Assembly: GCA_041854825.1 (NCBI GenBank) | Contig: JBHACZ010000024.1 | Location: 2,050-66,049 of the forward strand | Length of the DNA: 64,000 bases | Source: Porphyromonas sp. | GTDB taxonomy: Bacteria; Bacteroidota; Bacteroidia; Bacteroidales; Porphyromonadaceae | Direction: 5' to 3' | Part shown: in pieces, positions 1 to 64,000 of the stretch | Layout: every line of letters starts with the position of its first letter | Numbering within the stretch: position 1 is the first letter of the stretch | Notes under the pieces: model-generated | Seen by the model: the letters and a program-made list of their open reading frames with translations, nothing else | Databases searched by the model: none | What the model was told of the DNA's origin: nothing | Translations under genes and position numbers: made by a program

Positions 1-62
1 ACCACTATATATATCGTCTATTACTCGGTGTAGACACCGCTAGGCAAAGTACCTAGAGAGGT

Positions 63-1604
63 TTACTTACCTTGATGCTCGGGGCGAAGAAGGTCATTCA
101 CTTCCTTAACAGGATTGAAGGTCTCGATAGGCACCTCGACAAAGAGGGTCGTCCAGTGATGCATAGCTCCATTCCACAGACCAGGACGCTCGAGAGCATG
201 TAGCTCCTGACCGCTTTGGCTCTTGTGGGCGATGAAGGCAGTGCGGGGATTGACAAAGTCTGGTAGGCGATACGCCTCGCCGTGATGATTGCGCAGAGAG
301 CAGACGAGATCCACGGGATTGAAGAAGCTACTTGACTCGAAGATCTCACGCTGACGAGGATCTCCCAGATTGATCTGTGAGCTCTCGAGGATCTGAAGCG
401 AGGTAGATCCATCGCTCTCGCGGATGATGAAGGGACCACCCCCTGGTTCGCCTAGATTGCGCACCATGCCGCACACACGGATCGGACGATCAAGGCGCGT
501 GCGGAGCCACACGTGTAACTCACGGTCGTCACCTGCGACACTCTCGGGGATCGTCACACAGAGATTGCCCTCGACGAACTGGCGCATCTCCTGTAGCTGA
601 GCATGCGAAGGCTTCCCCTCTAGCAGGCGCATATACTCGAAGATCTGCCGACGCAGGGCGACGAGGATCCCCCCGAGAAGCTTCTTGCTCATGATCGTCT
701 CCGCCTTGAGATGGTCGGGAACAACGTTGTCGATATTCTTGATGAAGACGATGTCGGCATCAAGGTCATCGAGATTGCTAATAAGCGCGCCGTGTCCTCC
801 GGGACGTAGGAGAAGCGAACCGTCCGCCTTGCGGAAGAGACTGCCGTCGGGATGCAGAGCAAGCGTATCGGTCGAAGCCTTCTGCTCGCTGAAAGACACG
901 TCATACACCACCCCATGCTTATCCTCATACAGTGGGCGACAGCTCGAGATCATCTGCTCGAAGCCCTGCCTATGCTCGGGAGAGACGGTGAAGTGGATAC
1001 GCACCTTGCCATCGAGGTGGCGGGCATAGAGTGCGCCCTCGACGAGATGCTCGGCAGCGGGCGTACGGCTACCCTTAGGATAGCTATGGAACTGAAGCAT
1101 CCCCTTGGGGAGAGCGCCATAGTTGAGTCCTCGATCATGCAGGAGGTTCTCCACGATGGTCTTGTATGCGCCAGAGGCTATGAGCTTGGGGACGCTCTTC
1201 CAGCTATTGCGCAGGCAGACCTCTCCGAGGCGATCGTAGAAGGCGAATCGACTGATGTGGTCAAAGAAGGTCTTGATCCCCTCCGTCTCGGGCACGTCAC
1301 TCGCACCCTCCAGGAAGGTATAGAGGGACTTGAACATGCGGGACGCGGCACCCGAGGCAGGCACCATCTTACACACGTTAGCCTGCTCAGAGTGCAGATA
1401 CTCCTCCCAGGTATTCATATATAGTGCCTCCTCCTCTCTATCGAGACGGATAATGCCACGCTCTAGCGAGGCAGGAGCCTGGATGTCTAGGTAAGGGAAG
1501 CCTGCACGGATGTCTGACACCTGGCGGCTAGCTTCCTCGACAGAGATGCCCACGCTCTCGAGCTGAGCAAGATCTTGCTCTGTGAATAGATCTGCGATGT
1601 TCAT
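63..1604 (-). CDS. DUF4301 family protein
   Basis: 513 aa ORF; KMVPASGAASRMFK, RPGGHGAL, FIKNIDNV, RPIRVCGMV-N-GEPGGGPF and TFNPVKEVNDLL motifs typical of Bacteroidota DUF4301. Confidence 0.85.
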   Translation of the reverse strand: MNIADLFTEQDLAQLESVGISVEEASRQVSDIRAGFPYLDIQAPASLERGIIRLDREEEALYMNTWEEYLHSEQANVCKMVPASGAASRMFKSLYTFLEGASDVPETEGIKTFFDHISRFAFYDRLGEVCLRNSWKSVPKLIASGAYKTIVENLLHDRGLNYGALPKGMLQFHSYPKGSRTPAAEHLVEGALYARHLDGKVRIHFTVSPEHRQGFEQMISSCRPLYEDKHGVVYDVSFSEQKASTDTLALHPDGSLFRKADGSLLLRPGGHGALISNLDDLDADIVFIKNIDNVVPDHLKAETIMSKKLLGGILVALRRQIFEYMRLLEGKPSHAQLQEMRQFVEGNLCVTIPESVAGDDRELHVWLRTRLDRPIRVCGMVRNLGEPGGGPFIIRESDGSTSLQILESSQINLGDPRQREIFESSSFFNPVDLVCSLRNHHGEAYRLPDFVNPRTAFIAHKSQSGQELHALERPGLWNGAMHHWTTLFVEVPIETFNPVKEVNDLLRPEHQGK

Positions 1605-1619
1605 ATTCTGAATATGTAA

Positions 1620-3068
1620 TTATAATGTCTCACTCTCGGAGACGATGAGTAGGACGTCTCCTGTGGCAAGCTCCAGCTTACCTTTCGGCACGATATACCG
1701 ATCACCACGGCGCACGAGGATGACGAGCTCTTCGTCCCTTAGGTCAATCTCCATGAGCAGATTACCTGCCGACAGCATCTCGGGGACGACGGGGCGTTCC
1801 TCCATCTGCGCGCCTGTATGCTGAGGGATCTCCACTCCGAAGAGGCTTACCGACTCCTCCACCTCTTCGTCTAGCCCAAGGTGCTTGGCGACATATGGGA
1901 GCGTGCTACCCTGTACGAGCAGAGAAACGAGCGTGATGAAGAAGACGATATTGAATAGCGTGTACGCGCCCTCCACACCTGCCAGCAGGGGCATCGTCGC
2001 GAAGATGATGGGCACTGCACCACGGAGCCCTACCCACGAGAGGAAGAGACGACCATTGAAGCTAATATGAGGGAAGAAGAGCAAGCATACGAAGGTCGCT
2101 AGAGGGCGGACCACTAGGATCATCAGCACGGCAGAGAGCAGAGCAAAAGGTGCCACCACGACGAGACTCTCCGCATTGACATACAGCCCGAGCAGGATGA
2201 ACAGCACGATCTGCACCAGCCACGTGATACCGTCAAAGAAAGTCAAGATGCTCTTCTTGTGCACCAGCCTACGATTACCCATCACGACGCCCATGAGATA
2301 CACAGCAAGGAACCCATTCCCCTGTAGGATAGAGGTCAAGGCGAAGGTTGCGAAGACGAGGCAGAGGATGAGGATCGGATAGAGTGCCTCGTTGGAGATA
2401 TTCACCTTGTTGATGAACCACGTCCCGAAACGCCCCATCAGATATCCCAGGCCAATGCCCACGCCAAACTGCAGCACGAAGGTCACAAGGATCGTCCAGC
2501 CCGAGCCTCCACCCTCGCCGATCACATACTGCATCAAGGCAATGGTAAGCATGTACGCCATAGGGTCATTACTTCCACTCTCCAGCTCAAGTATTGGCTT
2601 GAGCCCCTCCTTGAGGTGCATCCTCTGCTCACGAAGGAGACCGAAGACCGAGGCAGAGTCAGTACTCGACATCGTAGCCGCCAGAAGCAGTGCCACTGGG
2701 AAAGTCAATGCCATCCCGAAATACTCGACCTTACCCAGGTAATAGAAGACAGCCCCGAGGAAGACCGTCGTCAGCAATACGCCCACGGTCGAGAGCATTA
2801 TACCTGGTCCCAGCACTGGGCGAATATCCGAGACCCGTGTCTCGAAGCCCCCACAGAAGAGTATAACCGTCAGAGCGATCGTGCCGAAGAACTGTGTCTT
2901 GCCCGTATCGCTATATTCCAGCCCGAAGCCCGAGCTACCGAAGATCATCCCCGTGATGAGGAAGATCAAGAGGGCAGGCACACCGAGACGCGTACCTACC
3001 TTACCTGCCATCATCCCCACCAGCATCACGAGCGCGCCAGCGAGGAGTACTATATTCGTATAATCCAT
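1620..3068 (-). CDS. Potassium/proton antiporter (CPA1, CvrA/NhaP2-like) with C-terminal TrkA-C domain
   Basis: Multi-TM protein; SSTDSASVF, ELESGSNDPMA, WVGLRGAVPIIFA motifs; soluble C-terminal domain. Confidence 0.88.
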   Translation of the reverse strand: MDYTNIVLLAGALVMLVGMMAGKVGTRLGVPALLIFLITGMIFGSSGFGLEYSDTGKTQFFGTIALTVILFCGGFETRVSDIRPVLGPGIMLSTVGVLLTTVFLGAVFYYLGKVEYFGMALTFPVALLLAATMSSTDSASVFGLLREQRMHLKEGLKPILELESGSNDPMAYMLTIALMQYVIGEGGGSGWTILVTFVLQFGVGIGLGYLMGRFGTWFINKVNISNEALYPILILCLVFATFALTSILQGNGFLAVYLMGVVMGNRRLVHKKSILTFFDGITWLVQIVLFILLGLYVNAESLVVVAPFALLSAVLMILVVRPLATFVCLLFFPHISFNGRLFLSWVGLRGAVPIIFATMPLLAGVEGAYTLFNIVFFITLVSLLVQGSTLPYVAKHLGLDEEVEESVSLFGVEIPQHTGAQMEERPVVPEMLSAGNLLMEIDLRDEELVILVRRGDRYIVPKGKLELATGDVLLIVSESETL

Positions 3069-3115
3069 TAACTACTATATTGGGTGAATGCTCCATCTCG
3101 ATGGAGGCTTGGTCT

Positions 3116-4906
3116 CTACTCTCGAATGTCTACTCCGCGGGAGCCTTCGAGGCGATAGCGTTCCTGATTGTGATGATAGCGGGGGAACGTCGTCGTCTCG
3201 ATAATCTGGTTATCTCGCCACAGCAGACCGTCTACACTGCGCGCGAAGAGCAGAGGCGTATCGAACGTCTTGAAGACATTACCCTCGACGAGGATACCCG
3301 CCCCCCCATCACCATAGAAAGGCTTCTGCTGCTTCTCCAGCTCGGGGATCACAGGGAAGATACTGATCACTGCCTCCGTAAACTGATACAGGCTCGTCAG
3401 TACATCCTCGAAGACATTGCCACGGATGACCATCTGGCGCGTCTGCCCGCTCTCGAACCACATGTTGCAGTCGCTACTTACGAGGATGCCAGAGCCCGAG
3501 ATGCGATGAAAGTAGTTGCGCTCGACGAGGATTGGCTTAGAGGTATTGAAGAGCGTACCGCGAGCGCGGTTGTTGTAGATCGTATTGTCAGAGAAAGTCA
3601 CGCTAGGGATCTTGCGCATGTTCTCAATGCCAATGCTCATCTCTGGTGTTACCGTACGAGGCAGAGGTTTGGTGAATGTGATAGCGAACTCGCGTGCGCC
3701 TGCCACATCCGCTTGGTCATAGGGGCGAATGCTCTCGATAACCATCCGCTCGGGCAGTACGTCGAAGGTACGGCTCGCGACCAGCTGCACCGTATCGCCT
3801 GGCACACCCCACTCCATGCCCCACGCCTGATCATGCATATAGCGACCGACGATGGTGTGACGGTCGAGACGCTTGACGAGACGGAGGTAGACCCCATGGA
3901 CATTGATCGCGTCATCCATCATCCCCTCGAAGTAGCTCTCGCGCACATCCACGTGACCACTACAGCCCGAGAAATGCGTGGCGTCCGCCTGCGTCGAGAA
4001 GAGTCGCCCGCCAGGTGTCGGGCGCACATCGAAGCGACGAAGCGACAGGTTGTGACTATTCTGCGCCAGGATACCCATCCCATCGGCATAGTGTATAGTC
4101 ACCTGCTCTAGGCGCGTATCTCGGCTAGCATCGACGAAGACCCCAGGGTTAGGACGGAAGTAGGAGCGCATAGCCACAGCATAGCCAGGCTTGAGCCGTG
4201 CATCGACCCAGCGGGGGGCATGCACGAGAGAGTCCTTCCCGCCATAGAGCTTCGCTCCTGCGGTCGAGTAATCGAGGTCGGAGATCCTATACGCTGTCGT
4301 ACCTCCCGCCTCGACATCATAGACGATACCCGAGATGGGGACGTTGGTATTCGACCCGTGGATGGTGAAGCCTTGTGGCTCTAGCGACCACACGCGCTGC
4401 GTCCCCGTAGAGAAGACGATCCCCTTATCGCCAAGATTCTCCTCGATACGCACCTGCATGATGGCAGGCACCTCGAAGTCTATCGTCAGACGTCGCACCT
4501 CTACCCCCTCACTGCCTAGGATCGCTATCGGGAGCATCTGCCCCTGACAGCTTAGCTGGGCTCCCATACCATCGAGGACGACATGGCGCCGTCCCTCTAG
4601 GAGGACGCCGATGGGGCGAGGTGTGGGGAGCTGATCATGATTGGATATATAGAGCTGGCGCGTAGGCAATGCCTCAGCAGAGAGCTTGTATATCCCTGGG
4701 AGCATCACGAGCGTCAGCGTATCCTCGGGGAGCTGACCGAGTGCATCCAGCACCTCGGGCAGGCGTGCAAGCGAGTTGTCCACCTCGGGGGTAATGCCAT
4801 GCTGTGAGAGCATGATCGTGCGCTGACGAGCCAGGGCTGTATGTCCTGCCACCAGGGCGATGAGTGCCAGGGCGACGAGGCGTAGGCTGATGTATCTAGT
4901 CTTCAT
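3116..4906 (-). CDS. GH110 alpha-1,3-galactosidase (GlaB-like), secreted
   Basis: Signal peptide ending ALA; parallel beta-helix-like repeats; YADGMGILAQ, QADATHFSGC and MMDDAINVHG motifs characteristic of GH110. Confidence 0.85.
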   Translation of the reverse strand: MKTRYISLRLVALALIALVAGHTALARQRTIMLSQHGITPEVDNSLARLPEVLDALGQLPEDTLTLVMLPGIYKLSAEALPTRQLYISNHDQLPTPRPIGVLLEGRRHVVLDGMGAQLSCQGQMLPIAILGSEGVEVRRLTIDFEVPAIMQVRIEENLGDKGIVFSTGTQRVWSLEPQGFTIHGSNTNVPISGIVYDVEAGGTTAYRISDLDYSTAGAKLYGGKDSLVHAPRWVDARLKPGYAVAMRSYFRPNPGVFVDASRDTRLEQVTIHYADGMGILAQNSHNLSLRRFDVRPTPGGRLFSTQADATHFSGCSGHVDVRESYFEGMMDDAINVHGVYLRLVKRLDRHTIVGRYMHDQAWGMEWGVPGDTVQLVASRTFDVLPERMVIESIRPYDQADVAGAREFAITFTKPLPRTVTPEMSIGIENMRKIPSVTFSDNTIYNNRARGTLFNTSKPILVERNYFHRISGSGILVSSDCNMWFESGQTRQMVIRGNVFEDVLTSLYQFTEAVISIFPVIPELEKQQKPFYGDGGAGILVEGNVFKTFDTPLLFARSVDGLLWRDNQIIETTTFPRYHHNQERYRLEGSRGVDIRE

Positions 4907-4939
4907 TCGTACGTATGGTTCGTTATATGATCGTGTCGT

Positions 4940-5539
4940 TTAGTCAAATAGTGTCGGCTCACTCAGCAAGCGAAAGGACGTGCGATGATGGGGCGAGACC
5001 CCATGCTCTGCGATGGCACGGCGATGACTGGGCGTAGGATAACCCTTGTGCCGTTCCCAGCCATAGGCAGGATATTCGCGAGCGAGTAGCTCCATCGCCT
5101 CATCACGATGTGTCTTGGCAAGGATGGAGGCGGCAGCGATGGAGAGCAGTTTGCCATCCCCCTTGACAATGCACTCGTGAGGGATCCCTTCGTAGGGCGC
5201 GAAGCGGTTGCCATCGATCAGCAAACGCTCGGGGCGTAGACCAAGCCCTGCGATGGCACGGTGCATCGCCAGGTGTGATGCCCGCAGGATATTGAGCTGG
5301 TCTATCTCCTCGACCGTGGCAATGCCTACAGCCCAGGCGAGGGCATCACGCTCTATCTCGGCGCGTAGGGTACGGCGCTGACGCTCGGTCAATTTCTTAG
5401 AATCATCGAGCAGCTCATGCCGATACCCCGAGGGCAAGATGACTGCGGCAGCATAGACCGCCCCCGCTAGGCACCCACGCCCAGCCTCATCGACACCGCA
5501 CTCCACGGCACCATCGTCTACATACCTGCTCTGTAGCAT
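4940..5539 (-). CDS. rnhB: Ribonuclease HII
   Basis: [39 protein letters not shown] motifs. Start moved to ATG 5539 (MLQSRY) because a -7 promoter box overlaps the longer ORF start. Confidence 0.95.
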
Positions 5540-5562
5540 CCGTTCGTTGATTCGCTTTCTCA

Positions 5563-5570
5563 CAAAAGTA
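5563..5570 (-). promoter_or_regulatory. Bacteroidota -7 promoter element for rnhB
   Basis: TACTTTTG on the minus strand matches TAnnTTTG, about 24 nt before the ATG. Confidence 0.6.
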
Positions 5571-5691
5571 CAAAAAAACACGCCCATTGTCAAGCCCTCA
5601 ACACTAGGTCAAGCCCCCAAGAGCAAGGAGAGAAAGAGACATCGCGAGAGCTAGCACCTCCCTGCCAGAGACCTTCATCATCCATCGCCCG

Positions 5692-5922
5692 CCCTCTCCC
5701 GAGACCGAATAGAAATACTGCGCGCGCGATCACCCGCGCGCGTACGCGTACGGCAGACTAAGCACCGAAGTGTCACCCGAGTTCCTATTGAAGTGTCAGG
5801 GGAGACCCTATTGAAGTGTCGGGGGAGTCCCTATTGAAGTGTCCGAGGAGTTCCTACTTGAGTGTCCCTCGAGTACCTACTTGAGTGTCGAGGGAGTACC
5901 AAGGTAAGTGTCCGAGGAGTAG
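5692..5922. repeat. Family A array (A1): 7 x 23-bp units plus RY-alternating terminus
   Basis: GTGTC cores at 5770, 5793, 5816, 5839, 5862, 5885, 5908 (exact 23-bp period); unit about CCTATTGAAGTGTCnnnnGAGT; left end is the reverse complement of the terminus seen at 19335-19403. Confidence 0.95.
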
Positions 5923-6043
5923 CAAGGCATGAGGCAGGACACCCACACATTAGGACAGATCATGACACTGGGGCAAACCCTTACGCCCTCTGACATGTTC
6001 TATCTAAGCAATGCCCGACCGTTCGGGCTGTCATCTCACCAGT

Positions 6044-8263
6044 ATGCAGACAACTAACCATAAGCGAGTTAATTATCCCCTACTCGGGCTACACTGCGCA
6101 GGCTGTGCAGCACGCGCCACAGAGGTACTCAGTAGCCAGGAAGGCATCTCCTCGGCGATAGTCAATCTAGCCGCCTCCAGCGTCCTCATCGACTACGACC
6201 CTAGAGCCATCACCCCCGAGCGCATGAGTGCACTCATCACCGAAGCGGGCTACCAGCTCGTCATCGACCAGGACGAAGACGATGCCGAGGGACTAGACCG
6301 CCTCCATCGTGAGGCGTACCGCCAGCAAACGCGCCAGGCGATGACTGCCCTCATCCTCGGCGTGCCGATCATGGTACTCAGCATGATCTACATGCACGAG
6401 CCTATGGCACAGTACATCGTCTGGCTACTCACGACGATCGTGCTGGGATATGCTGGGCGAGGATTCTACTCCCGTGCATGGCGACAGCTTCGCACGGGCG
6501 GACTAGGAATGGACACGCTTGTCGCCCTAAGCACTGGAGTTGCATACATCTACAGCCTCGCCCTGCTGGTCATCTACACACTGGGCGGTATGGCAGAGGT
6601 ACCTCATCTCTACTTCGAGGCTTCGGCTATGATCGTCGCCTTCGTCCTCCTTGGCAAGTGGCTAGAGGCACGTGCCAAGGGGAGCACGACCGAGGCGATA
6701 CGCAAGCTCATGGGGCTTCAGCCTCGTGAGGTCATCCGTCTCGACAGCGAGGGACACGAAGTCCTCACCCCGATCTCTGCCCTTGCACTCGGGGACCACA
6801 TCGTCGTGCGTCCAGGCGAACGTATTGCCGTCGATGGGGTCATTCACTCTGGAGACTCATGGATCGACGAAAGCATGCTCACAGGCGAGTCCATCCCCGT
6901 ACACCGCACGACAGGGGATCGTCTCTTCGCTGGCACGCTCAATGGGCAAGGCGCACTCGTCCTGGAGGCTTCCGCCCTGCGTGCCGACACACGACTAGCG
7001 CGCATCATCCGTCGCGTCCGAGATGCACAGGGCTCGCGTGCGCCGATTCAGAAGCTTGTAGACCGCATTGCGGGGATCTTCGTCCCCATCGTGCTGGGGA
7101 TCTCGCTCCTGACCTTTGCCATCTGGCTCTTCTTCTCGGGATCGCTCGCCACTTCACTCGTGCCGATGATCGCCGTGCTTATCATCGCCTGTCCCTGCGC
7201 CCTAGGGCTTGCCACACCGACCGCCATCATGGTCGGCATAGGCAGGGCAGCCGAAGCAGGCATACTGATCAAGGATGCCGAGAGCCTAGAGCTATCCGCC
7301 TCGATCGACACCATCATCCTAGACAAGACGGGGACACTGACCACTGGACGCCCCCAACTCAGAGGCATCGAGTGGCTACGCCCCGAGACGCCCGAGCTAC
7401 GCGCTACCCTCGTGGCTATAGAGCGCCGTAGTGAGCACCCCCTAGCCCATGCCATCGTAGAGGGACTGGGTGGCACACAGGCGACACACGAGAAGGGGCT
7501 AATGGTGCGAGCCATCGCAGGGCGAGGCGTGCGGGCAACCCGCCCCGACGGCACACGCCTAGTCGTGGGCAATGCCGAGCTCATCACCGAGAGCGGACTT
7601 ATCCTAAGCTCCCACGAGCGCACCGCCCTAGAGCGCGTATATGAGGCTGGGCATACAGCCATCCTGTACGCCGACGCGGACTCGGTGATCGCTATCCTCG
7701 CCGTCGCTGACACACTCCGTCCCACGTCTACCGAGGCGATCCGCGGGCTTAGAGCGCGTGGGATTACCCCGATCATGCTTACAGGCGACCACGAAGGGGT
7801 AGCTCGAGCCATCGCTCACGAAGCGGGCATCGAGACCGTCTACGCTGGCGTACTGCCCGAGCAAAAAGCCGACATCGTACGCACCCTAAGAGCGCAGGGA
7901 CACGTCGTCGCCATGGTCGGTGATGGCATCAACGACAGCGCTGCCCTAGCCGAGGCATCTGTAAGCATCGCCATGGGAAGCGGTAGCGACATCGCCATAG
8001 AGACGGCGATGGTGACCATTGCCTCCGCAGACCTCCTGCGCCTCCCACTCCTCGTACGCCTCTCACAGATGACCCGCCAAACGATTAGGCTCAACCTTTT
8101 CTGGGCATTCGTCTACAACGTGCTAGCCATCCCCGTGGCGATGGGTGTCCTCTATCCCCTATGTGGCTACCTGCTCAGCCCCATGCTCGCCAGCGTGGCA
8201 ATGACCCTCAGTAGCCTAAGCGTCGTCCTAAGCAGTCTATCGCTCCGCTATCGCAAGGTGTAG
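6044..8263 (+). CDS. copA: Copper-translocating P1B-type ATPase
   Basis: N-terminal HMA GLHCAGC, YFEAS, CPCALGLATP, DKTGTLT, SEHP, GDGINDS motifs; start at ATG 6044 preferred (6011 possible). Confidence 0.92.
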   Translation: MQTTNHKRVNYPLLGLHCAGCAARATEVLSSQEGISSAIVNLAASSVLIDYDPRAITPERMSALITEAGYQLVIDQDEDDAEGLDRLHREAYRQQTRQAMTALILGVPIMVLSMIYMHEPMAQYIVWLLTTIVLGYAGRGFYSRAWRQLRTGGLGMDTLVALSTGVAYIYSLALLVIYTLGGMAEVPHLYFEASAMIVAFVLLGKWLEARAKGSTTEAIRKLMGLQPREVIRLDSEGHEVLTPISALALGDHIVVRPGERIAVDGVIHSGDSWIDESMLTGESIPVHRTTGDRLFAGTLNGQGALVLEASALRADTRLARIIRRVRDAQGSRAPIQKLVDRIAGIFVPIVLGISLLTFAIWLFFSGSLATSLVPMIAVLIIACPCALGLATPTAIMVGIGRAAEAGILIKDAESLELSASIDTIILDKTGTLTTGRPQLRGIEWLRPETPELRATLVAIERRSEHPLAHAIVEGLGGTQATHEKGLMVRAIAGRGVRATRPDGTRLVVGNAELITESGLILSSHERTALERVYEAGHTAILYADADSVIAILAVADTLRPTSTEAIRGLRARGITPIMLTGDHEGVARAIAHEAGIETVYAGVLPEQKADIVRTLRAQGHVVAMVGDGINDSAALAEASVSIAMGSGSDIAIETAMVTIASADLLRLPLLVRLSQMTRQTIRLNLFWAFVYNVLAIPVAMGVLYPLCGYLLSPMLASVAMTLSSLSVVLSSLSLRYRKV

Positions 8264-8372
8264 CAGCCCCACATGAAGATCTCGGGGCAGGTAGCCGCTT
8301 CGCTCCCGAACTTAATCCCCGCCCACCGTGTTTTTATCTCAGCAATTAGAGTATTAATCAATTAGCTCTCCT

Positions 8373-9083
8373 ATGAACTACAAAGCAATATGCGCCATCT
8401 GCGCCCTAGCCCTCACGGCTACATTCACCCTCGACGCTCAGAGTAAGGCACGCAAGGGCAAAGCCTCTACTCCTACCCCCGTGGCTACCGAAGTGGTCGC
8501 TGTGCCTGAGTTTACGCTCATCGAGCTTCCCTATAGCCCCGACGCACTCGCTCCAGCGATCAGTGAGGCAACGATCCTCCTGCACCACGGCAAGCACCTG
8601 CAGGGCTATGTCAATAACCTCAACCGCCTCAAGCGTGGCACAGCCTTCGAGAGCGACCCCAGCCTAGAGAGCATCGTGCGCCAGAGCAAAGGGAGCATCT
8701 TCGACAATGCAGGACAGATCCTCAACCACAACCTCTACTTCACTCAGTTTCGTCCCAGCGGTGTAGCCCCCTCGGGGGACATCCTTGAGCGCATCACACG
8801 TCAGTGGGGTAGCTTCGAGGCGTTCCAGACTGCCTTCGAGGGCGAAGGCGCGAAGCTCTTCGGCTCTGGCTGGCTATGGCTTGCCCAGCAGGCTGACGGT
8901 GCACTCGTCATCGTGCGCGAACCCAATGGTAGCAATCCCGTCGCTAGTGGGCTAACGCCCCTGCTCGGCATTGACCTCTGGGAGCATGCCTATTATCTCG
9001 ACTATCAGAATCGACGCGCCGACCATATTCGCGCCCTCTGGTCCATCATCGACTGGAGCGTAGTAGGCAGTCGCCTCCGCTGA
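8373..9083 (+). CDS. sod: Fe/Mn superoxide dismutase with N-terminal signal-peptide-like extension
   Basis: HHGKH, NAGQILNHNLYFTQF, FGSGW, DLWEHAYY metal-ligand motifs; about 45 extra N-terminal residues with a hydrophobic core. Confidence 0.95.
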   Translation: MNYKAICAICALALTATFTLDAQSKARKGKASTPTPVATEVVAVPEFTLIELPYSPDALAPAISEATILLHHGKHLQGYVNNLNRLKRGTAFESDPSLESIVRQSKGSIFDNAGQILNHNLYFTQFRPSGVAPSGDILERITRQWGSFEAFQTAFEGEGAKLFGSGWLWLAQQADGALVIVREPNGSNPVASGLTPLLGIDLWEHAYYLDYQNRRADHIRALWSIIDWSVVGSRLR

Positions 9084-9105
9084 GGCAGACAGCCTCTAAT
9101 AGTCC

Positions 9106-9148
9106 TCGCCCGAGACACTATAGCTGTAGTGCCTCGGGCGATTCCTTT
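9106..9148 (+). terminator. Hairpin terminator after sod
   Basis: TCGCCCGAGACACTA / TAGTGCCTCGGGCGA inverted repeat followed by TTCCTTT. Confidence 0.7.
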
Positions 9149-9194
9149 CAGTCTCTCCGCTCAGGTGGGACAACCATAGTCGAGGGTTATTTCG

Positions 9195-9202
9195 TACCTT
9201 TG
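9195..9202 (+). promoter_or_regulatory. -7 promoter element for acyltransferase
   Basis: TACCTTTG about 20 nt before ATG 9222. Confidence 0.6.
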
Positions 9203-9221
9203 TCTCTATACGAGACTACAC

Positions 9222-10199
9222 ATGCAAGACAAGAATATAAACACCTTCTCGCGCTCTGTCGCGGACTCCCTCAGAGGAGTCATGCAGCTAGGGATCGTCA
9301 TGTCTCACATGCACTATGCCGTCGGGGGTGTCCTACTGCCTATGATGATCGCCAACCGCCTCGGGACAAGCTTCATCGCCCTTTACTTCTTCATCTCGGG
9401 CTATGGGCTAATGGCTTCTCTGCTTAGGAGTGACACGCCCGAGCGAGCCTGGCACGGCTTCCTGCCTCGCAGACTTTGGGGACTAATGCGCCCACCGCTC
9501 ATCATCACGGTCATAGCGCTACTGACCATCCCCGCTATCAGTATGCCATCGCTCGGAGAGATGCTCTGGGAGGGAACGACTCCGATACCGAACGCATGGT
9601 TCGTCTTCGTCTTGGCGTTCCTCTACTCTGCCTTTTGGCTGTCGTTCCGCTTCGCAGCTCCTCGGCATAGCGCATGGGGTTTCGTTTGGCTTCTTGCACT
9701 AAGCCTCCTATCTATGGCATGGGCATATGTCCTAGGCTACGAGCGCGCTTGGTGGGTAACAACCCTTGGCTTCTGGGCTGGGAGTGTTTATGCCCGCTGG
9801 GAGGAGCAGATCTATACCGTCATCAGCAAGTGGTGGGGGCTACTCATCGCCCTCGGGCTTGTGGCGGGAATCATCCGCCTAGGCATAGAGGAGCTACTGC
9901 CACTGACCTACCTCGTCATCCCTATTGCCATCGTACGTCTGCTGGCACTCACACGCTACACGGCATGGATCGACTCAGGGCGACCAGCCCGCTGGATGCC
10001 TCAGTGGCTCGACCGTGGACTAAGAGCGGTACTCGGCTTCCTCTCATTGATTTCGTATGAGCTGTATCTCGTTCACGGGCTTATGATCATCCTCCTGCAT
10101 GGTTTATTCGCCAGCCCTGTCGTCTACAGCCTTGCTGTAATAGCCAGCTCTATCGCTGTGGCATATCTCGCCCACCGACTCATCAAGCTATTCCCCTAG
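9222..10199 (+). CDS. Acyltransferase family 3 (OafA-like membrane O-acyltransferase)
   Basis: SLRGVMQLGIVMSH, FFISGYGL, WFVFVL, SYELYLVH; about 10 TM helices. Confidence 0.8.
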   Translation: MQDKNINTFSRSVADSLRGVMQLGIVMSHMHYAVGGVLLPMMIANRLGTSFIALYFFISGYGLMASLLRSDTPERAWHGFLPRRLWGLMRPPLIITVIALLTIPAISMPSLGEMLWEGTTPIPNAWFVFVLAFLYSAFWLSFRFAAPRHSAWGFVWLLALSLLSMAWAYVLGYERAWWVTTLGFWAGSVYARWEEQIYTVISKWWGLLIALGLVAGIIRLGIEELLPLTYLVIPIAIVRLLALTRYTAWIDSGRPARWMPQWLDRGLRAVLGFLSLISYELYLVHGLMIILLHGLFASPVVYSLAVIASSIAVAYLAHRLIKLFP

Positions 10200-10225
10200 C
10201 CCACAAACCAGTACCCAGAGGTATA

Positions 10226-10272
10226 TACAGCTAGCCCCCTAGATACGCATGGTATCTAGGGGGCTAGCTGTA
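10226..10272. terminator. Bidirectional terminator hairpin (21-bp perfect stem)
   Basis: TACAGCTAGCCCCCTAGATAC / GTATCTAGGGGGCTAGCTGTA between convergent genes. Confidence 0.75.
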
Positions 10273-10289
10273 GATGCTCTCTCTGCCGA

Positions 10290-10853
10290 CTACTCCTCAC
10301 GCTCAGAGGCTGGAGTGAGGGTAAAGAAGCTGAAGTTCACTGAACCGTAGTCGCGATGCATGAGGAAATGGGGATGCTCTGCAAAGTCATACTCCCGCGG
10401 ATGCTCGACGACCACTAGGGCGCCCTCCCTAAGGCGACCACTCTCCAGGATAAGGTCTGGCAGGGTGGCGATCTCCGTCAGCTTGTAGGGAGGATCAGCG
10501 AAGACAAAGTCATACTCGGGCGATGCCTCAGCACGCAGGGAGCGAAAGGCATCCGTCTGCAAGACCCGCACGCTATCCTCCTCATGTAGCTGTGACACGA
10601 CGGAGCGAATGAAGAGAGCATGCTCACGCCTCTGCTCTACTGAGGTGACACGCGCACAGCCACGAGAGATCAGCTCTGCCGTAATGCTACCCGTCCCTGC
10701 GAAGAGGTCAAGGGCTACGGCTTCGTCGAAGTCTATATAGTGGGTGAGGACGTTGAAAAGGTTCTCCTTGGCAAAGTCCGTCGTAGGGCGGGCATTGAAG
10801 CTACGAGGCACGTCGAAGCGGCGTCTCTTGTGCTTCCCTCCGATGATACGCAT
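10290..10853 (-). CDS. rsmD: 16S rRNA m2G966 methyltransferase RsmD family
   Basis: MRIIGGKHK, RPTTDFAKENLFN, LDLFAGTGS, FADPPY, YGSVNFSFF. Confidence 0.9.
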   Translation of the reverse strand: MRIIGGKHKRRRFDVPRSFNARPTTDFAKENLFNVLTHYIDFDEAVALDLFAGTGSITAELISRGCARVTSVEQRREHALFIRSVVSQLHEEDSVRVLQTDAFRSLRAEASPEYDFVFADPPYKLTEIATLPDLILESGRLREGALVVVEHPREYDFAEHPHFLMHRDYGSVNFSFFTLTPASEREE

Positions 10854-10881
10854 AGGCAGTAGGTGGGGCTGTGGTTAGTGA

Positions 10882-11697
10882 CTAGAGAATGGTGAAGGGA
10901 TCTGCCGACACCTCACGCACACGAGGAGAGAGATGCTCGAGCATCTCCGAGACGAGAGTATAGCTCTCTGAGCGGGCTTCGTCATAGAGCAGGTGCAGGC
11001 TATCCGCCTCACCCTCTAAGCCTAGGCTTCTCCACACGGAGAAGGTGTAGAAGATCGCCTCGCCGACGAGCGTCGTCCTGTCCTCGGGCATTGCCCAGCC
11101 GAAAGTATTGAGATAGATCACCTCACCTGCTCGCAGTGCCACGACATCCATACCCTCTCTACGCACGAGCACATACAGATCGCATCCCGTGTGCTGGCGC
11201 GAGTATCTGCGCACACGCTCGATGATGGGGACGTAGTAAGGGATCGTCGTGAGCTGAAGGTGCATACGGCGCAGGAACTGATATAGTCCCTCGCTCCATG
11301 CCGAGACGATGACCTTAGGCTCATCACTCAGAGCATGCGTGAGGCATTGGTAGGGCGCACCTTCCCAATCCTTGCCTCCGACGATACTCAGCCAGTGCGA
11401 TGCCTGGTGCGCCTCATACAGCTCGGACGGCACGAGCGTAGAGAAGTATGGCTCATAGTAGAGCGTCACTTGATCGAAAGGAAGTGTTAGCTCGGGATGC
11501 CGATACAGCAGTTCGCGCACGGCTTCCTCTGCTGAGGCGTAGCCAGGCTCTAGCGACAGAGTACCACGCTCCAGCGTCGCCTGGGGTGAGGAGCTATAGC
11601 TAAGGGCAAAAGTAAGTCCATCCGACGAGAGCCGGATGGACATATTATACTGCTCAGCTTGGACGGCGTCGAGCCGTGCCAGGACTGATGAAGTCAT
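10882..11697 (-). CDS. DUF3822 family protein
   Basis: YNMSIRLSSDGLTF N-terminus and YLNTF motif; conserved Bacteroidota synteny upstream of rsmD. Confidence 0.75.
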   Translation of the reverse strand: MTSSVLARLDAVQAEQYNMSIRLSSDGLTFALSYSSSPQATLERGTLSLEPGYASAEEAVRELLYRHPELTLPFDQVTLYYEPYFSTLVPSELYEAHQASHWLSIVGGKDWEGAPYQCLTHALSDEPKVIVSAWSEGLYQFLRRMHLQLTTIPYYVPIIERVRRYSRQHTGCDLYVLVRREGMDVVALRAGEVIYLNTFGWAMPEDRTTLVGEAIFYTFSVWRSLGLEGEADSLHLLYDEARSESYTLVSEMLEHLSPRVREVSADPFTIL

Positions 11698-11711
11698 AAG
11701 GAGTGCGGGGC

Positions 11712-12347
11712 TTATTCCCAGTTACCGGTCTTCTTACCGATCTCCTGGAGCGAACCGATGCGCAGACCAGCGAAGCCATTCTTGCGTTCGAGGGCAAGAG
11801 CCGTCTTCTCCTTGCGACGACCTTCATCAAGGTCACCCAGGTAATCTTCATAGCTTACCTTGGCTTCGAATACAGACACGGGGATCGTGTCACGACCGAT
11901 TACCTGCTGGATGTAAGCCGTATCAACCTGGATCTTGTTGCTCGTATTAAGGACATTGTACAGCGTCTCGATATCGGTGCCATCCTTGATAAGGCTATCC
12001 TTGGCAGAGATCCACGTCGTGTCACGCTTGATGAGACCCTGGGCAGCAGCCTGTGCTTCCGTAAGTCCGCGCTCACGCATGTCGTCCGTGTAGTCGCCTT
12101 CAGCCGTAACGTAGTAGACCTTACCATTGCGCAGGAACTCGAGAAGCTCGTCACCTGCAGCGAAGCGGTGGTGTACATAGTCGAAAGCCTCCTGATAGCG
12201 AGCGATCTTCTTTAGCTGTCGCTGTAGTACAAGTTCACGCTCCTTCTGCGTGTCGTCGAACTTCACGGGAGCGAGTACGCTCTGCACCGTCAGATAAGCG
12301 AGTACCACGACTACGGCGAGTACTAGTACCTTGATTACTTTGTCCAT
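11712..12347 (-). CDS. Conserved Bacteroidota hypothetical protein (single N-terminal TM)
   Basis: 211 aa; N-terminal anchor; GLRIGS..GNWE C-terminus; usual first gene of the DUF3822-rsmD cluster. Confidence 0.7.
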   Translation of the reverse strand: MDKVIKVLVLAVVVVLAYLTVQSVLAPVKFDDTQKERELVLQRQLKKIARYQEAFDYVHHRFAAGDELLEFLRNGKVYYVTAEGDYTDDMRERGLTEAQAAAQGLIKRDTTWISAKDSLIKDGTDIETLYNVLNTSNKIQVDTAYIQQVIGRDTIPVSVFEAKVSYEDYLGDLDEGRRKEKTALALERKNGFAGLRIGSLQEIGKKTGNWE

Positions 12348-12448
12348 CGTTTTATCTTGTTTGTTTAGTTTTACTTACCTATGCTCGTTTGCTCAATCAG
12401 CCTCCAAATGTAAGAATATTTCTCCGAAAAAGACTAACTTCACTCCCA

Positions 12449-12467
12449 CAAAGATACAACAAAGATA
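12449..12467 (-). promoter_or_regulatory. Two tandem -7 elements for the 12347 operon
   Basis: TATCTTTG twice on the minus strand (12449-12456, 12460-12467). Confidence 0.55.
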
Positions 12468-12477
12468 TTATTCTACA

Positions 12478-13935
12478 TTGCTAACCGATCATTCCCCCCT
12501 CGCAGAGGAAATCGCCTCCCAAATGCCCTTCGCTCCGACCGATGGGCAACGGGGTGCCATCGCCCGCCTTACCGAATATATGCAGGACGATAGTCCCTAC
12601 ACGCTCTTCGTCCTGCGGGGCTATGCAGGCACAGGTAAGACCTCCCTCGTGCGTGCCATCACGAGCGCCGTAGAGCGCAGGGGAATGCGGGTCGAGCTGA
12701 TGGCGACCACAGGGCGAGCGGCGAAGGTGCTCGGCACCACCACGGGACGGGCAGCGACGACCATCCACCGCCGTATCTACCGCGCCACCACCGCCTCCAT
12801 CGAGGAGGGCGGCAGCTATAGCCTCGGGCAAGCCTCTGACACGCCTACCCTCTTCATCGTAGACGAGGCGTCGATGATCGGTGGACAGAGCAGCGAGCCG
12901 ACACCCTTCGGCTCAGGCAACCTCCTAGACGATCTATTCGCCTACGTCTGGTCAGCAGACAGCTCCCGCCTCATCATCATCGGCGACAATGCTCAGCTAC
13001 CGCCCGTAGGGAGTAGCATCAGCGACGCACTCTCACGCGAGGCGCTTGAGTCGCGCTATGGCCTGCGCGTCTACGAATATGAGCTGACCGAGGTCGTCCG
13101 CCAAGAGGAAGGCTCGGGCATCCTACACCAAGCCACCGCCCTGCGCAACGTCCTCCTCGAGCATCCCGATGCAGACGACCATGAACCCCTGCCCCTATCC
13201 CTGCACCTAGGTCATCACCCCGATGTGCGTATCGTCACGGGTGTCGATCTCATCGACACTATCGACGCTGCCTACCGCCGATACGGGCGTGAAGACGTGC
13301 TAGTCATCACCCCCTCCAATAAGCGTGCCCTTACCTTCAATCTCGGCATCCGAGCCCAAGTCCTCGACTTCGACGAAGAGATCGTCCGTGGCGAACAGCT
13401 CATCGTCGCGCGCAATAACTATACCTACACCCAGCGACGCGACCGATCCGACTTCATCGCCAACGGCGAAATGATCACCCTCGGGCGCATCTCTCGCTAC
13501 CACGACATCTACGGACTGCGCTTCGCCGATGCAGAGATCTACCTCCCCGAGCGCGATATAGAGCTCGATGCCCGCATCCTCATCACCTCCCTGGCAGACG
13601 AGCAGGCACAGCGCACCTACGATCAGCGACTGGCACTCTACGAAGCCCTCGCCCTAGACTACGGACAGCAGGGAGGCGTCGCCGACATACGGCGAGCCAT
13701 CCGCCGCGATCCCTACTGGGGTGCGCTAGAGGTCAAATACGGCTATGCCGTCACAGCCCACAAAGCGCAGGGCGGGCAATGGAGCTGTATCTTCATTGAC
13801 CTCGGGCTGGTCAAGATCCTCCCCAGCGACCGCAATATGGTACGCTGGCTCTATACAGCCATCACCCGAGCTACCTGCGAGGTCTATCTGGTCAATCCGC
13901 CCGAAGGCTTCTGCATCGAAGCACCCCGCCACTAA
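12478..13935 (+). CDS. RecD-like SF1B ATP-dependent helicase/exonuclease V alpha family
   Basis: GYAGTGKT Walker A, FIVDEASM, GDNAQLPPV, LTEVVRQ, YAVTAHKAQGGQW, WLYTAITRA; TTG 12478 preferred start (ORF track extends to 12331). Confidence 0.88.
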   Translation: MLTDHSPLAEEIASQMPFAPTDGQRGAIARLTEYMQDDSPYTLFVLRGYAGTGKTSLVRAITSAVERRGMRVELMATTGRAAKVLGTTTGRAATTIHRRIYRATTASIEEGGSYSLGQASDTPTLFIVDEASMIGGQSSEPTPFGSGNLLDDLFAYVWSADSSRLIIIGDNAQLPPVGSSISDALSREALESRYGLRVYEYELTEVVRQEEGSGILHQATALRNVLLEHPDADDHEPLPLSLHLGHHPDVRIVTGVDLIDTIDAAYRRYGREDVLVITPSNKRALTFNLGIRAQVLDFDEEIVRGEQLIVARNNYTYTQRRDRSDFIANGEMITLGRISRYHDIYGLRFADAEIYLPERDIELDARILITSLADEQAQRTYDQRLALYEALALDYGQQGGVADIRRAIRRDPYWGALEVKYGYAVTAHKAQGGQWSCIFIDLGLVKILPSDRNMVRWLYTAITRATCEVYLVNPPEGFCIEAPRH

Positions 13936-14016
13936 GTCTCGCCCCAAGTAATCGCACCCTCCCTAGGGGAGCAAAATATCGTCACCTAGGCAGTCGAACT
14001 AGACCACTCACCCGAG

Positions 14017-14134
14017 ATATTCTTAAGTTCACGTCGTGGTCTGTATAGATCACGACGTGAACTGTACAGACCACGACGTGAATTGTACAGACCACGACGT
14101 GAATTGTACAGACCACGTCGTGATCTGAAGAAAT
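14017..14134. repeat. Family B array (B1): 5 x 21-bp palindromic units
   Basis: CACG(A/T)CGTG cores at 14030, 14051, 14072, 14093, 14114; unit CACGACGTGAATTGTACAGAC; imperfect inverted ends ATATTCTTAAGTT / ATCTGAAGAAAT. Confidence 0.95.
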
Positions 14135-14382
14135 GTCACCCGAAGGAGACTAGTTCTCTCGCCTTAGACATCGAATATCTACCGCCTCGGCACTACCCTT
14201 TGGCTTGAATAGACAGGCATACGCCCCATCGAGAGGCAAACGCTGAAGGAGCAAAGCGGATATTCCCCTTGGCATCCTCTATCACCTCGGGCAACACTGC
14301 CTACATACAGCGCGACCGCACGCCTTCCATGAGAGGAAGCACGTGCGGTCGCGCGCTAATTGAATGGGGATATCCCCGCGTC

Positions 14383-15048
14383 TTACTTCGTTACGAGGAC
14401 GAAGCTAAGCTCGATCTCGTCGTCGATGAACTTGTCACCGAGACCAGTGAAGAAGCTCTTAGAGCCATACTTCACATTCCAGTCGGCGCGGTTGATGCGG
14501 AAGGTTGCGCTCTTGAAGGTCGTGTTGTCAGCACCGATCTCGATAGCTGATACAGGGATAGTGATATTCTTCGTCACGTCCTTGAGCGTGAGGTTACCCT
14601 TGAGCTCCTTGATCGTCGAGAGGTCTACACCCTCAGCAGGCACGTCCGTCAGCTCAAAGCGTGCAGTAGGATACGTTGCCACTTCGAAGAAGTCCTCGTT
14701 CTCGAGGTGTGCCTTGAGCATGTCTGCCATTTCACCCTGGATGTCTTCGACGATGATACCGTTCATCGCGATCACCACGTGACCACCATAGAGCTTGCCA
14801 TCTACTACAGATACAGAGCCCTCAGATACGGGGAGCTTACCGAAGTGTTCACCACCAGGCTTGAAGCCCTTCCATGTGAGGTAGGATGCTGCAGAGTCTA
14901 CATCGAGCACGCCGTCAGAGGCATAAGTGCTCGCAGCTACAGAGTCACCAGCCGACACGGCTGTACTAGAGTTAGCACCACCGGTGCAAGACACAGCGAC
15001 AAGTGCCGTCGCTGCCACGCCCATGAGGGCAATAATCATTTTCTTCAT
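14383..15048 (-). CDS. YceI-family lipoprotein
   Basis: Lipobox LVAVS-C after MKKMIIAL; WKGFKPGGEHFG, HLENEDFFEVATYPTARF, GNLTLK, INRADWNVKYGS. Confidence 0.85.
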   Translation of the reverse strand: MKKMIIALMGVAATALVAVSCTGGANSSTAVSAGDSVAASTYASDGVLDVDSAASYLTWKGFKPGGEHFGKLPVSEGSVSVVDGKLYGGHVVIAMNGIIVEDIQGEMADMLKAHLENEDFFEVATYPTARFELTDVPAEGVDLSTIKELKGNLTLKDVTKNITIPVSAIEIGADNTTFKSATFRINRADWNVKYGSKSFFTGLGDKFIDDEIELSFVLVTK

Positions 15049-15198
15049 ATTAATTCTTTGTTCTCTTGTTTCCTTACATTGTTGTAACTTCTCAATAACC
15101 CGAGTATGTATCAAAATGTTTTCAGACCATTAAAAAGTTTATTCCTCAAGGCTCGAAACTCTATCATTCTGTCTTCTCTCGCCTCTGAGCACATACGC

Positions 15199-15241
15199 AA
15201 AAAAAGAGGCGTGTCGTAGCTCTGTGACTACGACACGCCTC
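15199..15241 (-). terminator. Intrinsic terminator after tRNA-Lys
   Basis: GAGGCGTGTCGTAG / CTACGACACGCCTC stem followed by a T7 run on the minus strand. Confidence 0.85.
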
Positions 15242-15251
15242 CGAAAGAAAG

Positions 15252-15324
15252 TGATTCGCCTGGGGCTCGAACCCAGGACCCCATCATTAAAAGTGATGTG
15301 CTCTGCCAACTGAGCTAGCGAATC
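15252..15324 (-). tRNA. tRNA-Lys (anticodon UUU)
   Basis: Minus strand GATTCGC..GCGAATC-A acceptor, TAGCTCAGTTGGCAGAGC D arm, CATCA-CTTTTAA-TGATG anticodon arm, CTGGG-TTCGAGC-CCCAG T arm. Confidence 0.95.
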
Positions 15325-15382
15325 GACCCAATTAAGCAATCTGAAGTGGACTACATGATCGCTAATAGTCCGATTGCGCCTG

Positions 15383-15390
15383 CAAAGGTA
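15383..15390 (-). promoter_or_regulatory. -7 promoter element for tRNA-Lys
   Basis: TACCTTTG on the minus strand. Confidence 0.6.
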
Positions 15391-15476
15391 GGCAAAGTAT
15401 TTGACTTGAGCAAAAGGGAGGGCTATTCACACAAGTATTCAGACACTTACGCCCTCCACAGTGTCACAGGAGCCAG

Positions 15477-16160
15477 CTAATCCTTGCGACGCAGGAGGTC
15501 AGGACGCAGACGCTGAGTGCGCTCGAGAGCCTGATCCATCTTCCACTGCTCTATGCGTGCGGCGTGTCCACTGAGCAGCACCTCGGGGACATCCCACCCA
15601 TTATAGCTCGCAGGGCGGGTGTAGATAGGAGGTGCAAGGAGATTGTCCTGGAAGGTGTCGCTCAGCGCACTCTCCGCATCCCCGATAGCTCCGGGGATAA
15701 GGCGGGCAATGGCATCCGTCATCACTGCTGCTGCCAGCTCTCCCCCCGTGAGGACATAGTCACCGATAGAGATCTCACGAGTGATCAGATGCTCGCGGAC
15801 GCGGTAGTCGATCCCCTTGTAGTGACCGCAGAGGATAATGACATTCTTGAGAAGGCTCATTTCGTTGGCAATCCCTTGATTGAAGGTCTCCCCGTCGGGC
15901 GAAGTAAAGATCACCTCATCATACTCACGCTCCGCACGCAGAGCAGAGATCACCTTATCTATAGGCTCGATCTGAAGGATCATCCCAGCCTCACCACCGA
16001 AGGGATAGTCATCGACACGCTTCCATCTATTCGTGGAGTAGTCTCTGAGGTTGTGGATATGTAGGTCGAGGAGTCCCTTGTCTCGGGTACGCCCCACGAT
16101 CGAAGCCGATAGCGGGCCATCGAGTAGCTCGGGCACTACGGTAATAATATCTATGCGCAC
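15477..16160 (-). CDS. trmD: tRNA (guanine-N1)-methyltransferase
   Basis: [43 protein letters not shown]; GTG 16160 preferred because TAACTTTG (16191-16198) overlaps the longer start. Confidence 0.95.
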
Positions 16161-16243
16161 GTCTGTATACCTATTCTTGTTTGTAGGGAGCAAAGTTAGA
16201 CACTATCGCCCAATGGCACAAGGGCAACGACCCAGACACAGCA

Positions 16244-16278
16244 CAAGGGCGATCGGATGCTATATCCGATCGCCCTTG
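16244..16278 (-). terminator. Hairpin downstream of the carboxyltransferase gene
   Basis: CAAGGGCGATCGGAT / ATCCGATCGCCCTTG 15-bp perfect stem. Confidence 0.65.
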
Positions 16279-16312
16279 CCGTCAATAAGAGGCATCAGCC
16301 TCTTAGGTTAGA

Positions 16313-18181
16313 CTACTTCTTGCCTCTGCGACGAGCGTTGATGACGTGGCGTACCTCCTCGAGCTTCTCTACACGGCGTAGCGTCTCGGGTTCAGTCTCC
16401 GTCCAGACCTGCTCGGTCTCAGCAGGACGCACATAGGCGAGGGCTTCACCCTTGCGTACCGTAGCACCCTGAGCGAGAACCTCGGTGATACGACCCGTGA
16501 AGAATGAGTTCACTGGCTCGATATAGCCAGCCACCGTCTGGATGAAGCACAGAGGCTCACCAGTCTTCACTTCGGTACCGATAGCAGGAGCCGTAGAGAA
16601 GTCAGCGGGGTCTACCTCCCAGATGATGCTACCTGTAGCAGGAGCCGTGATGGGCTCTGTGCCTGCACGCTTAGCCTTGAGAGCATCGGCTTCGTTGTAG
16701 CCCTGCTTCACGAGCTGCGCCGTACGTGCCTTGTCCACTTCCTCATGGAAGCGCTGCTTAGCTACACCACTCTTGTAGAGACGGTACTGAGCATCGTGCA
16801 TCGCCAGCTCGAAGAGTTCTTCGTTGTCCTGACCATACTCCCAGCCGTTCTCGTCCATCTCCTTGCGGTACTCATCGAGCGCGTCGGGATAGTTGCCCTG
16901 TGGATCTTCGTCAGAGAACTCGTGACCTTGAGCCTTAGCCAGCTCGATGATCTCGGGAGCGAGAGGACCAGGGAGGCGACCACTCTTCCCGAGGATCATA
17001 CCCCAGGTATTCTTGTCGATTGCCATCCAGCGTTCCTTGCCTGTAACGAGGTTGTACACGTTCATGAGGGCAACGTTCTTGACGTACTGGCTGAATGGCG
17101 TCACGAGGGGTGGATACCCGAGACGTGGCCATACGTACTCTACTTCGTTGAATAGGCGCACGAGCAGGTCATCGACGCTCAGCTCGGGTTCGCCCTTACC
17201 GCGCAGGTGCATATTGATACCAGCATGTACACCCTTGAGGTCAGCCATCATCGATCCCATCATACCGCCAGGCAGACCACAGCCTACGAGCAGAGAGGTC
17301 ATCAGCATGTTGCTAGGCTCGATGAAGAGACCCAGGAAGTCGTCGATGAACTCCTGCGTGAGCGAACGAGCGCGCATGTAGGCATCCATATTGATCTCGG
17401 GCACCTTGAAGCCTGCATCGTGGAGCATCTCGCGGATCGTGATCACGTCTGGATGGATCTTACCCCATGAGAGTGGTTCCATCGCTACGTCGATGATGTC
17501 CGCACCATTGCGGCACACCTCTAGCATAGAGGCTACAGAGAAGCCAGGGCCAGAGTGACCATGATACTCGATAATCACCTGAGGATGCTTGGTCTTAATT
17601 GCCTTGACGAGGCGACCAAGGAAAGCGGGACGACCGACACCTGCCATATCCTTGAGGCAGATCTCAGCGGCACCAGCCTCGATGAGCGTGTCTGCGAGGT
17701 TAGAGTAATACTCTACTGTATGTACAGGCGAGCTGGTAATACAGAGCGTTGCCTGAGGGATCATCCCAGCCTCGAGGGCGTACTTGATAGAGGGGATGAT
17801 GTTGCGTGGGTCATTGAGCCCGTCGAAGATACGGGTAATATCTACACCCTGAGCCTTCTTCACCTTGTACATCAGACGACGCACGTCGGCAGGTACAGGG
17901 AACATACGCAGACCATTGAGACCACGGTCAAGCATGTGGGTCTGGATGCCAGCCTCATTGAAATACTTCGTGAAGCCACGCACCGCCTTGTTGGGGTTCT
18001 CCCCATACATCAGATTCACCTGCTCGAAGGCACCGCCATTGGTCTCTACACGAGCGAAGCACCCCATCTCTACGATCACTGGCGCGATGCGCTCCAGCTG
18101 GTCGAGGCGGGGCTGATACTTACCGCTCGATTGCCACATATCGCGGTAGAGCAGGCTAAACTTAATTTCTCTCTGTTCCAT
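16313..18181 (-). CDS. Oxaloacetate decarboxylase alpha / pyruvate carboxylase subunit B-like carboxyltransferase
   Basis: YRDMWQS, CLKDMAG, HGHSGPG, GYPPLVTPFSQ motifs of the HMGL-like carboxyltransferase; C-terminal biotinyl-fold-like region lacking MKM. Confidence 0.85.
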   Translation of the reverse strand: MEQREIKFSLLYRDMWQSSGKYQPRLDQLERIAPVIVEMGCFARVETNGGAFEQVNLMYGENPNKAVRGFTKYFNEAGIQTHMLDRGLNGLRMFPVPADVRRLMYKVKKAQGVDITRIFDGLNDPRNIIPSIKYALEAGMIPQATLCITSSPVHTVEYYSNLADTLIEAGAAEICLKDMAGVGRPAFLGRLVKAIKTKHPQVIIEYHGHSGPGFSVASMLEVCRNGADIIDVAMEPLSWGKIHPDVITIREMLHDAGFKVPEINMDAYMRARSLTQEFIDDFLGLFIEPSNMLMTSLLVGCGLPGGMMGSMMADLKGVHAGINMHLRGKGEPELSVDDLLVRLFNEVEYVWPRLGYPPLVTPFSQYVKNVALMNVYNLVTGKERWMAIDKNTWGMILGKSGRLPGPLAPEIIELAKAQGHEFSDEDPQGNYPDALDEYRKEMDENGWEYGQDNEELFELAMHDAQYRLYKSGVAKQRFHEEVDKARTAQLVKQGYNEADALKAKRAGTEPITAPATGSIIWEVDPADFSTAPAIGTEVKTGEPLCFIQTVAGYIEPVNSFFTGRITEVLAQGATVRKGEALAYVRPAETEQVWTETEPETLRRVEKLEEVRHVINARRRGKK

Positions 18182-18222
18182 ACAGTTGTACAGTATTAAA
18201 GTCTATATTGATGGATTATATT

Positions 18223-18975
18223 CTATCTCTGGATAAGCTGAAGCGTGTGTACCCATTGCAGAGCTGACAGGGCTGCCGTCTCTGTCCTAAGGCGTGTATC
18301 ACCTAGGGTGGTGGGATGTAGCCCCTGTGCCTGCGCCTGCTCGACCTCCTCACGAGAGAAGTCTCCCTCTGGGCCGATGAAGAGACACACGTCGCCCGCA
18401 CCCTGATAGTGAAGGTGTGGGAGCGCGCGGGGCGCAATGATGCCGTCTGCCTCGCGACAATGTAAAAGAAGCTGAGTGGCTCCGCTCGTCTGGGCGATGG
18501 CATCCGAGAGGCTAACCTCCGAGCTAAGGGTAGGCAAGACCGCTTTCTGTGATTGCTTCATGGCGCTCAGCATAATGCGCTCGAGCCGCTCGGTATTGAT
18601 ATGTTTGCGCTCGCTGTGCTTGACCCTAAGCAGGAGGACCCTATCGACACCTACCTCTACGGCTTTCTCTAGGAGCCATTCCATGCGTTCGATGGCTTTC
18701 GTCGGAGCAAGAGCAAGCGTGATCTCACCCTGCCAGGTCTTCTGCCACGTGTGTCGCTCGAGGATCTGTACCCTACAGAGTCGTTTGCTGATCTCTGCGA
18801 TCTCCGAGAGGTAAAACGTCCCTCGCCCATCACAGACGACAACACGATCACCGCACTGCCCGCGCAGTACGCGCAGACAATGCCCAGTCTCTCCCTCTGG
18901 GAGCAAGCCATCTACCGCCACATCAGGCGCATAGAATATGGGCAAATCGCTCATCTGTGACTCGGGGTCTATCAT
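18223..18975 (-). CDS. rsmE: 16S rRNA m3U1498 methyltransferase
   Basis: HCLRVLR, EKAVEVG, AMKQS, FIGPEGDFS, LGDTRLRTETA. Confidence 0.92.
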   Translation of the reverse strand: MIDPESQMSDLPIFYAPDVAVDGLLPEGETGHCLRVLRGQCGDRVVVCDGRGTFYLSEIAEISKRLCRVQILERHTWQKTWQGEITLALAPTKAIERMEWLLEKAVEVGVDRVLLLRVKHSERKHINTERLERIMLSAMKQSQKAVLPTLSSEVSLSDAIAQTSGATQLLLHCREADGIIAPRALPHLHYQGAGDVCLFIGPEGDFSREEVEQAQAQGLHPTTLGDTRLRTETAALSALQWVHTLQLIQR

Positions 18976-19004
18976 TCCTCGGTGCTACCAGTTAATTCCA
19001 TCGC

Positions 19005-19012
19005 CAAAGTTA
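19005..19012 (-). promoter_or_regulatory. -7 promoter element for rsmE
   Basis: TAACTTTG on the minus strand. Confidence 0.55.
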
Positions 19013-19220
19013 AAGGATTCTACCGAATCCACCATCAAAAAACACGACAAATCCCGCACGCTCCGCTCTACACCTCGTAGCAAGGTTGCCCAGCTGTGCA
19101 GGGCGACCATCGCAAGCCCCGACTTTCGCCCATACGCCCGACCGCTTCAAGATGCTCCCCATCATCTCCGCACACCCATTTTTGTCTATCCCTCGCACAC
19201 TCCCCCGTCTACCTACTGAG

Positions 19221-19403
19221 TACTCCTCTGACACTTCAATAGAGAGTCCTCCGACACTTCAATAGGGACTCGAGGGACACTTCAATAGAGACTCGGGCGA
19301 GTCCCTATTGAAGTGTCGGAGGACTTATCGATACTCAGTCAGCCGTACGCGTACGCGCGGGTATATACGCGCGCACACGTATTATATATTCGGTCTCGAG
19401 AGG
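19221..19403. repeat. Family A array (A2): 3 units, 1 inverted unit and RY terminus
   Basis: GACAC cores at 19230, 19253, 19276 (23-bp period); inverted unit at 19299-19324; terminus GCCGTACGCGTACGCGCGGGTATATACGCGCGCACACGTATTATATATTCGGTCTCGAGAGGG. Confidence 0.95.
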
Positions 19404-19474
19404 GTGCTAAGCATGAGAGCAAGCAGATCTGCCCTGCCCTCAGAGTGTATTATGCGCTAGATCACGATAGACAG

Positions 19475-19549
19475 ACACCCGCAGGAGAGCTGGAGAGGTG
19501 CAGTCATCCTCTTACAGATCCTGCACCTCTCCAGCTCTCCTGCGGGTGT
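19475..19549. terminator. 29-bp perfect-stem hairpin downstream of GT4 gene
   Basis: ACACCCGCAGGAGAGCTGGAGAGGTGCAG / CTGCACCTCTCCAGCTCTCCTGCGGGTGT with a 17-nt loop. Confidence 0.6.
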
Positions 19550-19584
19550 TTGCATTTAGCCCTATCGGGCGCGCCCCATTGGGG

Positions 19585-20772
19585 TTATTGCTCCAGCGAG
19601 AGTCCTAGTCCCTCAAAGAATGCCTTCCATCGAGGAGTATTCGTCGCATGAGCGTAGTCCTGGCTCTTGGCAAGGGCACCAGCCTGTAGTCGTGCGCGGA
19701 GGTCTTCATCTTGACACAGCTCGACGAGGCGACGTCCATAGGCATCGAGGTCGAAAGCTGGCACGAGCAAGCCCGCCCTCTCGTCCGCCCCGATAACCGA
19801 ACGAATACCACTACAGCAGTCGAATGCCACAGGCACTACCCCATAGCTCTGCGCCTCGATCATGCTCATCGGATAGCCTTCGAAGGTTGAGGTCATGCAC
19901 AGCACAGCCGCCTTACGGTATGCCTCCGTGGGATCAGCTTGATACCCCTCCATCCGCACTCGGGTCAGAGAATGCCCAGCGATGATCCCCTCTAGAGCAT
20001 CACGCTCCTCTCCATCACCATAGATGACCAGCTCCCAGTCGGGTAGCTCGGAGACAACACGTCTCCAGACCTCGAGGAGGCGATCCACACGCTTGTCGAT
20101 ATAGGTCAGACGACCCATGTAGATAATGCGCTTGAGCTTCGTCGGAGATGGATCGGCAGGGAGGTCAATAGTGTTCGGCATTGGCACAAGACGCTTGCGT
20201 TCCTCGAGCGACAGCCCCAGCAAAGCACTCAACTCGTCTGCATACTCCTGGCACAGGACGATGTACCTATCTACTGCGCCGATAGTACGACGATAGTCCA
20301 TCAGATTACCTCTACGTGCAGTGTCGGTGTAGACGTACTTAAACTTCCCGATCGTCTGCCACTCAAGCCACTTCAGCCACGAGCGGTCGCCACGTAGCTC
20401 CGCCCGCGTACGCTTGAGGATGTGCCGATACATGGGCATCGAATGCTCCCATGCTACGAGAGCAACGCCCGGGAGACTGCGCAGAGCTTCTGGGATTCGC
20501 TTGGACCAATCGATCAGGAAGAGGATCTTGATCTCCTCGCGCTCGATCTCCTCGACTAGGTAACGCACATTGGCTGATGTGTAGACATCCTTGCTCTCGG
20601 GCAAAGCACGCACACGTCCCCGCACATCGCCAGGTACAAATATCGTATCCTTGACCGTAAATGAGTAAAACAGCGTCTCGATACCCATCTCTGAGAATAG
20701 GCGCGCCGTAAGTAGGGTCACACGCTCCGCTCCACCCGCGACCATGTAGGGGTATAGGAAGGCAACTTTCAT
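19585..20772 (-). CDS. Glycosyltransferase family 4 (GT-B)
   Basis: GGAERV N-terminal motif, YMGRL..KRVD, GDGEE, TSTFEGYPMSMIEA (E-x7-E). Confidence 0.88.
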   Translation of the reverse strand: MKVAFLYPYMVAGGAERVTLLTARLFSEMGIETLFYSFTVKDTIFVPGDVRGRVRALPESKDVYTSANVRYLVEEIEREEIKILFLIDWSKRIPEALRSLPGVALVAWEHSMPMYRHILKRTRAELRGDRSWLKWLEWQTIGKFKYVYTDTARRGNLMDYRRTIGAVDRYIVLCQEYADELSALLGLSLEERKRLVPMPNTIDLPADPSPTKLKRIIYMGRLTYIDKRVDRLLEVWRRVVSELPDWELVIYGDGEERDALEGIIAGHSLTRVRMEGYQADPTEAYRKAAVLCMTSTFEGYPMSMIEAQSYGVVPVAFDCCSGIRSVIGADERAGLLVPAFDLDAYGRRLVELCQDEDLRARLQAGALAKSQDYAHATNTPRWKAFFEGLGLSLEQ

Positions 20773-20811
20773 TAAGTATACTATAGTTTGATTGATGACT
20801 GTGCAGGGAAG

Positions 20812-23700
20812 CTAGTGTGCCTCTAGCCAGTTCGTCCCCGTACCGACCTCGACGACAAGGGGAACGCGAAGCCCCGAGAGGGCAGACTCCATCGTCTCGC
20901 GAATGAGAGGAATAAGCGTGTCTAGCTCGTCACGGTAGGCGTTGAAGTTGAGTTCGTCATGCACCTGCAGGATCATCTGGCTACGCAGTCCCCGCTTGCG
21001 CATTGCCTCATCGAGGCGGATCATCGCGAGCTTGATGATGTCGGCAGCCGTACCTTGCAAGGGAGCATTGATAGCATTACGCTCGGCGTGACTACGCACG
21101 CTCCCATTGGGATTATTGATATCTGGGAGGTAACGCCTACGCCCTAGGAGCGTCGAGACATAACCGTCGTGCTGTGCCTCGCGCACCACGCGCTTCATAT
21201 AGGCATCCACGGCAGGGTAAGCGGCGAAATAACCATCGATGAGGGCGCGGGCTTCCGTACGACTAACGCCGAGCTGTTCGGATAGTCCGAAGGCACTTAC
21301 ACCATAAATAATGCCGAAGTTTGCCGTCTTCGCCCTGCGGCGCATATCGGGAGTCACCTCCTCGAGTGGCACACCGAAGATACGGGCAGCAGTCGCCTGA
21401 TGAATGTCTAGCCCCGAGTGGAATGCCTCGATGAGCGAAGCATCTTCGCTGAAGTGCGCCATGAGGCGAAGCTCGATCTGCGAATAATCGGCACTGACGA
21501 AGATCGTCTCCGCACCGTCCGAGGTGAATGCCCCACGGATGCGGCTACCCTCGGGAGTACGAATGGGGATATTCTGAATGTTGGGATTCGTGCTGGAGAG
21601 ACGTCCCGTGGCAGCGACCGTCTGGTTGAAGGTCGTATGTAGCTTGCCATCCTCGTGCAGCAGGCGTGGCAGGGGCTCGATGTAGGTCGAGAGGAGCTTG
21701 CGCAGTCCGCGATAGGCGAGGATACGCTCGACGATGGGGTGCTTGCTTCGGAGCTTGTCGAGGACTTCCTCAGAGGTCGAGTAACCTCCCGACTTGGTTT
21801 TCTTTGCCTTGGGGTCAAGTCCCAGTTCGTCCATCAGCAGGTCACCTACCTGCCGAGGACTATTGACGTTGAATGGGCGACCCGCCAGCGTGTGTATCTC
21901 GGTCTCTAGACGCTCTAGCTCCGTACTTAGTTCGCCTGCTTGACGCTCTAGCTCGGCGCAGTCTATGCGTACACCTGCCTGTTCCATCCCTGCAAGCACG
22001 GGGACGAGAGGCATCTCGAGGTCACACAGGAGTGACATCTGCTCACGCTCCTCCAGCCGTGGCACGAAGACATCGTACAGCCTGTAAACGCTGTGGACAC
22101 GCTGAGCCAAGCCCTCCGCAGTCTGCACCGAAGGCATCTCTTCGATCCCAAGATGACGACCAGCGAGCGCCTCTAGCGCATGACCCATATCGGGCATTAG
22201 GAGATAATGAGCGATCATCGTATCGAAGGCATTCGACCCAAGGGCAAGCCCATACCGCCCGAGCGTCTGAAGCACAGGCTTGAGATTATGTGCCAGTACT
22301 TCTATCTCCGAGGACAGCACCGCCCCGAGTGGCTTCAGCATTGCCATGCGCTCTGCCGTCGTTCCCTCTAGGGGTAGGACGTACGCTGTACCTTCGTCGA
22401 AGGCGAATGCCAATGCTGCCAGCTCCGAGCGCAGAGCGTCCTCGCTATCGGTCTGAATGGCTAACGCCAGTCGCTTCGCACCCTCGATCTGCGCTACAAG
22501 GTCGGCAAGCGTAAGGGTATCAGTGCCCAGCACGATGGTCTTGAGCTCCACCGCGGGGGCTTGTAGAGTCATTCCCTCCTCACCCGTCTGCATGATAGGC
22601 ATAGGACGAGGCGCGGGCGTCTCCGTATAGCTTGCAGCGAATAGCTCCAACCCCACGACCGAAGCCCCTGCCGTAGCCGTCTGCACAGCCTCGGGCGAGG
22701 CACTCGGAGCTAAGGCAGATGCCTCAGAGCTGGGGGGCGCGAATAGGTCGTCCTGCTGTGGCAGTACCTCAGCATTCGCCTGAACCTGAGCGGCACGCTC
22801 CTGTCCCAGACGAATCTCCGCAGCGTAGCGCGTACGGATACGAGAGAGCAAGGTACGAAACTCCAACTCCTCGAAGAGCTGCTCTACCTCCCACCAGTTC
22901 ACCTCCTGTCGAGCAAACCGCTCTAGATCTAGCTCCACACCTGGCACCTCGGTGCATATCGTAGCGAGATAACGGGTGCGTTCGCCATCCTCACGCCCTG
23001 CACGTATCTTGTCACCGATAGCGCCCTTGATACTATCCGCATGGGCAAAGATGGCATCCATCGAGCCGTACTCCTTGAGAAGCTTGGCAGCGGTCTTATC
23101 CCCTACCCCACGGATACCTGGGAGGTTGTCCGCTGAGTCACCGACCATCCCGAGGTAGTCGATCATCTGACGAGGCGAATCTAACCCGAAGCGTTCGCAG
23201 ACTTCTGCCTCACCCCACTCCTCATACCCTCCGCCATTGACGGGGCGATACATGGAGATCTGGGGAGTAACGAGCTGAGCATAGTCCTTGTCGGGCGTTA
23301 CCATCAGCACGTCCAGCCCGCGAGCCGCGCCTTGCACGGCAAGCGTCCCGACGACATCGTCTGCCTCATAGTCTGGCACCTCAATGATGGGAATTCGGTA
23401 TGCCTCGATGAGGCGCTTGATGTAGGGGACTCCGAACTTGATCGCCTCGGGTGCGCTCTCGCGATGTGCCTTGTACTCCTCATACTCACGGTGACGAAAA
23501 CTACCGCCTGGGGGGTCAAAGACCACCGCTACATAGTCCGGGCTAGTCGTCCCAAGCAGGTCGCTCAGTGTATTGGCAAAGCCAAAGATCGCACTCGTAT
23601 CACGCCCTTGGCTATCGAGGCGAGGGCGCTTGGAGTGCGGGAAATAGGCTCTGTAGATCAATGCATAAGCATCGAGGAGGAAGAGGCTCTTATTGGACAT
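20812..23700 (-). CDS. polA: DNA polymerase I
   Basis: 5'-3' exonuclease (LLDAYALIYR, YEADD, PDKD, GDSADNLPG); polymerase motifs TGRLSS, SADYSQIELR, AKTANFGIIYG, LQVHDEL. Confidence 0.97.
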   Translation of the reverse strand: MSNKSLFLLDAYALIYRAYFPHSKRPRLDSQGRDTSAIFGFANTLSDLLGTTSPDYVAVVFDPPGGSFRHREYEEYKAHRESAPEAIKFGVPYIKRLIEAYRIPIIEVPDYEADDVVGTLAVQGAARGLDVLMVTPDKDYAQLVTPQISMYRPVNGGGYEEWGEAEVCERFGLDSPRQMIDYLGMVGDSADNLPGIRGVGDKTAAKLLKEYGSMDAIFAHADSIKGAIGDKIRAGREDGERTRYLATICTEVPGVELDLERFARQEVNWWEVEQLFEELEFRTLLSRIRTRYAAEIRLGQERAAQVQANAEVLPQQDDLFAPPSSEASALAPSASPEAVQTATAGASVVGLELFAASYTETPAPRPMPIMQTGEEGMTLQAPAVELKTIVLGTDTLTLADLVAQIEGAKRLALAIQTDSEDALRSELAALAFAFDEGTAYVLPLEGTTAERMAMLKPLGAVLSSEIEVLAHNLKPVLQTLGRYGLALGSNAFDTMIAHYLLMPDMGHALEALAGRHLGIEEMPSVQTAEGLAQRVHSVYRLYDVFVPRLEEREQMSLLCDLEMPLVPVLAGMEQAGVRIDCAELERQAGELSTELERLETEIHTLAGRPFNVNSPRQVGDLLMDELGLDPKAKKTKSGGYSTSEEVLDKLRSKHPIVERILAYRGLRKLLSTYIEPLPRLLHEDGKLHTTFNQTVAATGRLSSTNPNIQNIPIRTPEGSRIRGAFTSDGAETIFVSADYSQIELRLMAHFSEDASLIEAFHSGLDIHQATAARIFGVPLEEVTPDMRRRAKTANFGIIYGVSAFGLSEQLGVSRTEARALIDGYFAAYPAVDAYMKRVVREAQHDGYVSTLLGRRRYLPDINNPNGSVRSHAERNAINAPLQGTAADIIKLAMIRLDEAMRKRGLRSQMILQVHDELNFNAYRDELDTLIPLIRETMESALSGLRVPLVVEVGTGTNWLEAH

Positions 23701-23791
23701 CTCGCGTTCGGGTTATCTCTGTTTATATTGATAGATCCTGCGCTACGCCCTCCTAGACGCATAGAATGCTAGGAGACAAAGCACAGGTTTG

Positions 23792-23799
23792 CAAAGCTA
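23792..23799 (-). promoter_or_regulatory. -7 promoter element for polA
   Basis: TAGCTTTG on the minus strand. Confidence 0.5.
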
Positions 23800-23886
23800 T
23801 CCATTTCCCCGCACCTAGGCAAATCCTCTCCAGAGCATCCCCGCTCCGCCTGTCCCTACGTTCGTCCCCCGCCTCTCCACCACCGC

Positions 23887-24003
23887 AACTTAGGTTTTAT
23901 CACTGAGACGACTTACCCTAAGTCGTCCTCGGGACTTACAGTAAGTCGCCGAGGCGACTTAAGTTGAGTCACTTCGGCGATATACTGTAAGTCATCTTAG
24001 AGG
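23887..24003. repeat. Family C array (C1): about 5 x 23-bp units with 15-bp palindromic core
   Basis: Cores GACTTAnnnTAAGTC-like at 23887 (degenerate), 23910, 23933, 23956, 23979. Confidence 0.93.
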
Positions 24004-24076
24004 CTCAATGTCAGCATCGGGCAGAGCCTAACGTAGCACAGCATACCTGGTTTGCTTGCGTGCCTCAATAGAGAAC

Positions 24077-24111
24077 GGGGATCATACGACTGCCTTGGTC
24101 GTATGATCCCC
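24077..24111 (-). terminator. Hairpin after dpp7
   Basis: GGGGATCATACGAC / GTCGTATGATCCCC 14-bp stem. Confidence 0.7.
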
Positions 24112-24159
24112 GCTCCCTATTGCTCTGTGCGCCCGAGGGACATCAGAGCTTTGGAGGAA

Positions 24160-26271
24160 TTAGCGTAAGTCTAGCTCCTCGATGAGACGTGGGCATTTGC
24201 CCCACTGCTCGATCACGAAGAGGACGTAGCGGATGTCTACTGAGATCGTGCGCTGTAGAGCAGGTTCGAACTCGATGTCACCACTCATTGCCTCCCAGTT
24301 GCCATCGAAGGCGAGACCGATGACACGACCATTCTTGTCGAAGACGGGACTACCTGAGTTACCACCCGTGATGTCGTTATTGGAGAGGAAGTTCACATAC
24401 ATCTGTCCGTCCTTTTTGTCTGCCCAGCGTCCCCAAGCCTTGCCCTCGATGAGGTCAATGAACTCGGGCTTGAGATCAAACTCTGTAGAGCCTGGCTGAT
24501 ACTTCTCCATAATACCTGCTGGCGTGGTGTAATAGCTATACTTGACCCCATCGCTAGGAGAATAACCAAGCACGCTACCATAGCTCATGCGCATGGTGAA
24601 ATTCGCATCACTAGGCATCTGACGCTTAGGATCCATCGCCTGACGACCTGCGAAGTAAAGGCGGTTGCCACGCCCGATGGCACTCTGATAACCCTTGAGT
24701 GCCTCCGTGATCTCTGTGTAGAGTGCCTGTACAGTGGCAAAGTAAGTAAGGGCTGGGTCAGAGGCAAGCACATCCTTGTCCTTGCGAGCGCGCAGCGCAC
24801 CTTCCTCGCTGACGAAAGCACTATTGTCGAAGACATAGTCTGCGAATGCCTTCGTGCTACCGCCGAACTGGCTGTCGATCACTGCGAAGAGCTTCTGCAC
24901 GTCCGAGGCAGTCAGCTCCTTGCGGGCAATGTCGAGCATAGCAGGCAACACCTCACGGTCGAGAGATGCCACATAGTCCTTGTACACCTCCTTGACGTCT
25001 TCGTCTGTCACGGCAGGATTGGTCATCGCGCTGGCGATGGCAAAGATCTCCGTACCACGCAGGAGCGTCTCACGCAGGTAAGACTGACGGCGGATAAGGC
25101 TACCCGCATCCTTATAGTTCTTCTCTAGATCTGTGAGGACGCCGGCATACTCCTTACGTGTGGCAGCCCACTGACCGAAGGCAGCTTCCTCCTCACGCTT
25201 ACGGTCTACGACGGCGAGGCGACGCAGTCCGCGATTCATACCGATAGAGTTCTTCCAGTAGTTCGAGCTACCAGCATACTTGTCCGAGTACTTGATGCGC
25301 ACAGCCTGATCTGCATCCATAGCCTTGCGCCAGATCTCCTGTTTGACACCGCGCACGTCGATGAGAGCCTGGTTCTGATTCTCCATGCGGTTCTCGATAC
25401 CCCACGATGGGATATAACGCTCGGTAGAACCAGGGAAACCGATCGTCATGGCGAAGTCACCCTCGCGATAGCCTTCGGTAGAGACAGAGGCGAAGTGCTG
25501 AGGACGATAGGGTACATTGTCCTTGCTGTAGTTGGCGGGTTTGTTGTCTGCATTAGCATAGACGCGGAAGACGGAGAAGTCTCCCGTGTGACGTGTCCAC
25601 ATCCAATTGTCCGTATCGCCACCATACTTACCGATAGAACTGGGTGGAGCGAAGACCATACGCACGTCGCGGAAGACGTCGTAGGTGATCATGTAGTACT
25701 TGTTGCCTGCGTAGTAGGAGCGAATGATGACCTCCTTCATAGGGTTGCCAAGGCGTGCTTCCTCTGCCTTGCGCAGGTCTGCCGTGATGGCATTGATAGC
25801 GTTGATGCGGTCGATCTCAGTCTTGACCTTGCGGTTCTTCTTGAGGCGAGCGAGGATGTCGCTGGTGATGTCCTTGATGTCTACGAGGTAGCGTACCTCC
25901 AGCCCTTCGATAGGGAGCTCCTGAGCGTAGGTCTGCGACACGAAGCCATCGCGCAGGTAGTCATGATCGACCGTGCTCTGGCTCTGGATAGCTCCGTAGC
26001 CACAGTGGTGGTTGGTCATGATCAGTCCTGTAGCCGAGACGGTCACACCCGTACAGCCACGACCGAAGATAATGACAGATCCAGCTACACTAGGCTTGTC
26101 AAGGCTATACAGCTCCTCGGACGAGAGGCGGAAGCCTAGGTCCTTCATCTGCTGCATATTCTCCTGCGTCAGCTCATTGAGTAGCCACATACCCTTGTCC
26201 GCGCGTGCCGTGCCAGCAAGAGCTAGGACAGCCGTCGAGAGGGCAAGAGCCTTCTTGAGAAAGTTGTTCAT
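24160..26271 (-). CDS. S46 family dipeptidyl peptidase, DPP7-type
   Basis: Signal peptide then ADKGMW; TNHHCG (His), GGDTDNW (Asp), TGGNSGSPV (Ser); FDGNWE has Gly as in DPP7, not the Arg (FDRNWE) of DPP11. Confidence 0.88.
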   Translation of the reverse strand: MNNFLKKALALSTAVLALAGTARADKGMWLLNELTQENMQQMKDLGFRLSSEELYSLDKPSVAGSVIIFGRGCTGVTVSATGLIMTNHHCGYGAIQSQSTVDHDYLRDGFVSQTYAQELPIEGLEVRYLVDIKDITSDILARLKKNRKVKTEIDRINAINAITADLRKAEEARLGNPMKEVIIRSYYAGNKYYMITYDVFRDVRMVFAPPSSIGKYGGDTDNWMWTRHTGDFSVFRVYANADNKPANYSKDNVPYRPQHFASVSTEGYREGDFAMTIGFPGSTERYIPSWGIENRMENQNQALIDVRGVKQEIWRKAMDADQAVRIKYSDKYAGSSNYWKNSIGMNRGLRRLAVVDRKREEEAAFGQWAATRKEYAGVLTDLEKNYKDAGSLIRRQSYLRETLLRGTEIFAIASAMTNPAVTDEDVKEVYKDYVASLDREVLPAMLDIARKELTASDVQKLFAVIDSQFGGSTKAFADYVFDNSAFVSEEGALRARKDKDVLASDPALTYFATVQALYTEITEALKGYQSAIGRGNRLYFAGRQAMDPKRQMPSDANFTMRMSYGSVLGYSPSDGVKYSYYTTPAGIMEKYQPGSTEFDLKPEFIDLIEGKAWGRWADKKDGQMYVNFLSNNDITGGNSGSPVFDKNGRVIGLAFDGNWEAMSGDIEFEPALQRTISVDIRYVLFVIEQWGKCPRLIEELDLR

Positions 26272-26355
26272 ACTAATGGGATTTATATTATTTGATCTTA
26301 TACGAGGTAAGGAGGCAAAGCGAGCGAAGCTTCACTAGGCTCCGAGGCAAGAGAT

Positions 26356-27579
26356 TTAGTCTACCTGCAGGACAAGTCCCTTGAGATACTCACCCTCAGG
26401 ATGGTAAATGCCTACTGGGTGGTCTGCTGGCTGAGTAAGCTGATGCAGAATGCGTACATGCCTGCCAGAGGAAGCCGCCGCAGTGAAGACCGCTAGACGA
26501 AACTCCTCACGACTCACCGCCTGCGAACAGCTAAAGGTAAAGACAATCCCTCCGGGCGCTACCTTGGCGAACGCCTCGGCATTGATACGGCGATAGCCGA
26601 TGAGGGCATTGCGTAGCACCTTGCGATGCTTGGCAAAGGCAGGAGGATCGAGGATAATCATATCGTATTGACCCTCGGGCATCTGCTCAAGGTAGGCGAA
26701 AGCATCTTGCGTAATGCTTTGATGTCGGGTGGTATCCCCGAAGTTGAGCCGTACATGCTCTTCGGTCAGATACATTGCCTTGGCAGAGCTATCGAGCGAA
26801 TGCACCTCTGTAGCACCTCCGCGCAGAGCATAGAGAGAGAACCCTCCCGTATAGCAGAAGGCATTGAGGACGGTGCGCCCCTCGGCGTACTTCTCGACGA
26901 GACTGCGGTTGTCTCGCTGGTCTACGAAGAAGCCGGTCTTCTGTCCACGAAGCCAGTCGGGCAGGAAGCGAATCCCATTCTCCCAGACGGCACGGGCTGT
27001 CGTATGCCCGATAAGGAATTCGTCCTGAGCCTCCTCGCGTGCCTCACGGGTGGGGAGGGTAGACGAACTTTTGTAATACACTGCCTCGAGAGCGCTCTCT
27101 CCGAGCATCTCGCGGTAGCTCGCCATGAGCGCGCGGGCGATATCGTGACGGCTCACATGCATCCCAATGCTATGCGCCTGCATCACAGCCGTAGTGCCAT
27201 AGACGTCGATGATCAGCCCAGGGAGCTGGTCGCCCTCGCCATGGACGAGGCGATAGACGTCATTGCGCTCGGCTTCGTCGGCATCACCGCGCACCAGACC
27301 GAGCGAGATACGTAGACCGAGGGCAGAGCTTAGGCGACTGAGCCAATAGCTCTCGTCGATCTCTTCGTTGCCGATGAAGCTGAGCATGCGCACTGCGATA
27401 CTGCCTGTCGCCCAGTGCCCGACACCGAGCGCATCGCCCCGATGACTAATAATGCGTACGAGGTCGCCATCAGCTACCTCCCCATCTATCGAAGCGATAG
27501 CCCCAGAGAATACCCAAGGGTGGAAGCGCAGGAGTGACTCCTCTTTGCGCGGTAGTAGGCGAACTGTCTTTATATCCAT
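26356..27579 (-). CDS. rlmI: 23S rRNA m5C1962 methyltransferase RlmI family
   Basis: HPWVFSG PUA start, GQKTGFFVDQRDNR, LNAFCYTGGFS, ILDPPAF, TFSCS, YLKG. Confidence 0.88.
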   Translation of the reverse strand: MDIKTVRLLPRKEESLLRFHPWVFSGAIASIDGEVADGDLVRIISHRGDALGVGHWATGSIAVRMLSFIGNEEIDESYWLSRLSSALGLRISLGLVRGDADEAERNDVYRLVHGEGDQLPGLIIDVYGTTAVMQAHSIGMHVSRHDIARALMASYREMLGESALEAVYYKSSSTLPTREAREEAQDEFLIGHTTARAVWENGIRFLPDWLRGQKTGFFVDQRDNRSLVEKYAEGRTVLNAFCYTGGFSLYALRGGATEVHSLDSSAKAMYLTEEHVRLNFGDTTRHQSITQDAFAYLEQMPEGQYDMIILDPPAFAKHRKVLRNALIGYRRINAEAFAKVAPGGIVFTFSCSQAVSREEFRLAVFTAAASSGRHVRILHQLTQPADHPVGIYHPEGEYLKGLVLQVD

Positions 27580-27647
27580 TGAATCGTAATGTCTTGTCTT
27601 CTAGTGTAGAGCTATCCCCTTATGGGGAAGCCCTGAGCATGTCGGGA

Positions 27648-28283
27648 TTAGATCAGGGCAAACTGCGTGGGGGAAGGAGCGGGCTGCTGCATCAGCTCTC
27701 GGTAAATACGTAGGCTGCCCCAAGCGTCGAGAGCAGCATAGGTCTGCTGAGCTGGGGTAAGGCGGCTCGCCTCCCAGTTGCTCATACGCTGAGCCTTACT
27801 CATATTCTCGCCGAACATGATCGCATAGATCTTCTGCAAGCTCGCATCCTTGATACCATAGCCAGGAGAGAGCAGTTGTAGCTCTACGAAGCCCTTCGGC
27901 TCAAAGGGCGTAAGACGCTTGAGTGCCGTGCAGTCATCGCGCAGACTAAGCCCGATCTTGAGGAGATCGTTGCGCTCGAGTAGCTCTACGAGTGGCTCGG
28001 GCAGACCGAGACGATTGAGGCGAAACAGGAATGTCTCGCTATCGGTGGCGAGCTGTAGCAGACCCACCGAGGTGCGACGTCCTGGGACGAAGCTCGGCTT
28101 GGTCTCTGTGTCGATACCGATGGCATCGGCTTCGGCAAGGCGTGCCACAGCAGCCTTGACTTGATTGGACTTGTCGATTAGATGGATCGGCAAGTGATAT
28201 TCTGCACGGGGCAACAGAGCCAGTTGCTCTTTGTCTATCTCACTAGGATAGGGATAGGGAACGAAATTCTTAATCTTCATCAT
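27648..28283 (-). CDS. Stand-alone DEDDy 3'-5' exonuclease (RNase D/WRN-exo-like)
   Basis: IGIDTET ExoI, LLQLAT, SNWEA, YAALDAW ExoIII. Confidence 0.85.
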   Translation of the reverse strand: MMKIKNFVPYPYPSEIDKEQLALLPRAEYHLPIHLIDKSNQVKAAVARLAEADAIGIDTETKPSFVPGRRTSVGLLQLATDSETFLFRLNRLGLPEPLVELLERNDLLKIGLSLRDDCTALKRLTPFEPKGFVELQLLSPGYGIKDASLQKIYAIMFGENMSKAQRMSNWEASRLTPAQQTYAALDAWGSLRIYRELMQQPAPSPTQFALI

Positions 28284-28301
28284 CGTGCGGGAAACGCCTA
28301 T

Positions 28302-28892
28302 TTAGTCTATGAAGTCATCCAGGTCAAGGTCATCGCCCTCGGCATCTTCGTCGTCGAGAGGGTCCTCTGCCTCCATCCCCACGTATATCTGGTGCAAGGC
28401 TCCGAGGGCAGAGATCAGCGCCAGCCCCCAGTGTTCGCTCCAGTAGAGACGACAGCGCCCGATAGCGGCAGGGAGAGCTAGTTCATTCTGCTCACGCAAG
28501 ATCCCGAGCAGATTGCCCACATGCTGGTAGATATCCGCCAGCAGTTCGCTGATATGATTTGCCAGCGGAGTATCGCTATACTGCATCTCGCCCGAGAAGG
28601 TCGTGAGGAACGTGTCTTCCTCCCCGATAATTTCCTCGGCTCGTGCACGCACCCTCTCGTAGCTCGCCTCTGTGATATACTCCTCGACGAGATCAATCTC
28701 TGGGCTATACATATAGTCGGGCAGAGCAAGCACGAGGCTGTAGAGGCGGGGCAATAGCTCCAGCATACGACGTACATACTCTCTGCGCTCCGCCCCTTGC
28801 TCTAGGAGGGTCGCCAGCTCCACGCCTCGCGCGGCAAATTCGATAAGTGCGGGTGTATAGATACTGCCCGCGCCTTGACTGTTGTGATCCAT
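28302..28892 (-). CDS. DUF5063 family protein
   Basis: IEF, LPRLY, VEEYITE..YE, ISELLADIYQ, WSEHWG pattern of Bacteroidota DUF5063; ATG 28892 preferred. Confidence 0.7.
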   Translation of the reverse strand: MDHNSQGAGSIYTPALIEFAARGVELATLLEQGAERREYVRRMLELLPRLYSLVLALPDYMYSPEIDLVEEYITEASYERVRARAEEIIGEEDTFLTTFSGEMQYSDTPLANHISELLADIYQHVGNLLGILREQNELALPAAIGRCRLYWSEHWGLALISALGALHQIYVGMEAEDPLDDEDAEGDDLDLDDFID

Positions 28893-29016
28893 ATATCTCA
28901 CAAAGATAACAAGAACTATCGAATACCTCTGCGCCCTACCCCCTCCATCTCACACGGCAACAGGTGCAGATCCCCCACGATCCGAATATCACCCCTGTCA
29001 CCCCTCCCCGCAAGGC

Positions 29017-29235
29017 TCTCCCGACACATCACTGAAGTCTCCCTCGACACTTCAGTGATGTCTCCCCCGACACTCAAGTAGACACTCCCCAGACACTCAA
29101 GTAGGGAGTCACTCGACACTCAAGTAGGGACTCGGGTGACTCCCTACTTGAGTGTCCGAGGAGTACCAAGGTGCTAGTCCCCTTACACGTACGCGCGTGC
29201 GTATATACGCGCGCACGCGTATATAATATCGGTCT
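29017..29235. repeat. Family A array (A3): 5 units, inverted unit(s) and 42-nt RY tract
   Basis: GACAC cores at 29023, 29046, 29069, 29092, 29115 (23-bp period); inverted CCCTACTTGAGTGTCCGAGGAGTACCAAGGT; terminus ending ATATAATATCGGTCT. Confidence 0.95.
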
Positions 29236-29342
29236 ACGGGGATGGTACGATTTTTCTCATCGGGAGACCTCCCAGTTCGCCCCTCCATCACAGCCCCCAT
29301 ACCGACGGCACAAGTAGTCCGAATATACCCTGGACATGTCGG

Positions 29343-29378
29343 TATCTTTGCGATTTCGATTGTGAAGTAGTATCTTTG
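29343..29378 (+). promoter_or_regulatory. Two -7 elements upstream of ECF sigma operon
   Basis: TATCTTTG at 29343-29350 and 29371-29378. Confidence 0.55.
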
Positions 29379-29512
29379 CTGTGTCAAGTCGGCATTCAAC
29401 ACTAGAGCACATACACTTTGCGTTAGTGCTCTAGAGCGTCCTCTCCCTCCCCAGACGCTACAGGAAATCGATCATGCTGCGGACGGAGTCCCGCTTGACA
29501 AAAGGAAAGTAG

Positions 29513-30082
29513 ATGAAAGCAAATACGGTCACAGAAGCAGAGCTGCAACACATGCTCGCGGACGCCTCCACGCGTCGGCGCGCTTTCTCATTGATCGTAG
29601 AGAAGTATTCTCAGCAAGTTTACTGGCAGCTACGTCGGATGGTCTATTCACACGATGACGCCAGCGACCTAGTGCAGAATACATTCATCAAAGCCTGGGA
29701 GGCGATCGAGGGATTCAGAGGCGAAGCCAAAGTCTCTACCTGGCTGTATCGCATCGCCATGTACGAGGGGCTCAACTTCATCAAGCAGCAGAAGCGCAGA
29801 GACGAGATGCACCTGCGTCCCGAGGATGATGCCCAGTCTGAGTATCTAATGAGCCGCCTCGAGAGTGATGCCTATTTCGACGGCGACGACTACGAGCGAC
29901 GCTTCCAGGAGGCGCTGGTCACCCTCCCCGAGAAGCAACAGCTGGTCTTTCGCCTGCGCTACTACGATGAGATGCCCTACGAGCAAATATCTCAGCTCAC
30001 AGGAACCTCCGTCGGCGCCCTCAAGGCAAGCTACCACCACGCTCAAAAGAAAATTACCGCCCTACTCGGCGAGGAAGAATAA
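29513..30082 (+). CDS. ECF sigma-70 factor
   Basis: DLVQNTFIKAW, FRGEAKVSTWLYRIA (region 2), LPEKQQLVFRLRYYDEMPYEQIS and ALKASYHHA (region 4). Confidence 0.92.
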   Translation: MKANTVTEAELQHMLADASTRRRAFSLIVEKYSQQVYWQLRRMVYSHDDASDLVQNTFIKAWEAIEGFRGEAKVSTWLYRIAMYEGLNFIKQQKRRDEMHLRPEDDAQSEYLMSRLESDAYFDGDDYERRFQEALVTLPEKQQLVFRLRYYDEMPYEQISQLTGTSVGALKASYHHAQKKITALLGEEE

Positions 30083-30135
30083 ACCTCGGGCGCGGAAGAT
30101 TGTCATAGTATCAAAGACAAAACGACGAGACAGTG

Positions 30136-30540
30136 ATGGTAACAAGACGACACAACGACCCAGAGCTACACGGCCTGCCCCACCCAGAGCAGAGTGCTAG
30201 CCACTACAGCACCCCCGAGGGCTTCCTCGACGGGCTGGCAGAGACGATCATGAGTCGCCTCCCCGATGAGCAGGAGCTCGCCGAGGTGCCAGCACTACCC
30301 GTCAGCTGGTGGACCAAGGCAAAGCCGATCGTATATCTCGCTGCCTGCTTCGTAGGGCTAGCACTGATCTTCCAGGGCATTCGTAGCCTAGAGACGAAGA
30401 CAGGACTTACGGCAGAGGACAAGGCGAAGGTCGAGGCGATAGACGACAGCGAATGGGCTGTCTACTACAGCGAATACAGTAGTGCGATCATCGACCAAGA
30501 CCACGAGCGGGAGCTAAGCCGAGAGATAGACCAGCTCTAA
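30136..30540 (+). CDS. Putative membrane anti-sigma factor
   Basis: Directly after the sigma gene; TPEGFLD N-terminal motif and single TM (YLAACFVGLALIF). Confidence 0.6.
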   Translation: MVTRRHNDPELHGLPHPEQSASHYSTPEGFLDGLAETIMSRLPDEQELAEVPALPVSWWTKAKPIVYLAACFVGLALIFQGIRSLETKTGLTAEDKAKVEAIDDSEWAVYYSEYSSAIIDQDHERELSREIDQL

Positions 30541-30563
30541 ACAGACTAATTGATACAGAGACA

Positions 30564-31025
30564 ATGAAGCGAATCATACTAACCGGGCTACTAAGCTTGA
30601 CGATGCTCACCGGAGCCTATGCCTCCGCGCAGGATGGTCCAGCAGGCAAGGGACCTTCGCGAGAGCAAGTGATCCAGCAGAAGCGAGCTTTCCTCACCCG
30701 AGAGCTAGAGCTTAGCGAGCAGGAGATCAACGCGCTGATGCCCATCCTCGAGGAGCTCGACGTCAAGCGCTTCCAGCTCTGGAAAGAATCGGAGTCCACA
30801 CGCAGACGCATTCAGAGTAAGGATGCCTCACTCACCGAGAGTGACCTGCGTCGCTACTTCGAGCAGCAACTAGAGGGCAAGGTGAGAGAAGCCGAACTCG
30901 AACGCACCTACTACACGAGGTGCAAGGATGCCCTCCCCATCAGCAAGCTCGTACATCTTGAGCGCACTAACAGGAAGTTTGCCCGTGAGTTCTTCGGCAA
31001 GGACAGAGGCCAACATCGACGCTAG
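30564..31025 (+). CDS. Periplasmic helical protein (Spy/CpxP-like)
   Basis: Signal peptide; KRAFLTRELELSEQE; third gene of the conserved Bacteroidota sigma/anti-sigma/periplasmic trio. Confidence 0.55.
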   Translation: MKRIILTGLLSLTMLTGAYASAQDGPAGKGPSREQVIQQKRAFLTRELELSEQEINALMPILEELDVKRFQLWKESESTRRRIQSKDASLTESDLRRYFEQQLEGKVREAELERTYYTRCKDALPISKLVHLERTNRKFAREFFGKDRGQHRR

Positions 31026-31121
31026 CTCATATTCTCCTAAGTAGAGCTAGGACGCGCAAAGCATTCCCCACTGGATAGTGGGTATCGAAAGATAAGAACT
31101 TTTCATAGCGTTTATTAGGAA

Positions 31122-31158
31122 GAGTGCCATGGCCCGGGAGGGTCGTGGCATTCGTTTT
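31122..31158 (+). terminator. Terminator after sigma operon
   Basis: GAGTGCCATGGCCC / GGGTCGTGGCATTC stem (with G-U pairs) followed by GTTTT. Confidence 0.6.
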
Positions 31159-31282
31159 ATATACCCCTCGATGTCTGCAGACACACGCACCAGCAGCTTT
31201 CTCCATCTCTGACACTATTAATAGGTAGCTCCATAGGGCGAAATACCTATTTGTGGCGATTGCCCGCGCTGGGGGCTTGCCG

Positions 31283-31290
31283 TATTTTTG
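31283..31290 (+). promoter_or_regulatory. -7 promoter element for TonB-dependent receptor
   Basis: TATTTTTG 40 nt before ATG 31330. Confidence 0.5.
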
Positions 31291-31329
31291 CAGGGCAAAA
31301 CAGCAATTATAGGCGATTATCACTATATA

Positions 31330-33786
31330 ATGAACAAAATACTGACTGCCCTAGCTCTCGCGCTGGCGATCACTCAGGGACTTATAGCTCAGAAAAGCGA
31401 GCGCCCAGCCGAGTACCGCAAGGCAAGGAGCGAACGCTCAGAGCGCGATCAGCGATCAGCCTCCGTGCGTGGACGCATCACCAGTAGCGATGGCGCTCTG
31501 GAGTACGCGACCGTCTACCTCCACGGGACGAATATACACACCGCCACCAACGCCCGAGGCGAATACCACCTCCCCATCCCCGCAGGCAAGCATTCTCTGC
31601 GCGTGCAGTACGTCGGCATGGCATCGCACAGCGAGGAGATCTCCGTACGTGGCGGCGAACGCCTCATCAGAGATATACGCCTCTCGGCAGACGGGAGCCA
31701 GGTACTGCGCGAGCAGGTCGTGGTCGGTCGTCGAGAGGGGCGACGCGAGCGAGACCTTGGCTTTGCCGTCCAGCTCGTCGAGACACAGGCACTCGCCTCT
31801 CAGTCCATTCAAACCAGCGAGATCCTCGAGCGTGCTGCTGGGGTCAAGGTGCGTCAGGACGGCGGGCTTGGCTCACGGACGAACTTCAACATCAATGGCT
31901 TCTCGGGCAATGCCGTCCGCATCTTCATCGATGGTACACCAGCAGACAACTACGGCTCTGCCTTCTCCCTGCAGAGCATACCTCCCTCCCTCATCGAGCG
32001 CATCGAAGTCTTCAAGGGTGTCGTCCCTGGTCACCTAGCCTCCGACGCTCTCGGTGGCGCTATCAATGTCATCCTCAAGAATCAGCGTCGCACCTCCCTC
32101 CAGACCTCGTACTCTCTAGGGAGCTTCAACACCCATCAGTGGAACATGACCGGTAGCCTTCGCTCCAGCAAAGGCTTTGCCCTCGAGGGATCAGCCTTCT
32201 ACAACTATAGTGACAATGACTACGAAGTCTGGGGCAAGGACATAGAGCTCAAAGACTACCTCGGTCGCGTACGCCCTGCCACTGAGCGCATGCGTCGCTT
32301 CCACGACGCTTACAGCTCCTACGGGGCGCGCGCCAGCGTGGGGCTAGTGCGTCAGAGCTGGGCGGACAAGTTCATGCTCACGGGGATATTCTCCGACACC
32401 TACAAGGAGATGCAGCACGGCACGACCATGCGCAACGTCTATGGCGACCGCCACAGCCGTGGGGACAGTCGTATCCTCGAGCTAACCTATCACAAGAAAG
32501 GTCTCCTGCCCCGCTTCGACCTTGCCTTAGATGCCTCCTATTCCTGGATCGGGCGGCAGATCATCGATACCGTCGGCATTATGTACAGCTGGGCAGGTCC
32601 TATCCTCAACGCCTCTGGTCAGCCCCTGCGCTATACCAAGGGGGCAGAGGTCGCCAGCCAGCCCACACTTGCCCGCGACGATGACAAGACGCTGATGCTA
32701 CGAGCCATGCTGACCTATCACTTCACCAAGACAAGCCACCTGCACCTAGGTTACCTCTTCAACGACTTCCGTCGCTCGGTCTCTGACCCACTCGAGGATC
32801 CTCGCCTCGTCCAGCTAGCTGACACCCGCGACCTTGCCAAGGGCGTGCTGACTGCCACCTACGAGCGTATCGACCTGGATGGCAAGCTGCGCTCCAGCCT
32901 CTTCTACAAGCACTACCACCAGCACGCCACTTCGCACGAGCCTTATCTCAGCAGTGGGGAGGTGCTGACGAACTCCTTCTCCAAGGATGTGAACTTCAGT
33001 GGCTACGGCATCACGCTCTCCTATTCGCTCACCCCACGCCTCCAGCTCCTAGGCTCGGCTGAGCGCGCCCTGCGCATGCCTTCGCCCAACGAGCTATTCG
33101 GCAACTCCTCTGCCAACCTCCTCCCCCCAGCCACTGAGCTAGAGCCTGAGCGCAGCACCAACGTCAATTTCGGTGCCATCTATACCCTTGACCTCGGTGC
33201 GCACCGCCTCGGGCTCAATGGTACGCTACTCTATCGCGACACCCGTGGCATGATCCGCCAGGCGATCATGGGAGGTAGCTTCGACTACTCTCGCTACGAG
33301 AATCTCGAGAACGTCCTCTCCTATGGCATAGACACCGAGCTAACCTACAGCTACGACCACAGGCTAGAGGCACGCATCAGCCTCTCGAAGCTACAGGCAC
33401 TCTTCAACACGGAGTACGATCAGCTCGGCGATCGCTACCAATACTACCGCATGCACATTCGCAACGAGCCTTCCTTCAAGGTCAATGGTACCCTCTCCTA
33501 CACCCAGCCCAATCTCTTCGCTCGCGGAGGACGTGGCACCATCCACACGAGTATCAACTATGTCGAGGCATTCCATCGTGACTGGTCGAACGTAGGGTCA
33601 AACAACCTCGCGATCATCCCCACTCTCCTAACCACAGACCTCGGGCTGTCGTACTCCTTCCCCAAGCATCGCCTCACCCTCAGCCTAGATGCCAAGAACA
33701 TCTTCGACCGCCAGGTGTACGACAACTATGGGCTACAGAAGCCAGGGCGCTCACTCTTTGCCAAGGTCAGCTACCGCATCTTCTAG
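31330..33786 (+). CDS. TonB-dependent outer-membrane receptor with N-terminal carboxypeptidase-regulatory-like domain
   Basis: Signal peptide; NARGEY, plug motifs VRQDGGLGS and IERIEVFKG..DALGGAINV; L.PERS; C-terminal QKPGRSLFAKVSYRIF ending in Phe. Confidence 0.92.
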   Translation: MNKILTALALALAITQGLIAQKSERPAEYRKARSERSERDQRSASVRGRITSSDGALEYATVYLHGTNIHTATNARGEYHLPIPAGKHSLRVQYVGMASHSEEISVRGGERLIRDIRLSADGSQVLREQVVVGRREGRRERDLGFAVQLVETQALASQSIQTSEILERAAGVKVRQDGGLGSRTNFNINGFSGNAVRIFIDGTPADNYGSAFSLQSIPPSLIERIEVFKGVVPGHLASDALGGAINVILKNQRRTSLQTSYSLGSFNTHQWNMTGSLRSSKGFALEGSAFYNYSDNDYEVWGKDIELKDYLGRVRPATERMRRFHDAYSSYGARASVGLVRQSWADKFMLTGIFSDTYKEMQHGTTMRNVYGDRHSRGDSRILELTYHKKGLLPRFDLALDASYSWIGRQIIDTVGIMYSWAGPILNASGQPLRYTKGAEVASQPTLARDDDKTLMLRAMLTYHFTKTSHLHLGYLFNDFRRSVSDPLEDPRLVQLADTRDLAKGVLTATYERIDLDGKLRSSLFYKHYHQHATSHEPYLSSGEVLTNSFSKDVNFSGYGITLSYSLTPRLQLLGSAERALRMPSPNELFGNSSANLLPPATELEPERSTNVNFGAIYTLDLGAHRLGLNGTLLYRDTRGMIRQAIMGGSFDYSRYENLENVLSYGIDTELTYSYDHRLEARISLSKLQALFNTEYDQLGDRYQYYRMHIRNEPSFKVNGTLSYTQPNLFARGGRGTIHTSINYVEAFHRDWSNVGSNNLAIIPTLLTTDLGLSYSFPKHRLTLSLDAKNIFDRQVYDNYGLQKPGRSLFAKVSYRIF

Positions 33787-33861
33787 CCTCCTCTCATTCG
33801 CCCTCGGGCGAACCTATCTCAGCAATAAGGATTCAAACCAAACTTCAATAACTCCTAAGTA

Positions 33862-35184
33862 ATGACAAACTTCAAAACTCTACTCACCACCACCGCCCTG
33901 GCGACCTTGCTCCTCACGTCCTGCGACACCAAGAACGAACCCAACGGGGGCAACAGCACCAACGAGGGTCTCAAGGGTGACTTCCACATCGCCTTCGCCA
34001 ACGGTACGGGCAATCCCTCTGGCACGCTCGTGCAGGGTGTCAGCGACCTCTCACAGGGAACCATCACCTCCGCCCGAGGCTTCCAGCTCGAATCTGCCCG
34101 CACGGCACGCATCTTCCCCTCTAGCGATGGTAAGACCATCTGGAGCCTCAACTATACAGTAGGCTCAGTAGAGAAGCTCACCTACCTCGGCTCTGACCAG
34201 TACTCCCAGGTTGCCCGCATCGACGCCTCTATTCCCCTAGGGACGAAGACCCTCCGCTTCACCAAGATCAATGATCAGGTCGGCTCGCTCCACTATATCT
34301 CTGCCAAGGCTGTCATCGGCGAAGACAATAAGTACTCGCACCACGCACACGAGCTGACTATCGGCATGCTCGACCTCGACAAGATGGAGCTTCTCCCAGG
34401 CTATCGCAAGGCTGTCGCCCTTACGCTCCCCGACGAATACGCCAAGGCTGGCTACTTCATCAGCCGTATCGATGCCCCCATCCTCTCGGGCGGGAAGCTC
34501 TACTACGGCTGTGCCGTCTCTATCGCCGACCCTGCTAAGCCCACGGCACAGACAGGGCTAGCGACAGACAAGGCGTTCACCCTCGTGGTAGACTACAACG
34601 ACCTCACCAAGGCAAGTGTCATAGCGACCGACATCGTCCGCGGTGCGACCAACGGCTACCGCACCCCTGCTCAGCATCTGATGGAGGACGGCAGCGTGCT
34701 TCAGCTCGTCAGCGGTGTACAGGCGAACGGTCAGAAGGAGGTACACCTCGTTAAGCTCCAGAATGGGACTTACACCTCCTTCAACCTCAACCTCACCAGC
34801 CTCCTCGGCAAGCAGACCAATAGCTATGGCTTCTTCTACGCAGGCAATGGCATCGCCTACATCCCCTACGAAGACCTAAGCACCGAGCGCAAGTCTGTCG
34901 GTGTCGATGCCCAAGGCAAAGAGACCCTCTCGAGCATGTGGAAACTCGCCCGTGTGGATCTGAACAAGGGAACAGCCATCGACCTTAACGTCCCCGACAA
35001 CCTCTGGCTCCGTCAGTATCAGAATGCAGTCGTACGCAATGGAGTATTCTACATCGCCCTCGCTCCGGTCGCACAGGCAGGACATATCTATATGTTCGAC
35101 GTGGCGAGCGAGAGCCCCACGGGTCGCCTAGGCGCTTCGCTCCAGGGCACAGGTGCAGAGCAGTACTTCATCGGCATCTACTAG
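33862..35184 (+). CDS. Surface lipoprotein partner of the TBDT (DUF4374-like, tentative)
   Basis: Lipobox LLTS-C then DTKNE; beta-rich sequence; co-oriented directly after the receptor. Family assignment is from resemblance only. Confidence 0.6.
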   Translation: MTNFKTLLTTTALATLLLTSCDTKNEPNGGNSTNEGLKGDFHIAFANGTGNPSGTLVQGVSDLSQGTITSARGFQLESARTARIFPSSDGKTIWSLNYTVGSVEKLTYLGSDQYSQVARIDASIPLGTKTLRFTKINDQVGSLHYISAKAVIGEDNKYSHHAHELTIGMLDLDKMELLPGYRKAVALTLPDEYAKAGYFISRIDAPILSGGKLYYGCAVSIADPAKPTAQTGLATDKAFTLVVDYNDLTKASVIATDIVRGATNGYRTPAQHLMEDGSVLQLVSGVQANGQKEVHLVKLQNGTYTSFNLNLTSLLGKQTNSYGFFYAGNGIAYIPYEDLSTERKSVGVDAQGKETLSSMWKLARVDLNKGTAIDLNVPDNLWLRQYQNAVVRNGVFYIALAPVAQAGHIYMFDVASESPTGRLGASLQGTGAEQYFIGIY

Positions 35185-35242
35185 CCTCCGACCTAGCTAA
35201 CCAAGCCACCTTCCCTTCCGCATCCCCTACGGGATGACCATG

Positions 35243-35283
35243 CCAGCGGTAGCGACTCATCCAGTCGCTACCGCTGGTCTTTT
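35243..35283 (+). terminator. Terminator after lipoprotein gene
   Basis: CCAGCGGTAGCGACT / AGTCGCTACCGCTGG followed by TCTTTT. Confidence 0.8.
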
Positions 35284-35325
35284 GCATGCCCCGAGAGAGA
35301 ACTTCTTCCTCTCCTCGGGAAGAAA

Positions 35326-35354
35326 TTCTTCAGTTCACGTCGTGACCTGAAGAA
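35326..35354. repeat. Family B minimal element (B2): one core between both inverted ends
   Basis: TTCTTCAGTT-CACGTCGTG-ACCTGAAGAA, with the same ends as B1 and B3. Confidence 0.85.
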
Positions 35355-35397
35355 GTAATAAGGCACTAGCCCCATTTAGGAGCTAGTGCCTTATTAC
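35355..35397 (-). terminator. 16-bp perfect hairpin downstream of fmt
   Basis: GTAATAAGGCACTAGC / GCTAGTGCCTTATTAC. Confidence 0.65.
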
Positions 35398-35448
35398 ATT
35401 GTGTCGCCCGAGGCAAAGGGTTTGCCTGCGGGGCAGAGAGAGGGAGGA

Positions 35449-36387
35449 TTACCTTAGGCCATTGATCACGTCTGTAGCCGTCATACGCTTCTTGCCTGCG
35501 GGCTGGAGAGATGTGAGGCGTAGAGCGCCGAGACCACACACGACCTCGATCGTGTGCTTGCCCTCGATAAGGACAGTACCTGGAGCTAGCCCCTCGTGGC
35601 GGGATTGAGGCGCGACGACTTCGGTAGCGAAGACCTTGAGCGCCTGAGGCTCGGTTTGCCCTGGGAAGAGAAGCTCGGTCCATGCCGAGGGGTAAGGGCA
35701 AAGCCCGCGGACGAAGTTGTACAGCTCCGAGGCAGGACGCGTCCAGTCGATGCGGGTATTGTCCTTGGTGAGCTTGGGTGCATGGGTCATCGCCTCACTC
35801 ATCTCGGTCTGCGGTGTGGAGCGGGGAGGCGTGCCAGAGGCGAAGAGCTTCACAGTCTCCTCCAGTAGCTCCGCACCGATATACATGAGGCGATCATGCA
35901 CGTCGCCCGTGGTATCTGTGGGTGAGATCGGCGTCGAGGCTTGCAGGAGGACGTCGCCCGTATCGATCTCGTGCTGAAGCTGGAAGGTAGAGACGCCCGT
36001 CTCAGTATCACCATTCATCACCGCCCAATGGATGGGGGCAGCACCACGATAGCGAGGCAAGAGAGAGCCATGCAGATTGACCGTGCCAAGGCGTGGCAGA
36101 CGCCACACTTCCTCGGGTAGCATGCGAAAAGCCACCACTAGCCCTAGATCAGGGTCTATCTCCCTAAGGCGAGCGATAAATGCCTCATCGCGTAGGCGAA
36201 CAGGCTGTAGCACTTCGATCCCGCGCTCCAGGGCATAACGCTTGATGCGGCTCTCCTGTAGCTTCATCCCGCGTCCCGCGGGCTTGTCGGGCATCGTTAC
36301 CACGGCGCGCACGTCGTGTCCATGCTCGACGAGTCGCTCCAGTGCTGGCAAGGCGAAGTCTGCCGTTGCCATGTAGATCAATTTCAT
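35449..36387 (-). CDS. fmt: Methionyl-tRNA formyltransferase
   Basis: VVTMPDKPAGRG, VVAFRML, NLHGSLLPRYRGAAPI, DTGD, HAPKL. Confidence 0.95.
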   Translation of the reverse strand: MKLIYMATADFALPALERLVEHGHDVRAVVTMPDKPAGRGMKLQESRIKRYALERGIEVLQPVRLRDEAFIARLREIDPDLGLVVAFRMLPEEVWRLPRLGTVNLHGSLLPRYRGAAPIHWAVMNGDTETGVSTFQLQHEIDTGDVLLQASTPISPTDTTGDVHDRLMYIGAELLEETVKLFASGTPPRSTPQTEMSEAMTHAPKLTKDNTRIDWTRPASELYNFVRGLCPYPSAWTELLFPGQTEPQALKVFATEVVAPQSRHEGLAPGTVLIEGKHTIEVVCGLGALRLTSLQPAGKKRMTATDVINGLR

Positions 36388-36410
36388 TCGTTGGATAGGT
36401 CTTGGGGGGA

Positions 36411-37751
36411 TTACTTCCCCGTTACACTTTTGTTCATCATCAGCTCCAGCACTCTACGATCAGTCTCCTGCATCGCCTCGCGTCCGATGAGCGCAAGATT
36501 GCGAATGCACGCATCGACATCGTCATGCACGATGCCCTCGATCGAGGTGCAGTGCCCGTGCTCCATCGCTAGCAGAGCAGCGATCATAGCAGAGCCTATA
36601 CCCGTAGATGCCTTGAGGCTACAACTGGGCTTAGCTCCATCACAGATCATGCCCGTGACGTTGCCGACCATGTTCATGATGGCATAGCTCGACTGCTCAC
36701 GAGTACCCCCCATGAGGTAGACGAGGGCGGCAGACGAACCTATACCCGAGACGACCATCCCGCACAAACCGCTAAGACGACCAAGGTACTGCTTGATATA
36801 GACGACCATGAGGCTACTAAGCATCAGCGCGCGAACGGTCTGTTCATAGCTCGCGTCCTGGGTCTCGGCGAAGGTCAGGACAGGGAGCGTCGCAGTAATG
36901 CCTTGGTTCCCACTGCCCGAGTTGCTCATCACGGTGAAAGGCGCCCCGCCCATACGGGCATCACACGCCGCACTGGTGGTAGCGATCATCTGCGTCAGCG
37001 GGCTATGCCCCATGAAGGCACGCCCTGCCTTGCTCCCTATCAAGCGCCCGACGCTGTGCCCGTAGTTTTCGCTGAGAGCACGGGTGCCGACCTCCTTATT
37101 CGTTAGGGCAGCGGCGTAGATAAACTCCAGCATCTCGAGCGGAGCCGTCATGGCATAGTCGTAAACGAGGGCATAGCTGAGAGCAATGTCCTTCTCCGTG
37201 ACCGTGCTGGCATCGATCACCTCGCCACAGTTGTCGGGAGCGATGGCGGCAGCTACTGTCGGTGGGGGGACGGGCTGACCACCTAGCGTCAGCAGGCGAA
37301 TGCCCGTGTGGGTGTACTCGATGATGCTCCGAGCCTCATTGTCTGCCACGTCCATGAGGATGGCTTCGGCATAGAGTTTATCGACGACCTCGTTCTCCTG
37401 GCAGAGCTGAATATCAATGATATCCTCCTCGACGAGGGCACGCGCCTTCGCTAGCGTCGCTTCGTCGAAGCCCTCTAGCACCTGCAGTCCGCGCTCGGGT
37501 CGAGCGATCACAGCCCCGAGGGCAATAGCAATGGGAATGCCGATCATACCCGTACCTGGGATGCCGACGCCCATGGCGTTCTTGATCATGTTCGCACTTA
37601 GGCGTACTGTGATCTGGCTGACACGGGCAGGGAGGATGCTCGCGGCGTATGCGACACCGAGAGCGATAGAGGCAGGCTCGGTACATCCCGTAGCTGGGAC
37701 GACCTCGCGCCTAATGAGTGCGTCAATGCGCTGGAGTAATGTAGAGTCCAT
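36411..37751 (-). CDS. L-cysteine desulfidase / serine dehydratase alpha-like (YhaM/CyuA, UPF0597)
   Basis: PATGCTEPASIA, KNAMGVGIPG, CDARMGG, SNSGSGNQG, LSGLCG, GMICDGAKPSCSLK. Confidence 0.85.
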   Translation of the reverse strand: MDSTLLQRIDALIRREVVPATGCTEPASIALGVAYAASILPARVSQITVRLSANMIKNAMGVGIPGTGMIGIPIAIALGAVIARPERGLQVLEGFDEATLAKARALVEEDIIDIQLCQENEVVDKLYAEAILMDVADNEARSIIEYTHTGIRLLTLGGQPVPPPTVAAAIAPDNCGEVIDASTVTEKDIALSYALVYDYAMTAPLEMLEFIYAAALTNKEVGTRALSENYGHSVGRLIGSKAGRAFMGHSPLTQMIATTSAACDARMGGAPFTVMSNSGSGNQGITATLPVLTFAETQDASYEQTVRALMLSSLMVVYIKQYLGRLSGLCGMVVSGIGSSAALVYLMGGTREQSSYAIMNMVGNVTGMICDGAKPSCSLKASTGIGSAMIAALLAMEHGHCTSIEGIVHDDVDACIRNLALIGREAMQETDRRVLELMMNKSVTGK

Positions 37752-37843
37752 AGATCTCTATAGTTTGAGAGGTGGCAGGTGAAAGGTGGTTAAAGTGGCG
37801 ACTCAGAGTGCAACGCCCTTTGACATCATCGCATAACTTCGCC

Positions 37844-38425
37844 TTAGACCCATGGGAAAATAACTAACCCGAGTACAGCCGCGACTGCCAGCACCAGCAG
37901 AGGACTACGGCGGTAGCGATAGACCGCCACGAAGCCCAGAGCGAAGAGCGCCACGCTAATGCCGAAGTGCAGAGGAGAGGTAAGGGGAGAGCCGAAATTA
38001 TCCTCAGTCATCAGCCCTATAGCTGCCGCAGCTATTAGCCCCACGATGGCAGGGCGCAAGCCTGCGAAAACGGACTTGACTAAGGGACGCTCACGGTAGC
38101 GTAGCAAGATTGCCCCGAGGGCAACCATCAGCACAAAGGGAAGCCAGATCACCGACAGAGATGCCACGAGTGCTCCGAGGATGCCGAGAGCAGGCGGGTA
38201 GCCCTCTGCCACCACGGCAGTATAGCCCACGTAGGTAGCGGCATTGATCCCAATAGGTCCGGGGGTCATCTGACTGATGGCGACGATATCGGTAAACTCC
38301 TGGGCAGTCAGCCACCCTTCGCGGGTAACCACCTCCGCCTGTATGAGGGAGAGCATCGCATAGCCTCCACCGAAGTTCACAATGCCGATCTTGCTAAAGA
38401 CGAGAAAGAGCTTGAGGAATATCAT
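37844..38425 (-). CDS. Short-chain chromate transporter (ChrA family), subunit 2
   Basis: KIGIVNFGGGYAM, SQMTPGPIGINAATYVG; start at ATG 38425 overlapping the upstream stop (ATGA). Confidence 0.85.
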   Translation of the reverse strand: MIFLKLFLVFSKIGIVNFGGGYAMLSLIQAEVVTREGWLTAQEFTDIVAISQMTPGPIGINAATYVGYTAVVAEGYPPALGILGALVASLSVIWLPFVLMVALGAILLRYRERPLVKSVFAGLRPAIVGLIAAAAIGLMTEDNFGSPLTSPLHFGISVALFALGFVAVYRYRRSPLLVLAVAAVLGLVIFPWV

Positions 38426-38967
38426 GCCTGCCGATGCTTGGTGTATAGTCCATAGAGCAAGCCCAAGGCGCCTGCTAGTAGGATGATGTAGATAGGAGAG
38501 ATGCCCAGCAAGGCTATTAGCCCCGCAGAGACGACGGGTATCCATATGGTCTGCCAGGAGAGCTTCGCCGAGCGCGCCATCGTGAAGACAGGAGCAGCGA
38601 TGAGAGCTACTGCTACAGGGCGAACAGCTCGGAAGGCATATTCGACCCACACGTTGTCTCGCATCGTGCGGAAGAACATGGCGATCGTGAGGATCACCAG
38701 CACAGAGGGAAGGATATTGGCAAGCGTTGCCACGATAGCCGCGCGAAGACCGCCGAGGCGATGCCCGATATGGCTACTCATATTCACGGCGAAGACACCC
38801 GGGGCAGTCTGCGCTACAGCGAGGACGTCTAGAAACTCCTCGCGCGTCAGCCATCCCTTGCGCTCTACCACCTCATGCTCCATCATGGGGATCATGGCAT
38901 ACCCACCCCCTATCGTGCCGATGCCGATACGGAAGAAGATGCCGAAAAGCGAAGCATTGAGACCCAT
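38422..38967 (-). CDS. Short-chain chromate transporter (ChrA family), subunit 1
   Basis: IGTIGGGYAMIP, AQTAPGVFAVN; start MGLNASLF. Confidence 0.85.
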   Translation of the reverse strand: MGLNASLFGIFFRIGIGTIGGGYAMIPMMEHEVVERKGWLTREEFLDVLAVAQTAPGVFAVNMSSHIGHRLGGLRAAIVATLANILPSVLVILTIAMFFRTMRDNVWVEYAFRAVRPVAVALIAAPVFTMARSAKLSWQTIWIPVVSAGLIALLGISPIYIILLAGALGLLYGLYTKHRQA

Positions 38968-39047
38968 AATGCTAGTGGGGTAAGGGTGTAACGTCGAGAG
39001 AGAAGGCAAGCGAAGCGATGCACGCTCTGCGCCTCCTCAGATAGAGA

Positions 39048-58163: not shown

Positions 58164-58171
58164 TACCTTTG
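58164..58171 (+). promoter_or_regulatory. -7 promoter element for tRNA-Ile2
   Basis: TACCTTTG upstream of the tRNA. Confidence 0.6.
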
Positions 58172-58225
58172 TGCCTACAAATGGGGGAGGACGCTAATCT
58201 CTAGCACCTCACACAGACCCCGATC

Positions 58226-58299
58226 GGTCCTATAGCTCAGTCGGTTAGAGCACCTGACTCATAATCAGGGAGTCCTTGGTTCAAGCCCAAGTGGGACCA
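58226..58299 (+). tRNA. tRNA with CAU anticodon, most likely tRNA-Ile2 (lysidine)
   Basis: GGTCCTA..TGGGACC-A acceptor with C4-G69/C5-G68, TAGCTCAGTCGGTTAGAGC, CCTGA-CTCATAA-TCAGG, CTTGG-TTCAAGC-CCAAG. It lacks the initiator C1-A72 mismatch and GGG/CCC anticodon stem. Confidence 0.9.
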
Positions 58300-58306
58300 C
58301 AGACCT

Positions 58307-58349
58307 AAAGCATTCGGCGTATCTCTCTGAGGTAGGCCGAATGCTTTTT
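58307..58349 (+). terminator. Terminator after tRNA-Ile2
   Basis: AAAGCATTCGGC / GCCGAATGCTTT followed by TT. Confidence 0.75.
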
Positions 58350-58479
58350 CTATATCAGTCGAGGATCGAGGCAGAGCCAAGGGCAAACACGGCAGTCTGC
58401 TTAGGCAGATCTTCCTCGAGAGACCCTGCCAAGGAAACACCCCTACCGCGAGAAGAGAAAAGACACCAATGCCCGAGCA

Positions 58480-58573
58480 CTTCTTCAGTTCACGTCGTGG
58501 TCTGTACAGATCACGACGTGAATTATACAGACCACGACGTGGTTTATACAGAGCACGACGTGAACTGGAGAAG
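58480..58573. repeat. Family B array (B3): 4 x 21-bp units
   Basis: Cores at 58491, 58512, 58533, 58554; ends CTTCTTCAGTT / AACTGGAGAAG. Confidence 0.95.
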
Positions 58574-58587
58574 TCTTCCTCGAAGCG

Positions 58588-58700
58588 TCCCTAGACACTT
58601 CCTCGATGTGTCCCCCGAGTGCCTACTGAAGTCTCCCCCGACACTTCAGTAGACACTCGGGGGACACATCAATAGGGAGACGAGGGAGACCCCAATAGAG
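58588..58700. repeat. Family A array (A4): about 5 degenerate 23-bp units with internal fold-back
   Basis: GACAC-like cores at 58594, 58617, 58640, 58663, 58686; GATGTGTCCCCCGAGTG / CACTCGGGGGACACATC inverted repeat. Confidence 0.88.
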
Positions 58701-58938
58701 AGGCGAGCCGCACCGCCATAGTCAGACCTTACTATTGCCCCGATACTCCCGCAGTCAGTTACCTAGAGAGCACAGGTGACAGTCATAGAGACGACGGAGG
58801 GCATCGCCGTGAAGGGCGATCAGCCAGACGGCAGATAAGCCTGCCGGAGCTATCCGTTTGATGTTTTGCGCTTTCATATCTTACATAGCATCGGAGCGCT
58901 GGGCGCAGTTAGGGGTAATATCCTTATCTTTGCAATGT

Positions 58939-59862
58939 ATGGCAACTCGATATTTCTTCAGCGCTTGGCTTATGATCGCCCTCCTTGGGCTAAGCTCTTG
59001 CAGCGCATCGACCAGTAGCAAGCAGGTCTCCGATGGACAGGCTGGCGTCTCCGTGCCTGCCCACCTCCATGACATTGATGAGCGTAGAGACTATATCGTA
59101 CAGCACTATTGGGACACGATCGACCTGCGGGACAGCGTACTGCTGCAAGACAATAGCGGAAGGCTGGAGGCACTATTCATCGACTACTTTGGGCTTATCT
59201 CCACGATGGATGACGAGGCTCTAGCCAAGGCAGCGGTCGCCCCACTCAACGAGATGCAGGGCGAATCACTCCTGCGTGTGCTGAGGATCTACCGAGAGTA
59301 TCTCTTCGAGCCAAGCTCTCCGTTAGAGGATGAGCGCGCCTTCCGCGCTGTACTCGAGTGGGCGATCACCTCGCCACGCGTAGACTTCGCCTACCAGGAG
59401 CAAGCACGCGAGTTGCTCCGTGTCATCAACCTCAATCGCGTCGGCACACCAGCCACAGACTTCATCTACGATACTCCCGAGGGGACTCGGCACCGCCTCT
59501 CGACAGTGCTCAGTCCGCTAACTGTCGTCATCTTCGGCACACGAGGATGCCCGACCTGTCGCATGACCCTTGACTACATCAAGGGCGAGCCTATCTATCG
59601 ACAGCTTGCCGAGCGCGATCAGCTTCGCCTCCTCTACATTTATGTCCAGGACGACGAAGCACTCCCTCTACAGCCTGTCGATAGCACCGCACTCTGGATC
59701 AGCACCGGGCGCGACCACGAGGGGCGTATCATACACGACCAGCTCTACGACATCAAGGCAAGTCCCACGCTCTACCTCCTAGACAGAGATAAGCGCGTGC
59801 TGATGAAGTCTGCCCAGCTCCCAGATCTCACCCATTACCTAGAGCAGGTGCAGACCCGCTAG
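58939..59862 (+). CDS. DUF5106-domain lipoprotein with thioredoxin-like C-terminus
   Basis: Lipobox GLSS-C; HYWD; NRVGTPATDFIY; GCPTC; YDIKASPTLYLLDRDKRV; -7 box TATCTTTG at 58925-58932 supports ATG 58939. Confidence 0.75.
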   Translation: MATRYFFSAWLMIALLGLSSCSASTSSKQVSDGQAGVSVPAHLHDIDERRDYIVQHYWDTIDLRDSVLLQDNSGRLEALFIDYFGLISTMDDEALAKAAVAPLNEMQGESLLRVLRIYREYLFEPSSPLEDERAFRAVLEWAITSPRVDFAYQEQARELLRVINLNRVGTPATDFIYDTPEGTRHRLSTVLSPLTVVIFGTRGCPTCRMTLDYIKGEPIYRQLAERDQLRLLYIYVQDDEALPLQPVDSTALWISTGRDHEGRIIHDQLYDIKASPTLYLLDRDKRVLMKSAQLPDLTHYLEQVQTR

Positions 59863-59936
59863 GCCTCTAGGATAACGACCCCAACCTCCTCCACTCCCTC
59901 ACCTCTCCCTTTCGCATACAGACAAGCCCCTACACG

Positions 59937-60764
59937 ATGAATAAAATCGCTAGCCAACTCGGAGACTTCGCCCGCGCAGGAGCTGACTTTCATCAGCTTA
60001 GTGAGCCAGTCCCTACGGTGATCCAGACCCTCTTTCACCTTAGGTATCAGCTTGCGCTCAACGAACCCGAGCTTACGGGCGAAGACTACGACGTGGAGCA
60101 ACTCATCGCTCAGGTACGGGCATGCGTCGATGATGAGCATTCTCTATCAGACTTCCTTTCTCCCCTGGCACAGCTCGCCACGACACAGAATATCCGTGCC
60201 CTGCGTTTCGTCGAGGAGATACTGCCCGAGCTATCTAAGTCCAAGCGCTGGATGGCACTACTGGCACAGTTCGCCCTCAAGCTTAGTATCATGCAGGATC
60301 TCGTGGATGCGCCACAGGTCGCTCTAGCGAGCGCCCTCGGCGGACAAGATATGCTCATCCGCCTAGACGGCTTCGTCCTGCAGGAGCATCTCGAGCCATG
60401 GGTGCCCTATCAGAGAGAGCTACTCGGCAAGACCATGCAAGAGACCTGCTCCTCCGTCGGCGGTAAGGTCGAGCAAGAGTGGTGGGGCGATGAATACTAT
60501 GGCTTTCGTCTCCTTCTGCCCCTGACGGCAGATACCGAACGCCTACTTCGTGGCGTTATCGAGGAGGTGCGCGAGTATGGACTGCGCACGCACCGCGATA
60601 TGCTGGTGACGAACGGCTTCCCGATCAGTGCCGAACTGATCGAGGCGCGCATCGCTGAGCTACGCACAGGTGAGGCGCGTTCTTTCCAGAATTGGATCGA
60701 GGCAGTACGCACGGACTTTGACCCCGAGCTAGAGGCGATCATTCGCCAGTATTTCAGCGAATAA
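59937..60764 (+). CDS. Hypothetical cytoplasmic protein
   Basis: 275-aa ORF filling the gap, co-oriented in the operon; no motif recognised. Confidence 0.6.
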   Translation: MNKIASQLGDFARAGADFHQLSEPVPTVIQTLFHLRYQLALNEPELTGEDYDVEQLIAQVRACVDDEHSLSDFLSPLAQLATTQNIRALRFVEEILPELSKSKRWMALLAQFALKLSIMQDLVDAPQVALASALGGQDMLIRLDGFVLQEHLEPWVPYQRELLGKTMQETCSSVGGKVEQEWWGDEYYGFRLLLPLTADTERLLRGVIEEVREYGLRTHRDMLVTNGFPISAELIEARIAELRTGEARSFQNWIEAVRTDFDPELEAIIRQYFSE

Positions 60765-60803
60765 GCATCTACATAGACCGATTTATATACAGACACTAGA
60801 CAA

Positions 60804-62381
60804 ATGAATACTCCGACAAGGCAGGGCTCAGCCCTCGGGCTGTCGCCCCTGGCTTTCACACGCCACGTGCTGGCATTTCTTTTCATCAAGCGCTGGTACT
60901 ATATCCTCGCAGGCGTGGCACTCGCCGCCCTCTTTTACATGACGATGCGGGAGAATCTCCCCATGCCATCACGCGAATACTTCGTCACCTACCGCGTCAG
61001 GTACAGCGATCCCAGCATGAACGTCAATGAGCTACGTGGGGAGAACTATCGTCCCGACTGGGCGATGACGAACCCCTTTAGCCGTGAGATGGCGATCAAG
61101 TTCTTCGAGTCTACGCGCATCGTCATGGAGGCAGGCGAACGTATCAACTACTCGGTGAACTACCGTGCCAAGGGCAAAGACATCTACGACTCCATCCCCG
61201 TAGATGTGCGCTTCCTCTCTGACCGCAACATCTTCGACTCCTGGACGGCAACCCTCGAGCCACAGGCAGAGGGCGTACTGATCTCCAAGCTAAAAGGCAC
61301 CTTCCAGCGCCAGCGCGTCAAGAGTGCCGAGGATATTTTCGTCCCCTACGGCACTGAGGTAGAGACCGTCGTCGGCAAGGTACGTGCCACACGCACCGAG
61401 CACCCGCTAGACCAGTATCCCATCATTCGCCTCTCCAAGATGAGTGATGTCCTCACGCAGGATCGTTACGACAAGCACATGCTTCGCTACATGGGGGGTA
61501 ACCTCATCGAGCTCTTCCTCACGGCTTCGTGTACAGAGAAGTTCGCGGGCGACCTCTTCCGCGAGATGGGCAACGTCTACTCCGAGTATGCGCGTGAGCA
61601 TTATCAAAGCAACCTACGCGACTACCTCGCACGTCTCTCCTCCGCCATCGCTCAGGTGAAGTCGGGCGGATACCACGAGCCCGATGGCATTGCCGTTAGC
61701 CCCAGCTCTCAGCAGGCGATGATAGCACGTCTCGAGGACCTAGCAGAGCAAGCCCGCGCGAACGCTGTCATCCTCGAGCAGCAGGATATGCTCGAGCAGC
61801 TCGACCCCCTACTCCTCCGCTCTACGCGTCAGAGTGACGATGGTCGCCCCTTCCTCTACATGATGATCGCCATCTGCCTGATAGTAACCCCTCTGGTACT
61901 GATCACCCTAGAGCTTGCTCTACGTCACAGGGTGATGGATCGCACGTTCCTAGTCGAGACCCTCTGGCGTGATGCACGCCTGCTCGGCACCTTGCCCCGT
62001 ATCAAGAAATCTACGTCAGACCTTGCGTGCCTCGTCGATGCCATCCGCATACGTGTCGATGCCGAGCGGACGAGCCGTAGTGCCTCCGAGGTACTCATCA
62101 CCTCTGTCGCCACTGGCGAAGGGGTCTCTACCTTCGCGCGCCTCCTCACGGAGGCATACGACAGAGCTCCTGCTGACCAGGGGCAGGCACGCCCCGCCCT
62201 CACCGAATGCGCGAGCCTCGGCACCAGCTCGGAGGCACTCGACCGCATCACCCGAGCAGGGACAATGCTCGTCCTCGTCGTACGCCCTGGCTATGCCCGC
62301 CTACCCGAGGTCACAGCCCTGCGCGACCACTGTGCCTACCTAGGCATCACGCCTCTGATCATCTGGAATGACGTCATCTAG
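60804..62381 (+). CDS. Wzc/Wzz-like polysaccharide co-polymerase with degenerate kinase domain
   Basis: TM1 (KRWYYIL), periplasmic region, TM2, then VLITSVATGEGVS (Walker A-like, Lys replaced) and a short C-terminus. Confidence 0.6.
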   Translation: MNTPTRQGSALGLSPLAFTRHVLAFLFIKRWYYILAGVALAALFYMTMRENLPMPSREYFVTYRVRYSDPSMNVNELRGENYRPDWAMTNPFSREMAIKFFESTRIVMEAGERINYSVNYRAKGKDIYDSIPVDVRFLSDRNIFDSWTATLEPQAEGVLISKLKGTFQRQRVKSAEDIFVPYGTEVETVVGKVRATRTEHPLDQYPIIRLSKMSDVLTQDRYDKHMLRYMGGNLIELFLTASCTEKFAGDLFREMGNVYSEYAREHYQSNLRDYLARLSSAIAQVKSGGYHEPDGIAVSPSSQQAMIARLEDLAEQARANAVILEQQDMLEQLDPLLLRSTRQSDDGRPFLYMMIAICLIVTPLVLITLELALRHRVMDRTFLVETLWRDARLLGTLPRIKKSTSDLACLVDAIRIRVDAERTSRSASEVLITSVATGEGVSTFARLLTEAYDRAPADQGQARPALTECASLGTSSEALDRITRAGTMLVLVVRPGYARLPEVTALRDHCAYLGITPLIIWNDVI

Positions 62382-62436
62382 CCTCATGGGCTAGACCTCG
62401 AGACGTCACACCTTCACTCATTAGATACAATAGACT

Positions 62437-63621
62437 ATGTCGATCATCCGCTCGGTACTGGACACCGACCTATACAAGTTCACGACCAGCTACGCCTACA
62501 GCAAGCTCTACCCCAGAGCCTACGGCGAGTTTCGTTTCATCGACCGCGCCCGCACGGCGTATCCTGAAGGGTTCGCAGAGCGCATGCGCCAAGAAATACA
62601 GCAGATGTCACAGCTTGCCCTAAGCCGTGACGAAGTGCTCTTCCTGCACCGTGAGCTACCCTACCTTCCTCCGACGTACATCGACTTCCTGAGAGGCTTC
62701 CGCTTCGACCCCGATGAGATCTCCGTCGAGGTAGATGCCGAGGGACAGCTCTCTGTGGTCGCACGTGGTCTCCTCTACCGCGTTACGCTCTGGGAGACGC
62801 CGATATTGGCTCTAGTGAGCGAGCTGTACTTCGAGATGACCGGACAGCGTCCTGACCTACCCTATGCCGAGGCGACGGTCATCGCCAAGGCAAAGCGTCT
62901 GCGCGAGGCGGGTATCACGTTCTCCATGTTTGGGATGCGACGCCGCTTCAGCTTCGACATCGAGTACCGCATGACAGAGCTTCTACGCGAGCATGCAGGG
63001 GCTTCGCTCTATGGCACGAGCAACGTCTACATCGCCTACCTTCTCGGCATTCGCGTCTCGGGGACACACCCCCATGAATGGATACAATTCCACGGCGCCA
63101 TGTTCGGCTACAAGATGGCAAACTATATGGCGATGGAGGACTGGATCAATGTCTACGACGGCGACCTAGGTACTGTGCTGACCGATACCTATACGACGGA
63201 GGTCTTCATGAGCAACTTTAGCAAGAAGCACGCAATGCTCTTCACCAGCCTACGCCACGATAGTGGAGACCCCTTCGTCTTCGCTGACAAGGCGATCGCC
63301 CGCTACCAGGAGCTACGCGTCGATCCCAAGATCAAGTACATCGTCTTCAGCGATGGGCTCAATCCCGAGCGTGCCATTGAGATCGCCGATTACTGTCGTG
63401 GACGCATCGGTGCGACCTTCGGTATCGGGACGAATTTCAGCTGCGATGTCGGAGCAGGTGTCAAGCCTATGAATATCGTCATGAAGCTCTGGCGATGCAA
63501 GATGACCGAGCGCGATCGCTGGCATCCCTGCGTCAAGCTCAGCGATGTCGATGGCAAGCATACAGGCGAGCGCGCCGAGATCGAGCTAGCACAACGTACA
63601 CTAGGGCTTCCCGTTAGCTAA
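62437..63621 (+). CDS. pncB: Nicotinate phosphoribosyltransferase
   Basis: LDTDLYKF, FGMRRRFS, GTSNV, GTHPHEW, LTDTY, LRHDSGDP, FSDGL, FGIGTN, NIVMK, KLSD..GK. Confidence 0.95.
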   Translation: MSIIRSVLDTDLYKFTTSYAYSKLYPRAYGEFRFIDRARTAYPEGFAERMRQEIQQMSQLALSRDEVLFLHRELPYLPPTYIDFLRGFRFDPDEISVEVDAEGQLSVVARGLLYRVTLWETPILALVSELYFEMTGQRPDLPYAEATVIAKAKRLREAGITFSMFGMRRRFSFDIEYRMTELLREHAGASLYGTSNVYIAYLLGIRVSGTHPHEWIQFHGAMFGYKMANYMAMEDWINVYDGDLGTVLTDTYTTEVFMSNFSKKHAMLFTSLRHDSGDPFVFADKAIARYQELRVDPKIKYIVFSDGLNPERAIEIADYCRGRIGATFGIGTNFSCDVGAGVKPMNIVMKLWRCKMTERDRWHPCVKLSDVDGKHTGERAEIELAQRTLGLPVS

Positions 63622-63673
63622 CGTCCCGTTCATCTCGTCGGGCGTAGCACCTGCGCCCCGCATCTCTACACGC

Positions 63674-64000
63674 ATGTCTCGGAGGATCTGCCTCTACTTC
63701 GGCTCATTCAACCCCCTACATCTCGGGCATCTAGCACTCGCACGCTATGCCCGAGAGCAATTGGGGTTCGACGGAGTGTGGCTCGTCCTTAGCCCTGTCA
63801 ATCCCCACAAGTCACCACACGATCAGCTCCCCTATGCCTATCGTGCGAAGCTCATCCGCGAGGCTATTGCTCCGCATGCGGGGCTTCGGCTCTGCACGAT
63901 CGAGGATGATCTGCCCCACCCACACTATACGGTGCGCACCCTGCGCGCCCTCGGGATGCTCTACCCACACGATAGCCCGAGCCTGCTCATCGGCGCGGAC
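63674..64000 (+). CDS. nadD: Nicotinate-nucleotide adenylyltransferase (runs off window end)
   Basis: Hand translation MSRRICLYFGSFNPLHLGHLAL..VLSPVNPHK..HYTVRTL..LLIGAD; HxGH motif; follows pncB. Confidence 0.9.
   Translation, partial: MSRRICLYFGSFNPLHLGHLALARYAREQLGFDGVWLVLSPVNPHKSPHDQLPYAYRAKLIREAIAPHAGLRLCTIEDDLPHPHYTVRTLRALGMLYPHDSPSLLIGAD

Follow-up and report, generated by a model that had tools for sequence, protein, structure and literature searches.

The question raised by this locus is what the short, strictly phased tandem repeats between its genes are, and which factor, if any, reads them. The window (the whole stretch of 64,000 nucleotides of Porphyromonas sp., GCA_041854825.1 JBHACZ010000024.1:2050-66049) had been described in the initial annotation as containing 11 arrays of four families (A-D), which were said to mark operon boundaries and were read either as phased protein-binding arrays or as a set of non-autonomous elements. 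All 11 arrays are indeed present where they had been placed, and the unit pattern of family B alone occurs 14 times in the window versus 0.00 occurrences expected from 100 shuffles. The elements are as follows (a dot marks an unstranded element):

5701..5930 (+): A1, family A element, about 7 units of 23 bp, between divergent RNase HII and P-type ATPase genes; leader GAGACCGAAT...(CG)n...GTACGCGTACGG, then units ..CTATTGAAGTGTC..
14020..14132 (.): B1, family B cassette, 5 units of 21 bp (CACG-W-CGTG and TGTACA dyads), termini TTCTTAAG / CTGAAGAA, between convergent helicase-like and YceI genes
19213..19397 (-): A2, family A element, reversed, 3 units and 1 inverted unit (fold-back); leader ends ..ATTCGGTCTC
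23888..23993 (.): C1, family C cassette, 4 units of 23 bp (GACTTAC-W-GTAAGTC and GC-rich linker), between polA and an S46 peptidase (dpp7-like) gene
29012..29236 (-): A3, family A element, about 5 units and 1 inverted unit, long alternating CG/TA tract in the leader
35326..35354 (.): B2, one-unit B cassette, a near-perfect 29-bp palindrome, TTCTTCAG-TTCACGTCGTGAC-CTGAAGAA
40889..40986 (.): D1, family D cassette, 4 units of 21 bp, TaCCAAgCtTTGGta and TATaTA
47684..47769 (.): C2, family C cassette, 4 units, between convergent 6PGD and C10 peptidase genes
50683..50776 (.): D2, family D cassette, 4 units, termini GCTCTG / CAGAGATG, at a divergent junction upstream of a C10 peptidase gene
58480..58573 (.): B3, family B cassette, 4 units, termini CTTCTTCAG / CTGGAGAAG, downstream of a tRNA gene
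58588..58705 (.): A4, fold-back of family A without a leader, about 4-5 units, directly adjoining B3

Families and cassette design in the whole genome

The earlier count of four families was an understatement, since the window samples about 260 arrays of 21-23 bp period in the whole genome (2.0 Mb, Porphyromonas-like), which total 20.7 kb, or about 1% of the genome, and belong to at least 12 families. The abundant 22-bp families E and F occur in the genome and have no array in the window; family E is the commonest of all (53 loci), and the rare families G, H, I, K, L, and M have only 2-5 genomic copies each. The strict period was confirmed genome-wide, with a core-to-core spacing of 21 bp in B and D and 23 bp in A and C, and of 22 bp in E and F. 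A freely varying number of 1-7 units, on the other hand, is not supported, as four units are found in 24 of 27 B, 21 of 24 D, and 22 of 24 F elements, and family C elements have 3-4 units. The statement that the families share no sequence holds only in part, because a CCA/CAC...TGG/GTG dyad theme is common to B, D, G, H, and I.

Most arrays are bounded cassettes, in which inverted termini (TTCTTSAG/CTSAAGAA in B; CATCTCTG/CAGAGATG in D; inverted flanks of about 88 bp in F) enclose almost exactly four units, and are not free minisatellites. Every family element is intergenic and sits centrally in its gap. The proposed marking of operon boundaries is correct as far as the intergenic location is concerned and amounts to no more than "intergenic", because the density per kb of intergenic DNA is similar across junction types (0.68 tandem, 0.77 convergent, and 0.84 divergent), without preference for any of them. 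A special role in synteny was not seen either, array-free long intergenic regions being synteny breaks equally often.

The dyad symmetry of the units raises the reading of the arrays as nucleic-acid structures of REP/BIME type, that is, hairpins or cruciforms serving as terminators, mRNA stabilisers, or supercoiling sinks. In every element, folding into a long hairpin is far above that of shuffled sequence (z of -5.4 to -10.8 for seven multi-unit elements and -3.6 for the single-unit B2), and several elements lie between convergent genes or beside terminators, the latter partly as read in the initial annotation. However, complementarity of the arms within copies versus between copies is 0.48 versus 0.56 in B, 0.55 versus 0.52 in D, and 0.48 versus 0.47 in F, with the flanks alike, and no compensatory change was found at variable arm positions in the compared copies of these three families. 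The arm mutations are thus uncompensated, which favours a double-stranded site read by its sequence. Moreover, array density peaks in divergent gaps, where termination is not needed, no Rfam family matches, the draft contains no RAYT gene, and loop-less perfect dyads with a strict two-turn period fit protein dimers better than hairpins, making the structural explanation very improbable.

Arrays upstream of HU-HIG genes

The gene next to D1 provides a candidate for such a dimer:

41044..41051 (+): -7 promoter box TATCTTTG (Bacteroidetes-type, TAnnTTTG), read from sequence, between D1 and the HU-HIG start codon
41115..41735 (+): HU-HIG gene, 206 aa, N-terminal HU-like domain and C-terminal winged helix-turn-helix (wHTH)

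The product matches Pfam PF18291 with an E value of 2.9e-20 (73 bits versus a curated cut-off of 26.2), and its AF2 model (mean pLDDT 84.8) was matched by Foldseek to HU proteins, 4FMR, wHTH repressors, and AspA. The predicted wHTH (residues 142-200; three helices and a beta wing) resembles ArsR/SmtB, MarR, and AspA wHTH domains, and a 13-residue motif of this region is kept in 10 paralogues. The window gene and its 14 paralogues belong to the HU-HIG clade of the HU/IHF superfamily, of which 4FMR is a structure; both the PF18291 match with HU fold and the C-terminal wHTH of a subclade were found in the window gene.

When arrays of period 19-25 were counted within 450 bp upstream, they were found at 12 of 17 PF18291 hits versus 196 of 1325 other genes (14.8%; binomial P = 3.3e-7), and since two of the five exceptions are classical HU proteins (87-90 aa), the proportion among true HU-HIG genes becomes 12 of 15. 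The proposal in the initial annotation to examine HU-like paralogues was apt. The array lies 94-320 bp upstream of the 12 genes, and all nine long paralogues (205-215 aa; HU and winged helix) have one, at 94-243 bp and with a different family at each. The families at the 12 linked genes are K, I, D, G, D, H, B, M, F, C, L, and L. For every one of the rare families G, H, I, K, L, and M, one copy lies at an HU-HIG gene.

Paralogues that resemble each other also have arrays that resemble each other. Both members of an 85%-identical pair have L; a group of 66-71% identity carries D, G, and H, all with xCCA..TGGx and TATrTA; and a 63% pair carries K and I (ATCA..TGAT). In a pair of 73% identity, formed by the window protein and its closest paralogue, both genes have a D array upstream, and the window protein can be considered a candidate cognate reader of family D. 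On its proximal side D1 ends about 60 bp before the -7 box, and the same geometry is shown by four other paralogues, so that in these five paralogues, with five different array sequences, repeated dyad sites stand at a fixed place upstream of the gene's own core promoter (37-62 bp from the proximal array edge to the TAnnTTTG box). HU-HIG proteins are the likely readers of the arrays, because nearly every HU-HIG gene has an array of its own family upstream of the promoter. Families A and E have the same phased design as B, C, and D and stand outside this pairing, as none of the HU-HIG genes has an A or E array upstream (A makes up 4 of the 11 window arrays).

Possible docking arrays or mobile elements, and other genomes

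With a probability of roughly 55%, families B, C, D and their relatives are cognate docking arrays of HU-HIG paralogues, each comprising an autoregulatory site and dispersed orphan cassettes; this scheme would cover B, C, and D in the window and F, G, H, I, K, L, and M elsewhere in the genome. Each cassette, with its approximately four head-to-tail dyad-symmetric 21-23-bp units of two helical turns between short inverted termini, would be bound by HU-fold homodimers, whose two winged-helix domains would read the two half-sites of a unit, and four dimers would align on one helix face. The copy found just upstream of a paralogue's own promoter might then mediate autoregulation by sensing how much protein is soaked up elsewhere, that is, by the other copies of each family (2 to about 40), which are dispersed between genes as bounded cassettes and would act as orphan sites. 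Protein and array would have diversified together to give many orthogonal protein-site pairs. As for the two readings offered initially, bounded, dispersed, non-coding cassettes fit the element half, and in families B, C, and D the strong genomic link to HU-HIG paralogues agrees with the half that assumes phased protein binding.

Several observations count against docking, among them the lack of an HU-HIG link in families A and E. Burroughs et al. (2017, PMC5499826) considered it improbable that HU-HIG proteins act as sequence-specific factors, gene-linked arrays are only 12 of about 260, and orphan arrays stand also at convergent junctions, where promoter control is not needed. Other genomes contribute on both sides. 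In P. gingivalis ATCC 33277 five of the 14 HU-HIG genes are preceded by arrays (3-5 units, period 22-23 bp), which belong to five families; a Parabacteroides gene of HU-HIG and wHTH type begins 109 bp after a B-like four-unit array; and the sole long paralogue of genome G057 also has an array. However, the Parabacteroides protein shares only 31% identity with the B-linked paralogue of our genome, P. asaccharolytica is full of arrays and its single intact HU-HIG gene has none upstream, and in genome G060 family E occupies at least 45 loci, yet none at its 3 intact HU-HIG genes. The nearest species has only 63-73% identity at the protein level.

The cassettes might instead be non-autonomous MITE-like elements moved in trans by transposases missing from the draft, the HU-HIG adjacency being due to hitch-hiking or to insertion preference, since preferential insertion upstream of HU-HIG genes could also yield it. 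As in MITEs, the elements are small, non-coding, and multi-copy (20-53 copies each in B, D, and F), with terminal inverted repeats and near-constant size; they lie centrally in intergenic gaps, and B copies are 95-99% identical across only 89-99 bp in unrelated flanks. Families are lineage-specific with fast turnover, E being shared with the nearest relative alone, at non-orthologous sites there, and B present also in distant Parabacteroides. Insertion sequence bodies could be hidden, because the 91%-complete assembly is without contigs below 3.1 kb. Nevertheless, at 20 sharp-ended B elements no target-site duplications (sought as direct repeats in the flanks) were seen, the ends of other families being diffuse, and no Y1/RAYT (PF01797) or rve transposase gene was found in this 91%-complete draft with contigs of at least 3.1 kb, although PF01797 controls were positive. 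The only abundant insertion sequence (ISAs1-like) has termini unrelated to the cassettes, and at least 12 unrelated families in a 2-Mb genome would require many transposases or one that reads structure. Random insertion, in addition, cannot account for rare 2-5-copy families each represented at an HU-HIG promoter, nor for the pairing of related arrays with related paralogues at a constant spacing from the -7 box, and the transposition reading is considered unlikely.

It is quite unlikely that the cassettes are selfish DNA and the HU-HIG paralogues a host defence, each having evolved to bind and neutralise one family in an arms race similar to that of KRAB-zinc-finger proteins, with the promoter copy as a sensor. 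The association and co-variation of arrays with paralogues would agree with it, as would the lineage-specific expansion, rapid divergence, gene loss, and proposed role in biological conflict of HU-HIG (Burroughs et al. 2017, PMC5499826), and the number of families roughly tracks that of paralogues: at least 12 families stand beside 15 genes in this genome, and P. asaccharolytica has 1-2 families with its 1 intact gene. However, the cassettes show no sign of harm or current mobility in sequence, and A and E, the most like runaway elements, are the families without an HU-HIG partner. Between conflict and an architectural or regulatory role, sequence alone cannot separate.

Returning to cognate docking, its wider form is put forward tentatively, as a possibility somewhat short of an even chance: the lineage-specific HU-HIG expansions in Bacteroidota may be matched paralogue by paralogue by genome-wide families of dyad arrays phased at two helical turns, each paralogue being a sequence-specific reader of its own approximately four-unit array that autoregulates through the copy at its own promoter and occupies dozens of orphan copies between transcription units. 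If true, this would give orthogonal protein-DNA address pairs structuring or insulating intergenic DNA and a first function for the HU-HIG family, and BrickBuilt would be reread as one such array family.

Comparison with known systems

BrickBuilt of P. gingivalis, from the same bacterial family, is likewise an exclusively intergenic, bounded, multi-copy element with spacer-less tandem 23-nt units (as in A and C), and the family A leader closes with an IS5-like GAGACC terminus. The identification of family A as BrickBuilt was not borne out: no BLAST match with E of 0.01 or below was found in ATCC 33277, the units (GAGACCATAGTATCCTCTCATAT in BrickBuilt versus ..CTATTGAAGTGTC.. in A) are not homologous, and GAGACC is a single terminus. 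The IS5-like terminal inverted repeats that close both leader and tail in BrickBuilt are absent as a pair in A, where the conserved leader ends GAGACCGAAT and the far end is a short ..GAGTAyCAAGGTG without inverted match. In BrickBuilt, leader and tail are both long and unlike each other, with 1-23 units, whereas in the present elements the termini are short and inverted and the units, about 4 in number, are dyad-symmetric. One of the five ATCC 33277 arrays consists of three BrickBuilt units about 117 bp upstream of an HU-HIG gene, which is the gene listed at BrickBuilt_14 in Klein et al. study, where no link to HU-like proteins was drawn (Klein et al. 2015, PMC4596501).

In Proteobacteria, the REP/BIME and REPIN-RAYT systems, including the IHF-binding RIP/RIB class, similarly bring short extragenic palindromes of several families into one genome; a family is tied to one cognate gene flanked by its own repeat, as seems to be the case here, and some are bound by an HU/IHF-family protein. 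Unlike these systems, with their alternating orientations and variable linkers, the present arrays keep a strict 21-23 bp period and a fixed unit number and have no RAYT gene and no hairpin covariation, the candidate partner being a non-enzymatic DNA-binding protein.

A comparable arrangement is that of ParR-parC (R1, pSK41), AspA (pNOB8), and the omega repressor heptads, in which about 4-10 head-to-tail units upstream of the binder's own gene are bound cooperatively on one helix face with autoregulation. In the model of the window protein, the C-terminal domain matches the AspA wHTH fold (Foldseek). Unlike these centromere-like and operator arrays, those described here are chromosomal, number hundreds, fall into many families, and have as candidate partner a protein with an HU-like dimer core, and no partition NTPase was seen beside the HU-HIG genes.

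For HU-HIG itself, lineage-specific expansion, rapid divergence, and a lack of operon partners, with which the present paralogues agree, were reported together with no conserved genomic linkage (Burroughs, Kaur, Zhang, Aravind 2017, PMC5499826). The genome studied here differs from this earlier picture in that most members have a conserved non-coding partner, a phased array, upstream.

Array families of the window and their anatomy

All 11 arrays of the initial annotation are real: each was recovered by Tandem Repeats Finder (TRF), and its anatomy was confirmed by sequence reading.

Intergenic tandem-array families (window positions; TRF and sequence reading) and number of loci genome-wide
Family A, 23 bp: 5701-5930, 19213-19397, 29012-29236, 58588-58705; 20 loci
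Family B, 21 bp: 14020-14132, 35326-35354 (single unit), 58480-58573; termini TTCTTSAG/CTSAAGAA; 28 loci
Family C, 23 bp: 23888-23993, 47684-47769; 30 loci
Family D, 21 bp: 40889-40986 (cassette D1), 50683-50776; termini CATCTCTG/CAGAGATG; 41 loci
Family E, 22 bp: not in the window; AAAACATCGATGTTTT with CGGG-type linkers; 53 loci
Family F, 22 bp: not in the window; GAGTATAGTACTATACTC with ATAT; inverted flanks of about 88 bp; 26 loci

The window has 14 occurrences of the B unit pattern, which was found in none of 100 shuffles. The remaining periodic rows of the window are short coding repeats only, unrelated to the intergenic families: a 21-bp repeat of 2.1 copies at the end of a 517-aa ORF (53057-53099) and a perfect 18-bp repeat of 2.4 copies within a 156-aa ORF (54077-54119). 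The window corresponds to C24:2050-66049 of a 2.0-Mb draft genome (54% G+C, 102 contigs), in which TRF returned 113 rows at period 21, 133 at period 22, and 76 at period 23; these merge into 270 arrays that occupy 20.7 kb, or about 1% of the genome. The genome also contains no fewer than eight small families (G to M and others) built on this design, and the strict period proposed for the window holds throughout, each family having a core-to-core spacing of 21, 22, or 23 bp. The arrays are real, abundant, and of one common design.

The number of units, formerly given as one to seven, proved to be nearly fixed: exactly four are present in 24 of 27 B, 21 of 24 D, and 22 of 24 F elements, and C elements carry three or four. 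The arrays are enclosed by inverted termini and are not free minisatellites. The palindromic cores were found in all families except A, where the unit is not a dyad; elsewhere each unit is a dyad, which makes the entire element an imperfect palindrome. Family A is also distinguished by a one-sided leader composed of GAGACCGAAT, a CG-alternating tract, and GTACGCGTAGGG, and often by one inverted unit that gives a fold-back. The leader tract (29184-29225, 19344-19382, and 5719-5752) is a long alternating purine-pyrimidine CG/TA run, a candidate for Z-DNA, in which the copies preserve the alternation better than the precise sequence.

The predicted folding of the elements is much stronger than that of shuffled sequence (z from -3.6 to -10.8), as would be expected if they acted as hairpins. 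However, no covariation was detected in either flanks or arrays, and at variable positions complementarity between the two arms of a copy is no higher than between arms of different copies; the symmetry is therefore a property of the family consensus and not a product of selection for pairing, and a hairpin function is highly improbable.

Genomic position and distribution among relatives

Every family element is intergenic; where overlaps were apparent, they involved spurious ORFs of 100–160 aa. The density of arrays per kb of intergenic DNA is similar in tandem (0.68), convergent (0.77), and divergent (0.84) gaps, of which 10%, 20%, and 32%, respectively, contain an array, and arrays lie centrally in the gap, the median distance to a facing stop being 199 bp and that to a facing start 240 bp. 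Together, these densities and the central placement indicate that the arrays mark gaps between transcription units, as was proposed from the window, with no preference for any particular type of junction. They could not be regarded as markers of synteny breaks: none of 17 array-bearing gaps was syntenic in the nearest species representative (G060), but neither was any of 21 long array-free gaps. One gap with a small conserved unannotated ORF (<100 aa) is matched between the two genomes (C7:8941-9720 and G060 C2:11671-11925), and the copy in the window's genome has about 480 bp extra, including an E cassette, that are absent from its counterpart. In the window a C10-family cysteine peptidase gene (47895-50501) is flanked by a C cassette and a D cassette, one on each side; its product combines an I69 inhibitor prodomain with a type IX secretion C-terminal domain.

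The nearest species representative shares only 63–73% identity at the protein level, and family E is the only one found in common with it by BLAST (at least 45 loci there). When one element of each of six families was searched by BLAST, no match was obtained in 40 relatives, nor in P. gingivalis ATCC 33277, P. asaccharolytica, and the relatives G057 and G052. Ten sampled Porphyromonadaceae genomes contain 4–13 arrays of period 20–24 per 100 kb, mostly of 2.5–5.5 copies and with genome-specific sequences, and two genomes of other Bacteroidales families had none in the 62 and 100 kb sampled; the design is family-wide in Porphyromonadaceae. In P. asaccharolytica very abundant composite palindromic elements (L072:15225-15400, L075:17211-17400, and L076:12318-12482) consist of three 22-bp units (TCTCCACGTGGAGA core), two central 21-bp direct units (GAAACTTCGGAGGAATC), and three inverted 22-bp units.

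Four-unit 21-bp elements of family B, with termini of the TTCTACAG type, were also found in Parabacteroides distasonis and in numerous contigs of human-gut metagenomes; a sample of 400 other Bacteroidales genomes contained none. One P. distasonis array locus is invariant across 26 contigs. Among orthologous B-like copies of human-gut contigs the central base of CACG-N-CGTG varies freely. A phage or plasmid origin was rejected, as there were no viral matches and the plasmid matches were pieces of the P. distasonis chromosome with B-like arrays only.

HU-HIG genes behind the arrays

The gene at 41115-41735, 136 bp downstream of cassette D1, encodes a 206-aa protein of the HU-HIG family (PF18291), HU-like DNA-binding proteins whose long paralogues combine an HU domain with a winged helix. 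The genome has 17 PF18291 matches, including two classical HU proteins of 87–90 aa, behind which no array was seen when coordinates were compared by eye. An array lies within 450 bp upstream of the start in 12 of the 17 genes versus 196 of 1325 others (14.8%; binomial P = 3.3e-7), and all nine long paralogues (205–215 aa) have one at 94–243 bp. The arrays belong to families K, I, D, G, D, H, B, M, and F at the long paralogues and to C, L, and L at three short ones; families with only 2–5 genomic copies have one copy each at a HU-HIG gene. Moreover, array likeness tracks protein identity: both members of a 73% pair carry D and both of an 85% pair carry L, the 66–71% group has D, G, and H arrays with common xCCA..TGGx and TATrTA, and the 63% pair has K and I arrays with common ATCA..TGAT. 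At five paralogues, each with a different array, the proximal array edge is 37–62 bp upstream of the Bacteroidetes -7 box TAnnTTTG.

Ten long paralogues align end to end and share a conserved C-terminal motif (13 protein letters, not shown, then ...G.G.H..Y). The AF2 model of the window's HU-HIG protein (mean pLDDT 84.8) predicts two domains. The N-terminal one is HU-like, and its Foldseek matches are HU proteins and 4FMR, a structure of the HU-HIG family; the other is a winged domain of three helices, with matches to ArsR/SmtB, MarR, and the centromere binder AspA.

The association extends to relatives in part. In P. gingivalis ATCC 33277, 5 of 14 HU-HIG genes are preceded at about 70–340 bp by 3–5 units of 22–23 bp, all of different families; in Parabacteroides a B-like array is followed after 109 bp by a 213-aa HU-HIG gene with a winged helix, and in G057 a 21-bp array stands 89 bp upstream of the only long paralogue. 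No upstream array was found at the one intact HU-HIG gene of P. asaccharolytica and no convincing one at the three of the nearest species representative. Among human-gut contigs (L080-L199, e.g., L109:4880-5779) a block of about 300 bp, in which a B-like array of four units accompanies the 5' end of an HU-HIG gene with a winged helix, was found in at least four different left-hand contexts.

In the reading best supported by these sequence data, with a probability of about 0.55, B, C, D, and their kin would be docking arrays of HU-HIG paralogues, with one autoregulatory copy and dispersed orphan cassettes that adjoin no HU-HIG gene; a link to such a gene was seen for only 12 of about 260 arrays. 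A dyad unit would suit a dimer with two winged helices, and the two-turn period would align consecutive dimers along the same helical face. The earlier interpretation of the arrays as phased protein-binding sites thereby gains a candidate reader for B, C, and D from the upstream association; for A and E no HU-HIG partner was found in the window's genome.

Burroughs et al. 2017 (PMC5499826) described HU-HIG as a fast-diverging Bacteroidetes expansion whose genes lack any conserved linkage; in their judgement the proteins are unlikely to bind specific sequences, and they proposed that the family acts in biological conflict. As a rival reading, an arms race between host and cassettes is quite unlikely. 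In full-text literature searches neither multi-family four-unit arrays nor their HU-HIG link were found described. HU-HIG is among the largest Bacteroidota-specific DNA-binding families, with a solved structure and no known target, and the docking-array reading would offer a family-specific, conserved non-coding partner and hence a directly testable target for each paralogue. Such a partner would explain the rampant expansion and divergence of HU-HIG and account for about 1% of this genome and comparable fractions of at least nine other sampled Porphyromonadaceae genomes. If orphan arrays are occupied, they could insulate transcription units from one another or form topological barriers between them, which would be a way of organising bacterial chromatin undescribed in the literature searched.

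Comparison with mobile and repeat elements

A purely transposon-like origin is also unlikely. The most alike B copies are 95–99% identical across only 89–99 bp with unrelated flanks, as an inserted element might be; no target-site duplication was found on checking these copies. B and A elements abut at two unrelated loci (window 58480-58705 and C54:17073-17345), which suggests nested insertion or a common preferred site. A RAYT/REP system was rejected, as the genome has no PF01797 (Y1) gene, and so were Tn7/Mu/Tn552-type ends with tandem 22-23-bp transposase sites, as no rve gene is present and the orientation of inner units varies instead of being 2+2; the assembly is 91% complete and lacks contigs under 3.1 kb, so the absence of a transposase is no proof. 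The sole abundant IS, ISAs1-like and found at about 40 contig ends, was discarded as a partner because its termini are unrelated and its flanks random. It is seen, for example, just outside the window (C24:74796-74935), with terminus CAGGGCAACCGCATCAAA, N-terminal MKYFETIPDPR, and four end variants; it breaks the assembly at these ends, and its body is missing since contigs under 3.1 kb were dropped. Also rejected were a common CCCGAG motif, the hexamer being frequent everywhere in the genome, and restriction-site decoys, the arrays' palindromic hexamers not being avoided in the genome; Rfam matched two tRNAs only.

Among the closest known systems is BrickBuilt of P. gingivalis, whose unit in ATCC 33277 is GAGACCATAGTATCCTCTCATAT, present in 10–23 copies between a long leader and a long tail unlike each other. 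Family A resembles it in the 23-nt period, intergenic habit, and GAGACC end, but has no detectable sequence homology and only one terminus, and is an analogue of BrickBuilt and not a member. Klein et al. 2015 (PMC4596501) described BrickBuilt and gave no protein link. Three BrickBuilt units stand ahead of the ATCC 33277 HU-HIG gene at 961,562, which by position and the table of Klein et al. is the "DNA-binding protein" beside BrickBuilt_14. The sole described element of this kind would thereby be tied to a candidate binding protein in the genetically tractable P. gingivalis.

Follow-up and report, generated by a model that had tools for sequence, protein, structure and literature searches.

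BrickBuilt is a MITE of Porphyromonas gingivalis and P. gulae (Klein et al. 2015, PMC4596501). It is so far the sole minisatellite-bearing MITE described in Porphyromonas and has been treated as a species oddity. Proteobacteria carry the REP/BIME and REPIN-RAYT systems, species-specific palindromic intergenic repeats that are long-lived and co-evolve with a trans-acting protein. Streptococcus pneumoniae carries BOX, which has the layout boxA-(boxB)n-boxC (PMC10969869). Here we describe family A, a lineage-specific modular repeat cassette that is non-coding and belongs by design to the class of BrickBuilt and BOX. The window, that is, the whole 64-kb stretch of DNA that was analysed, corresponds to positions 2050-66049 of contig C24 from a Porphyromonas sp. 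genome (G000), a 91% complete MAG of 2.0 Mb in 102 contigs with a GC content of 54%. Among named organisms, Porphyromonas sp. COT-290 has the RNase HII closest to that of G000, and the genome falls in the same GTDB genus as the BrickBuilt carriers G037 and G039 (by PMC4596501, P. gingivalis and P. gulae).

Anatomy of the family A cassette

The initial annotation placed at positions 5692-5922 of the window a bounded element, made of a 23-bp array and a conserved terminus of about 60 bp and found in both orientations. TRF identified a 23-bp array at 5767-5927 (A1), in agreement with this proposal, although the element extends about 13 bp past 5922, to 5935. The reverse complement of 5692-5762 aligns with the ends of two further copies in the window, A2 (19322-19399) and A3 (29161-29238), and with 20 more genomic copies; A1 is inverted relative to A2 and A3, as had been claimed. 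The terminus is conserved, but is more exactly the last 23-nt module of the array followed by a tail of 29-58 nt.

The A1 tail lies at 5699-5751 and reads GTACGCGTACGCGCGCGGGTGATCGCGCGCGCAGTATTTCTATTCGGTCTCGG on the minus strand, with its outer end (CCGAGACC) at 5699-5706; GGTC within the CGGTCTC motif is invariant. The adjoining array (5752-5935, minus strand) contains eight 23-nt modules in strict register, which are, from the tail outwards, one truncated hybrid, three T modules (GACACTTCAATAG...), two K modules (GACACTCAAGTAG...), an L1 module (GACACTTACCTTGGTACTC) and a degenerate L0 module. This copy has no inverted module and was negative in the fold-back test (z -0.66).

Both A2 and A3 are on the plus strand. 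The A2 array (19184-19344) comprises L0, an L1-like module (GTCTACCTACTGAGTACTCC), three T modules, one inverted T module and the last module GACTTATCGATACTCAGTCAGCC, followed by the tail at 19345-19399 (GTACGCGTACGCGCGGGTATATACGCGCGCACACGTATTATATATTCGGTCTCGA). Its inverted T module forms a perfect long hairpin, with a predicted single-stranded DNA fold of -52 kcal/mol (z -8.6). The A3 array (29023-29183) starts with two S modules (GACACTTCAGTGATGTCTC), which resemble a 19-bp palindrome, continues with three K modules and one inverted K module, and closes with GAGTACCAAGGTGCTAGTC, an L1-type module in reverse complement. In the A3 tail (29184-29238), purines and pyrimidines alternate perfectly over 42 nt, and the tail terminates in CGGTCTACG. 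A fourth copy, A4 (58588-58710), is a degenerate, tail-less array with modules in mixed orientation.

A4 abuts a 21-bp array of a different family, family B (CACGACGTGAACTGTACAGAC), at 58486-58562, and the same kind of abutment is found at an unrelated locus of the genome (C54:17120-17385), which points to composite or nested clusters of arrays. Rfam matched the window only at two tRNA genes (15252-15324 and 58226-58299).

Across the genome, family A keeps its 23-nt register right up to where the tail begins. Each module consists of a 19-bp quasi-dyad and a free 4-nt G/C patch: in a logo of 117 units, positions 1-19 are conserved, while positions 20-23 are G/C-biased and carry 0.16-0.30 bits, matching the variable patch of about 4 nt noted in the initial annotation. 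The typical order runs from a degenerate L0 through L1 (GAYAYNCACCTTGRTACTCC or the variant CCTACTGAGTACTCC) and K (GACACTCAAGTAGGGACTC) to T (GACACTTCAATAGGGACTC) or S modules, after which come one or two inverted modules (a perfect long hairpin), the last module and the tail. The last module (GAGTATCAAGGTGTTAGTC or GAGTCTTCAGTACTCAGTC) corresponds to L1 variants read in reverse complement. This order is maintained across unrelated loci, and most arrays fold back via their one or two inverted modules.

Tails vary in sequence and length, with a median of 50 nt measured from TACGCG to GGTCTC. Their purine/pyrimidine alternation is 0.88, where the genome scores 0.50. The longest alternating run has a mean length of 21.9 nt in tails and 6.2 nt in the genome, where the 99.9th percentile is 16. 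The tail is predicted to be prone to forming Z-DNA or cruciforms. The outer edge of the cassette is sharp, information content reaching zero within two or three bases past CGGTCTC(GG). In contrast, the opposite edge is soft and information fades over two degenerate modules.

Genome-wide distribution and gene context

Using an nhmmer profile and a covariance model, we searched the whole genome for the terminus and found 23 strong and about four weak copies. The unit search returned 117 units in 26 clusters, with no solitary unit, and its reversed-pattern control gave no matches. Of the 26 clusters, 19 carry a tail that is significant by nhmmer, and in three others (C50, C54:17238 and C94) a short or degenerate tail was recognised by eye, bringing the tailed arrays to 22 of 26; those on C12, C36 and C83 and A4 are tail-less. 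No tail without an array was found in G000. The proposal of a bounded element whose terminus recurs with arrays elsewhere is thus borne out by these counts and by the sharp outer edge. Five of the strong tails cap arrays that belong to another 23-bp family, here called family C (GACTTAAGT.../GACTTACAGTAAGTC); the phase is kept across the junction, where a module ending in ...CC is followed by C/T-TACGCG. Family C comprises 42 loci, most of which are tail-less.

All 26 family A loci are intergenic. Both neighbouring genes are defined for 18 tails, of which 10 lie between divergent genes, five are co-oriented and two anti-oriented in tandem contexts, and one lies between convergent genes. An orientation bias toward downstream genes was rejected as largely an artefact of divergent regions, the tandem split of 5:2 not being significant. 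The genes beside family A are unrelated, including rnhB/copA, lysS, ruvA, groES-EL, grpE, nrfH, mlaE, an ECF sigma factor and TonB-dependent receptors, and a regulon was rejected because the downstream genes are unrelated, housekeeping genes.

The copies are 72-90% alike and are therefore old. Several contigs end in cassettes, which indicates that the cassettes break short-read assemblies. Separately, two contig starts (C11:1-100 and C87:1-110) and C86:8569 have ...CAAAGCTAGCAACTTTTTAATGCGTCAGCCCTG in common, probably the end of a collapsed multi-copy element, perhaps an IS, that is absent from the assembly.

The tail model had no match in 60 congeners, and a search of 185,000 species with the tail pattern gave single chance matches only, in high-GC taxa. 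Among 61 genomes, the unit pattern was found only in G000, with a related form (GAGACTCAAATAGGATC) at nine loci of G042, where it is without a tail. Family A is restricted to one species. We consider the chances about even that family A is a lineage-specific modular repeat that spread as a whole, has since become fixed and serves, through its dyad-cored 23-bp modules, as a target for a trans-acting protein.

Could the cassette instead act at the RNA level, as an sRNA or 5' leader with the CGGTCTC edge as transcript end and hairpins that act in RNA? BrickBuilt gives transcripts and promoter activity in E. coli, the predicted hairpins of family A are strong and an A/T-rich block (TATTATAT) directly precedes the CGGTCTC edge. 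We regard this explanation as highly improbable. The Bacteroidota -7 consensus is TAnnTTTG, which the A/T block does not fit, and genuine boxes are mostly located 46-215 nt further downstream (348 nt in one copy). Moreover, the variable tail length abolishes any fixed promoter spacing, the cassettes occur in both orientations relative to neighbouring genes and no Rfam family matches family A. The tail was likewise rejected as a canonical Bacteroidota promoter, given the same misfit and the varying spacing between its two conserved blocks. At A1, a -7 box (TACTTTTG, 5563-5570, minus strand) sits between the tail and the start of rnhB, so the cassette is not needed as a promoter.

Strain comparison and search for a mobilising transposase

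Five Logan contigs from other samples encode an identical RNase HII and four of these span A1; in all, A1 is spanned with the same number of units in 4-5 conspecific Logan contigs of other samples. Six conspecific sequences of the locus differ at seven sites over 700 nt, five of which are in the tail and the adjoining last module (5699-5774), while the 160-bp array has no variable site among the conspecific assemblies compared. The last module and tail of A1 form a variation hot spot relative to L023-L027, including C>T substitutions at CpG and an indel of 1 nt. A3 is structurally identical in one Logan contig (L157), with one SNP in the tail; its leftmost modules differ there, but at the contig end, where the difference is unreliable.

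The initial annotation proposed looking for empty sites in sister strains. None was found at A1 or A3, both of which are filled in the 5-6 conspecific metagenome assemblies examined (A3 in one contig). The region upstream of rnhB (window 5594-6010; L112, L113, L004 and L005) is a synteny breakpoint across Porphyromonas species, and relatives therefore offer no clean empty-site comparison for A1. The upstream neighbour of rnhB differs by species (copA, a TonB receptor, yjeF or an operon partner), and the downstream genes, encoding a beta-helix protein, a Na/H exchanger and DUF4301, are conserved.

To compare family A with BrickBuilt, we took the BrickBuilt unit AGACCATAGTATCCTCTCATATG from the supplement of PMC4596501, used it to locate P. 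gingivalis (G037) and P. gulae (G039) and fetched BrickBuilt_5. The AGACCATAGTATCCTCTCATATG pattern was found only in these two genomes and not in G000. BrickBuilt_5 has the TIR pair GAGACCTTTGCA...GCAAAGGTCTC with AAAAA on both flanks. Comparing family A with its leader, tail and units by blastn-short gave only 8-11-mers, of which shuffled controls give equally many. With respect to the 12-bp IS5-type TIRs (GAGACCTTTGCA / TGCAAAGGTCTC), the right end of family A (...TTCGGTCTC) matches the outer six bases only, and no counterpart was found at the left end. Thus, of the BrickBuilt architecture that had been proposed, the 23-bp minisatellite and a distinct end segment are present, but homology of unit, leader and tail and paired TIRs are not; the terminal GGTCTC is all that the BrickBuilt and IS ends have in common with family A.

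No IS with ends matching family A was found in G000, a weak absence given that the MAG is 91% complete. The only DDE_Tnp_1 match belongs to a truncated IS of about 690 bp (C89:36086-36775) beside a family C array, with 24-bp TIRs (TAATTAACGCGAATTCGGCGTAAG; TIR TAATTAACGCGAATTCGGCG) unrelated to the family A end, and the Y1 (RAYT) transposase domain PF01797 has no match in the genome. The 8-mer TCGGTCTC was discarded as an IS-end probe, as its 201 matches, common in coding DNA, make it uninformative. No target-site duplication was seen; the left boundary is not fixed to the base, so duplications cannot be scored, and the right flanks are heterogeneous and G-rich.

These data bear on the claim that family A is a MITE mobilised in trans. 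A classical MITE would have been moved, through its GAGACC-type end and TIR-like modules, by an IS5-family transposase that is missing from this incomplete MAG. That would account for a dispersed, species-restricted, multi-copy family with conserved internal order, and the GGTCTC of the sharp end equals the outermost six bases of the BrickBuilt, ISPg1 and ISNme1 TIRs. In addition, the BrickBuilt unit GAGACCATAGTA is identical over its first 8 nt to the ISPg1 TIR GAGACCATTGCA, suggesting that units of this design class derive from TIRs. That family A is a MITE moved in this way is nevertheless doubtful: only six of 12 TIR bases match, with neither a left TIR nor a detected duplication, and the sole DDE element is truncated with unrelated ends. 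Flanks of the TA/TNA type are expected for these IS5 groups, whereas the bases past GGTCTC are G-rich. The age of the copies and the lack of insertion polymorphism at two loci in 5-6 assemblies also count against it. What stands of the claim is that the cassette spread as a unit; a partner transposase, a second TIR, a duplication and an empty site were not found.

The ISPg1 TIR is given in PMC4596501, and the 23-nt unit of BrickBuilt_5 (L170:308-1298, P. gingivalis) begins with GAGACCAT, its first eight bases. The BrickBuilt minisatellite may, on this match, be a multiplied TIR-like site.

Search for a reader protein

Most of the 17 PF18291 (HU-HIG) genes in G000, and four in G042, are directly preceded by private 21-23-bp arrays, and a family C array lies upstream of the paralogue at C7:2483. 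Combined with the dyad symmetry of the unit cores and with array positions conserved across three species (see below), this could mean that family A arrays are fixed, vertically inherited cis-regulatory or nucleoid operator arrays read by an HU-HIG/wHTH paralogue, to which the tail is a local add-on and which were never mobile. However, none of the 17 paralogues in G000 has a family A array upstream, and none of the HU-HIG genes of G042 and G052 adjoins the homologous arrays of those genomes. The downstream genes form no regulon, and similarity across the whole cassette, including the non-dyad tail and the module order, at 22 non-homologous loci needs copying rather than separate origins. We therefore judge this explanation unlikely.

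The only regulators beside family A are a Rex-like regulator, an ECF sigma factor and a DUF2442 protein, in whose tail an HTH was read by eye rather than by a Pfam match, and none is compelling. No binder candidate emerged among the array neighbours and HU-HIG paralogues of three genomes.

Three HU-HIG paralogues (C7:2420, C11:386 and C83:2594, short) have a near-identical upstream region (AATTACCATTAAGTGTCAC ... TACCTTTGCAGTG) and are probably duplicated island genes. A word in this region, AAGTGTCAC, resembles the family A core.

Different 23-bp arrays at orthologous positions

In the sister species G052, whose RNase HII is 77% identical to that of G000, rnhB likewise has a 23-bp array upstream, oriented as in G000. 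The unit of this array (GATCATTCAATATCGAC) agrees with GACACTTCAATAGGGAC at 13 of 17 positions and belongs to a family for which the pattern gave about 90 matches spread over more than 45 loci, typically of three units with the palindromic core GATATTSAATATC and without a tail. In the congener G012, the array about 200 nt upstream of rnhB has 8.4 units and is built from a quite different word (GAGACGCTCTAACCTAGAGCCCC; 347 unit matches genome-wide). As a side observation, the G052 representative (L125, G052:C73:16990 onward) diverges from the conspecific Logan contigs L113/L115 right past the rnhB start codon, which indicates an insertion or a chimeric contig.

We then compared the genes flanking the G000 arrays with 39 array loci in G052 and 41 in G012 by tblastn. 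Arrays occupy orthologous positions upstream of rnhB and nrfH (C88) in both species, at the A2 neighbour in G012, at the C4 TonB receptor, C36 and C99 in G052, and perhaps at C61 in G012. In total, 6-7 of the 26 family A loci have a private, different 23-bp array at the orthologous gene-upstream position, an overlap based on partial sampling of draft MAGs that speaks against a simple and recent transposition. By a rough estimate that assumes about 1,700 intergenic regions, chance alone would put about 0.6-0.7 overlaps in each pair of species and about 0.02 in all three.

On these comparisons, the array positions appear to be older than the species or to have been re-used repeatedly, with each genome seemingly keeping one private word at all its loci. 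The overlap could instead reflect a common insertion preference, and under the MITE explanation, which here too we hold to be doubtful, the positions common to sister species would be due to a common target preference. The tailed arrays having tail-less positional counterparts in G052 and G012 implies turnover after speciation and is compatible with a MITE, while the triple coincidence at rnhB and nrfH, with about 0.02 expected by chance, argues against one. Only the G000 lineage has the tailed cassette, which must therefore either have displaced older arrays at these positions or have joined them, and this is evidence that it spread as a unit. Mobilisation of family A in trans is a plausible inference that must accommodate positional conservation; a trans-acting reader protein, or older arrays having been replaced, would fit no less well.

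A broader, tentative possibility concerns the genus as a whole. Ancient array positions, such as those upstream of rnhB and nrfH, might carry in each species a 23-bp word of its own, the set being rewritten in concert; we can picture, with the same reserve, tens to about 100 loci being rewritten as a trans-acting reader shifts its specificity or a new master cassette sweeps. BrickBuilt and family A might in that case not be ordinary MITEs but two dialects of a single protein-DNA system, and the tail might be a lineage-specific structural cap, although on each of these points we incline to the contrary.

A model for spread and function

According to our preferred reading, in which family A spread as a unit and is now fixed, the whole array-plus-tail cassette would have been copied to about 26 intergenic sites, mostly upstream of genes, in the G000 lineage. 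Copying may have occurred through non-autonomous transposition or through conversion or replacement of older arrays, and the copies would now be fixed. The modules are putative sites for a species-specific dimeric trans-acting protein, either transposase-derived or a reader of the nucleoid or regulator type. Such a reader would explain why each genome has one dialect and why other dialects are found at the same positions in sister species. With the protein bound and the DNA negatively supercoiled, fold-back and alternating tail may act locally as structural or topological elements in promoter-proximal DNA.

Phased 23-bp arrays in 5' intergenic DNA recur in several congeners with private sequences, and quite different end segments are possible. 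Different species have arrays at the same gene-upstream positions although the units are unrelated in sequence. Should this be true, a question about junk DNA becomes testable, namely which protein reads the words and how dozens of sites stay in step. Family A also offers a natural set of tracts, predicted to be prone to Z-DNA or cruciforms, between divergent promoters.

Comparison with known systems

Family A differs from CRISPR arrays, with their unique spacers of about 30 nt, in that its units abut and only the 4-nt G/C patch varies; the Rfam search gave no CRISPR match above threshold. The arrays upstream of HU-HIG/wHTH (PF18291) genes are found in the same genome and are similarly phased at 21-23 bp, dyad-cored and dispersed, but lack the tail and fold-back of family A. 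REP/BIME and REPIN-RAYT resemble family A in being species-specific intergenic palindromic repeats with some conserved positions; however, they consist of single or paired palindromes of 20-40 nt, whereas family A forms phased tandem arrays of 23-nt units.

BOX, compared here by description, is similarly a modular non-coding repeat in which tandem units of variable number lie between distinct, partly complementary end modules. It too is intergenic and, like family A, has no known mobilising enzyme. In contrast, its sequence and phylum are unrelated, its boxB unit is 45 nt long and it has no alternating tail.

BrickBuilt and family A have in common tandem 23-nt units without spacers and in variable number, an intergenic and species-restricted distribution of about 20-26 copies in the same genus, long predicted stem-loops, a distinct end segment closing in GGTCTC and a unit start of GA(G/C)AC. 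An element of the BrickBuilt kind is always intergenic, with about 10-20 copies and a limited host range, which agrees with the 26 loci of family A. Where BrickBuilt has a non-repetitive leader and tail on its two sides (up to 285 and 318 nt, respectively), 12-bp TIRs of the IS5 type and, in the case of BrickBuilt_5, a duplication of AAAAA, family A has a tail on one flank only. This one-sided, alternating CG/TA tail of 29-58 nt, the ordered module subtypes and the in-array inversion are found in family A only, which is without a left TIR and without unit, leader or tail homology to BrickBuilt. Judged from its sequence, family A thus appears to be a relative of BrickBuilt by design rather than a member of the same family.

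Follow-up and report, generated by a model that had tools for sequence, protein, structure and literature searches.

The window analysed here is a 64,000-nt stretch (C24:2050-66049) of a 2.0-Mb draft genome of Porphyromonas sp. that comprises 102 contigs (54% G+C) in an assembly 91% complete. The gene types read in the window (TrmD, a RecD/PIF1-like helicase and a YceI-like protein) are ordinary bacterial housekeeping types, and three of its intergenic regions hold copies, termed B1, B2 and B3, of a short palindromic repeat array referred to as family B. B1 lies between the converging 3′ ends of the helicase gene and the YceI-like gene, and B3 follows a tRNA gene at a distance of 180 bp and precedes an array of 23-bp repeats, referred to as family A, by about 15 bp. 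The features are located as follows (window coordinates):

14008-14016, plus strand: B1 left flank motif (TCACCCGAG), similar in type to GTC-ACCCGAG, which adjoins the right end and opens a family A 23-bp unit
14018-14134, no strand assigned: B1, with five CACGWCGTG cores, the unique five-core copy of family B
14018-14029, plus strand: B1 left end (TATTCTTAAGTT), a shortened and degenerate spacer, in inverted repeat with the right end
14030-14122, no strand assigned: B1 array, with cores at 14030, 14051, 14072, 14093 and 14114, 12-bp xxxTGTACAyyy spacers and an exact 21-bp period
14072-14113, plus strand: two identical adjacent 21-mers of B1 (CACGACGTGAATTGTACAGAC twice), read directly from the sequence
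14123-14134, plus strand: B1 right end (ATCTGAAGAAAT)
14135-14146, plus strand: B1 right flank (GTCACCCGAAGG), which together with the preceding GAAAT resembles the start of a family A unit (GAAGTGTCACCCGAG)
35324-35356, no strand assigned: B2, with one core (AATTCTTCAGTT, CACGTCGTG, ACCTGAAGAAGT), between converging genes
58479-58574, no strand assigned: B3, with the canonical four cores, whose centres T-A-A-A are the reverse orientation of the common T-T-T-A

In B1, the left end TATTCTTAAGTT is followed by CACGTCGTG and GTCTGTATAGAT, CACGACGTG and AACTGTACAGAC, CACGACGTG and AATTGTACAGAC, again CACGACGTG and AATTGTACAGAC, a last CACGTCGTG and the right end ATCTGAAGAAAT, and the central bases of the five cores read T-A-A-A-T. 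Tandem Repeats Finder assigned a 21-bp period to this array, and the nhmmer profile matches fall at C24:16068-16181. The inner part of B2 (35326-35354) consists of TTCTTCAGTT, CACGTCGTG and ACCTGAAGAA, whereas the four cores of B3 start at 58491, 58512, 58533 and 58554 and are enclosed by the ends ACTTCTTCAGTT and AACTGGAGAAGT. Directly after B2, at 35357-35400 and between two converging genes, lies a separate inverted repeat with a 16-bp stem (GTAATAAGGCACTAGC ... GCTAGTGCCTTATTAC), which may be a bidirectional terminator-like hairpin. The window contains 12 CACGWCGTG sites (0.57 expected) and 12 end-plus-core matches (0.10 expected). The coordinates and the unit counts (five, one and four in B1, B2 and B3, respectively) given in a preliminary description of this stretch were correct, and the two dyads that it recognized in each unit, the first core CACGTCGTG common to all three window copies and the CCCGAG upstream of each copy (14011-14016, 35290-35295 and 58472-58477) were all confirmed. 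The ends that it called identical are similar only, being TTCTTAAGTT/ATCTGAAGAA in B1 and AACTGGAGAA on the right of B3.

The family B module spans 96 bp and consists of a 12-bp end, four 9-bp CACG-W-CGTG sites, TGTACA-centred spacers and an inverted 12-bp end; each site is also readable as 11 bp (YCA-CGWCG-TGR). A census based on exact and one-mismatch core scans, chained at 21 ± 1 bp, identified 27 four-core copies, one five-core copy (B1), one one-core copy (B2) and no two- or three-core copies in the whole genome. Tabulated in this way, as the preliminary description had proposed, the copies do not form the continuum implied by its series of one, four or five units, as the intermediate lengths of two and three units are absent. 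A profile built from the 27 four-unit copies recovered the same 28 arrays with scores of 71-102 bits, and B2 scored weakly (16.8 bits). The next matches, at 40 bits or less, all belong to other array families, and this drop in score after the 28 arrays indicates that there are no degenerate family B members. Outside the arrays, the genome contains 28 lone CACGWCGTG sites against a rough chance estimate of our own of about 19, and this near-chance count places the lone sites outside the system. All family B copies are intergenic. Divergent genes flank 8 of them, tandem genes 14 and convergent genes 5 (6 counting B2), a mix that roughly corresponds to random intergenic placement. The polarity of the copies relative to gene starts likewise shows no bias (6 versus 4 in tandem contexts).

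To locate the sequence constraint, we oriented the 27 four-unit copies and compared them by column, with eight fixed bases per core. Deviating cells numbered 4 of 864 in the cores, 208 of 972 in the spacers and 121 of 648 (19%) in the ends (cores versus spacers, Fisher p = 2e-56), the mean pairwise identity of the copies being 80.6%, and the core-to-core distance was exactly 21 bp in all 85 of 85 intervals. The near-invariance of the cores could partly stem from recent spread or gene conversion. All four deviating core cells occur in a single copy, C50:7105-7176, in which the same base change is present in all four cores (CACGTCCTG three times, then CAGGACGTG) and the spacers are unlike one another, a pattern that points to either a concerted change within the array or a diverging specificity.

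The modules are also polar. In 19 of the 27 copies, the core centres read T-T-T-A or the reverse, T-A-A-A, indicating that three units share one orientation and the last is inverted (F-F-F-R), a polarity that C50:7105-7176 makes explicit. The spacers are position-specific, with spacer 1 resembling GTCTGTACAGTT, spacer 2 usually being GTCTGTATAATT and spacer 3 resembling AACTGTACAGAC. Together with the F-F-F-R polarity, this specificity indicates that the four-unit module was copied whole, rather than amplified locally. The flanks beyond the ends are weakly conserved over about 30 bp. They form an inverted pair, with AAAT..CTC.TCGGG..ACTTCTTCAGTT to the left and the complement of this sequence to the right, and carry a CCCGAG-type motif and an outward-facing ATTT(G). 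In many copies, this flank reads GAAGTGTCACCCGAG, which is the start of the family A 23-bp unit and accounts for the CCCGAG upstream of the copies. Family B ends abut sequence matching a family A unit start at 14008-14016, 14135-14146 and 58575-58707, as well as in the flanks of most copies. The family A-like flanks, and the family A array within about 15 bp of B3, suggest that the arrays were assembled as mosaics, in a manner that seems BIME-like.

Family B belongs to a large set of short repeats in this genome, which contains approximately 277 tandem arrays with periods of 19-24 bp (window examples are at 5767-5927, 19222-19294, 23905-23961, 29012-29133, 40897-40978, 50698-50766 and 58600-58707). 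The six large families are a 22-bp family (59 arrays), 21-bp family D (44), 23-bp family C (29), family B (28), a 22-bp TATAGTACTATA family (26) and 23-bp family A (23). Arrays of the palindromic 21-bp families mostly have around four units, whereas those of the direct-repeat families differ in length, family A having 2.2-9.3 units per array.

One family B copy outside the window is associated with a gene for a DNA-binding protein. About 110 bp separate the end of the array at C50:43299-43370 from the downstream start codon of huB (C50:42562-43188, minus strand), which encodes a 208-residue protein consisting of a PF18291 (HU-HIG) domain and a winged helix. An operator array is expected to lie in a promoter region and to be accompanied by a sequence-reading domain, and the position of this array, together with PF18291 and the predicted winged helix of huB, fits both expectations. 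TTTG and TAccTTTG boxes, which we take to resemble the Bacteroidetes −33 and −7 promoter motifs, are located between the array and huB. To our knowledge, HU-HIG is a large Bacteroidetes-specific expansion without known function; PF18291 matches 17 places in the present genome. The match of huB to PF18291 scores 65.8 bits (E = 5e-18, Pfam) against a cut-off of 26.2. In an AlphaFold2 model (mean pLDDT 83.8), huB is predicted to adopt an HU fold with an extra N-terminal hairpin, followed by a linker and a three-helix winged helix, and strands 2-8 and 20-25 precede the HU helices. The membership of huB in HU-HIG is thus indicated by both the curated Pfam cut-off and the presence in the model of the extra beta-hairpin specific to this clade. 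Foldseek matches of the model include IHF/HU proteins, the HU-HIG structure 4FMR (among the top matches), ArsR/SmtB repressors and the centromere-binding protein AspA.

The arrangement at huB recurs among its paralogues. Each of the nine HU-wHTH paralogues (205-218 residues) is preceded at this position by a palindromic array of its own, with a period of 21 or 22 bp and 2-4 units (about four in most), and the legible cores (CCAAGCTTTGG, CCAAACTTTGG and CCACACTGTGG) share the template CCA-N5-TGG, for which family B has CCACGACGTGG. The recognition helix of the winged helix is nearly alike in proteins paired with different cores, and no recognition-helix code for the core sequence is visible among 26 HU-HIG proteins, 24 of which have a winged helix. 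huB is 44-49% identical to its own paralogues, which have different arrays, as compared with 30-37% to the same-core proteins of other genera; being nearer to its own paralogues, huB may share its core with the proteins of other genera by convergence. In four close HU-wHTH paralogues (C72, C24:43167, C50:16933 and C73), a 'gCTTGACtt' box lies between the array and a TAnnTTTG box, the one at C24:43167 corresponding approximately to window positions 41020-41035; huB has ATTTG there. HU-HIG genes that lack the winged helix and are glycine-rich or short (C7:2483, C77:25078 and C8:19620) have upstream arrays with a period of 22 or 23 bp, and the array upstream of the C7 gene looks like family C.

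One segment points to copying from the huB locus at the DNA level. This 258-bp segment, C42:29137-29394, matches the huB promoter region with 91% identity, and the match includes the array. Since this segment is wider than the array, copying from the huB locus may take extra DNA with it, which suggests that more than the array can be carried. It lies next to an ABC-transporter ATPase gene, on the 3′ side, and its surroundings contain no HU gene fragment.

When 185,579 species genomes were scanned for two cores in phase, six genomes besides the present one contained such pairs, all of them Bacteroidales. At the loci in these six genomes, the core and the 21-bp period are the same as in family B, the ends and spacers differ, and 12 of 16 loci have four cores. 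Arrays with CACGACGTG cores lie directly upstream of HU-wHTH genes in an uncultured Bacteroides sp. (L034), Parabacteroides distasonis NM39_I3 (L030) and Parabacteroides sp. (L031), and a two-core version precedes an HU-wHTH gene in a fourth genome (L009); in a fifth genome, the best huB homologue is located at a contig start, with the upstream region missing. No two cores at 21-bp spacing occur in 400 other sampled Bacteroidales genomes, and none of 60 congeners has a family B array. Searches for huB homologues retrieved none with more than 49% identity in 40 congeners and none closer than 41% in a large protein database. In 400 kb of a congener without a huB homologue at E <= 1e-30 (G008, L060-L079, 46% G+C), no 21-bp palindromic four-unit arrays are present, and there are 21 short arrays, most of one 22-bp family (AAAGATACAGATGTTTCAAACG and variants, about 14 of the 21). 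A relationship of these 22-bp arrays to the large 22-bp family of the source genome is conceivable, and their presence indicates that a 22-bp period recurs within the genus, unlike the 21-bp palindromic families. A literature search by sequence for CACGACGTG or CACGTCGTG returned only primers and unrelated matches.

Several explanations of family B were considered. The preliminary description envisaged a cassette whose unit number changes by slippage or recombination and could thereby tune the number of binding sites; in the contingency-type form considered here, such changes would be frequent. Some features agree with length change: the two identical adjacent 21-mers of B1 (14072-14092 and 14093-14113), as slippage leaves, indicate that its extra unit is a tandem duplication, and B1 is therefore read as a four-unit element with a one-unit duplication; B2, a single unit between the same type of ends, has the structure that would be expected if the first and last cores of a four-unit copy had recombined, deleting 63 bp, and is most likely a collapsed remnant of a longer copy. 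Identical adjacent units in 2 of the 27 four-unit copies (C35 and C89) further indicate that unit-level exchange occurs. Slippage and recombination are thus the likely sources of B1 and B2, but an expanding and contracting cassette does not fit the census, in which four units are the rule (27 of the 29 copies) and lengths of two or three are absent. Such an absence, jointly with invariant length across strains, had been named in the preliminary description as a refuting outcome, and the census agrees with the first half of it. Related arrays in other genera, like the sister 21-bp families, also usually have four units, whereas a freely slipping array would look like family A of the same genome. 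A tuning of site number by unit number does not fit a module that is dispersed whole, and B1 and B2 are rare length accidents rather than a tuning device. Judged by variation among genomic copies, a phase-variable (contingency) repeat was rejected, and we regard a contingency cassette as very unlikely. At the B1 locus itself, no array is present in congeners, which are distant (65-78% identity in the flanking helicase gene), and of the two short-read contigs retrieved by exact-protein look-ups of the B1 flanking genes, one ends inside B1 at the third core and the other about 150 bp short. Alternatively, family B might act as a nucleic-acid structure, an RNA or single-stranded DNA hairpin or a cruciform, serving, in the manner of REP/BIME elements, as a terminator, an mRNA 3′-end stabilizer or a replication or recombination signal. 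The predicted folds surpass those of shuffled controls (B1, −39.2 kcal/mol, z = −9.8; B3, −35.9, z = −10.4; B2, −8.5, z = −4.1), and both B1 and B2 are located between converging gene ends. However, the halves show no compensatory change, with 82.8% of cells pairing in the 27 copies against 83.8 ± 0.5% when partners are shuffled among copies, which argues that the symmetry belongs to individual sites and not to a maintained hairpin. In 22 of the 27 copies, cores 2 and 3 do not complement each other at their central base (T/T). Eight copies are flanked by diverging gene starts and fourteen by tandem genes, with both orientations represented, no T run follows the element, and a hairpin needs no strict 21-bp phase. 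A hairpin as the main function was rejected, as the strong folding energy is not accompanied by copy-specific covariation; so was a structured RNA or terminator, in view of the lack of helix-maintaining covariation, the location of only 5 of the 27 arrays between converging genes and the absence of an Rfam family match. A terminator-only or promoter-only role was likewise rejected, because the flanking gene orientations look random and there is no polarity bias to gene starts. We therefore consider a structural role in the nucleic acid itself highly improbable.

An origin as a selfish, non-autonomous element of the MITE or Correia type is a further alternative. Here, a transposase acting in trans would read the inverted ends, the huB copy would be one insertion among many, and the palindromes would have no protein-binding role. 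The small size, the lack of coding capacity, the imperfect inverted ends of 10-12 bp and the exclusively intergenic location of about 29 copies (28 arrays and one single-core copy) in either orientation agree with a MITE, as does the narrow host range; a precedent exists in a Porphyromonas genome, the BrickBuilt MITE (PMC4596501), and the ATTT(G) facing outward at each end is reminiscent of Correia and BrickBuilt elements, whose ends bear promoters. Against this explanation, no target-site duplication abuts the family B ends, and the outer boundaries are fuzzy, with conservation fading over about 30 bp. No longer element with matching ends was found, the end pairs at distances of 0.1-4 kb being at chance level in an assembly whose 91% completeness makes this absence less than absolute, and the genome contains no match to the Y1/RAYT transposase (PF01797). 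The variable ends (19% of cells deviating) and invariant cores (0.5%) are the opposite of what recognition by a transposase predicts, and between genera the ends differ while the cores and the four-by-21-bp format persist. Moreover, each of the nine paralogues is paired with a different array family at the same location upstream, which random insertion cannot produce. Membership in MITEs was rejected for want of a target-site duplication, sharp boundaries and a parent insertion sequence or transposase with matching ends, and membership in the REP/REPIN-RAYT class for want of a PF01797 match; overall, we consider a mobile element unlikely.

The explanation that we favour, and regard as probable, is that family B is a phased four-site binding platform for huB that has been copied to about 28 other intergenic sites. 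Invariant dyad sites in an exact two-turn phase have the look of a cooperative binding-site array for a dimeric protein, and the suggestion in the preliminary description that the cores act as protein-binding sites is supported by their invariant sequence, their 21-bp phasing and the operator-like position of one copy before a DNA-binding gene. The anatomy of the module, its census, the constraint on core and phasing, the linkage of gene and array and the domain structure of huB are observations; genomic association is what points from family B to huB, and the binding, stoichiometry, autoregulation, dispersed-copy role and copying mechanism described here are proposals built upon that association. 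In this model, huB, which consists of an N-terminal HU-HIG domain and a C-terminal winged helix, would dimerize and bend DNA through the former. Four dyad sites placed two helical turns apart fall on the same face of the helix, where several huB dimers could bind cooperatively, bending or wrapping about 85 bp. The array before huB would serve as the autoregulatory operator of huB, and the approximately 28 other copies would derive from the huB copy or from one another by whole-module copying. A stable number of four units would follow from the geometry of the complex, from recent copying or from both. B1 would then have gained one unit by slippage, and B2 would have collapsed to one site by recombination. 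The dispersed copies may act as extra intergenic landing pads, with a structural or titrating role or as local roadblocks. The copies show no preference for promoter-bearing intergenic regions, and B1 and B2 lie between gene ends, which makes a classical regulon unlikely.

More tentatively, and as a reading less likely than not, we propose that each HU-wHTH paralogue and its private, dispersed four-site array family constitute a new Bacteroidales protein-DNA 'address' system, in which a dedicated DNA-binding protein that is no transposase co-diversifies with a repeat family that has one copy as the operator of the protein's own gene. The dispersed copies might be paralogue-specific nucleoprotein landmarks (insulators, structural sites or titration sites), or their spread might be helped by the reader, and family B with huB would be a recent, species-specific instance. 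Family B offers a concrete candidate DNA target for one HU-HIG protein, with four invariant CACGWCGTG dyads in an exact 21-bp phase, together with natural one-, four- and five-site variants and about 28 genomic sites for probing. If the binding is confirmed, an orphan protein family would gain a function, the unusual load of approximately 277 short arrays in a 2-Mb genome would be partly explained, and repeat families could arise and spread through a dedicated reader protein rather than a transposase. The computational linkage between HU-HIG proteins and arrays contrasts with the sole HU-HIG analysis that we found in the literature, which argued against sequence-specific binding. In annotations, the appropriate label for these arrays is that of a repeat family, and they should be taken for neither contingency loci nor terminators.

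A comparison with known systems places family B among several established arrangements. The BIME/RIP elements of Escherichia coli and the Correia elements of Neisseria are dispersed, extragenic palindromic mosaics of about 100-150 bp that contain a site for an HU/IHF-family protein and can affect neighbouring transcription. Family B appears analogous, as a dispersed extragenic palindromic mosaic with a candidate site for a protein of this family. However, those elements have one site for the general IHF, whereas family B has four phased sites, a candidate reader that is a dedicated, species-specific paralogue encoded next to one copy, and no RAYT gene in its genome. In ParR/parC, TubR/tubC and AspA, a phased repeat array upstream of a gene is coated cooperatively by the product of that gene, a small dimeric DNA-binding protein that has a winged helix in the case of TubR and AspA. 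The location of huB just downstream of phased repeats is reminiscent of this arrangement, although those systems are single-locus plasmid partition modules with a motor protein, while huB has no partner gene and its array is present at about 28 chromosomal sites. In matS/MatP, SBS/SlmA and NBS/Noc, tens of copies of a specific palindrome are spread over the chromosome and served by one dedicated reader each. Family B would resemble these systems, with huB as the candidate single reader of its dispersed palindromes, but they use single 13-14-bp sites, whereas family B, known from a 102-contig draft, comprises four-site arrays with inverted ends.

The BrickBuilt elements of Porphyromonas gingivalis (Klein et al. 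2015, PMC4596501) are also intergenic, species-restricted and composed of short tandem units between small inverted ends, in tens of copies. Their layout is that of family A in the present genome, and the flanks of family B resemble the family A 23-bp units. BrickBuilt consists of 23-nt direct repeats in variable number with a leader and a tail, unlike the 21-bp, palindromic and phased units of family B that are fixed at four; no sequence similarity between the two was seen, and a link of BrickBuilt to a DNA-binding gene is not reported. Family B was hence not assigned to BrickBuilt, its units being dyad-symmetric and only its flanks resembling a family A unit. The HU-HIG clade, which includes a wHTH subclade, was described as unlikely to consist of sequence-specific transcription factors and as having no conserved genomic linkage (Burroughs, Kaur, Zhang and Aravind 2017, PMC5499826). 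The present paralogues agree with that description in that huB matches PF18291 and the proteins form a species-specific expansion of fast-diverging paralogues, and differ from it in that every wHTH paralogue here has a private upstream palindromic array, some of these arrays, including family B, being scattered over the genome. Family B thereby combines the features of dispersed palindromic repeats, such as BIME/RIP, Correia and BrickBuilt, with those of the operator- or centromere-like arrays of small DNA-binding proteins.
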